Source of the DNA: Strigamia acuminata
Taxonomy: Eukaryota
Assembly (NCBI GenBank): GCA_949358305.1
Contig: OX442314.1
Span: 12,152,001 to 12,216,000, forward strand
Direction of reading: 5' to 3'
Length of the DNA stretch: 64,000 nt
The translations under genes and the position numbers were made by a program. This document shows positions 1-64,000 of this stretch, piece after piece; position 1 is the stretch's first letter, and every line of letters begins with the position of its first letter. The notes below the pieces were generated by a model. The model did no database searches and was not told the origin of the DNA. It was given only the letters and a program-made list of their open reading frames with translations.

Positions 1-203
1 GTTTTTAATGTTTTTGATCTTTTTCTTGTTTATTTTACGATTTTTTAAATATTTTTGTACGTTTTTTTACGTTTTTTTTAACGATTTTTTGGTGTTTTTT
101 TTACGAGTTATTGATGTTTTACGTTTTTTTATATACTTTTAAAAATGATTTTATAACTTTTTTACGCTTTATTTCATTTAAAAATTAATTAATTCGTTTT
201 TAG

Positions 204-711
204 TGCCTCCAATGTTAATAACAGAAGGAACCCAAACTCTGCCAAGACTTCCAAACGCTCGAAAAGAACTCCAAGTGACAGAACCAGTATCCAAATCGAC
301 GTGTATCCCAAAATTTTTGCCTTACGGATGGGCTAGCAAACGCGACATATCGGACAAGAAAACATTCAACGTTTTTGCACCGACCCGACATGTAATAAAT
401 CGTTATTTATTCCAAGTAAACACGTGATTTTTCTTGCAACTATTCCACAGTTGAATCAGTTCTATCCATCGGCAATTCGGGCGTGGAAGAAAAAAGACGA
501 CGACTTGACGAGATGCATCGATCAAGATTTTCGCTGTCCGCAGAAACAAGTTTATCGAACACCTGAAAATGTGATCACGTATCCCGGAAGTGTCTGGATG
601 ACTGAATATCAAAAACAGTACTCAACGAGGAAACCATTGACAAGACCTGCTACAGCACCACCTGCTAATCTCAGCCAATTAGGAGGCATTTACCATAAAT
701 GTTGTTTTTAA
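204..711 (+). CDS. CCSAP: Centriole, cilia and spindle-associated protein, last two exons (5' part lies outside the window)
   Basis: Exons 204-391 and 451-711 join to give FLPYGW...KKTFNV.AP...YPSAIRA...WMTEYQKQYS. This resembles the recalled vertebrate CCSAP C-terminal motifs (FALYGW, KTHNV, ESALRA, PWMTEY..CYS). Confidence 0.7.
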
Positions 712-1826
712 TTCGTTTTTTAAAGGGTTAACACCTGGTGACAAATATTGTAAACATTATTACTGTTGAAATCTTGTTTTATTGTAATAATTCGCCGTTG
801 TGGATTGTAATTTTGTGGATTTTTATGATTGATTATGTGTTTTGATTATCTTAGGGTAATTTGTGTCGTTTCTTACAGATTGAAAAGGCTTTTATTGCAT
901 TTATACACGTGATTTTTAGACGGCTTTACATGTGGAGCTAAAGATGTTTGGTGTTTGTACATATTTATATATACAATTGTTATTCATTTAAAATGAACTT
1001 GTTATAATAGAAAAACACGCAACTAACTGCCCAAGTTGAACTGAAATGACACGATACACGATTTATATATTTTTTTTTAAGTTCTGAACAATTTTGCCGT
1101 TTATTTTCCTTTTCTTTCTCTTATTAGTAATAATAACAATCATTTCTGAGTGTACAGATTTTTAATACAATTAAAATATGATGAATAATGCAAAATAATC
1201 GTTATTTAAGCGTTTAAAATGTTACAAATATTAAAAATTATTAAAATAACGGGAGATTCATGAAACGATTCAATGAAATTAAGCTAAAATTAATGTTTTA
1301 CTTCTACTATAAACCATAAAAATAATAAAAAACGAAGAAGAAACTCGAAACAAATCACCACGGAATAAATATTTGACCACTTTCCAGAAAAAACAGAAAT
1401 AAATATTTATAAAATTCACTTCTCCCGATTCCCTAACACATATCCTTGAATTTATATTTATTTAATTTATCATTATACTTTGATGACAGGATAAATGATA
1501 AATTGCTTAGAAATACTAATACTACAAGTGTTAAAATTATTATTCTATGGTTCACAATATTTTTTCTCTATTTGCCATAAATTAAACATTTTGGTCCACG
1601 AGATCTATAACAAGATTGTTGCAGAAAAAAATATATCAACAAAGTATTATTTTTGAATACTTAACAACACGAGTGATGTCACTTAGCGATTATCAACCAT
1701 CAGTAAGTTATTAAATTGATGATAAATGAATAATTTTGTAATTTACTCGTATTTCTATTTGTTAAACACGAGGTACAAATGGGGGAGACAAAAAAATAAG
1801 TTAAAAAAAAACAAAAAACAACACAA

Positions 1827-3775
<1,949 letters not shown>

Positions 3776-4109
3776 TCCAGAGGTTTTATTTTTTAATATG
3801 AATCAACACGATTATTTCACCCCTCTATACACATGTAATGACGTCATGCAAGTCAATTACGGAGATTGGTAAATAGAAAAGGCGAAATCTAAATAAAAGT
3901 TTAAATGTTGTTAACAACATTTAGACGAGTTTAATTAATGAATTTCAGTGGTTTATCAACTTGGTGATTTACACAATTGTCTATTTTGTTTAAGAAAAAA
4001 GAGTACTCGGTTGGTGGAAATAATAATTACGTTTTTAATCGGGTTTTAGTAGAACCAAAATGTCCACCTCCGGTTTGTAAATAGCAGCGACTCAAGAAAA
4101 GCTCTTGAA

Positions 4110-5351
4110 ATGAATTCAATATTGAGACCTTTATTGATTACATCCCGCAATAAACTCGTACAATGCAGTATAAGAACTATAAAAGCTAACAAATTACCAG
4201 ATAAGCTATCACAACATGTAATTGAAAGACCACCGAGACAATCATTTAAGTGGACGGTAAGTAACCACCACGATGAAAACAAAATGAGTTTAATTAATTT
4301 AAATTTCTTTCTTCCAGGACGAACAAAAGTTTCCATACGAACTCATTAATCCGTATAAACAAGCAGAGCCAGAACCAGAACCGCGACAATACGATGAATC
4401 GACGACAGAATGGCATTACGTAGAACGACTTTTACCCAAATTACTCGTTCCAGAACCAAAAGTCAAAGGAAAAACACCTAGTGGATGGCAGCCACAATCT
4501 GGTAAATGCATAAATAAATAAATAAAATTAATGTCTATTGTATAAATGTATAAAAATTGCAGATGAGTTGCCAAAACTTCCGTATTACGTGAAGAGAACG
4601 AGGAATCTCATGTATCCTGTATATTTGGAAATAAAAAATGCAGGAACGAGGAAATTTACCTGCCTGAAACGCGTCGAAGGTGATATTTGGGTCAGTATTA
4701 TTCATATATTTAAAAAAAAAAAATCAAACTGTAATTTTTCGATTTACTACTGAATCTTTCAATTTTTTCTTGAATTTTTCAATTTTCTGCTAAATTTTTA
4801 AATTTTGAGCTGAATTTTTAAATTTTGAGCTGAATTTTTTAATTTTTAGCTGAATTTTTCAATTTTTAGCTGGATTTTGTAATTTTTGGTTGAATTTTCA
4901 ATTTTTTTGCTGAATTTTATAATTTTATCTGAGAATTTTTCATTTTTTCGCTGGATTTTTCAATTTTTGCTGATTTTTTTCAATTTTTAGCTGAATTTTT
5001 CAATTTTTTGTTGATTTTTTCAATTTTTAGCTGAATTTTTCAATTATTTCTTCAATTTTTCAATTATTTCTTCAATTTTTCAATTATTTCTTCAATTTTT
5101 CAATTATTTCTTCAATTTTTCAATTTTTCTTCAATTTTTCAATTTTTCTTCAATTTTTCAATTTTCATTTTAATTTTTTAATTTTTTTACTCTATCCCTT
5201 TCAGACTTTAGAAAAAGACTTGAAATCTTACCTAGAAACGAAGCACAGTATACCCATCGTAACACAAGTGCACGAGCCCATCGGTTTGGTCAGGTTTAAA
5301 GGAGATTTTTGCAAAGATGTGAAAGAATGGCTTGAAAACACCGGATTTTAA
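4110..5351 (+). CDS. mRpL49: Mitochondrial ribosomal protein L49, 4 exons
   Basis: [35 protein letters not shown]...[14 protein letters not shown]...WLENTGF*; basic N-terminus resembling a mitochondrial presequence; head-to-head with Rab4. Confidence 0.92.
4760..5185. repeat. Degenerate 20-21 bp AT-rich minisatellite in the last intron of mRpL49
   Basis: Units gctgaatttttcaatttttt and caattatttcttcaattttt repeated in tandem. Confidence 0.85.
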
Positions 5352-5450
5352 GTTACGTGTTGAGTTACTTTAGTTTTTACGTATCAAAAACATGAAATAC
5401 TTGGTGCAAATTGCGAAAAATTACAAAATAGAATTAAAAAAAACACAATT

Positions 5451-5786
5451 TTACAATGTCGATGTGCTGATTTCTCTCAAACTCGGCGATATCGATTCAA
5501 ATCCGTACAAACTCGTGTTGCGTGAGTCCGGATTCTCAGGCGGGAGTTTACTTTGCACTTTTCTTAACACCACCCATGAAAACACGTACAAAAGTGAATT
5601 GTTTGCGGTCAACGCAAGACCGGAACTGATGACGGCCACGATTAAAAGATGAATTTTGGGCGTGTTACCGTCGAATATGTCCATCGTAATAAACGTCCCG
5701 AGTCCTAACAACACCAAAATGGCGCCCAGAATTATTCCACACGTTATAAACAGTCCGGGATTGTAAATCAATTCGGTCGACGCCAT
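5451..5786 (-). CDS. Putative small two-transmembrane protein of unknown family
   Basis: GC-richer open frame MASTELIYNPGLFITCGIILGAILVLLGLGTFI...HLLIVAVISSGLAL...YVFSWVVLRK...STSTL*, with two hydrophobic segments; no homolog recognised. Confidence 0.55.
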   Translation of the reverse strand: MASTELIYNPGLFITCGIILGAILVLLGLGTFITMDIFDGNTPKIHLLIVAVISSGLALTANNSLLYVFSWVVLRKVQSKLPPENPDSRNTSLYGFESISPSLREISTSTL

Positions 5787-6142
5787 TGAATAACACAAAC
5801 CTCCATAAAAGTCAACAGTGTATCGTATTGTTTCATTCCCAACAATAATCGGAAAAAAAAATTAAAAAAAAATTTAAAATTAAAAAAAAAAAAAATTCGT
5901 GGAACATTTCTAGGATTTTATTTTTTATTATTTTATTATCATTTTACCTAACGACACAAATATCGAGGTCCGGTATTAAAAATAATCACGTTCTCAGACG
6001 TGTACAAATCCTAGATATTTGTCAATTTGTAAATATATTTTATTTACACAGGCAAAAAAAGTGTAATTTTTCACATTTTAAATTGAAATTGAGAAATTAC
6101 AAAATCCTACTCTTATTTTTTATTAATTTTTGAACAAAGACG

Positions 6143-6508
6143 TTACAATTTGATGGACTCGCGTGATATTGTATAAATCGGGCTCTCCACGGCCAATTCG
6201 GTCAACGAAGGTCTCGGAATCGGTTTTGGTTTGCTGCAGTCACATTTGGCCGCAGCGAGACCGATAATAGCGACGAGAAAACACAGAATTGAAAGAGCGG
6301 ACAAAACGATGGATAAATATGCGGTAGGAATGTGCCTAGCTTCGGCCAGAGATGTGTAATCGTCTCTTATTTCGTGGGTCCAAGCCAAATACGCCATCGT
6401 TCCACCAGTGGCACCCAAAGCCACTCCGAAAACCACGCCGAAAAGCACGAAATACATGTTGTCCATTGGCCGCTTCTCCTTGTCCGAAACGTCGTATCGG
6501 GAATTCAT
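6143..6508 (-). CDS. Putative small two-transmembrane protein of unknown family
   Basis: MNSRYDV...YFVLFGVVFGVALGATGGTMAYLAW...AYLSIVLSALSILCFLVAIIGLAAAK...SRESIKL*; an acceptor (ttgcag) lies just upstream of the ATG. Confidence 0.6.
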   Translation of the reverse strand: MNSRYDVSDKEKRPMDNMYFVLFGVVFGVALGATGGTMAYLAWTHEIRDDYTSLAEARHIPTAYLSIVLSALSILCFLVAIIGLAAAKCDCSKPKPIPRPSLTELAVESPIYTISRESIKL

Positions 6509-7843
6509 CGTGCGAACAAAATCTGCAATCAAATAAAACGCTCAAATTCAAATATTTGCCGCTCGAATTTAATTAAAAACACACTGAAACGAGATAATTT
6601 AACGCGATTGATCATAATTAATAAATCTAAAGGAATTTTGAAACATAGTTACTAAATCTTGTTATCGGTCATTGCTCAAGGAGATAAATGACAGTGTTTC
6701 AGAAGTGGGTCTTCGGAGTGTCGGGGAATGAGTAAATGACGGATTTTTCTCCTAAAATGTCCTCAAACGACCTAATTTTTTAATGTACGTTCGTCAGTGT
6801 GTCAATAAATCTTATTTTCAAAGACTCAAAACACAATGTTGGTTTTATTTTCTTGTTTTTGTCTTTTTTAATGGGTAAAACCAGTAAACTTGACTCAACA
6901 CAGGAGCAACTATAAAGCGAGACCTGTCAATATTGATCTGGTTTGTAATGGAAACTGTTTCTGGCTGCTATCCACAGTTTTTCTTATCTTTTTACGTGTT
7001 TTATGCGGAAAATGCGCCGATTTTCGTTGTTAAAATGGACAATAAAATAAATAAACAACTCTGAAAGAGGATTTTTATATAGTCGCAATTATTATGATAT
7101 TAAAATTTATTATAGTTGGACGTGAGTCATGACAATTGACAAATGTGAAACGTTAGTGAAGGAATTCGTTTCGGAAGCGAGAAATTAATTTGAAAAAATT
7201 GAGAGAAATTGAGGTAAATGTCGGTTTTTATTTTTTATTTGACTTACCAAGTTGTGCAATGTGATGTATCTATCCAACTTTTCGACTAGAATTTGTCAAG
7301 TGACCCTACTCTTATGGCAAAATGATTTTATGATTAACAAGTGTTACTACAGGTGACTTAAGACTTGATCCTCCTCCGCCACCTGCAACAAGGATGGGAT
7401 AGAGCAGGGTCGAGGTTCCAGTCGTAAATGACTTTACTGTTGTAAGCATTTGTTAAAATTCTTTTTACTAACAAGTAAGTTTGATTTTATATAATGCGTT
7501 TTTATAATCACAGGTGACAGGGTGAAATGTTGATTTTAAATATTTATCCATTTGATAGTTTGTGTTGGTTGTTATTTTTAGAGATGATCCTTTTATGATT
7601 AGTAATTAAGCGATTAATTTCGTTCGTCAGCAGTTAATTTTTAATTGAAAAAAAAAGAAATTAAAAGATATGTTAAGTAGAAATCAAAAGTCAAGGATTG
7701 TGGTGCGGTTTTTACTCGACAGATGGCGATTAGCGCGGGTAAAGTTTGACCCAAAATGTTTCTTCAGATTAATTAGCATTTTTGCTCCGTTTGTGAAACA
7801 TTATACTTTCTTTTTCGCTCGAGGTTTTCAACAGGACTTTGCT

Positions 7844-10115
<2,272 letters not shown>

Positions 10116-10583
10116 TTTCCTCTGATTTTTTTGTTTTTGTTTGGAATGTCGATTGTAAAAAAAATTAGGACCACGGAAAACCACTATTTTTTGTACTAAG
10201 ATTTGTTTGTATATTACTAGAATGAATAAATAAACGTTGGTGTTATGAAAAATTGTTATCTGGAGTTGACTAAACGAAAAATCTGAATGTATTTTCATTG
10301 TTTCGTCGATAGAACAATGGTAATACAACTTAAACAATTATTCTGCTCATTTATCCAGATTTATTTCATTTTATTCCATTTTTATTAAAAGATGGCCTTT
10401 CTAGAGCTCCGTACTTAAAGTTATAGTACAACAAATATCCGCTCGGAGCACTGCGGTTCGAGTCTGCGTGTTTACTTCGTCCTTTCGTCGTTCGACCTAA
10501 AAGGTTTACCGATTTCACCTATTATTTTGCAAAAACATTAATTTTATCTATTAAATTCCAGACAACGAACTTCTAGACCAACC

Positions 10584-11193
10584 ATGTTTTACAAGTTCAG
10601 CGCCATGGCGAATCGCTTGATCGCCACCAACATAATGCAAGCTTACCACCCGCAGGTACACAAAAATACACCACGGGAAGTGGAAACGGAACAATTTCAT
10701 AAAACTATTTACAATTTCTAATTTTAGGGCTTAATGCCTTTGAGTAAGGTGAATATTATTCCAATTCAAATGACATACAAGCCCATCCATATTACTCAAG
10801 TCGAGGGAATTCCCCAACCGACAGAACGACTTCCGCTCGGACCCACTGTAGCCGAAAGAGAAATTTCAACTTCCGGTCCGATGTCTCAACAAATGCCGAA
10901 ATTTCCTCGACTCGCTCCAGATGGCAATCCGTACGGCCCGAAAAGCCCCGCATTAATCGCGAAGCAACAGCATTTTCAAGTAATTTTGATAAATTGGATG
11001 AAAATCGACAATCTGGGCCCGATTTAATCAAAATTTTGTATTTTAGAAGAACGATGGTCTCCCTATTCACTTGAAAGGTGGACAAATGGATTACGTTCTG
11101 TATTACGGCGTCATGGGCGGTTGTACTTTGTCAGTTATGTACTGTTTCTACTTGTTCTACACCATGTCGTTCCCAAAGAAACCGGAAGACTAA
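10584..11193 (+). CDS. COX7A2L: Cytochrome c oxidase subunit 7A-related protein (COX7A2L/SCAF1-like), 3 exons
   Basis: N-terminus MFYKFSAMANRL...AYHPQGLMP resembles recalled mammalian MYYKFSGFTQKL...AYSPQGLKP; C-terminal COX7A domain QQHFQKNDGLPIHLKGG..DYVLY plus TM helix. Confidence 0.85.
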
Positions 11194-11492
11194 AAAAAAT
11201 GGAATTTCTTTGCTTAAAACATTGAATTTTCAGGATTGAATTATATTTAGTGTAAAGATAAAACGAAAAATAGATTCAGTTTCTGTATTTATCGCAAATA
11301 AAATGTTTAAAACGTGAATAAAAGAAAATAAAAGTGTGTTTTATTGAATATTTCGCTTTTTTCACTATAGATGTCACTGGTAAATGACGTTAGTTCCGGT
11401 TTTGTTTTAATGTAGCAGTCGAAAGTGTAACACCACTTGTCCGCTATCGATTTTTCACCTGAAGGCTCCAAGCAAGGCGAAAAATTTCCAGC

Positions 11493-13228
11493 ATGCCGTG
11501 TACAAGTTGTGGTACCGAATTTGGAATTTTTAGGAAAGAGGTAAATAATCCCCGATGTTAAATTAATAGATAAAAAGAATAAAAACGTGGCTATTTCGCT
11601 ATTTTATTCGTATTTTAGCACGGATGTAAGAATTGTGGTTTCTCGTATTGTGGCAACTGTTTAGTACATAAAGCACTCATTCCCAAATTAGATCAAAAAA
11701 AGCACAGCGTGTGCGCAACTTGCTTCGAATTGTTATCAGGGTAGGACGAAATTGTCATTGACAAATGTAGAAATGATAAAAATTAATCGATTAATTAATT
11801 AAATTCGATTTTAATCCAGAAAGAAGACGGGCGAAGCACACGGCAACATTTCACCTCCAGCAGCATTGCAGCGGTTAGTATTAGCTCAGCATTGTTATTA
11901 ATGACGAATGTGACGATGGAATGACATTCTAAATAGGCGAATCGATGCTGCCAACGAGAGACAGAAAAGTACCAACTCCGAGGATCAGATTTTAAAAATG
12001 CGATTAGATCGATTACGTGAAGAGAGAAGAGGTCAAGTACCGAGCGATAAAGAACTGGAAGAGCGATTAGCGAGATTGAAGGATATTCCAACGGCGTCGC
12101 CTTCTCAACCGGTATAATATCGATATAATGTGATGGAACGTTCGATGTTTATTGGTTTTTTATTTTTTTTTCGTTTAGCCAACGTATATTTCGCGCGATA
12201 ATCGCAGTACGGCCGAACAGACTTCGTCGCTTCTTCAACAAATGACGGACGAAGCGAGATTGGATGCTGAGAGACCGAAACCCGAAGATGACATTACACG
12301 ACGGTTTAATCAACTTAAAAGTGATAACGGCATATGGAATGATCTGAATAATGTAAATTGGGATTTGTGATTGTGATTTTTAATTTTATTTTTGTTTTTT
12401 TTTTGTATAAAAAATGTTTTTTGAATTGCAGCCGGGTCAGATTAGGACGACGGAAGCAAAAACGAGTAATGTTCCTTCTGAAATGAATAATTTCATGCAA
12501 AATTTCCCGATGAATATTGGCGAGAATTCAAATGAGAACGTGGAGGATTTCAACGAGGTTCATAAGTTAATGGAAGCGACGAGAAGAGTGGCTGAAGCGG
12601 ATGCCGAAAAGGCGATTCGGGGGATCGAAGCGGAGAAACGGAAAATGAACGAATTGAAGGCGAATCGCAATAGGAGCAGCAAAACTCTTGTGTGTAATGA
12701 GGATTCATCCGATGATGATGAAGATGAAAATAAACTTGCGGATAAAGTGATCGAAAAGGTCGATTTATTTTTATTTTATCATAAAAAATAAAAATATTTT
12801 AGACTAAAATTTTAATTTTATTTGTAGCTTTTGGCGGAAAATGCTTTAGATGAACGTACGAGTGATTTCAAGTACAAAAGTGAGAAAAAAGAAATTAATA
12901 CTCCAAGTTCGGATATTTCTTCGGTAAATAATTCGATTTTTAGATTGAAAAGTTGATGAGAAGTAATTAATTTTGTGTTATTTTCGGTAATTTAAAGGAA
13001 TCTGAAGAACTTCCGTGGTGTAACATATGCAATGAAGATGCAACTCTTCGTTGCAACGGATGTGATGGGGAATTATATTGCCATCGTTGTTTCAAGTTAG
13101 TTAAAAATGATTAAAATTAAAGTATAAATACTAATTTATTTTCTTTAATTTTCAGAGAATGTCATAATTCGTTTGACTTGAGAACACATACGACAATCAA
13201 TTACACTCCCCCGAAAAGAACTCCTTAA
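11493..13228 (+). CDS. ZFYVE19: Abscission/NoCut checkpoint regulator (FYVE and B-box-like zinc fingers)
   Basis: [44 protein letters not shown]-like segment, C-terminal [33 protein letters not shown]. Confidence 0.93.
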
Positions 13229-13479
13229 ATTTTTGATAATTTTTGGTATTTTTTTAAGAGTTTATTATACATATACAACGTGTATATCAAATCCGTAGTC
13301 AGGTATTTATAACAAAAAGAAGACAAAAAAATCATCAATAATTTTTCCCTTGTAAGGAAATTATGTAAAATTAATTTTACAGGATCAGTTTATTTTTTTT
13401 TCTATGTTATATATCCGTACTGTATACAGGCATACAACTGATTCTGAAGTAATATGCATGAAACGAAATTTGTCACAAG

Positions 13480-14290
13480 TTATGTCGAACGAACTTGAAT
13501 TTGGAATTTACCTAGAACATAATAAAATGTTTTATTTACAAAATAAATTCGATTTTTTTTCTTTAAATATTTATTTACATGCTGGTAATGAGCTTGTTTC
13601 TGCTGTAACAACCGCCATGATACCCAAATTGGTCAGAGCGCCGCGTATCATTCCACACATGAATGCAACAAACTAAAACACGATTTGTGTTAATTCAAAA
13701 AATGTTTTTTGAAAAATGATGAATTATACTTTGGGTGCTAGTTCCAGGTATTGTCGCCCAGATGACAATTGTGACAAAAATCTAAAATTGTTGTCTTGCA
13801 GTACATACATTCCCTAAAACATTTTTTTAAGTAAAGATAATTAATTTAATTGTTTTCATCGGGGGGGAAAAAATTACTTCGTAATTGGTTAACAAGCTGT
13901 CGATTTGTTTCTTGCAAATTGCCATCCAATAATCTTTACAAATAAATTTCACGATGTCTAATTCTTCTTTAAATCTTGGTAAATCTCGTGTCAACCTGGA
14001 GATGAATTATAAATGTAATTCAAAATTGATTTATTGATATAAATTAATTATATAAATCATAATTACCTTTCAACAAATCGAAACCCAGTTGTGAAACCAA
14101 TATATTCCAGTTTCGATATTCCATAATCCTATTGCAACAACAAAAAAAATTAAAAATCTCAAATATAAATGAAAGTTTCATTAAATATTTAAAAAATAGA
14201 CAATACCACTCGCTCATCTTTCTTAGTTGACTGAATTGAATAGGCAACAATTTCCATGTGAAAAAAATCTAGTAGTACATCATCCGCCAT
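13480..14290 (-). CDS. TRAPPC6B: Trafficking protein particle complex subunit 6
   Basis: MADDVLLDFFHMEIV, KLEYIGFTTGFRFVERLTRD.PRFKEELDIVKFICKD, GMYVLQDNNFRFL, FMCGMIRGALTNLG, PACKFQIQV. Confidence 0.93.
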
Positions 14291-14687
14291 CTTTACACAA
14301 ACCCCAATAACTCCGCAGAAATAATTTTTAAAACAAAAACAATCTAAACCAAAAAGTAGACCAAAAATTAAAAAAAAAAAACAAATAGAAAAACTCCAAC
14401 ATTAAAACTACAACTTACAAAATTTTATCTCGCCCGCCTTAAAATTTTTAAAACCAAACTAATCTGCGGCCCTATAACTTGAATTCATTCTAATGCGATC
14501 TTTTGTGAAAAGGCGGGTTCGCACTCTCTAACCACGCACGGCACGCACTTCGTACTTGAAACGTTACTAAGCTACACACTTATAAGCAAGCATTTTGTAT
14601 AAAAAAATTCATATCAAACGTTCAACGACACCGAGACCGAGTGATAGACTAAAACGCCGACGCCGAAATCCACGCACATTGGTTAAA

Positions 14688-16524
14688 ATGGCTGTCGCAG
14701 TAGTAATGAAACAAAATCTAGAAGAACAACTCGAACAGGCAAAAGAATGCCTCAAAGACCTTGACGCCAACATCAAGAAACTGACAGGGCGCGATCCGAA
14801 CGAACTGAGGTACCCGATCGCCATCGCCATTTAAAAATTGATCGCAAATTTAATATTTCTTCGTCAATTTCAGACCCGGAATGAGAAGAGGCCCTATGGC
14901 CGCTGGAGGAGGTGGTGGTGGAGGAGGAGGTCTTGGGGGTCTTGAAGCGAGGGGTAGAGACCGCATAATTCTCATGGGAAAGTACGTATTGAAGAGAAAT
15001 TATTTTTTTTTTGCTATTTACTTCAATTTAATTATTTTTTCTTATAATTAATCAGCCGCCGCGAAGCCGGGGGAATGATGGACGGGCCACCTGCAAAAAG
15101 GCGTGCACTTGGAGGACCTTTCAACCGGTAAAAATAAAATTTGTAATTGATTTTTAGATTGTTTTTGATGGTTTATTTTATTGTTTTTTTACAGCCTTGG
15201 CCCACGCACCGGCCCCCGTATCAATCGAGGAGCAGATAGTGGAGATGACGATGATTTACCTCATAAAGTATAGAATTTGGTTGATTGTGGAGAAGTTTGG
15301 TGATTTATTGATGATTTTGATTTTTTTTTGTTTAGCCCACTGTCCAATCCTCAATTGTTGCTACCCCTAAAGAAATGAAGAGTAGAAAAGATTGTTTAGA
15401 GGAACAGAAATCGGATTCGAGAGGCTTAGCGAGGTTTGTTGTGTTTTTGAATTTGTTTGGAAGTTATTTGGAATTTATTTTGGTTAATATTTGGTGTAGA
15501 AACCGACGTATGTTTGGCCTGCTGTTGGGAACTCTTCAGAAATTTAAGGATGAAGAGACTATTAAAAAAGAAAAAGTATTATTATTACTGTTAGAAAATT
15601 AATTAATCTTATTTAAATTGTTTTGGTTTTTCTAGGAAACAAAGCGGATTGAAATCGAAAAGAAACTAGAAGCTGCAGCTGAAAAGGAGAAGGAAGAACT
15701 GAAACGAGAAAGACAAGAGTTGTTTGTCGAACGTCGCAAGCGACAAGCAAACTTGCGCAGACTCGAACACAAAATGGAAGTAGTTAAACAGGTAATAAAT
15801 AATATATAAAAAAAGGGGTTAAAATGAATTTTATTGACTTAAATTTTTCAGCACGACGAATGGGAAGTGCATCAGAAAAATCTTCTTTTCTTCATCCAGA
15901 CCAAAACAAAACCGTCTATTTTTTATTTACCCGCAAAACACACGCTTGTCACCGAAGAAAGACTTAAAGATTCACGGAAACGTGTAGGAGGTGAGTCGAT
16001 TAAACCGTTTAAAACGATTTTTGTTGACACTTGTCGTTATTTCAGCTCTTATTACCGAACGTCGCGCTCAAATGGAAGAAGAAATCCAAGCGATGGACCA
16101 GAACCGAATGCCCGCGTCAGAACAGCAGGCGGACAATGCCGAGGAAGCGGAAATAGAAATGGAAGAAGAGCCGGTTTTAAAAGACGAAGAAGAAAACGAT
16201 GTGATAATTGGTGAAACGGAAATTAAGGAAGACGATGAGCGACCTGTCGGTGTTGTACCTGAATCAGGTAATGATTTGGCAGCGGTTGACCTAAACCAGA
16301 CCTTGGAGGAAGGTGAAGTGGCAACTAAAGACGAAGAAACGAACGAGAAGAAAAATGGTGATGTAGAAATGGTGGTGTTAAAAGAAGAGGAGGTGGAGAC
16401 GAAAACTGAGCCGCAGATTGAAAAACAAACGGTCGAATCCGAGATGAAAACGGAGGAGCCGGAAATTTTTACCAAAGATCAAAGTTTGTTGACGGAAAAG
16501 GAATTCGAACCAATTTACGATTAA
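14688..16524 (+). CDS. PNN: Pinin
   Basis: MAVAV..LEEQLEQAKECLKDLDANIKKLTGRDP, RNRRMFGLLLGTLQKF, FIQTKTKPSIFYLP, acidic C-terminus. Confidence 0.95.
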
Positions 16525-17091
16525 ATTTGGTTAAATTATATTGAATTTTTAAAGAATTAAAAGAGAAAAAGAAATGTATCCATCAGTCGTCGTGTTTAAT
16601 GGACATTTTTATTATTATTTGTAATAATTTTGTTTCTGTTAGCGTCGCATATTTAATAATACTTTGTTTTCAGGAAGGTGAGTTTTATTAATTATGTTGC
16701 GTTTGTTTGTATGTTTTGCACACGTGAAGTGACTAGTCGTGGTAAGTATTACGGCGACTGATGGGTACGATGATTCAAAATGGTCGATTATTTGATGTTA
16801 TTTGAATTAAACGTGAATTTTTCATTCCAAAATTTTGAATTTTTGTTAAAAATTGCTGGCGCAATTAAAAATAAAAATGTAAAACGCACGATAGCCAATA
16901 AAAACTCGTTTTATTAAGCATTTTTTTTTCTTTTGGTTTATCTTTTCAAAAAAATTATAAGAAAACCCTACACATGAAGCAATATACAAAAGAACTAGTT
17001 TACACTATCGGTATAGAAATAAGACGAATCTCAGGTCAAAAGAACTCTGTATGAAATCGATATAAAAAGAGAGAAGATTATTTTGTTATTT

Positions 17092-19662
17092 TTAGCTTTG
17101 TGGTTTTTTCAAGAGCACAATCTGATTGCATAACCCTTCGACGACCCCACCTTTCGGGAGATGATATTTGGAGCCTTCGGCAACGCGATTCGGGTCCATC
17201 TCGATTAAATTATTATTGCTCAGTTGGAGATTGTCGTACAACCATAGACCCAGCCAGTTACTTTTGCCCTGTTTAGCTAAAATATAAAGGGTACCCTGTT
17301 GGCAAAGAGATGCGAGTGCTTCTTTGTCAGACTTGTCGGTGGCATGAAATAAATTGGTAAGCCCGGAGTTAAGCTCGTAAGTACGGAGATCGGTGACAGC
17401 TGCCTTTGGTATTGCTATGATAATCCCTGCTACAACGGCCCAGTGTGCTTTGTGGCCTCTTTTACAACATGGCTCGAAGTTGAAATCTGCATCGTAACTG
17501 CATGCATCTGTTAGGGATTTTATCATTTTCAAATTAACGTTTTTTACTTTCTGTTTTTGCTGCAAAAACAAGATAAAGTTTTGGTTTTTACCGTTTCTAT
17601 AAACAAAATGGCATCAACAACAGCCAAAAACCATCAACTAAATTCAAAATGGCTGCCTCGAACGTTAGATCGACGGATCAGTGTCATAAACACTTCCAGG
17701 TGAAGCATCCACCTCCCAAAATGGTAGTAAATGCTTAGGTTAGGTAAGTTTTTGTGTACTATTTTGACCGTTTTTATAAGCGACATAAACGGTATGAACC
17801 TCATGAATGTGCGTGAAATTGTTTGGTTTTTTTTTTGTAAACGAATTATCAATGAGTTATGGCTTATTATTTTCAATATAATTCTGCTTTTACTCACTTG
17901 AGTGGCAGCCATTTTGAATTTGGTTGAGAAAACCTGAACCAAGGTTGTGTAAACCTATTTAAAACCTACCCTATATAGTTGTGATTTCTGTTTATAGAAA
18001 CACTAAAAACAGCGAAAACTGATACTCCAATTGCGATTATAGTAGGTGCATTCGAAAAGTCGTGTTTCAAGTGATTTAGGTGTTTGTGTTTATCTTTTAG
18101 CGTCATATAACAAAAGGACTAACGCCTAAATCAATTAAAACACGTCTTTTTGACCGTCACTTAGTGTTTGTATTGAAAGGATACGGCACTAGAACGGGAT
18201 CGCCTCTCAAAATATGTTGGACAATTGCGTGTCGAGAAGCTAGACCATCATTCAGAACAGATGTTTCACAATGTAAAAGTTTCCTCGCTAATCTGCTCAT
18301 ATCCGAAGCTAAAAAATAAACCAAAACAAAAATGAGATCAATTTAAAAATTAATTCAAATAATTTCTCTCCCAAACTCAAGTTAGACCAGAAAATATCGT
18401 GAAGATTTTTTTTTCCATTCTGATAATACACACAATGAAGTCCCTACATACGAACATCCGAGTTATGAACTTTCAGAGATACAAATTTCAAAATTCGCAA
18501 CCAACTGTTTTACTTTTCAAAGTAAGATTAAAAATATTTTCTTTAATTAGGATTAACAATTTTTCCACCTTGTACACCTTTGCTGAACTTACAAACAATC
18601 CGACTTGCGAACGCGTTCTTGGAACACAGTGCTGGACTGACCCATGACGATTTGAAATATTTTTCATACACCGTGGCCCGACCTATCCAGATTTCCCGGT
18701 ATAAATATGTTCCCATGGCCCGACCTATCCAGATTTCCCGGTATAAATTTGTTCCCATGGCCCGACCTATCCAGATTTCTCGGTATAAATTTGTTCCCGT
18801 GGCCCGACCTATCCAGATTTCCCGGTATAAATTTGTTCCCGTGGCCCGACCTATCCAGATTTCCCGGTATAAATTTGTTCCCATGGCCCGACCTATCCAG
18901 ATTTCCGGGTATAAATTTGTTCCCGTGGCCCGACCTATCCAGATTTCCCGATACTAAATTTGTTTCCAGTCCAGCCCTGTTGGAACAGAACTTGTTCTCG
19001 TATGTAGGGGGCTTACTGTATAGGAAAATTCATGGTCTCAAAATTTCTGGTCGACTCCAGACACAGAGATTTGGAGGGACTGTTACCAGAAAACATTTCT
19101 CCTTGAATAGTATATCCTTCATTCTGTGCAGTTGTCAGGATTTCATCAATGGCAGGAACACGTTTCGGATGGAACAATTGAGTGGCCATTTGAAGAGCAA
19201 CAAGTCCACACCTAAAAATTAAATTTATTCAAAAAAATAAAAAAAATAAAAAATTTAAATTCTTGGTCCTTACGTTGGACCATTCTGGATGACCGCATCA
19301 ATTTTTTTATAACAGGCTACAAGGCATAAGGAATCATGTAACTGATTTCTAAACATCTTCTTACATGCAATTGCAACTTCATCCTGCAACAAAGAATTGT
19401 CAACAAAACAAAACTCTTGCAAAGCAAAACAAAGAAAATGAGACTTCACCTGAGCATTTAACTTGATGCACGGATGATAATTGGAGCTAAAGGCTTGTTC
19501 CAGGTACGACGATGGAAATATATCATCGGGAGGAGGCGGGGGAGGGACGGGGGGTGGATGATGAGCCTGATGAGATGAATGTTTGAGCCGAGAGGTGCTT
19601 TTCATCGACGCATCAACTTGGTAAGGCACCCGAAACAAGTTAGTACAAAAGGCAGTGCTCAT
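17092..19662 (-). CDS. ACTMAP: Actin maturation protease (C19orf54/UPF0692), 4 exons; start codon uncertain
   Basis: Poly-Pro N-terminus, IQNGPT|CGLVALQMA, GYTIQGEMFS, PVLVP|YDADFNFEPCCKRGHKAHWAV, AKQGKS, SNNNL. Confidence 0.9.
17498..18184 (-). other. U12-type (minor spliceosome) GT-AG intron in ACTMAP
   Basis: Donor GTATCCTTT; branch-like TCCCTAAC about 12 nt before the terminal CAG; no polypyrimidine tract; splicing restores VP|YD. Confidence 0.88.
18627..18979. mobile_element. hAT-type MITE filled with about 6.7 copies of a 42-bp tandem repeat, in an ACTMAP intron
   Basis: 13-bp TIRs cagtgctggactg / cagtccagccctg; exact 8-bp TSD ttggaaca; unit gtggcccgacctatccagatttcccggtataaatttgttccc. 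Confidence 0.88.
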
Positions 19663-20245
19663 ATAAAAACAAACGATTAATTAAAGCCGTCGCCACCACT
19701 TTGCTTCGATTCCTCTTTAATCAGCTGTATTGGTCTTCCCGAGCCACTTCCTTTGTTGACGACTCCTCCATCCCTTACAAGTCCATCAACAGCTGTTGTT
19801 AAATGGACAAAAACGTCACCGATGTCGCCACCTGACGGTAAAAATGCTTAAAACGGATAACGGACGAGCGGTACCCAAAGCTCAAAGAAGTGCATATCTC
19901 TGGCTAGATTTTCTTTGATTTATTCCAGTTGAGTTGTGAATATGTAAGCACGTAATATAGCCTCGTGTTGGTGTCTAAAAATAACGTTGTTTGCAAATAA
20001 TACACGCAATTAATATACGTTATGGTTTATTTTTAGCCTCTATTTTGTGGCGTGACATGAAAAAGTCATATGGAAAGGAAAATACGACCTTCGGATTTCT
20101 ATTTCTCCCACATGGGTCAACGGTTAAGCTCCGTATGAGAAATTAAATTTGACGTTTGATAAATAATAGATTAAACGAAAGATGTGTGACTTATGATAAA
20201 TATTAACGATTGGACACCGGAGGAAGAAATTCGCACACCTTAGCA

Positions 20246-21807
20246 ATGGCTTCCATGAAATTCGATGACGGTTCGCGAGCGAAGAAATTAATTCGAGAGG
20301 CCGCCATTCAAATATTTTCCGGCGGTTCAGCCGGTAATGTTGATATTTACGTGAAAAAGTAATATTTTGATGGAATTTCTTAATTTTTTTAATTTTTAAT
20401 TTTTATTTACAGGGTTCGTCGAAGTATGCATAATGCATCCGTTGGATTTGGTGAAAACGCGATTTCAAATTCAAACTAAAGCGATTCCAGGAGATCCCCA
20501 CTATTATACGTCAATTGCAGATTGCATGGGGAAAATGTATAGAAGCGAAGGGTTAGTTTGATCGCGGTTCGATCACTTTAGTGATGGGTCGTTTTAGCGA
20601 AGTGAGGTCGGGTTAAAGTCGCTAAAAGGTTGTCGCTAAAGTGAACCAAGTGTGTTTGGTTGTATTTCGTGTTAAAAGAAGAATTTTAAATGATGTTTTG
20701 TTTGTGTTTCAGTTTGTTTTCGTTCTGGAAGGGAATTGTGCCTCCGATTTTAGCTGAAACTCCTAAACGTGCCGTCAAAGTGCGTAATGTTGCTAGAAAA
20801 ATAGAAGAGAGACTCGATAAATGTGATTAAATGTTATTTTCTTTGAAATTTAATTTAGTTTTTTACGTTTGAACAATACAAACAATTTTTTTTGTTCGGA
20901 TCAGCCGTTCCGACTCCACTGGTAAATACATTTTAATCAATTAGCAAGATGTGAAATTTGGAATTGTTATTGATTTTCTAGACATTTTCCTTAGCTGGTC
21001 TCTGCGCGGGAATAACCGAAGCCGTGCTCGTGAACCCGTTCGAACGTGTCAAAGTGCAGATGCAAGCGGACAGACACACACTCGATAAAGTAAAATAAAT
21101 AAATTTAATTTAATTTGATTAAAGTAAAATCATTTTTCAGATGCCGAGTACGTGGAGTGTGACGAGACGAATTGTTCGTCAGGATGGACTGGGGCTTCGA
21201 GGATTGAATAAAGGCGTGACGGCAACTATGGCTCGAAATGGAATCTTCAATATGATTTATTTTGGCTTTTATCACAGCGTCAGACCGCTCGTTCCTCAAC
21301 CAAAAGTGAAAATATCAAATTATTTGATTTAATTTAATTAATCTTAATTTTTTTAATATTTTTTTTTTTAGAATTCCAAGTTGGTTTTACTGAAAAACTT
21401 ATCAATTGGTTTCACGAGCGGGGTTTTGGGTTCTTTGGTCAACATCCCATTCGATGTTGCGAAAAGTCGTATTCAAGGTCCTCAACCTGTGCCCGGTGAA
21501 ATTAAATATAAAACCACACTTGGTTCCATTGCTACTGTATACAGAGAGGAAGGGTAAATGTTTTAAATTGAAATTAATGGAAATAAATTGATTTAATGGT
21601 GAAAACTTATAGTTTTAGGGCGTTGTACAAGGGACTTGCACCCAAAGTCCTGCGATTGGGCCCAGGTAAAAATATTAGGATCGAAATTGAAGTTATTGAT
21701 TTTTAATTTTTAATTTTTAATTCTTATCGTAAGGTGGTGCGATTATGCTGATCGTTTACGAGCATATAAACGAGACGTTAAAGCGGTATTTCCCCGACGA
21801 AGCGTGA
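20246..21807 (+). CDS. SLC25A21: Mitochondrial 2-oxodicarboxylate carrier
   Basis: REAAIQIFSGGSAGFVEVCIMHPLDLVKTRFQIQ, KGIVPPILAETPKRAVKF, NPFERVKV, NIPFDVAKSRIQGPQP, PKVLRLGPGG. Confidence 0.96.
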
Positions 21808-23720
21808 TAATTGATGTGCTTCTTCAGTATTAGATTAGAGAAAGCTTTATAACGTTTTTTTATTCCAAAAAAAAACATAATATATAAATTTTGAAATGTT
21901 TATAAACTGTATTATGACCAAAAACTGACTTTAAAAAAGTCATCAATGTGTAAGCATTTTGTATAATCACTCACAATGTGTGTTGTATGTAAAAATCTGG
22001 CGAATAAAATTGATGTTGAAAAAATTAATCTGTTTTTTAAATTAAAAATAAAAAAACAACGATAAAACAAAAAAAAATGAAATAAAAATTACGTAATTGC
22101 AAGCGCCGTGGGATCTGCGATCTCGTTTTTCATCTTCTCGTTACCAACAGACGTCATCTCATTGTGACGTCATGTTGAAAGATCAACAACTGAGAGCGAG
22201 AACAGGTAACAACGGTGCATTAAGTTCCATTCACGAGTGAAACAACTATCGCACAGGTTACCACTAATGCAAAGTGCCGAGACCGAACTAGCGACTCGTG
22301 TATGGGAACGGCGTTGACAAATCAGCACGCAACACGACCAGCCGCAACACGAATGCGTCTCTAGGACGAAACGAAGCAATGCAGCACCGTCGCGATTGCG
22401 AGCTCACGACCGACGTATTGGTAGGCCTAAAACTCTTGATCAAATAACAAATACAACATTCCAAGGTGTTCGGCGCGGTCGAATAATGCGCAACGAAAAC
22501 AATCGAGCCGATACGAATGGACCGAGTGAACAAAACCACTTAATAAAGTGGCACAGGAAGTTCATTCAGGTCAATCGTGCATTTATCCATGTGCACTTCT
22601 CCATGTTGGGATCGTGATTTTTTTTTTTTTTTTTTTTTTGAAATTTTTTTTTTTTTTAAAGGCAAAGAATATTAAACTTAATATTTTTTTCCGAAATTTT
22701 TGACACATTTTATCAATTGGGGAATTAAATTTACACCATTTAATTGGAATCGGGAAACGAGCAAATTGGATAACTCGCATAACTCGATCGAATTTAATTT
22801 GAATAAAATTCCGAAATGTTTTTTTTTTTCAATTTTAATTTTTTTTTAATTTTATTAATGAAATCGATCTAATTAATAAGTGAAATAATGTTTTTCCAGT
22901 CATCACTGACACGCAATAAGGATATAGACGTAAAAAACAGATGTATGTAAATACCTTCAACATTGAATTAAAAGAAAACAAACGTGTAAACACCACAAAC
23001 GTATTGTTTCTGATAAAATAAATCATTTTTTAATGATAAATTTTATTAATGAGTGTTTCATGTCGTCTGATCGAGGAAGGAAATGAAAAAATTGCAATAA
23101 AAAAGATCATTTTGAGGCAAGTTGGAAACGTAGGAGCAGCGGGCGGCCATTTTAATATTGTTGTAAATAATACAGCATTAATAGAAATGGACATTAAATG
23201 TATTACAACTGGAAAAACATTTTTTTTTAATACTTATTTTTGAAGAGTAAATAAAATTATCTTTGCTTTTAGTCAAAATATATTTTTGTTTTCCGTTGCT
23301 ATGTTTTCGTTTCTGCCACTAATAACATATTATGTAATTGAATTTTTACTTTGTTTATGTCTACAGTTAGTCTTTATCAGTGCTTATCAAATTCGATACT
23401 TATTTTTAAAAAAAAAGATATTTTTTCTACTTTCCTACGGTTTAAAAACGATTTTTTTAAACATATTTTCTCGTTATTATTTCAGCCCGGAAACATAAAA
23501 CTAATTAGAAGACAGGGGGTAAAGGAAAAAAAAAATGGCCGAATAAATCACATGTTTTCTAACATGGATGCATAATGGAAACACTTGTTGTTGTTGTTGT
23601 AGTGGCGCGCAGCGTAAACAATCGTTAACGACAATTAAAAAAGATTGAATTTGGAATTTTGCTAAAAATTGCGGATGTTATCTTTTATTTTTTCAGAGTT
23701 TCAAGTAGTGATCAGGTGAC

Positions 23721-26728
<3,008 letters not shown>

Positions 26729-27259
26729 AAGGAAGGAATTTATTTAAGTGGAAAAAGAGAGAGAGAGAAAAAATTTTTAAAAAATTGTTATTAGTTGTTA
26801 TTGAAGTTGAAAAACTAGTTCAAACAAAATCTCATGTATTCCATGTTAAGTGGTGATGGTGATGGTGAACGAAAAGTAAGACAGACTGATAATCATTCTA
26901 AAAAAATAAATAATAATAATAATAATAATAATATCAGGTGTTTGGGACTTATCATCTTCGTTTCAGGCATATCAAAAGAAAGAGAAAAAAAATTTTGGAA
27001 GTTGTTTTTTATTAGTTGAAAAATAATGAAGACTTTATAGAAAAAAATATGAAATCAAAGAAATCAATAATGTTTTTAATTTTATTTTTGCTTTTATTGT
27101 TTTTATTGTTTTTTCAAGCTCGATATTCATCGTTTAAGTGTAACTAATTAAGTGAATAACGAGACACGTGCGTGTGTTTTTTAAAGGTGTGATTTTTTCC
27201 TTTTTGTTTGTTATTGAGCTTTATTTGTATTTGTTTTTTAATAAGGAATTTTTTTGTTT

Positions 27260-27291
<32 letters not shown>

Positions 27292-29944
27292 GTACTGTAA
27301 ATGTTGCACAAAAGAATTATTTGGAAAATAATAATAATTACTTATGATAAATAAGTTAGATTAAAGAAAGCGTATTATTGGTTATAATTGCTTCCGTAGT
27401 GTTAGGAAGCTTAATTTTTGACATTTGATTGAATGTCGTGGCATATCGTGTACTAATTGAGTTTCATGTTTTGCATTTTTTTTTCTCGCATACTTATTTG
27501 TAGATAAACAATCTGATTTGTTTAAACAATTTTAAAATAGGCATTTGCTGTGAGGGTAAAAAGTGTTATTGAAAAACTTTATAATGAACGTGGGATTTAA
27601 ATTTACAATAAACTATTACTGAAAGTGAGTTTGTGTTTTTCTCGAGTCTGAGTACAGTTGAGTCTCGTTATAACGGATCGGAAAGGACTAATTATATAAA
27701 TTTTTTTAACGGGTTGTATTTATTGGAACACTATTTATTCTTTCATTTTTACTAAAATTCCGTACTACTTTTTTTCACACTATTCTATTTTTTTTTCGCT
27801 TAAAATTACTTAATTCTGCACTAATGTTTACAATTGTGCCAACAGTGCCTTTTTGGCTTTAGCGCAACATCAAATTGCAAAGAGTATTGACCGCGGAAAT
27901 ACACTTTGCGACAGATGGGCTTCGCGGCCCAACACTGGAAGGTGTTGTTCCGTGAAGCCCACCTGTCCAGCAGACGTTCATCAAACAAGGCGATTTAAAA
28001 TATCGCGAAGTTTTGATTAGCGATTACCTTTTTTGTGGGCGATCAGTTTAAAAGATAGAAATTAAGAATCGTTGAAACAAAGAAATTGGAAAAGATTGTG
28101 ATTTGTAAGATACTCTGCACAAAATGTAACGAAATTTCAGGATAAATAATTGCTGTTACAACGCTGTTATTGAAGGCAATCGAAGTAATGGCTTAATCTA
28201 GAGATTCAAATTTTAAAAAAATCATACTAAAATATTTTGTGTTTTACTTCAATTTTAAACTCAAAATGACATCATTTACTGTTTAAACCCATGTTAAAAC
28301 TTAAAATACACTTAAACTACAACTCCTTGCAAAAAAATGGCATATCCTTATTTTAGAAACTTTTAATATTTGAAATTTCTCAGAAACTATTTCTCACAAG
28401 TAAAAATGGTTTTAGAAGGATTTAAAGGAATGTTAGAGCTATCATTTCGTTAAAAGTTTTTTGGAAAAAATGAATAGTTAAAGAGAAAAAAATTAAAAAC
28501 CCCAAAAAGTGACAATTTACAATATTTCTCATAACTTATAAACAGAATGAGATAAAATTAAAAACTAAACAGATTTGAGACCGTCTATATCCCAGGAAAC
28601 TTTTCTAAATTGGATGTATGAGTCTCCAAGGCCCTCAAAATGAGGCGTAATGGAGCTATGTAAAGGGATTGACAACAACTATTTTTCGAAAAATCGTGGC
28701 GAGCACAACTGTTGACAAATCAAAACGAAAATTTAGCATTGAAGCATTATTGTGTCGTACTATAACATGTTATAGTTATGACTTGATTCCTCCACAACGC
28801 AGCTGGAAAGTGCAAAAGTGTTTTTTTCAAGAAAATAAATGCGTTTTTAAAGCCCAAAAATGCATTTTAAAGTCCAAAAATGCAATTTTCAAGTCCAAAA
28901 ATGCAATTTTCAAGTCCAAAAGTCTCTTTTGCACTTTTTATGAGCAAAAATTGAGTTTTTGAGATTGAAAATTTATTCTAATTATCGCCTAACCATTTTG
29001 TACGCGGAGGGAATTTTAGTTCTGTCAATAGAGCGCGGGTGTTCTGCGAGAGCATTTACGTTATGGTAGTGTTAGTGTCAAATTTTTAAGTTGCATCTGT
29101 TTCATGAGCACATATCTCTTTTTCACAGTTTAAAAATTTCTTGGCAAGTGCATCTTTTTTCTGCGGTACAAAAAGCTCATCCATCAAATCTACAATTGTT
29201 TTTTCAAAAAATTGAATACTCACATCATTGGTGGATAAGGATTTCAATTAGTCAACAAATTTTGCGTGATAAATTTTTTGATATTTATTGTTCTACGGAT
29301 AAAAACGAATGCAAAGAAAGATTAAACTTAATTACCGCAGATAGTACTGAAAGCTTGAAATAAATAATGAATTTTGCCCCTATGGCGTTATTATTAAATA
29401 GCGGCAAATTCAATTCCAGTAAATTAAATACATAAATATAAAATGTTTATAAAAAAAAATATTTTATATTTTTGTTTATTATAGAAAATAAAGACAACAT
29501 TCTACACTTTAACACAATAAATGTGGGTTTGCTTCTTGCTGGTTTTGTGATAAGATCTTATTTTCTGGAATAACCAATAAAAATAAATTCTGTCCCATAA
29601 AAAGACTTTCACCAAAATGTAAAATAACAATTTCAAATTATGCCATTTCTTCCATAGATCTTTTAAATATTTAATTGTTGAAATCCAATGTTTATATCTT
29701 ACATAACAACATTAACTACACTCAACTACACTCAACTCAAGAAACTATGTAATTCAAGTGTACCATTATGCTATAACTACTAAACGAAATCTTATATTCT
29801 TCACTATAAAGACCAAATTATACCGACTTTGCATTTTTGATTACTTTGTTTAATCACCACTGGATTTAGCTCGTTTGAAATCCTGTACAAAAATAGTAAG
29901 AATTTATAAAAATTTATCTTATTCTGTTACTTCAGCCTATTAGA

Positions 29945-30790
29945 ATGATGCTGTCGATTTTCATAGTTGTTGCTCTTTCGACGCCATTTGCTGCAGCATA
30001 TGTAAGCTGAATGTATTTTTTTCAAACTTTCAAACTGTAAAATCTGTAAATACAATTTAATTTATTTTAGGAATGCTTCGATTCGGCGAAGTATATTGCG
30101 TCGGTTGTATTTCTTTGCTTATGCAATAACAAATTATATAATTAACTTATTGTTAAAAGTAAAATTTATTTTTCAGATTCACCATATTCATGAAGAATGC
30201 AGAGATGTTGTTCAAAAGGTGGTCCAAGATAGAAGTGTAAGTACTACACAGTTGGATGAACATATTTCTTGTTGTGTTTCTGCTTTTCAATTACAATTTT
30301 GTTTCAGGATTGTGGATTTGCTTACGTTATTTGGGGAATGTGTCATTATAGAGCCAGCAAAATTGTATGTCCAATTCAAGCGTTTAATAATTCGATTTTT
30401 GTCTTATAATTAATTTGCTTTTTATATGCAGAACAATAAATACCAGCAAATTGATCACACAAAATTTGTAGAGTTATTAAAATCGTTTTCCAGCAATCCG
30501 GTGAGTACTGCATGTTATTAAAATTCATAATTTCTCATAATATCCTTTTTGTACAACTGACTAACAGAATAAAGAGGCACTCGCGGTTAGACTTTCCGTC
30601 TGTGAAAAAGAGGGATTAATTCATGGAGGAGATGTAACTTAAAAACTGAACATGTTATGTATTTTCACTAATATTTTTTAAATTTCTACTTAAGTTTACC
30701 CCATACTTCGATTGCCTTCAACTGAGATGTCCCGAAGTGGGAAACATTCGAGTTGACTTCGACAACGCAGCACATGGAATTTGTGCATGA
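29945..30790 (+). CDS. Secreted 8-Cys small protein family (OBP-like?), copy A, 145 aa, 7 coding exons
   Basis: Exons 29945-30001, 30071-30103, 30177-30236, 30308-30364, 30432-30500, 30568-30633, 30695-30790, all phase-0 GT-AG: MMLSIFIVVALSTPFAAAY ECFDSAKYIAS IHHIHEECRDVVQKVVQDRS DCGFAYVIWGMCHYRASKI NNKYQQIDHTKFVELLKSFSSNP NKEALAVRLSVCEKEGLIHGGD FTPYFDCLQLRCPEVGNIRVDFDNAAHGICA*. TATA-like tataaa near 29807, 5'UTR intron 29896-29935, AATAAA after the stop. Confidence 0.9.
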
Positions 30791-30879
30791 GTGATGAATA
30801 AAATATAAATATAAGTAAAAATGACTGTACTGTATCCATTACAAAGAAATAAAAATATTTTCACACACGACCAGCCAGA

Positions 30880-31311
30880 AGGGTAGCCACATTTATTGTG
30901 TTTAAAGTGTAGAATTTGGTCTTTGTTTGAAATTTATAACAAAAATGAACAAAAACGTGCAATTAAATAAATACCGAATTAAATACATTTGTAGAATTAT
31001 TTTCGGTTGTTTGTTTTATAGAAATTTATTATTTAAAACACCCTAACACACGTTTTTTATGCTGAAGGTACAGTAAAGACCATCAATGCTCTTATTTCTA
31101 CACCCTCAAACAGCCCAAAGAGAGAGTGACCCCTCGTTTACAAAAATTACATCACTTCTGTACGGTAAAATATTTTAAAGGTTATATTCAAACTTGTATT
31201 AATTGGAGAAGTGCATTAAAAATGATTTATTGCATTTTTTTGTTTATTTTTGTTATAAAATTTCAAGTAAAGACAAAATTCTACACTCTTTTTTTATACA
31301 TATGCAACCCT
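30880..31311. mobile_element. Degenerate inverted-repeat element (MITE-like) between copies A and B
   Basis: About 80 bp of imperfect inverted arms (agtgtagaatttggtctttgtttgaaatttataacaaaaat vs its complement at 31245-31290). Confidence 0.5.
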
Positions 31312-31706
31312 TATTGCAGGTTGATCAGAAAAACAGGAAATAATAACACTACAGTACTCGTAGAGTAGAGCGCTATCTAGCGGAAAAAAACAAATCCAAA
31401 ACGACATAACTGCCACGAGGTGGCTTTCCGACGGAAAAGATGGAGTTGCTGATCATTTGATTTTTTCATCTTGGACTTGTATCTGCAAATTTTGAAACCA
31501 CGCACTGTCCTTAACATTGCCGTTGAGTGAGTATGATAATTTGTCGTTCATCCAGAGAGAGTTTAATTGAGAATTTAATTGAAGAAATGTAAAATGTGAC
31601 GACTAAATAATAACCATTGCGCAAGCTTAGGTAATTTATGTCTGTGGTCAAACATTTTAATTGCTTTGTAATGGATACAATACAAATAGTTTTTTACTTA
31701 TGTATT

Positions 31707-32822
31707 TTATTCATCAATCGTACAAATTCCCCTTGATGCACGGTAGTAGTCATATCGAATACTGCTTATCTCTGGACACCGTACTTGAATGCAATCGAAG
31801 TATGGGTGAAGCTAGAGATTAAAAAAAAATATTAGTGAGAAGATAATACAATGTTCAATTTTTAAGTTACATCTCCTTCGTGAAAAAATATCTCGTGTTC
31901 ACAGTTGGCAAGTGCCCTGGTGAATGTATCTCTCTTCTGTTAGTTAAACAAAAAGGTTATCTATGAACAATTGTGAAGTTTTTTAAAAAATGCACTACTC
32001 ACTTTATTGACGGCAAAGAATTGTAATAATTCCATAAATTTTTTGTGATCGATTTGCTGGAATTTATTGTTCTGCGTATAAAAATCAAAGCGTAAACACA
32101 AATACACAGAATCGAATTATTAAAAGCTTGGCTTGGACTTACTATTCGGTACAGTCTATTATGACAAACTCCAAAAACGAAATAAGCAAGGTTACAATCC
32201 TGAAAAATTTAAATGAACAACAAAATTATAATTGAAAAATGAAAACACAACAAGAAATACCGTATTTTACAGATTAAGAGTTGCCCTCGAATTGTAGCCG
32301 CCCTCGAATAGTAGCCATGGCTGAGGCACCAAGAATACCGTATTTTTGCAAAAGCACGGTATTGTTTCCGTATTTAACCTCACGAATGTGCATTTTACGT
32401 TCGTGACGTTCGGACTTCGTTTGTTACATTAAACAAATGTAAGAAACGAAAAACCGAAATCGTAATTGATGACAAAAATGGCAGTTTTGAATAAGAGCCG
32501 CGGCTCTTAATCGCTAAAATAATACGGTGTATACTTAGGTAGGTCTTACACTTCTTGTTGTGACCAAATTTCTAACGATACGTCTGCATTCTATATGGAT
32601 CGATTGAACCTCAAAATAAATAAAATTAATTACTTAATGTGCCATTGTGTAAGCGAGATATGCAACCTGTCTCATATAATCCTTCGCATCGATGCAAACC
32701 TAAAATAAATTCATTGTATTTACAGATTTTAGAGTTTGAAAGTTTGGAAAAAACATTCAGTTTACATATGCTACAGCTTTTGAGGACTTTTCAACAATAA
32801 CTATAAAAATGTACAGAATCAT
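31707..32822 (-). CDS. Secreted 8-Cys family, copy B (degenerate signal peptide; possible N-terminal extension)
   Basis: MILYIFIVIVEKSSKAVAY VCIDAKDYMRQ VQSIHIECRRIVRNLVTTRS DCNLAYFVFGVCHNRLYRI NNKFQQIDHKKFMELLQFFAVNK KRDTFTRALANCEHEIFFHEGD LHPYFDCIQVRCPEISSIRYDYYRASRGICTIDE*; same exon structure as copy A. Confidence 0.85.
32258..32528. mobile_element. Tc1/mariner-like MITE in coding intron 3 of copy B (a related copy lies at 37903-38168 in copy C)
   Basis: taccgtatttt...gattaagag / ctcttaatc...aatacgg inverted ends; absent from the equivalent intron of copy A. Confidence 0.7.
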
Positions 32823-32869
32823 GTTAGGAGGCTGAAATGACAGAATGGTATAAATTTTACAAATGGTAA

Positions 32870-32970
32870 TACCTCCAGATTCATTCAAAGATTCTTCTGT
32901 AGATTCATTCAAAGTTTCTTCTGTAGGTTCATTCAAAGTTTCTTCTGTAGGTTTATTCAAAGTTTCTGTG
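32870..32970. repeat. 24-bp tandem repeat (x4), in frame as TEETLNEP on the minus strand
   Basis: ttcattcaaagtttcttctgtagg units. Confidence 0.85.
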
Positions 32971-35331
32971 TGTGTGGTTTTTGATGTTTGTATATACAAC
33001 AAAAACAGAAGGCAAAAACTTGCCTCTGTGAATCTGTTCATGCTTGTCCTTGCAAGTAAATAGCAATTAAAAATGTCATCATTAAGATCAACTAACGAAC
33101 TGTGGCTCACTTGTTTGAGCCCAGTTATGTCTTTACTCACGTTTTACTCACCTGGAAGCAGTACGATGATTGGAAAGTTTAACCCCTTAATCTAACCTTC
33201 ATGGTAGCCATTTTGAATTTGATTGTAAAAAGAAAAAATCAAACAAGGTAAAAATAGAAATTTTGAATGCACCTATCTGTTTTCTTGCTATTACCGGATA
33301 TAAACCACTTCAAAAACAACTCCAGCGTTGTTTTTTATTTTTAAGCTTTTTGGTGTCCACTCTTGTATAGAACCTTTGAATGCACCTATTAGTTTTCTTG
33401 CTATTTTTATGCAGGACTCCAAACATACTGGTGATAAAAAAATAATTACAAATGTGAGTTATGTATCTGCTCTTTATTCATTGAGTACAGAATATAAGGT
33501 TTCATTTAGCAGTTTTGGCATAACGGTACACTTGAATTACATAGTTAATACTTGTATTGTTAATGTAAGATGTAAACATTGTGTTTGAATATTTTTGAAC
33601 ATTTTTTGAATGAGAGAAATGGTATAATTTCAAAAAAATAAATTTTTTTTGTAGCAAATATAGGATTTGGTGTAGTCAAGGTTTCAAAATTTATGTGTTC
33701 ATTCGTATATGGTGTATCTAATCTTGGGTTCCCGCTTACTGGAACAGAACTTGTTCAAATGGATACGCATCGATCATGCGATCTGTATTGGTCTATTCTT
33801 TTTTACTGATATTGATATCGATATTTTGCCCAATATTGACCATCGACTGATATCTGTCAGTCAAACCCTAATTTTAACCATAGAAGTAAATATAAAAAAC
33901 TATGTTTTTGGAAAAAGGCTTTTATATTGGTGCTTTAAATCGCCGTCAAAGTGCACTAAAACGTTTTAAAAAAGAATTTTTTCTTTGCAATATTAATAAA
34001 TAAAATATATAGGCAGATAGGAATATTTATTTTAACCAGGATTAACTTGGTTTCAGAATTTAGTAATCAATTTATAGTTAAAAACAAAGCAAATTTAGAT
34101 TTGACCCTGACAGTCTAGCCTTTATTAAAGTTTCAGTGGCGTACAGATGGCGCAAACAACACCGGAAGTTGAAACAAACATGCAAACATACACACACAAA
34201 CGTTCATGTCAAGACATTTTTCTTGGTAGTAAAATGATAAACATTTCAAAAAAAAATTTACGATGAATTTTAAATTCAGCAATAGTTGTAAAAAAAATCA
34301 AAGTTGGACCAAATGTGAGCATCTTCAATTTGCGCGCGATTTAAATTTCTTTTGAATATGCGCGGCCCTAAATCCGCGTCCATGAATTAAATACAAAAAT
34401 AAATTAAAAATAGGTAAATCACCATATCAGAAATATAATAAAATAATTTTGATTAAAAAAAATATTTTTAAGAAAATTGACAAAAATATATTATTTTTGT
34501 CTTTTCTTGCAAATTTGAATCTAATGCACATTTAAGATTCACACATTTGGTCCCCGCCCCCGCCTTTGTTATTAAATTTAAAGAAATTAAGAAAATAAAG
34601 AAAATATAAAATATAAAAAGAAATAAATAAAAAGAAAGAAAAAGAAAAAGAAATAAAAAGAAAAAAAACTAAAAAAAACTTGGTGTACAATAGACAATCA
34701 GTTTTATTGACTTTAATTTATACAATCTTATTGTTTTATTCTTTTCATACTACTTTATTATTTAATTTGCAACAGATGAAACAAAATAGCGAAAAATTAC
34801 AATCAAGGCATAAAAAAAAAATTTATTTAGGAAAATGAAACAAACATATTACAAACTGAGCAATTCTGTTATATTTGCCGACTCAATTGGTTATTCTGTG
34901 GTTTTCAAATGGTTTTTAATGTTTTTAGCTGTTTGAATCTACTACAACACGTTTTAAACTAGCCCAGACAGTGATAGAAGCGCCGCCCTGGTGGGAACAA
35001 GTGACGTTAATCACTTTAATAGCATGTGGAGTGTTATTGGTCGACAGACAATTCCTTTCTACTGACTCTGGTTGATTGCAACTGAGCGCCAACTGGTGGT
35101 TACACATTAAACAAACACGTTCAATACAGCAGAAAGCAGAAGGCAAAGCAGGACGAAGCTTACAGATACATCTTCTGCTCACATATATTATTCAAATAAA
35201 ATCTGTATCAATACTGATAGAACAGTACTTTTCCAGATTCAATCTGGTTACTGCTCGGGACCCAGGATATTTATGCAAAATAAAATTTGTTTTATACGCA
35301 TAAAATATGAACCAAATATTCAATTTATTGC

Positions 35332-35548
35332 AAAATAAAAATAAAAATTAAAAATAAAAATAAAAATTAAAAATAAAAATAAAAATTAAAAATAAAAATA
35401 AAAATAAAAATTAAAAATAAAAATAAAAATTAAAAATAAAAATAAAAATTAAAAATAAAAATAAAAATTAAAAATAAAAATAAAAATTAAAAATAAAAAT
35501 AAAAATTAAAAATAAAAATTAAAATTAAAAATAAAAATAAAAATAAAA
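35332..35548. repeat. (aaaata/aaaatt)n microsatellite
   Basis: Direct hexamer repeats. Confidence 0.95.
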
Positions 35549-35720
35549 AGAATTTATATAAGTGAAATCAGGTGTTTAATAACAATTTAATGCCATTTCA
35601 AAGTATTCTTGATGTAAATGAGTTATAATTAGTAATTACAATTCATTTTTTTCTATTTTTTTTTTATTTGTTTATTTCTTAAAACTTTTTCCCGACACTA
35701 ATTTAGTGACTTTCCCTGGT

Positions 35721-35827
35721 CAGGGGCGGATCTAGCTTTTCGGGGCCCCTTTCTCAAAATTTTTAATAGCAACCTTTCTTCTTTTTTCTGTTTTATAGCA
35801 ACCTTTTTTTTTTCTTTTTTTTAGCAA

Positions 35828-35865
<38 letters not shown>

Positions 35866-35950
35866 TACATGGCCCAGAGTCTCGGGGGCCCCCTAGAATT
35901 TGGGGGCCCGGGGCTCAAGCCCTAATAGCCCGGTGCTAGATCCGCCCCTG
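35721..35950. mobile_element. hAT-type MITE
   Basis: TIR caggggcggatctagc / gctagatccgcccctg; 8-bp TSD tccctggt/cccctggt. Confidence 0.85.
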
Positions 35951-36274
35951 CCCCTGGTGTCTGTTTTTGGTGAAGTCCTCAGTTTTCCGAACGCAAGCAT
36001 ACGTACACGATACGTGTCTTAAAGAAAAGGCTAAAATTGATACGTACATGTTATGCATCGTTAAAAAAGACACAAATAGTCGTTTTTTCCCGGTAAAATG
36101 GCTATTTATGTATTTATTTCTGATTTTCTGAAAATATGCATTTATAGCCAATTTCGGCTCTTTATTGAATAAAAATAATTCCTATGCATTTATGCATTTA
36201 TCCGGGCCTTAGTCATGAGTAATGATTCGTTGCTAGGGGGCGTTATATAACATGTTGAGGTTATATAAGTCATA

Positions 36275-36432
36275 CAATTGAAACTCTTTATAACGAATTG
36301 TGGTATAACGAATTATCGATATAACGAATACCTAAAAATGGCTGGTTTGCTTGGCGGGCCATAGAACGAATTCTTGTTATAACGAATCGATTTTTTGGGT
36401 TCCTTGCGATTCGTTATAAAGAGGTTCGACTG
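36275..36432. mobile_element. pogo/Tigger-like MITE (family also at ~27654, 43800-43956, 56304-56872, ~63648)
   Basis: TA-flanked ca(g/a)t(c/t)gaaactctttataacgaa inverted ends. Confidence 0.75.
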
Positions 36433-36512
36433 TATAAGAGAGTGCCAGTTCATGAATGCAAACAGAATAAACATGTCATTCTTCTTTTGCTACGTGGTTG
36501 CGTATTTCTATA

Positions 36513-36811
36513 CCGTACCGCCCCGTTTAAACGCCCGGGTTCAAAAAAGCGCCGGCCCCGTTTTAGCGCCGGGCAGTCATCGGCGGTTCAGTGAATTGGC
36601 GCCGGCCCCGAATAAGCGCCGGGTCCCCAAAAATCACCGATTTTTTGTAAAAAATCGGCGATTTTTGCCGAAAATTCGCCTTTTTTTGCAAAAAATTGAC
36701 GAATTTTCGGTTATGCGCCGGGTTCAAATTAGCGCCGGGTTTCAAATTAGCGCCGGGGAAGCGGCTGGAAAAAAGGAATTAAACGCCTGGGCGTTTAAAC
36801 GGGGCGGTACG
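36513..36811. mobile_element. Tc1/mariner-like MITE
   Basis: TIR ccgtaccgccccgtttaaacgcc / ggcgtttaaacggggcggtacgg with TA on both sides. Confidence 0.85.
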
Positions 36812-37375
36812 GTAATAACCGGTAGCAATACGATATTATTAATCTGAGTAAACATTACCTAAAAAAAAATTTTCTCATAAAAATTTCATGAAAATTTTCA
36901 GATATTTTTAGATTAAATAAATGGTGCTCGACAACATTGTATTTAAAACTTATTATTTTTAAACCTGATTTTCAGAAATTTGAAAAAATTGGGTTTTATG
37001 GGACAATCTGTAAAATTTAATTCTGAAAGTGTCCAATTTCACCAAAGTGTTGTAAAATAATATTTTCAAATTGTCATTAACTCTCATACAGGATTTAAAT
37101 ATTTAATAATTGAAACACAATATTTATATTCTACATTAACAACATTAACTGTACGTAAGAAACTATGTAATTCAAGGATACCATTATGCAAAAACAACTA
37201 AATGAAATTTTATATACTCCACTAAATAAATAAAGAACAGATACATACCTTGTACTTTTAATCACCTTTTTAATCACCACTCTATTCAGTTTGTGTGAAG
37301 TCCTGTACAAAATAGTAAGAGATTATTCTTTACATTTTTAAAACTTATATTATTCTGTCCTTTCAGCCTTCTAGA

Positions 37376-38721
37376 ATGATGCTGTGCGTTTTCATCATAA
37401 TTGCTGTTTCGACCTCATTTGCTGTAGCACATGTAAACTGAATGTTTTATTTTAAACTTACAAACAGAGCCGGATTTACGTATAAGTAAAATAAGCAGTT
37501 GCTTAGGGGCCCAAACCATCGGGGTCCCTTTGTCGCATATGTATTTATATTTATTATATATAAAGATATAATAATAAGTATATTTGTTAGATTTTTTAAG
37601 ACTAAACTTTTTTTTTGGATGGTGGGGGACCCAAACACTTTGTGCTTTGGGTAATACCTAAATCCGGCTCTGCTTTCAAAGTATACAATCAGTAAATACA
37701 ATGTTTTTTATTTTAGGACTGCTTCGATTCGCAGAAGTATATTGACAAGGTTGTGTTTCTTTTACTTACACAATACCACATTAACTTATTGTTAAAATAA
37801 AAATTTATTTTAAGGTTCAACCGATCCATGAAGAATGCAAAAAAGCCGTTGCCACTGTGGTCAAAGATAAAGATGTATGTATCTATATGTTGTTAGAACA
37901 TAACGTATTTTATCGATTAAGAGGCGCGACTCTAATTCAAAACTGCCGTTTTTGTAAGCAATTACAATTTCGGTTTTTCGTTCGTTACGTTTATTTAATG
38001 TAACAAACGAAGTCTGAACTTCACGAACGAAGCGTACGTTCGTGAGGTTAAATACGGAAACAATACCGTGCTTTTGCAAAAATACGGTATTCATGGTGTC
38101 TCAGCCGTGGCTACTATTCGAGGGCGGCTACAATTCGAGGGCGACTCTTAATCGGTGGAAGGCGGTATTTTTTGTTGTGTTTTTGCTTTTCAATTATAAT
38201 TTCGTTATTCATTTAAATGATTTAGGATTGTGACTTTTCCTATTTCGTCTGGGCAATTTGTCATACTAGAGCGTGCAACATTGTATGTCAGAGTAATTTT
38301 TTTTATACTTCGCTTTATGTCTTATGGTTGCTTTGCTTTTTGTTTGCAGAACAATAAATTCCAGCAAATCGATCACACAAAATATGTTGACTTATTAAAA
38401 CAATTTGCCGGCAATTTTGTGAGTGTTTCATTTGTCTTTAAATTTCACAATTGCTCATAGATAATCTTTTTTCACAACTGACTAACAGGTTAAAGACACA
38501 CTCGCCAATCGACTTGCCGTTTGTTCAAATGAGATTCTTATTCACGACGGATCTGTAACTTAAAAATTGGACCATTACTTAAAATATTTTACTAATATTT
38601 TTTTTTAAATGTCTAGGTTGCTCCATATTTCGATTGCCTTCAAAAAAGGTGTCCGGAAGTGGCAAATGTTCGAGCTGACTACGAGAACTCAGCCGAGGGA
38701 ATTTGTAAAGCACAATTATGA
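37376..38721 (+). CDS. Secreted 8-Cys family, copy C (ninth Cys in exon 4)
   Basis: MMLCVFIIIAVSTSFAVAH DCFDSQKYIDK VQPIHEECKKAVATVVKDKD DCDFSYFVWAICHTRACNI NNKFQQIDHTKYVDLLKQFAGNF VKDTLANRLAVCSNEILIHDGS VAPYFDCLQKRCPEVANVRADYENSAEGICKAQL*; all GT-AG, phase 0. Confidence 0.9.
37465..37672. mobile_element. hAT-type MITE in coding intron 1 of copy C
   Basis: TIR cagagccggattta / taaatccggctctg; 8-bp TSD cttacaaa/ctttcaaa. Confidence 0.85.
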
Positions 38722-40031
38722 GTGATGAATAAAATGTTAAGTCGTAAATAAAAACAACTGTATTGTTTCCATTACAAAGCCATTAAAATATGTTCTAAAT
38801 AAATTACGTTCTGTATATCTTCCATTAGCGCCCTCGTGCGCTATATACACCAAAAAAATTTGCCCCGCACGCTAACCGAGGGAGCGGCTTATTTACACGT
38901 TCAAAAAACCCAGCATTGGCCAATTGGCCGATGCTGGGTTTTTTGAACATATATGAACGAAAAACAGCAAAAAAGGGTGACAAACGAAACGTTTTCATAC
39001 GTTACAGTACTTTTCTGCCGAAACGTATGCAAAACGTTTTGTCCCCTCGCGTTGTTCGAGGTCCGCGCGCTACATACACGGGCGATTTTTTCTCCGCGCG
39101 TTAATCGAGGTCTACGGGCAAATAGAGACCCGCGGACAAATGGAAGATATACGGTAATACACTAGATAGCTGAGACTATTGTCTGGCAGGAAGTGACGTC
39201 AATCCAAGTATCGTTCACTTTCTGCTCATTCTTTTGCCACCGTAACCACATGGTAAACACACAGAATGAAAGTATTTTGTGTTTTAAACGCAAAGTAAAA
39301 GTATTTAATAGTTAAAGACAAGAAAATATAAAAAACTACGTTTTTGGGAAAAGGGTTTTATTTTGGTGCTTTAAACCGCTGCCAGAGTGCACTACTACCC
39401 CAGATTTTTTTGTGATTGGTGTAAATTCTTCATTGGGGCCCCGAAGTCATACTGTGGGACCATAAGTGGTATAAACACTCCCCTTCACTGGCGCGGAATG
39501 AATAAGCGCGGTAAACTATTAGGAGCTTATTCATTCCGCAGTTGCGCAATTTCGTTGTTGCGGATTCCTAAGAATGCCTAACAAGGGGCCCTTGACCCCC
39601 GCAAACCTAACCTTATCAGTGTTTTTTAAACAAATATTCCGCGGTTAGTCAGTTCCTAATTTATTCACTGATTCAATTGTTGGTCGTGTACTTCCGCGGT
39701 TATTCAATTCGCGGTAATTCAATAAGTCGTTTTTTTAAATGTCTACATTAAATTCTTCCGCGCTTATTCATTCCGCGCTTGTTATGAAACCCCAACCCGG
39801 ACTGGTATCTTTGAATTTGGGAACCATGAACCGTCTTTAACCTATTGGGTGAGTATTATAATTTGTTGCTCATTTTGAAGGTATATTTGCACAGTTTAAT
39901 TGACACTTGAAGCAATATGAAATGCTTCAAATAAATAATTACCATTAATATAGAGCATACAGTATTTTAATTTTTTTTATTGGATACAATACAGCCGTTT
40001 TTATTTATAACTCAATACTGTATTTTTTTCA

Positions 40032-43001
40032 TTAGTCGGATACATAGGCTCTCACCCCAATACCGTTGCAAATTCCCTTTGCTGACAGATCAAAATCTCT
40101 TCGATAGTTGACGAATTCCGGACAACGAATTTGAAGGCAATTGAAGTATGGCGTATCCTAGAGATTAAAAAAGTTATAGTGAAAGCACAAAATTGTTCAA
40201 TTTTTAGTTACATCTCCAGAGTGAGTAAACACATCCTTTGCACAGTCGGCAAGTTTCGTGCCAAGTGTATCTTTATTCTGTTAGTCAGATGTACAAAAAG
40301 GTTATCTGTGAGCAATAGTGAAATAGAAAAAAATCCAATACTCACTGTATTGATGGAATAGGATTGCAGCAGGCCTACAAATTTGTTGTGATCAATTAAC
40401 TGGTTTTTATGGTGCTGCGTATAAAAAACAAATCAATTGTCAGATCTAAACCGAATTATTAAAAGCTTGACTTGGACATACAATGTTCAGCGCTCTGTTA
40501 TGACAAACTCCATAAACGAAATAAGCAAAGTCACAATCCTGAAATATTTAAATGAACAACAAATTTATAATTGGAAAGCGGTAAGAGGCGGCCGTCCATA
40601 AATTAAGTAATGCACCAAGGGGGAGGATGTTTCAAATTTTGTTACGTTCCATGTAAAAAAAACTTTTTTAATTTTTAACCCTCAGATGGACAATCTGCAA
40701 TGACGACGCTTTGGTGCCCATAATGTACCAATTTGGGGACAAAATAATTAAATCCGGAAGGTCCGTAGCTGAAGCGCTGTTAGGGTAGTGTGACAAATTG
40801 TCGCACTTGGCGCTATTGTTTGGTTAAAAATATCAATTTTATTAAGTGCTTGTCTTGTTGTGTATATATGTATACATAGTAGTGAGAATGAATTGGGAAC
40901 AAATTTGGAACGAAATTGGAACGAAATTGGAACCGTAATCATAGCATATTCACTTGTGTTGGACTACTAGCGCCATACGGCGTCTGATAGTAAAAATTAG
41001 AAGCATTAACAAGGGGAGCACATGAATAAGACACTCACAGATTGTTGCAATATTAAACGTGAAGGATTGTTATATCATGCTGAAAGAGACCCTAAAATAA
41101 TTTCATTCCATAAACAGCCAACAATGTAAACAATGAGCTGAAAGTTTGCACTATTTTGTCTGTGCATTAATCCAATCTGAGCAATCAGGCCTACCGTCTT
41201 CCCCCGAATATAACACCATGGTGTTGTATTCGAGTTTTGCTCAAAATGGCAAGTTTGTAATTTGTAAACATTGATCAAAAATTCGAATATAACACCACTT
41301 CAGCTATAACACCATGGTGTTATATTCGAGTACATCCCCATGGTGTTATATTCGAGTTTTTAATTGTTTTCGAATACAATACCATGGTAGTGTATTCGAA
41401 TTTTTGGAAATGTATGAAAGACGTTCAGTGCGTACACTGGTAGCTTCCAAAACGCTACCAAAACGTGCACTGGATTTTACATACCGGTATTAAACATACA
41501 CATTTAACAGATTTTAGTTTATTTTTATTCTTGTTTTTGTTACTTCAAATAAAACACAAAAAAACTGTTTGTTTTTTCAATCACAGTTGTAAATACTCCG
41601 TACAAATTAAGAATTTTCTATTTTTTTACAAACTTACCTGTTATTTGACGAATACAACACCACGGTGTTATATTCGGGGGAAGACGGTAGTGTATGAATA
41701 CTGTAAACAGCAGTTGCTAGGTAAAAAATAGTTCCAAGATCCAAGTTGAATTTTATCACTTGATATTCAATGATGTCATTTCATCATTTGAGATTCAATG
41801 ATGTCATGACATGAAGACAATAATAGAAGACAATAATAGTTTGTAGTGGTGGTCCAGTGGTTAAGGCAATGGACTGGGTATCTTTCCACACATGTTCAAA
41901 TCCTGGTGTGTGTGTGAAAATTTTTACTTTTATTTTGTATTTATTTTTAGCCGTAATTTTAATGTTTGTAATTCATGCAGGCTAATTCATGTTGTAATTC
42001 ATGTTGGTGAACAAAGTTCTGATGTCATGACATCATTGAATCTCAAATGATGAAATGACATCATTGAATATCAAGTGATAAAATTCAACTTGGATCTTGG
42101 AACTATTTTTTACCTAGCAACTGTTGTTTACAGTATTCATACACTAGGCCTGATTGCTCAGATTGGATTAATGCACAGACAAAATAGTGCAAACTTTCAG
42201 CTCATTGTTTACATTGTTGGCTGTTTATGGAATGAAATTATTTTAGGGTCTCATTCAGCATGATATAACAATCCTTCACGTTTAATATTGCAACAATCTG
42301 TGAGTGTCTTATTCATGTGCTCTCCTTGTAAGTAGAAGCGCTTTTATTAGATTGGGAGAAGTCAACTTAAATTTAAGCTGGAATTTCTAAGGGGCAGAAT
42401 TTTCAAAGGTGAATAAAGAAAAAAAAACGTACAGAAAAAAAAAATTTTCTCATTCAAGAAGAGTGTTATCCCCAAAATGGTATAGGGTTGTCCTTCTGAG
42501 GGTTAATAATAAAAATATAAGTATTTTTTGTTTTTTGGAAAATTTGGAGGGGGATTTCAGTTTTGTTATGTAATTAGGGGTCATTAGGTTCGGGAATTTG
42601 TTACGACCATGTTACAGAGGGGGTTTAAAAATCCCAAATTTTGCGCTACATAATTTATGGACGGTCTCTAACACAACAAGAAATATGTTCTAACCAAATA
42701 TACTAGTAGGTACTTACAAATTTATCTTTGATCATAGCGTCAACGTCGGCTTTGCAGTCTGCATGCATCGTTTGACTCTTAAAATAAATTTTAGTTTTAA
42801 CAATAAGTTAATTACAGAATGTGCTATTGTGTAAGTAAAAAAATACAACCTCCTTAATCAACTTCTGCGAATCGAAGCATTCCTGAAATAAATAACATCG
42901 TATAGATTTTACAGTTTAAAAGTTTAAATACACATTCAGTTTACATAAGCTGCAGCAAATGAGGACGAAACTGCAATAACTAAGAAAATGCTCAGCATCA
43001 T
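40032..43001 (-). CDS. Secreted 8-Cys family, copy D (intron 3 expanded by nested elements)
   Basis: MMLSIFLVIAVSSSFAAAY ECFDSQKLIKE SQTMHADCKADVDAMIKDKF DCDFAYFVYGVCHNRALNI HHKNQLIDHNKFVGLLQSYSINT NKDTLGTKLADCAKDVFTHSGD DTPYFNCLQIRCPEFVNYRRDFDLSAKGICNGIGVRAYVSD*. Confidence 0.88.
41010..42328. mobile_element. Foldback-like element with ~300-bp inverted arms; left arm interrupted by a Tc1-like MITE (~41193-41687)
   Basis: caaggggagcacatgaataagacactcac... mirrored at 42021-42328; TAA duplicated relative to the empty site in copy F (agcac-taa-gtag). Confidence 0.85.
41843..41912 (+). pseudogene. tRNA-Ser-like remnant (Pol III A and B boxes) in the loop of the foldback element
   Basis: gtagtggtggtccagtggttaaggcaatggact...gttcaaatcctg resembles tRNA-Ser gtagtcgtggccgagtggttaaggcgatggact...gttcgaatcctg; anticodon arm and acceptor stem are broken. 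Confidence 0.6.
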
Positions 43002-43304
43002 TTTGGAAGACTGAAATGAGAGAATTGTATAAATTATACAAGTTGTAAGAATGATTTCTTACTATTTTTGGACAGGACTTGAAACGTACTGGTGATTAAA
43101 AATGTAATTAGCAATTTCAAGTAGGATCTGTTCTTTATTCATATAGTGCAGAATATAAGATTTCATTTATTGGTTTTGGCATAATGGTTTGCTCGAATTC
43201 CACAGGTTATTGTGTATAGTTAATGCTGAGATATAAACATTGGGTTTCAATAATTAAATATTTAAATCCTCTTTGAAAGTAATGGCATAATTTGAAAATA
43301 TCAA

Positions 43305-44630
43305 TTTCAATTTCTGGACATCGTTTTTGAATGCAACTGAAGTATAGGCGAAGCTAGAGACTTAAAAAATATTAGTCAAAACGAAATTATGTTCAATTTT
43401 TAAGTTTCATCTCCTCTGTAAATAAATCTCTTGTATACACAGATAGCAAGTCTCTTGGTAAGTGAATCTTTTTTCTGTTAGTGATATGAAAAAGTTCTCA
43501 ATGAGCAATTGTGACATTAAAAAAAATGTACTCTCAGCTTTTGTAGAAAAAGATTTTAATAATTCCACAAATTTGGTGTGATCGATTTGCTGGTATTTAT
43601 TGATCTGCATTAAAAAACAAAGCATAAATACAAAGTGACGCATAGACATATTGGATTACCCTCATTTTAAGCGGCATGCCGGTGTACGTGAAATTACCAA
43701 CTTTTGGAAAATTTAGTTATGAAGTTTATACTGGTTTTAAAAACACCCAGATGAATAAGTACGTTGAAATTTGGGCCAGAAATTTGAGTTTTCTAGATAC
43801 AGTTGAATCTCGTTATAAGTTATAACAAACTGCGATATAACGAATAGTTAAAAATGGCTTGGTTGGTTGGTTAGCCATAGAATACCATGTTAAAAAAATT
43901 TGATATAACTGTTGTTATACTGTCACTTACGAACCGTTTTAACGAAGCTTGACTGTATTCTATAGGTTATTATAAAAATTTCTGTAAATTTTTAGAAATT
44001 TACGCCAATTTCCTACTGTTTGGATATCTAAAAATGAGTTATAAGCTTGTTTTAGTTCATTACTCCTTAAAAAAAATTCGTATCCATTTATAACGACATG
44101 CTGGTAAAAATGGGGTTTATCGGCCCGAGCTACATGGGTATGGCGCTCGAAGCGGGGTAATACCGTATTATAAATATTATAAATATTCTAAATACTCGGA
44201 CACACCATGCCACACTTTCTATAATGACAAACTCCATAAATGTAAAAAACAAAGTTACAATCCTGAAACATTTTAGTGAACAATAAAATTATAATTGAAA
44301 AGCAGTAACACAAGAAATATGTTCATACAACTGCATAGGAACTTACCTTATTTGCACTGCCGGTAGCCAAAGATTTAATGGCAAGTCTGCATTCTTCATG
44401 GATCGGTTGAATCTTAAAATAAATTTTTTGTAATTTTACTTAATTTGTTATTGTGTATACAAAGAAATACAACCAACTTAATAAACTTGTGCGAATTGAA
44501 GCAATCCTAAAATAAATTACAATGTATTTACAGATTTTGCAGTTTGAAAGTTTGAAATGCACATTCAGTTTACATAAGCTGCAGCAAATGAGGACGAAGC
44601 AGCAATAACGATGAAAATAAACAACATCAT
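43305..44630 (-). pseudogene. Secreted 8-Cys family, copy E, probable pseudogene
   Basis: MMLFIFIVIAASSSFAAAY DCFNSHKFIKL IQPIHEECRLAIKSLATGSANK DCNFVFYIYGVCHYRKCGM INKYQQIDHTKFVELLKSFSTKA KKDSLTKRLAICVYKRFIYRGD LRLYFSCIQKRCPEI. Donors of introns 5 and 6 are GA, exon 7 is truncated into the copy D upstream region, and the promoter is cut by an LTR. Confidence 0.82.
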
Positions 44631-47436
44631 TCTAGAAGACTGAAATAACAGAATGGGATTAATTTGATATAATTTTATAAATGTATGTAGAATGATTTCT
44701 TACTATTTTTGTGCAGGACTTCAAACAAAATGGATGCAGTGGTGATTAAAAATGTAAGGTAGGTATCTGCTCTTTATTTGTTTATTGTAGAATATAAGAT
44801 TTCATTTGGTTTGTTTTGGCTTAATGATACTAGAATGAGACGTTGCACAAGCAACTTGTATAAAATGATTTAACTTAAAACGGTTTAAAACGACGGATGG
44901 AGTCGGATTCAGATTGATTGTTGCGTACTCGAGAAATGATGTAGACAGGGTTACATTTGAAAGAACAGTGTAAATTTTATTCAAATTTGAGTATATAAAG
45001 GCAAAGGGATTAAGATAATCCCTAAATTCCAAGAATACATTAATCCGGGTCACAAGTGAGTTTTTCACTTGCGCCACGGTGGTAAAAGACAAACTAATTT
45101 GGTACATTTTGGAAACCACCAGTTTCCACAGTCTCCCCGTCCCGGCGGTCAAGGAGCTCGGTTTCCACTTCCAAATTACAGAGTCTTTGGATGGGTCTTT
45201 GAAGCAGAGTTCCATTCGACATCCGAGTTTCGCAGGAGCGAATCAAATCGTCTCGTCCTTCCTTCACGGAGGTGATGCGGCCCAGCTTCCACGTCATTCT
45301 CAGTCCATTCTGGTCTTCGATGATAACAACATCACCAACATTAAATTTCGTTTGACTTGCAAATCCACGATGTTGTCTAAGCTCGATGAGATATTCTTTT
45401 GTCCAACGATCCCAAAATCGACTGAGCAACATCTGACGATATTCCCATGCTCTCAAAATAATCTCTTTCGATCCCGTACCAGTTGAATACTTCTGTATAG
45501 TGGGTAGGAATGATATTCGTCTTCCTATTAAAAAATGAGTAGGGGAAAGGGGTAATTGCTCACTAGGATTATCATACACATAGGTTAAAGGCCTCGAATT
45601 TACAACTGCTTCAACTTCTGCTAAAATTGTCACGAGTCCATCGTAATCAAGTGAGTTCTTTCCGATCGTTTTTTTCAATGCATTTTTTACCGAGCGTACC
45701 ATACGCTCCCAGAAACCGCCCCACCAAGGTGCGGTCTCTACAATGTATTTCCATTTAATTTGCTTTTCTGTAACAAAACCTTGAAACTGGTCTTCCAGTA
45801 AACTTTTCAAAAATAAATTCAGTTCTTTATCCGCTCGAATAAATGTTTTTGCATTATCGGAATAGATCACTCTCGGAATACCTCGCCTACAAATGAAACG
45901 TTTCATCGCATCTATGAAACGCTCAGTGGACAAACTCGAAACCAACTCAAGGTGGACTGCTCTCGTAACCGCACATGTGAATAACGCTATATATGCCTTT
46001 GCTTCCAACTTAGTATAAAGGGGACCGGCAAAATCAATGCCACAAACTTCAAACGGTTCACAAGGCGTTATTCAATCCACGGGTAACAAACCCCATTTTT
46101 CTTTAGCTAGCCGCCCCTGCACTTTCCTGCACTGCACACACTTGTTGATAACACTTTTGATGGTTTTTCGCGCTCGTAACACCCAGAATTGTTCGCGAAA
46201 GCTGGCTAATGTGTCGGCCAGTCCACCGTGGAGTAATCTCTCTGGTTCACCACGTATGATTAGTTTGGTTATCACTTATCAGGTGCGAATGAGGAAGAAT
46301 GCATGGTTCTTTAACATCTCGAGGCACGTCCGCCAATTTCCATCTGTGGGTTGCTCGAATTATTTCGTTGTCATCTTAAATAGGCGCAAGTTTATATATT
46401 AGTGAGGTTTTTTGCAACAGTTTCTTGTTTTGTAATTGTCTAAGTTCATCTCCGAAGTTGGTCTGCGGCAAATATTTCACCCAATATTGTTCACATATTT
46501 TTAGTTCCTCATTGGTTAGTGGTTCACCATTTCAATTTTTCGTTTTTAAGTTGTTGACAAATCGAAATGTCCACGCTGTGACTCGCTTTAGCTTCTTCCA
46601 CGTACTAAATCGAGTGTAATCGATGTCTGGTTCTGCAATTGTTATCAATGTCATATTCACTTCCATGTCGTCGTCCTCGATGATCGGATTCACATTCACG
46701 TCCTCATTTGGCCATCTCGATTCGATGTCTGCTAGCCATGCCAGTCCTTTTAACCAGAATGGTTCTTCGGTAAGTTGTTTCACGTTCACTCCCCTCGTAA
46801 CCAGGTCGGCTGGGTTGTCCTTGCCTGGGCAGTGGCGCCAATCGTTTCTCGATGTATTTTTGACGATTTCCCGTACACGATTGTACACGAACGTCGCTGG
46901 ACGGTTCTTGGTGTCACGGATCCAATGTAACACTATTTTGGAGTCGGTCCAAATGGTGAAGTCCTCACATCCGAGTGTCAGTTTCAAGGTTGAAACTAAT
47001 CTTGATGCAAGTAAAGCACCCATCAGCTCCAACTTTAGCAGTGTTAACTTTTTAACCGGCGCAACTCTACATTTTGAAATATCAAAATCAATATTAATAG
47101 CACTTGTTGTTACGTCCAGTATTCGAGTGTAGGCTACTATGCCACATGCTCTCAGACTGGCATCACAGAAAATGTGAATCCTTTTCCTACAATTACCTCC
47201 CCAATTTAATAATTTGCGCTCTAAATTTAAATTTTTGAGGTACGGTATTTGAACATACCATTCCTCCTAGGTTAATTTCACATGTTCTGGAATGACGTCA
47301 TCCCACCTAACATTTAATTTCCACAGTTCCTGAAAACTAATTTTAACAGTTATCACAGGGGTTTGCCATTCCCAAGGGATCAAAAATCATAGCAGTTATT
47401 CTAATGATGAATCTCTTAGTACACTTTGTTAAATTA

Positions 47437-47969
47437 GGGGCCGTCCATAAATTACGTAACGCTGATTTTACGATTTTTAGACCCCCTCCCCCCCTTGTAA
47501 CAAGGTCGTAACAAATCCACAAACCCCCCCTAGAATATTACGTAACAAAACTCATCCCCCCCCCCCCGCAAAAAAAAAATTTGATACAAGCTTATAATAC
47601 AAAATTGTACACAAATTTAAAATTTTTTACACAAATTTAAAATTTTTTACAAAAATTTAAAATTTTTTACAAAAATTTAAAAAAAAATTTAAAAAAATTT
47701 AAAAAAAATTTCAAAAAATTTAAAAAAAATTTCAAAAAATTTCAAAAAAATTTCAAAAAATTTAAAAAAAATTTCAAAAAATTTCAAAAAAATTTCAAAA
47801 AATTTAAAAAAAATTTCAAAAAATTTCGAAAATTTTTAAAAATATTAAAAAAAATTTTGTTATGTAACATTATTAAGACCCCCCCCCTCCCTGTCGTAAC
47901 AACTCGTAACAAAATTTGAAACCCCCTCCCCCCCCCCCTCCAGGCGTTACGTAATTTATGGACGGCCTT
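47437..47969. mobile_element. Tourist/Harbinger-like MITE inserted in BEL pol
   Basis: TIR ggccgtccataaattacgtaacg; TTA TSD; internal A/T-rich tandem repeats. Confidence 0.85.
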
Positions 47970-48758
47970 TTAATCTCATTTAATAATTCCGAAATATCTA
48001 ATCCCAAGGTGTCTAGTTTTAAATCCCACACTATCCCCAAAACTTTAGTTTACTTTTGAAAGGTCTTTACGTCACAATTCGGGTCATCTTTCACAATTAT
48101 AGTTTGGAGTTTCATATTGTTCGTTTTCCATTTCACAAGTTTCATATTCGCTGCTTGTAGAATCTCTCGACTCTAATTGTAAGTTTGCACTAACTCGTTT
48201 GAATTGTTCGCATTTGTCACAAAATCATCTACACATAAATCTTCTTTTAGTTTATCACAATTTTCGGGGTATTGTTCTTCAAATTGGTCGACGTGTTCTT
48301 TGATTGTCGCATTTAACAAAAATGGGCTGAGATCTGTCCCAAATGGAGTTTGACACAATTCAACTAGTTTTACCGACTCTTCACCGTTCCACCCGTTGTA
48401 GTGTCCTCGATCCAATAAAATCGTGTGATGTCTCGTTCGTCCATCTTGAGATGTACAGTATTTGATGGAAGGCCTTCTCGATATCGCCGATTGCGCCATA
48501 TTTGCCGGTTCGGCACTTCAAAACAATGTTTATTAGATGAGGTAACATATTCGGGCCTTTACTCAGACAGTCGTTTAGCGACAAACATCCTTTTGCGTGC
48601 GATGACGCATCGTAAACAATTCGCAACTTTGTTGTGGCTCGAGTTTCATCAATTACTGGTCGATGAGGGATATAATACGGGTTGTCTGGCTTTGAGTTCT
48701 TTGGCACCTTCTCCACAATTCCGGAAATCAGTTGTTCGTCTATTACTTTCTTGTATTC

Positions 48759-51496
48759 TAACTTTACTCTACTTTACCTGAATGCCCGCTCACTGTTGCC
48801 CAAAATTGACGATGTCACTGGTCTCGCCAATATTCACTCCCCCAATATTCTTATTATCACTGAAACTTGGCTGTCTCCTGATTGCCCCGACAATATTCTC
48901 AATATCCCTGGGTACACGATCATTCGCTCTGATCGCCCCACAACTGGTGGCGGAGTGGCTCTCTACTCAAAAAGCACCAATAACATTTCCTCTATCATTA
49001 CTAACCAATTGGAGGGCACCGAGTTGCTCTCATGTATTCTATCCTTGAATGGTATCCCCCTCCAAATTATTGTTATTTATCGCCCCCCCCCATCGCTCCC
49101 TAACCCAGGTCCTTGATCTCATCAATGAAGTTATCACCCCTCGTACAAACACCTTAATTGCGGGTGACTTTAACTACAACTTCCTTCCTCATAACCCTGA
49201 TAATACGGTTACGAATTACATGAGATGCATTAACTTAGCCCCAGTAATCGAATCTCCCACCTGAGTTACGGTTAACTCGAAGACATTAATTGACCAAATA
49301 TTCCTTACGAAAGAAATCACGCATAATCCTTGCCACTTAACTGATTTCGACCGTCTGGATCACAAAGTCGTCTTTCTGTCCATCAACCTACCAAAACCCC
49401 CTGCTCCCAACCCTCCCCGACTCAACCGGCATTATTCCTTCAGGAACTGTAACTGGGTCGATATTAATAGAGCCATCTCATGCGTTGATTGGCAACCCCT
49501 TATTGATTTCCCAGACCCTAACACAAAATTAACCATTTTCTACCGCACTGTAATTGACATTCTTACGAAATTTACCCCACCTCCCACTCACCCACAATAA
49601 ACCAAAACATTGGTGGACGGCAGAATTAACTAGGCTCCAAAAAATTAAAACCAGTGCCTACCGTCATCAGCACACGCACCCTGTTAATTACAAGATTGCC
49701 AGCAAACATTTCAAGGCCATGGTCAAGCGGAATAAGCGCTGGACCGTCATGGCATCCAAAAACTTTTGGCGTCTTGTCAAAACTCACACGACAGTGACAG
49801 ATCTCCCCACCTCACCAACCGCGTGTGCAAACTACGCGAAATTCTGCGACAACCCCCTCGGCATCACAAATTCCAATTATAATGCTAACACGGTGCACCC
49901 CCTCCCCACTTTTCTTAACTTTGAGCATGTCACGCCTGCTGACATTATTCTGGCCACCCAAAAAGTTAACTTGTCCTCCAAACATTCCCAGGATCGGATC
50001 CCGGGTGTTGCCATCAGAAACATACTCCCAGCCATTCTCCTCCCACTTACTAACATCCTCAACTCAATAATTGACTCTTCCATCTACCCAACTGTGTGGA
50101 AACATGCTGCTGTTACCCCAATCTTCAAAGGGGGTGACAAGCAATTAGTGTCTAACTTTAGACCTATTTCTTCTCTACTCCCGTTGAGCAAGATTGCGGA
50201 TCATTGCATTCTCATGCAGATTCGCCCTACCCTCGCCCGCCATTCCCCCCACACCCAATATGGTACTCGCCCAGGCTCCAGTGCCCTCCTGCTCATTGGT
50301 TTCCTGTACCTTGACATCACTCACTCATGTGATCAAGCTAACACACTCTATCTGGCTAAAACTGATGTGTCAAAGGCATTTGACACCCCCCCTCAGGATT
50401 ACGTCTTAAATAGCCTCCAGGACCATTCCATTGGCCCCGAACCAGTTAAGCTTTTTTCCTCTTATCTATCCGACCGGACCTTTCATGTCACCTTCGATAC
50501 GGCCCAAATTGACTTCCCCATCACACGTGGTGTCGTACAGGGCACTACCACAGGTACTATGCTGTACAACTCGGTAGCAGAGCCTGTTCTGTTCCTCCCA
50601 CTAGTGTCCCGTATTCGGTCTTATGTTGATGATAACTTCTTGACCCAGTCCATCACCACCGGCCATGAACCCCCCGTCCAAACACAGTTCACCCCGGACC
50701 TTGCGTCACTGGCTAAATGGTACGCGGCCCATGACATGACTCTCAACCAAAACAAGACTAAGACTATAATATTTAGGAGACCTTTGAGAGCAGTGACACC
50801 TTATCCTAGCAAACAAATCACTGTCCTGGGGCTCATCCTTGACCCCCACTTAACTTTCGCACCCCATATCCGCCATATTGTCAGATTCCTCACCCGGTCG
50901 TTATTTATAATTAAACACCTCAGAAAGGTACTGTCGAGACCAGAAATGATCTTCTACATAAAGACGAAGATTCACCCTACTATTACGTATGCCTCCCAAT
51001 ATTGGAATTCCACCGCTCGCAGATTCAAGGTCCCGCTTGCAACTGCATATAATGCCGTTATTCGAGTTGCGATCAACCGTCCCGGCCGTAATCACATCAC
51101 TCCAGTATGCAACGAATTTGACCTCCTGAATTTGGATAACCTTCTCCGCCTTCACGACATCACAGCAATCGCTGATACTGTCCGAAATGTGGACCATCCA
51201 GCCCATAATATCGCCACGCATTACCAGTCAGATGTTGACGCCCGCCTGCCTCGTCGCCATTGTTTTGAAGTCACCACTCGGCAGTCCACCTACAGGAGTA
51301 ACACGTTCCCTTATCGGTGTACCCCCTCTGGAACGACCTCCCAAGCGACTTGAGATCATCGATATTCGACTGCACAGCGTCCTGTTGCCGCTTCCACTGC
51401 CGGCACTTACACAAACGAGTGGGCAACTACCTCCTCAACCAACAAAAAACTGTCTAATTCCTACCTTGTATTTACTCCACCGGAGTGTTTTCTCAA

Positions 51497-51531
<35 letters not shown>
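48759..51531 (+). mobile_element. 5'-truncated non-LTR retrotransposon (APE + RT ORF2, CR1/L2-like) inserted in BEL RT
   Basis: YLNARSL, ITETWL, GGGVA, YRPP, AGDFN, IDQI, DH; RT motifs FRPIS, DVSKAFD, GVVQG, YVDD; 3' (TAAA)n tail; frameshifts and stops in the endonuclease part. Confidence 0.95.
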
Positions 51532-51768
51532 ATTTGGGATTCTTGCAAAAACGGTTAATCAAACTCCACAAACGCTTTTTTGCAACATCTCGATTGTCGC
51601 TCAATTCCTTGCGATCGATCTTGCACGCTAGTCCACCCACTCGATTTGTTCTTTGAATCGCTTCAATGTGTCCACTTCGTCGATTCCGGGTTCCATTGTT
51701 TTATGACGAATCCCAATTGTTTCCAAGTTCCAAAAGTTCAAAGATAAAAAGTTTGTTTGTATTATTGG

Positions 51769-53916
51769 TAGACCCCGGATAAATGCATAAATGCATACTT
51801 CATATGTATTTTGCATATTTAGCCGAAATTGGCTTATATTGCATATTTTCCGAAAATTGAAAAATAAATGCATACAGGATGTATCAGAATTCATGTTACA
51901 CAGAAATAGGGAGTATAGAGAGGGACCAGGAGATCACGTTTCCACGAATCAAAAATTCCAAAAAAAATTTCTCATTTTGTTACAACCCCAAAAACAATGG
52001 AAGATTTCAAATATCGTGCCTTACACATATTGCCAACATTTGCCAGGTGCTGCGATCCGGGTTTTTATCACACTTATTTCTAATAAATAAGCGTGAAACC
52101 GCAGGTGAATGCTTTAAAAGACTTATATCGCGGCCGAAAATTATCTAGGGTTAATTTTAAGAGAGAGAAATAAAAAGACAGTTTTATCAATTCAAATGAA
52201 CACTTTTTATTACAATAAATACAATGATATATGAGAATATATGAGAAATATCACAAATGCGACAAGTCGCGAAATAATGAGACTGTTGCAAGCTAAAAGC
52301 GCTAAAATGGCGCTTAACAACACGAAGTTGTTGGACGAAGACGGTTATCTTTGTTATTCGACTCACGAACGATGGTCCTGCGACGATGGTTCTCGTGGGT
52401 CCTTCTGGAGTACGTACGACGGCTCGGCGGCGGTGGTTCACGACTTCAGGCGTCCGGTCAGCGTATGATGGCTTCGGCAAGTGTTCGCGCACTTGCAGCG
52501 GCGATGGTTCACGATGAGCGCGGGAACTTCTACTTCTCGATAGCTGAAATTAGCGTCGGCTAATTTAAGCTGGATAGCTGGCTTTGTGCGTTGGTGCACA
52601 AAGATAGCAAGGTGAAACTTGAAGAACACGGTCCACTGTCAATACGAATTGTCGGAGCAAAAACGCAGTGATATTGTGGGTTGTGTATTATTTTCAAGAG
52701 TCCCGATTGAAGCTAGGGCGCGAGCCCGGCACGCTTCGATATTGCGCAGATAATCTGCACAATTAGCTCAAACTGGTGCAACAAAGGATTATTGCACCAT
52801 AACGGTGAATTGCCGTTTTCACCCCGGACAACCTGGGGTGATATGTGCCTAGAGAGGATTTCTCTCCTCGGTCACATGATCTGACTTGGCGTGTGCCACA
52901 ATCAAATTAATTAGAAGACACAATTAATTTATCTTCTAAGTTGGTGAAATATTTTGAGATCACCACACAGGTTAAAGCGTAATTCTCAAATAAAAAGACA
53001 CAATCGGTAGCCAACAGCAGAAGTTTATTACAAAAGATGCTCTACATGTCCAACATGTGCATCAATGCACAGCTTGGTAAATAATTTAAGGAAATTAATC
53101 TTTTACATAAATGATTTGTTTTAGTTTTCCCGGATTTATGGGTTTTTTGTGATTCTTTAACATTAAAATGATAGGTTTGTATCTTTTTATTTGAGAATTG
53201 CGTTAAAACCTGGCAAATGTGGGCGATATGCGTGACGCAATATTTGAAATCTTCCATTGTTTTTGGGGTTGTAACCATGTAAGAAATTTTTTTTGGAATT
53301 TCTGATTAGTGGAAATGTGATATCCTGGTCCCCCTCTATACCCCCTGTTTCTGTGTAACATGAATTCTGATACACCCTGTATATTGCCATTTTTTAAGGT
53401 ACGAATATGATATGTACTGTCTGTTGTGATATGTTTTGTTTACGTATCACTGTTTCCGTATTTAAATAGCACATGCACGTGCATTTTAGTATAATTTGTT
53501 TGAAACAATGCCGAAAGTTGTCAATTAAAAATGTATGTTAATGAAATTGACAAAAACACATTACGAGTAGAATGTGATTTTATTTTCTGTGTTGTCTGTT
53601 CGGCTGCAATTGGCGAAAGTGGTAAACCCCCAAAGAAGTTTCAAGTTAGACAACATGTTAAAACCATTCTACATATTAAAAACAAGAACAAAGTCACTAC
53701 CGTTCAACCCAACTTAGTACTGTCGAATCTACAACCACGGTTTTATCACACAGCACTTAGAAATGGCACTAATTTGTTATTGCAATAAATGATTTCACTG
53801 AAATAAATTTTTTTTATTTTGCATATTTCACTTTTTTTTTTGCATATATTGAAATTTTTGGTGCATATTATATGCGCATATAACAAAATTTTTTTTGCAT
53901 ACATATCCGGGGTCTA
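51769..53916 (+). mobile_element. Non-autonomous hAT-like element with a zinc-finger transposase remnant, inserted in BEL
   Basis: TIR tagaccccggata; 8-bp TSD attattgg/attatcgg; remnant MPKV...FCVVC...KKFQVRQHVKTILH at ~53508-53690. Confidence 0.82.
51875..53379. mobile_element. Tc1/mariner-like non-autonomous element with ~170-bp TIRs, nested in the hAT-like element
   Basis: ta-cagg(a/g)tgtatcagaattcatgttacacagaaa... mirrored at 53207-53379; TA TSD. Confidence 0.85.
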
Positions 53917-56303
53917 ATTATCGGTAACAATCACTTTATTTACCCGCACCAAGGACGACATTATTGTTTCTGGTTTCCCAGCTGATCCATGCAGTGTCCA
54001 GCCATCAAGTTTTCATCAATTCGCTATTGTTTTCCTGTTGTAACCCGCCAAAAATTGTCGACACCGATCAAAATGGACACTCCATCGTCTCGTTGAACGT
54101 TGCTGTCATGGGTTAGTTTAATGTCGAATTTTCTTAATTTGTCCATCATCTGCTCATTCGGTTTTCCACGTACGGTCGGCATGATCCAGGGTGATTCGAG
54201 GGCTTCGATTTCTAAGCTACAATGCCTATTATCACAATTATTTAGGTTTAACTTCACCTGGTTTCTTTTGGCAATTGTTGGTTCAGTGGATCCGAAAGTC
54301 AAGAGGGCGATAAATTGTTCACCAGTTTTTTCTAGTTGTAATTCTCGAGACAGTTTTTCTGTTATGAAACTTCTTTGGGAGCCTCCATCCAAAAAGCATT
54401 GAACCTTTCTCTTCTTGTTGCTTCCGTTTGCTTCTAGAACGACGACCTGCATGAACATCATGGTTTCCGTAGCTGTAGACTCTTGCACGGTTGAAGTCAA
54501 AGTTGTTTCTGTTTTCTTGACGTCCTCTTTATCGCACAGGTACGTATGGTGTTTCTGTTTGCATTCCCTACATTTAAATCGTGTATTGCATTGACGAGCT
54601 TGGTGATTTTCTTTTAAACATCTGTAGCAGCGACGTGCTTTAAAACACGCTTTTTTCCGCTTCTCAACCGACAATGAACAGTCCGGACTCTTGTGGTCTT
54701 CTTTTTTGCAAAATGTGCATTTGTAGACAATGTTGGAGAGAGCTGAAGCGGAACTTGGATTATTAGATTTATAGTTTGTTTTCTTTACCTCTTCTTTCTT
54801 GTTATTGGTGGTTTCCGTCGACTCTTGCTGTATTTTGTTGATTTTGTCTGTGGCTTCCGTACGCTCCCTCATCGCGACCTCGAATCTGAAGAAATCAAGA
54901 AATTCTTGTACTTTCCACTGCGAAACTCCTCGTGGACGCGCAAAATCGTGCTGGATACTGTTTGGTACAGCATGTGCTAATATTGGGCACAACAATGGTC
55001 CGAAGGTTTCCGCAGGTACGCCGAGGTTTTTGAGACTTTTGATGTGGAGGTCGCAAAAGTCGTATAGCTTCCGTAACGCCGTTATATCCTCCGCTCGCTT
55101 CACTGGTTGCATCTCGAGGAGTTTGGCCATGTGTGCACCTACAATCTATTCTTTTTGACCAAAACGATTAGTTAAAAGTTCTATTGCAGTGTCATAGTTG
55201 AGTTCCGTCACGGTGAGCCCGCTAATTGCGTTTGCTGCGAGGCCTTCAACGAGCGAGCGCAGGTACACAAATTTGGCGGTTTTAGGCAAAGAAGCGTTAT
55301 TATGGACGCTCAATTCAAAGTCCGACCAGAACCCCGTCCAGGTTTTTGGCGTGCCTTTAAATTTGGCGATCTCGAGCTTCGGCAGTTTCATCACTGCGGT
55401 TGAACTGGATTCGGGTTTGGGTTTGGGTTTGGGTTTGGTACAGGTGGAACGAAACGAGGGTTAACTTGTGGTAAATTTACGAGTGGTACTTGCGGTGGTT
55501 GTTTCATTTGTGCGAGTTCTTTTAAGGTGACTTCGAGTGTGATTCGGGTGGCGGTCATTTCGTCTTGCAGTTCTTCCGCTTCAAATTTGTTGGTCCATCT
55601 CATTCACGTCGGTGATTCCGTCGGCGATTATTGTGTCCAGTTTATCGATTTTCAAACGTTTTGTGATTAGTTGGGCTTGCATGCATAATAATCGTACCTC
55701 GTTGAGAGGATCCTCGGCCATTTCTTTCGTCAATTTCGCAAAAAGCAAACGCACGCTTCTTCTTTGTGTTTCCCTTTGTGCACGACTTCTTGCCAAATCG
55801 TCCATTTTTGCGTTCTGGTTCGTATTTAAGAATAAATCCCGGGTTTTGGCACCATGAGACGTTGCACAAGCAACTTGTATGAAATGATTTAACTTAAAAC
55901 GGTTTAAAACGACGGATGGAGTCGGATTCAGATTGATTATTGCGTACTCGAGAAATGATGTAGACAGGGTTACATTTGAAAGAAAAGTGTAAATTTTATT
56001 CAAATTTGAGTATATAAAGGCAAAGGGATTAAGATAATCCCTAAATTCCAAGAATACATTAATCCGGGTCACCGTAACCACATGGTAAACACACAGAATG
56101 AAAGTATTTTGTGTTCTAAACGCGAAGTAAAGGTATTTAATAGTTAAAAACAAGAAAATATAAAAAACTACGTTTTTGGGAAAAGGGTTTTATTTTGGTG
56201 CTTCAAACCGCTTCCAGAGTGCGCTACTACCCCAGATTTTTTTGTGATTGGTGTAAATTCTCCATTGGGGCCTCGAAGTCATACTGTGGGACCATAAGTG
56301 ATA

Positions 56304-56872
56304 CAGTCGAAACTCTTTATAACGAATCGCGTTATAACGAATTATCGATATAACGAATTGTTTAAAATGACTTGGTTGGCCAGCCATAGAACACCATGTT
56401 AAATATTTTCGTTATAACGAATTTCGATATAACGAATTATTCGTTATAACAAACAGGTTTTCAGGTACACTGTAATACCCATAAGATCTCGTTATAACGA
56501 ATTTTCAAAACTGATCACATCTGATGCCTATATTTAGAAAACAAAGAAAAATGAAAATGGCTGCCAAACGAAAGGCAATTTCAATTCAAGACAAGCTGAA
56601 CATTATTAATGCCATTGACAATGGCAAGAAGCCATCCATTGTAGCTATTGAGTTTAATTTGTCCCGTTCTACAATTTCAGCTGCAAATTTCAACAATTTT
56701 AAAGAATCGGGACAAAATTAACATGAAACTACCATGAAATACTATGTTTATGAATAAATAATGTTTTTCATGATACAATTTAATTTTTTCACCTAATTCG
56801 TTTTAACGAATTCTCATTATAACGAATCGATTCTTTCGGTCTCTTGCGATTCGTTATAAAGAGTTTCGACTG
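56304..56872 (+). mobile_element. Internally deleted pogo/Tigger transposon
   Basis: TIR cagtcgaaactctttataacgaa with TA TSD; CENP-B/psq HTH remnant MAAKRKAISIQDKLNIINAIDNGKKPSIVAIEFNLSRSTIS; absent from the paralogous site at ~39470. Confidence 0.9.
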
Positions 56873-57344
56873 TATAAACACTCCCCTTCACTAGCGCGGA
56901 ATGAATAAGCTTATTCATTTCGCGGTTATTCATTCCGCAGTTGCGCAATTTCGTTGTTGCGAATTCCTAAGAATGCCTAACAAGTGGGGGCTAGCACTCC
57001 CCCATGACCCCCGCGCACCTAACCTTACCAGTGTTTTTTAAACAAATATTCCACGGTTATTCAGTTCCTAATTATTACATTCCGCACTTATTCAATTGTT
57101 GGTCGTGTAATAAGTTGTTTTTTAAATGACCACATTTAAATTTTTTCCGCGCATATTCATTTTGCGCTTGTTATGAAACCCCAACTCGGACTGGTATCTT
57201 TGAATTTGGGAACCATGAACCGTCTTTAATCTATTGGGTGAGTATTATAATTTGTTGCTCATTTTGAAGGTATATTTACACAGTTTAATTGACACTTGAA
57301 GCAATATGAAATGCGTCAAATAAATAATTACCATTAATTTAGAA

Positions 57345-59384
57345 GAGGTCACTTCATTTCGCCGCAATTTATTTTGTCGCCCTCGTACTTTTTTTTAATA
57401 AAGGCTATGTTGGAAAATTTTTTTTCATTTTGTCGCCCTTATTTCATCAACATATCATTTCGTTGCCATATCATTTTGTCGCCATATCATTTTTTCGCCA
57501 TATAATTTCGTCGCCATGTCATTGTTGTGGCATTTTTCCGCCATTGCCATAGAACACGACGAAGCGTAATGTCGTATAGACGTGCGTTGAAACGTAGTGA
57601 TGTTTCATTTCTTCAGATATATAAGCAGCCTCAAGTTAAAGTGTTTATTACTTATCCACAGCTAGCCGAAGCAATCGTTATCGAAATCGTTATGAGAAAG
57701 ACGAATCGAAACAAACCAAAACTCTGCTATGATGGGTATGCTTACATAATTGAAAAACGTCACCCTGGTCGTGATCGCATTTACTGGAAATGTGAAAAGT
57801 TGTACAAAAAGTGTAGTGGTCGAATGAAAACGAATAACAATGTGACAGAACCGAAAAGCTGGAAGAACTGACTCCTCATTGCCATTTGGAAGATGATACA
57901 TGCGCCGAAGTAATTTGAATCAGATATGCGGGGAAAACACGTGCCTTGCAAACTAACGAGAAACCTTCGGTTGTCATCCAATCTACAGTAGCTGGATCAG
58001 AGGCTGAAGCACGGTTAGCTCTCCCGAGTAACAGTGCGCTAACTCAAGCCTTGCAGCAATCGCGACGTACCTAATTACCTAAGGAACCGAAATTCTTGAA
58101 TAATTTGACTTGGGACATGATCAAACCGTTTTCTGAAACGTTGAATGGCCACTGCTTTATGCACATCCTTCGCATAGATTCCGGTTGCAGGATGATCATG
58201 TTTACGACAGAGGAGAATTTGCATTATCTTAGTAAGGCGAAAAGCATTCTCGGCGATGGGACATTTAAGTGTGTGCCCGAGCGGTTTATGCAGCTGTACA
58301 CCCTACATGCCGAAGTTGGGGCATTGGACCCATTCAAGCGAATATTATCGCTGGTATTCTGCTTGATGAAGAGAAAAACCAAAGAAGCTTACTTGCTGAT
58401 GTTATGAAAGGTTAGTAGTTTAATTGAGGAATTGTTTGGGACAGACCTGGATCCCAAATTCTTCATTAGTGACTTCGAAGTAGCAGTCCTCAATGCGGCT
58501 AAGAAAACATTTCTGAATACCACATTACATGCCTGTTACTTTCATTTAGCCCACAGTATAATCGAACATCTGCAAAATGAGGGGATTATGCGCAGATACC
58601 AAAAGGACTTACAGTTCAACCTCGCATGCAGACAGCTTTCGGCACTCTCATTTCTACCTGCTAACAAGATTAAGCAGACGTACCGGGAATTGAAGCCCCA
58701 GTTTGGTCCAGTAACAAGACGTTTGTTACAATGGTGGGAAGAAAATTACATTTTCGGTAAGGTCAAGCGAAATGGATTACGGTCTGCACCCCTTTTCCAA
58801 CCCACGTTGTAAAGTTCATATGTGGTTTTTAGACAGAATCAACCGCGTACAACTAATCCTGTTGAATCATGACATTTTAGATTTAATATGCTAATTGGAG
58901 TCAAACACATTGGTTTATTCCGAATGTTTGTTGTGCTTCAGCGAGAGCAGGCTGATACAGAGATCGCCATTGAAAAGGTCAGACGTGAAATCCACGGCTA
59001 AAGAGGAAGAAAGACCAGGAAATTATAGAGGCCAAACTACTGTCTCTGATGGCAGATAAGCTGGACATGACTCCATTAGACTTCATTCTTGGCATTGCTC
59101 ACATTTATAAATTTTCCTAAAGTTATAATCAAAAATTGCGTTTTTTAATCCTATCATTTCGTTTTTTAATCCCATCATGTTTCGGTTACTTAGCAGTATC
59201 ATTTTGCCGCCCTTCATTTCGTCGCCGTGTCATTTCATCGCCCTTCTGTTCGGTTTGGGTTGTTTTGGTTGTTCAACCGTATCATTTCGTCGCCCTTTTT
59301 CCGTTTTGGGTGTCATTTCGTCGCCAAAAACGGCGACAAAATGACACGGCGACGAAATGAAGGGCGACGAAATGAAGAAACCCC
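57345..59384 (+). mobile_element. Mutator-like (MULE) DNA transposon, decayed
   Basis: FLYWCH-like LCYDGYAY...YWKCEK...C, MULE domain GDGTFK.VP..F.QLYTLH, SDFE.A..NA, CYFHLAH, RTTN.VES; imperfect TIRs with catttcgtcgcc repeats; degenerate 8-bp TSD atttagaa/atgtagag (empty site atatagag in the copy D unit). Confidence 0.9.
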
Positions 59385-59469
59385 ATGTAGAGCATACAGT
59401 ATTTTAATTGATTTTTAATGGATAAAATACAGCCGTTTTTATTTATAACTCAATACTCTATTTTTTTCA

Positions 59470-61121
59470 TTAGTCGTATACCATAGCTCTCACCCCAATA
59501 CCGTTGCAAATTCCCTTTGCTGAGATATCGAAATCTCTTCGAAAGTTGACCATTTCCGGACACTTAATTTGAAGGCAATCGAAGTATTGCGTATCCTAGA
59601 GATTAAAAAAGTTATAGTGAAAGCACAAAATTGTTTAATTTTTAGTTACATCTCCATAGTGAGTAAACACATCCTTTGCACAGTCGGCAAGTTTCGTGCC
59701 AAGTGTATCTTTATTCTGTTAGTCAGATGTACAAAAAGGTTATCTGTGAGCAATAGTGAAATAGAAAAAAACCCAATACTCACACTATTGATGGAATAGG
59801 ATTGCAGCAGGCCTACAAATTTGTTGTGATCAATTAACTGGTTTTTATGGTGCTGCGTATAAAAAGCAAATCATTTGTCAGATCTAAATTGAATTATTAA
59901 AAGCTTGACTTGGACATACAATGTTCAGCGCTCTGTTATGACAAACTCCGTAAACGAAATAAGCAAAGTCACAATCCTGAAATATTTAAATGAACAACAA
60001 ATTTATAATTGGAAAGCAGTAAGAGGCGGCCGTCCATAAATTAAGTAATGCACTAAGGGGGAGGGTGTTTCAAATTTTTTTTACGTTCCAAGTAAAATTT
60101 TTTTTTTAATTTTTAACCCTCAGTTGGACAATCTGCAAAGACGACGCTTTGGTGCCCATAATGTACCAATTTGGGGACAAAATAATTAAATCCGGAAGGC
60201 CCGTAGCTGAAGCGCTGTTAGGGTAGTGTGACAAATTGCCACACTTAGCGCTATTGTTTGGTTAAAAATATTAATTTTATTAAGTGCTTGTTTTGTTGTG
60301 TATACATAGTAGTGAGAATGAATTTGGAACGAATTTGGAACGAATTTGGAACGAAATTGGAACGAAATTGGAACCGTAATCATAACATAATCACTTGTGT
60401 TGGACTACTAGCGCCATACGGCGTCTGATGGTAAAAATTAGAAGCACTAAGTAGAAGTGCTTTTATTAGATTGGGAGAAGCCAACTTAAATTTAAGCTGG
60501 AATTTCTAAGGGGCAGAATTTTCAAAGGTGAATAAAGAAAAAAAAAGTACAGAAAAAAAAAATTCTCCCATTCAAGAAGAGTGTTGTCCTCAAAATGGTA
60601 TAGGGTTGTCCTTCTGAGGGTTAATAATAAAAATATAAGTATTTTTTATGTTTTTTGGTAAATTTGGGGGGGGATTTTAGTTTTGTTACATAATTCGGGG
60701 TCATTAGGTTCGGGAATCTGTTACGACCATGTTACAGAGGGGGTTTAAAAATCCTAAATTTTGCGTTACATAATTTATGGGCGGTCTCTAACACAATAAG
60801 AAATATGTTCTAACCAAATATACTAGTAGGTACTTACAAATTTATCTTTGATCATAGCGTCAACGTCGGCTTTGCAGTCTGCATGCATCGTTTGACTCTT
60901 AAAATAAATTTTAGTTTTAACAATCAGTTAATTACAAAATGTGCTATTGTGTAAGTAAAAAAATACAACCTCCTTAATCAACTTCTGCGAATCGAAGCAT
61001 TCCTGAAATAAATAACATCGTATAGATTTTACAGTTTAAAAGTTTAAATACACATTCAGTTTACATAAGCTGCAGCAAATGAGGACGAAACTGCAATAAC
61101 TAAGAAAATGCTCAGCATCAT
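59470..61121 (-). CDS. Secreted 8-Cys family, copy F (recent duplicate of D)
   Basis: Exons 1-3 identical to D; exon 5 ends INS, exon 6 ends HYGD; exon 7 DTQYFDCLQIKCPEMVNFRRDFDISAKGICNGIGVRAMVYD*. Confidence 0.9.
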
Positions 61122-62359
61122 TTTGGAAGACTGAAATGAGAGAATTGTATAAATTAAACAAGTTGTAAGAATGATTTCTTACTATTTTTGGACAGGACTT
61201 GAAACGTACTGGTGATTAAAAATGTAATTAACAATTTAAATAGGATCTGTTCTTTATTCATATAGTGCAGAATATAAGATTTCATTTATTGGTTTTGGCA
61301 TGATGGTTTGCTCGAATTCCACAGGTTATTGTGTATAGTTAATGCTGAGATATAAACATTGGGTATCAATGATTAAATATTTAAATCCTGTATGAAAGTA
61401 ATGGCATAATTTGAAAATATCATTTTACAACACTTTGGTGAAATGGGACACTTTCAGAATTAAATTTTACATATTATCCCACAAAATCTATTTTTTTTTT
61501 CCTTCTTAAAAATTAGATTTATAATAAAATTGTTTAACTGCAAAGTTGTCGAGCACTATTTATTTAATCTGAAAATGTCTAAAGTTTCATCAGTTATGAG
61601 GAATTTTATTTGAGGTAATAATGGAAAAAAACGTTTTCTCAGTCAACCAAACAGATTATTGCACATGGGGCCATTGTTTTATGGTGAGACGTTTAGTGGT
61701 GAGTGAAGTATTTCTCATATACTCATATACTCGTATCAAAGTGACTCACATCCATACAGAATATCGGTCATGTTTTAGTTCTCTGTTTATTCACCGTTAC
61801 CCTGGTTACATGTATAATTTACATAACAATTCAACTGATTTGCATAACTCTAACATTATTATTACTCAATTGATATCTAAAACCACTTAATCTTTCAATT
61901 GTGCATTGAAACACAACAGTGGAAGAGTCCTGTTCTAATACAGATTTTATTTGAATAAAATACGTGAGCAGACGATGTAATCTGTAAGCTTCTTTGCGCG
62001 GTCTTAAATTTTGGATAATAGAAGAAATAGATCTTGTATTATTTAAATTTTGCGAATTAAATTTTTTGGATTAATTTCCAAAGAATTTTAATCGTGAATC
62101 GGGGAAATACACTTTGCGGCCCAACACCTCGCAGCAGACGGATTTGTGAAATGCGTATCGCAGTTATCGTGATTATGTTCACGTCCGACATGAACGTATT
62201 ATTTTAATGACGTGCTGTGATTGGTTGAGATCTATTAATGTCGGTTCGTTTCCTCAACGCACTTTTCTCAAAATGATGTTTCTGAGGTTTTATATGTTAC
62301 TTTTTTTCTTACAAAGGGGGACTACGTTTAATGTGTAATTTTTGTTACATCTCCATTAA

Positions 62360-62850
62360 TGGAGTCACACTGAGCGCGATGCGACGCGAATCGCATCGCC
62401 ACCACGTGACAAGCGATTGCATCGCCATCGCTAGGCGAATCGACCATCTATTTGGCTATTTGGCTATTTCGCCACATCTGGTGATGAGAAATGAAAAGTG
62501 CTGACGTCACGATGATATTTGGAACACACTATTGTGATCTAAAATGGAGGATGATGAGTAATTGGCTATCAGCATCGTATCTTAAAATTCAAAGCAAAAA
62601 AGATTATAGATGATGGTGGGTTCATCTAATACTGCAGGGCCGAAACAGAATTTGACAGAGGGGCGCCGCGAAATATTTCAATATTCCAATAACTGATGAG
62701 ATCGCACCAAGAAGACTCGATTGAACGCACCCAGACGTCATCCAAAAGTTACGAGACTTGCGTAGAAGCATACGACACATTACATGAATTTTTTTTGGGT
62801 TGACGCGAAAAAATTTTAAAACATTAAGTGCGCCGTGAACAGAAAAAGGT
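62360..62850 (+). mobile_element. Possible PIF/Harbinger transposon 5' remnant
   Basis: ggagtcacactgagcgcgatgcgacgcgaatcgcatcgcc terminus-like sequence followed by broken frames with R.WWVH.I...R...G; heavily decayed. Confidence 0.4.
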
Positions 62851-63939
62851 TGGGAATCATTGGATTTGGATATTCTACACTTTATTGCCAGTAATGCAAC
62901 AAGATGATGTCGATCTATACCAAAAGTAATATTAAAACTTTGTGTGGTAAACAATTTGGCAACATTTTCCCCTCCTTTTGTTCATAGTTTGTATCTTGTA
63001 GTCACTTTTCAAACACCTCTTGTTCTATTGCCATTCATTCCAACAATGTTTTCATTCCAGCACATGTGTTTATTTTTTTTTTTAAAAAAAAAAACAGAAA
63101 AAAATAAATCAAATCTGTGACTTTGCTCTCAGCCAATCAGGTGAGATTTGGTCTCACCGAATTATTGGCTACGAGCAAAATCGCAGACCAAAATAGTACT
63201 GGTTGCATGTACTATCAAAACTATCAAACTATCATCAGACATGTAATGAAAATGTCTTCATTCTCTCCTCCTTATCATGAAACAAATTAAAAAAGAGCCA
63301 GCAAGACAACACCCAATATCTGTATGACTCTGCATTTCTGCAATTAGTCAAAGTAAAAAATTCAACTAGAAATGAAAAGTGTTTTGTTCCTAAATTTAAC
63401 AAATTTAAATAATGATTTCTTTCTATTTTAGCACAGGACTCCATGTGGCGATTAAAAAGCAATGAAAAATAAATATATCGGTAAGGTATATGTTTTATAT
63501 TTATTTAATGAAGAATATAAGATTTCATTTTGGTTGTTAACACCAGTCGCAATTCTGGCGTGCATGTTTGGGATGGATGCATGCAGCATCCAGCATTCAA
63601 TAGGATGCTAATCCCCTTAATCATGTAGTGTATAAATGTAACCTTGTACAGGTCGAACCTCGCTGTTACGAACAGGTTGTGGGAGCAATGAATGATTCGT
63701 ACTAGCGAGAGTTCTTACAACGAGTATTTCGTTAGAATGAATTAGTTTGTTATAACAAGAAATTTCGGAAACATGAACCCTCTTTATTATTCCCATTGGG
63801 TGAGTATAATAGTTTGTTGTTCACCCGGAATACAACTTGATGAAGGATAAAATGTGACGAATAAATAATCACCGTTACATAAGCTTACATGATTGATATG
63901 GAACGTATTTTAATTGCTTTGTAATGGAATACAGTAACT

Positions 63940-64000
63940 TTACTTAAGAAATGTCTTCCATATATCATCACCGGTATCATAACAAATTCCCCTTGCTGAC
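63940..64000 (-). CDS. Secreted 8-Cys family, copy G, 3' end of last exon only (continues beyond the window)
   Basis: SARGICYDTGDDIWKTFLK* matches the S.(R/K)GIC ending of the other copies; the flank at 63770-63930 matches the downstream flank of B, D and F. Confidence 0.75.
   Translation of the reverse strand, partial: SARGICYDTGDDIWKTFLK

What the first reader, a model, noticed from the sequence alone, without database searches (positions are those of the whole stretch)
29800..64000. Hidden array of at least seven genes for a small secreted 8-cysteine protein, built from phase-0 micro-exons (OBP-like candidate)
Seen in sequence: copies A(+), B(-), C(+), D(-), E(-, broken), F(-) and G(-, partial). 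The six complete copies share a 5'UTR intron and seven coding exons of about 19/11/20/19/23/22/31+ codons, all phase 0. They encode a 19-aa signal peptide and C-x16-C-x13-C-x9-C-x41-C-x16-C-x4-C-x17-C. Most exons are under 70 bp, so the ORF track misses the family. The Cys frame and the motifs IDH.K, YF.C.Q.(R/K)CPE and GIC are conserved while intervening residues vary strongly. Inference: Cys 2, 4, 5 and 6 (x23, x41, x16), the ID..KF..LL helix start, the ~145-aa size and phase-0 introns recall minus-C odorant-binding proteins and arthropod OBP-like carriers, here with two extra putative disulfides. A venom, defence or gland secretory role is also possible. I do not recognise a named family.
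Basis: partly seen in the sequence, partly recalled or inferred. Interest (0 to 1): 0.88.

Follow-up and report, generated by a model that had tools for sequence, protein, structure and literature searches.

The report
Centipede odorant-binding-like gene array
A centipede genome carries a tandem row of five intact and several broken spliced genes for small eight-cysteine proteins of the already catalogued Strigamia "odorant-binding-protein-like" family; they are likely secreted carriers of small oily molecules, and their coding sequence fits rapid adaptive change.

Summary
The array is real. Five copies have intact frames (A, B, C, D, F), not six. E and a further remnant Z are broken, G is only a 5' leader remnant, and H runs off the window. 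All 30 coding introns are GT-AG and phase 0; the eight cysteines are invariant. The host is a Strigamia centipede. The family is not unnamed: a profile of the five spliced proteins hits S. maritima T1IQ96 at 142 bits, whose C-terminal part is SmarOBPl2_4 of the published Obp-like set (PMC5952958 supplement). A low-confidence model of that homologue is all-helical; its top match among 48,161 PDB chains is Varroa OBP1, weakly (Z 5.8). Six cysteines fit the Varroa frame; one pair is extra. New here are correct gene models and a signal of positive selection (about a quarter of codons, omega 3-4.5). Expression, tissue and ligand are untested; no RNA holder was listed. The scan noted a similar array on other DNA (e1-9829261). 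Verdict: new members of a known kind.

The parts
28165..29314 (-). Remnant Z: exon 5 (29292-29224, in-frame stop), exon 6 (29160-29095), frameshifted start of exon 7 (about 28197); 5' half absent
29945..30790 (+). Copy A, intact frame, 145 aa. Exons 29945-30001, 30071-30103, 30177-30236, 30308-30364, 30432-30500, 30568-30633, 30695-30790
31707..32822 (-). Copy B, intact frame, 148 aa; signal peptide interrupted by charged residues. Exons 32822-32766, 32699-32667, 32609-32550, 32199-32143, 32071-32003, 31936-31871, 31811-31707
37376..38721 (+). Copy C, intact frame, 148 aa, one additional Cys. Exons 37376-37432, 37717-37749, 37815-37874, 38226-38282, 38350-38418, 38489-38554, 38617-38721
40032..43001 (-). 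Copy D, intact frame, 155 aa; intron 3 (2179 nt) holds an inverted-repeat element. Exons 43001-42945, 42882-42850, 42777-42718, 40538-40482, 40414-40346, 40277-40212, 40157-40032
43308..44630 (-). Copy E, broken: exons 1-4 look intact, donors of exons 5 and 6 are lost, exon 7 is cut and abuts the upstream region of D
44836..56071 (-). BEL/Pao LTR retrotransposon (LTRs 98.6% alike over 219 nt, frames broken) with a nested non-LTR element, lying inside the array
59470..61121 (-). Copy F, intact frame, 155 aa, recent duplicate of D (145 of 155 residues identical). Exons 61121-61065, 61002-60970, 60897-60838, 59976-59920, 59852-59784, 59715-59650, 59595-59470
63391..63538 (-). Remnant G: upstream and 5'UTR-exon homology only; no coding exon found behind it
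63940..63999 (-). Copy H: end of the last exon with the GIC motif and a stop; the rest lies beyond the window

Best explanation
This is a tandem array of spliced genes homologous to the published Strigamia OBP-like proteins, which likely encode secreted helical carriers, predicted to have a Varroa-type OBP fold and to bind small hydrophobic molecules, most likely in a gland or reproductive secretion rather than only in sensory lymph. Shown: gene anatomy, homology, invariant cysteines, birth and death of copies, and a codon-model signal of positive selection. Inferred: exon 1 is a cleaved signal peptide; Cys21-126, 38-62 and 104-121 pair as C1-C6, C2-C3 and C4-C5 do in Varroa OBP1; the extra Cys52 and Cys144 tie an added C-terminal helix to the helix that carries Cys62; the helices enclose a hydrophobic cavity. 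The non-sensory site is the weakest step and rests on the fast evolution and on precedent.
For: Profile of the five spliced proteins against S. maritima T1IQ96 residues 1317-1459: 142 bits, E 1e-36; BLASTP 36-46% identity over 141-149 columns for 5 of 5 copies. That stretch is SmarOBPl2_4; SmarOBPl2_3 and 2_2 show all eight Cys by eye. Model of the homologue: six helical segments in OBP order plus a C-terminal helix; rank 1 of 48,161 chains is Varroa OBP1 7nyj (Z 5.8, rmsd 6.0, 112 aligned, ends in register) and 4 more of the 50 rows are insect OBPs; 2 of 13 Foldseek rows are OBPs. Varroa Cys at 21/41/68/111/132/141 give x19, x26, x42, x20, x8 against x16, x23, x41, x16, x4 here. First intron in phase 0 at the signal-peptide end, as in insect OBP genes (PMC2722677). 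M1a/M2a 2dl 17.5-24.8 under four codon models, largest of 51 null simulations 5.3, 16-18.5 without D or F. [quoted passage not shown]
Against: The fold match is weak: pTM 0.42, Z below the level the tool calls meaningful, and the single-sequence model gave no OBP match. No Pfam family, PBP_GOBP included, at E up to 10 for the homologue, and no OBP by sequence in the PDB. The published OBP-like label came from iterative profile searches, and its authors allow convergence. Varroa OBPs bound ligands only moderately. The selected sites are no more polar than the rest (p = 0.65), so they do not point to pocket or surface. No expression or ligand data. Five paralogues are few, and undetected gene conversion or multi-base mutation can inflate site tests.
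Confidence: 0.6

Rival explanations
1. The same OBP-like proteins work as chemosensory carriers in antennal or other sensillar lymph, a centipede counterpart of the insect OBP expansion.
For: PMC5952958 suggests this role for the 21 S. maritima Obp-like genes; the animal is blind and has large GR and IR families but no canonical OBP (PMC4244043); clustered OBP genes in both orientations are typical of insects.
Against: No tissue data. Overall omega near 0.9 is far above what I recall for antennal insect OBPs (recalled, no call). Spider OBP-like genes are expressed broadly.
Confidence: 0.22
2. The fold is used as a scaffold that binds no small ligand: a structural or bioactive protein of the sticky sternal-gland defence secretion or of the spermatophore, diversifying in an arms race.
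For: Positive selection and fast turnover; geophilomorph defence secretions are proteinaceous, sticky and in some families cyanogenic (PMC6023451); Varroa OBPs are poor binders.
Against: No secretion proteome of Strigamia sternal glands was found in one search (4 papers listed). The selected sites are not enriched in polar positions. 33 non-Cys columns stay strongly hydrophobic, which fits a core or pocket equally.
Confidence: 0.1
3. The proteins are forcipular venom components.
For: Secreted, cysteine-rich, tandem, fast-evolving, with introns as conserved as exons or more; OBPs occur in some insect venoms.
Against: The family list of the centipede venom study has no OBP family; the S. maritima venom peptides whose alignments I saw (CHILOTX01, GEOTX02) are short and unrelated, and the family motifs were not found in the held part of the supplement. 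The supplement is cut; GEOTX01 and Unchar05 sequences were not seen.
Confidence: 0.04
4. The family is not OBP-derived; the cysteine pattern converged and the published label is a profile-drift artefact.
For: No Pfam or PDB sequence match; fold scores within the range of generic helical bundles.
Against: The best of 48,161 chains is the one non-insect OBP named in advance, with ends in register; SmarOBPl2_5, modelled on an insect OBP in PMC5381604, shares the N-terminal CFD motif and core cysteines by eye.
Confidence: 0.04

Closest known systems
Strigamia maritima Obp-like proteins SmarOBPl2_3 (SMAR001808), 2_4 (SMAR003207, within UniRef T1IQ96), 2_6 (SMAR012987); more distant 2_1, 2_2 (PMC5952958 supplement)
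   Same: Signal peptide, eight-cysteine frame and the same motifs; 36-46% identity to 2_4, near the 43-59% among the window's older paralogues.
   Different: The public models are faulty: 2_4 is a chimera fused to Sushi/Ig and SET-MYND genes in a 1527-aa record; by eye 2_3 lacks part of exon 5 and 2_6 lacks exon 7. The window looks like a congener, not S. maritima itself.
Varroa destructor OBP1 (PDB 7NYJ), chelicerate OBP-like fold
   Same: Six-cysteine frame with similar spacing; best, though weak, structural match.
   Different: One more cysteine pair and a predicted extra C-terminal helix; 10% identity; chelicerates keep 1-4 copies, this genome an expanding array.
Insect Minus-C and Plus-C OBPs (PF01395, accession recalled)
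   Same: Size, helical prediction, core cysteine positions, phase-0 intron after the signal peptide, clustering.
   Different: No C2-x3-C3 or C5-x8-C6 pair; no Pfam hit; eight cysteines.
GOBP-class proteins of the Lithobius forficatus telopodal defence secretion (PMC11170834)
   Same: Centipede OBP-type proteins in a non-sensory secretion.
   Different: Longer, with another cysteine pattern (by eye); not this clade.

Membership tests
Myriapod/chelicerate OBP-like (Vizueta 2017, 2018), SmarOBPl2 group | BLASTP or profile match at E < 1e-5 over two thirds of the length to a listed member | tested here: met
   5 of 5 intact copies against SmarOBPl2_4: E 3e-23 to 1e-36 over 136-144 residues; profile 142 bits; criterion
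Myriapod/chelicerate OBP-like (Vizueta 2017, 2018), SmarOBPl2 group | Conserved cysteine pattern lacking insect C2 and C5 | tested here: met
   Core spacing x23, x41, x16 matches Varroa x26, x42, x20; seven Cys align with T1IQ96 and all eight with SmarOBPl2_3 by eye
Myriapod/chelicerate OBP-like (Vizueta 2017, 2018), SmarOBPl2 group | N-terminal signal peptide | tested here: met
   Hydropathy only, no SignalP: best 11-residue window 2.7-3.3 in residues 1-19 against at most 1.8 in the mature part, 5 of 5 copies; B's is doubtful
Myriapod/chelicerate OBP-like (Vizueta 2017, 2018), SmarOBPl2 group | Predicted OBP-type helical fold | tested here: inconclusive
   Homologue folded as proxy: pLDDT 63, pTM 0.42; Varroa OBP1 rank 1, Z 5.8, rmsd 6.0, 112 aligned; the other model gave generic bundles
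Varroa-type OBP fold | Disulfides C1-C6, C2-C3, C4-C5 | not testable with these tools
   Inferred from spacing only; the tools report no bond geometry
Insect classic and Plus-C OBPs | C2-x3-C3 and C5-x8-C6 (Plus-C: near variants plus extra Cys) | tested here: not met
   Spacings are x9 and x4 at the nearest positions; pattern from PMC2722677
Insect Minus-C OBPs | Fewer than six cysteines | tested here: not met
   Eight invariant Cys; definition from PMC3428353
Insect OBPs (PBP_GOBP domain) | Pfam domain hit | tested here: not met
   0 families at E up to 10 for the 132-aa homologue and for 17 of 17 single exons; the spliced proteins themselves were not scanned
OBP-type carriers | Binding of small hydrophobic ligands | not testable with these tools
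   Needs recombinant protein
Centipede venom protein families (PMC6878950) | Presence in the venom proteome or homology to a listed family | tested here: inconclusive
   No OBP family listed; CHILOTX01 and GEOTX02 unrelated; supplement cut, GEOTX01 and Unchar05 unseen

The most novel reading that the evidence does not exclude
Earth centipedes have recruited an eight-cysteine OBP-fold subfamily with an added, disulfide-locked C-terminal helix into their sticky, cyanogenic sternal-gland defence (or into reproductive secretions), where it carries aromatic nitriles or aldehydes, or builds the glue, and diversifies in an arms race: the first OBP-like expansion outside insects tied to defence.
Probability: 0.2. 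Interest if true: 0.62.

Novelty: new member of a known kind. Interest (0 to 1): 0.3.

Why it matters
The S. maritima Obp-like expansion was called surprising and in need of study (PMC5952958), yet its public gene models are truncated or fused. This array gives clean exon structures, a testable disulfide map and a first hint that the expansion is driven by positive selection. That makes the open question, whether myriapod OBP-like proteins serve smell or secretion, directly testable. It is not a new family.

Tried and rejected
No whole genome is held. RNA search: no RNA holder listed, 2 runs of unknown kind that carry introns; no evidence either way on expression. Word-based homologue searches with exon-7 and exon-5 alignments: 0 of 57 and 0 of 81 candidates at E up to 10. 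Metagenome scans: 0 relatives among 54 pattern matches, 0 DNA pattern matches. Full profile search: 3 hits, of which P0002 is real and P0003, P0004 are repeat artefacts that the whole-protein profile does not score. ESM Atlas: nothing usable for exon 7 or for the homologue. PDB sequence searches with four exon profiles and the homologue: only chance-level rows. Single-sequence fold: pTM 0.47, no OBP among 40 Foldseek rows shown or 50 VIA rows; Varroa OBP1 not listed, which does not exclude it. A 33-row exon alignment was misaligned and not used; the 13-row one covers exons 2, 6 and 7 only. Idea that selected sites face outward: not supported (p = 0.65). Gene conversion among A-D: not detected, low power (28 informative sites, p = 0.23). 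Idea that the Pao element caused the D/F duplication: rejected, as its LTRs (98.6%) are more alike than the D/F units (93-97%). Decayed exons behind G: none found. Schistosome-type micro-exon gene system (recalled): rejected, since exons are 33-126 nt and skipping would remove paired cysteines.
Full report
Observation. A scan of every AG-to-GT phase-0 candidate exon against copy A recovered the family exon by exon. Five copies give an open frame: A (+, 145 aa), B (-, 148), C (+, 148), D (-, 155), F (-, 155). Pairwise identity is 43-59%, and 94% for D/F. E keeps exons 1-4 but has lost the donors of exons 5 and 6 and is cut in exon 7. Z (28165-29314) is a 3' remnant with a stop and a frameshift. 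G is a leader remnant with no coding exon behind it. H is the tail of another copy at the window edge. So nine loci are visible, five intact. Controls: 6 pattern matches against 0 in 100 shuffles; random substitution keeps all 8 Cys in at most 0.15% of trials. Two public runs hold the DNA; 52 and 47 contigs lay on the 1.2 kb of copy A, 28 in each under 90% alike, and summed depth near exon 2 is about 20 times that of the single-copy contig. The tool warns that this is no copy number; it hints at more copies outside the window. No RNA holder was listed, so splicing is inferred.

Host. A neighbouring frame is 98% identical to S. maritima actin maturation protease, but its upstream exon differs at several residues (by eye). 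The host is a Strigamia centipede, probably a congener of S. maritima.

Identity. Vizueta et al. 2018 (PMC5952958; passages; supplement parts 3 and 4 of 153 and searches; figures not seen) list 21 S. maritima Obp-like genes. Five of the six in their group 2 (2_1 to 2_4, 2_6) show this family's motifs by eye, and 2_2 and 2_3 show all eight Cys. An exon-5 profile then fetched P0002, UniRef T1IQ96 of S. maritima, a 1527-aa fused model whose last 211 residues are SmarOBPl2_4. A profile of the five spliced proteins scores it at 142 bits, E 1e-36; BLASTP gives 36-46% identity for 5 of 5 copies. This passes the paper's own membership threshold. The family is therefore known, though its public models are truncated or fused, and the genome paper found no canonical OBP (PMC4244043 passages).

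Fold. The spliced window proteins were not folded; residues 1335-1466 of P0002 served as proxy. Its last Cys comes from the chimeric junction of that model, so it cannot test the extra bond. Alone it gave pTM 0.47 and only generic bundle matches. With 12 exon rows (exons 2, 6, 7) it gave pLDDT 63, pTM 0.42 and helices 6-31, 38-53, 61-74, 81-99, 102-112, 116-128. Foldseek found nothing at E 0.001, but 2 of 13 weak rows are insect OBPs (Z 3.8 and 3.1 on realignment, below two unrelated chains). This is weak support that gains from having been predicted. Varroa OBP1 pairs Cys 21/141, 41/68, 111/132 (PMC8222343 passages). The window's Cys 21, 38, 62, 104, 121, 126 fit that frame; I infer bonds 21-126, 38-62, 104-121 and an extra 52-144 that fixes an added C-terminal helix. 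Pfam gives no family, and the insect C2-x3-C3 and C5-x8-C6 pairs are absent, so these are not classic, Plus-C or Minus-C insect OBPs as defined (PMC2722677, PMC3428353 passages).

Evolution. Overall omega is 0.9. Short introns differ at 20-32% of sites and exons at 25-34%. My own codon-model script gives M1a against M2a 2dl = 24.8, 21.6, 19.2 and 17.5 under four parameterisations, with 23-26% of codons at omega 3.5-4.5; the largest of 51 null simulations is 5.3. Dropping D or F, or the signal peptide, leaves 16-18.5. Exons 2 and 3 have pooled omega 3.3 and 2.5, on low dS and without correction for six tests. Against over-reading: five sequences, no multi-nucleotide model, a weak conversion test (p = 0.23), and no polarity bias of the selected sites (p = 0.65). 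D and F differ at 20 coding bases, 16 of them in exon 7. Transposons sit in introns and spacers; a BEL/Pao element lies between E and the F unit with unlike flanks and no target-site duplication, which suggests a later rearrangement there.

Function. Best reading: secreted OBP-fold carriers of small hydrophobic molecules under birth-and-death evolution. I lean to a gland or reproductive secretion because of the selection signal, the broad expression of spider OBP-like genes (PMC5381604 passages) and the GOBP-class proteins in the Lithobius defence secretion (PMC11170834 section 7 and supplement file 2 rows; another clade). Geophilomorph sternal secretions are proteinaceous and can be cyanogenic (PMC6023451 passages). 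An antennal role remains the main rival. Venom is unlikely: the centipede venom study (PMC6878950 passages and a cut supplement) lists no OBP family, and the Strigamia peptides I could see are unrelated; GEOTX01 and Unchar05 were not seen and could bear on this.

Novelty. New members of a catalogued family. Searches (8, 6, 5 and 2 papers listed) showed no paper on the eight-cysteine subgroup's gene structure, selection or expression; I read only the passages named above. The scan's note e1-9829261 (seen after I had found the supplement) reports a similar array in another genome with the same closest family; it describes an insect-type extra pair, which is not the pair seen here. Interest 0.3.

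Noticed in passing
window 44836-56071: BEL/Pao element with 98.6% alike LTRs, broken frames and a nested non-LTR element (RVT_1 frame 49554-51353). Its two flanks do not match and are not contiguous in the paralogous unit, and it cuts E's upstream region about 200 nt before the ATG.
   Followed up: partly
window 41009-42329: Inverted-repeat element in intron 3 of D (185-nt arms, 99% complementary) with a second inverted-repeat pair inside; absent from F.
   Followed up: partly
window 32260-32521 and 37906-38170: The same high-copy miniature element sits in intron 3 of both B and C.
   Followed up: no
window 57506-58812: FLYWCH and MULE transposase fragments upstream of the F unit's 3' flank.
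   Followed up: no
window 59470-59595 against 40032-40157: 16 of the 20 coding differences between D and F lie in exon 7, while exons 1-3 are identical: conversion of the 5' half or fast change of the C-terminal helix.
   Followed up: partly
intron 2 of all copies, e.g. window 30104-30176: Intron 2 has the weak donor GTTG in 6 of 6 copies; the 33-nt exon 2 carries the first Cys, so its junctions most need RNA confirmation.
   Followed up: no
window 1800-26730: Compact gene row left of the array: a Ras-family GTPase, an Img2 mitoribosomal protein and ACTMAP (Pfam); kynurenine monooxygenase-, FYVE-, Pinin-, mitochondrial carrier- and AKT-like genes (labels recalled, read by eye).
   Followed up: no
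P0002 (UniRef T1IQ96): The public S. maritima record named 'MYND-type domain-containing protein' fuses Sushi/Ig, SET-MYND and parts of about three OBP-like copies, which hides the family from annotation.
   Followed up: yes
window 18629-19006: Tandem array of 42-nt units, 91-97% alike in the core, inside the ACTMAP gene region.
   Followed up: no
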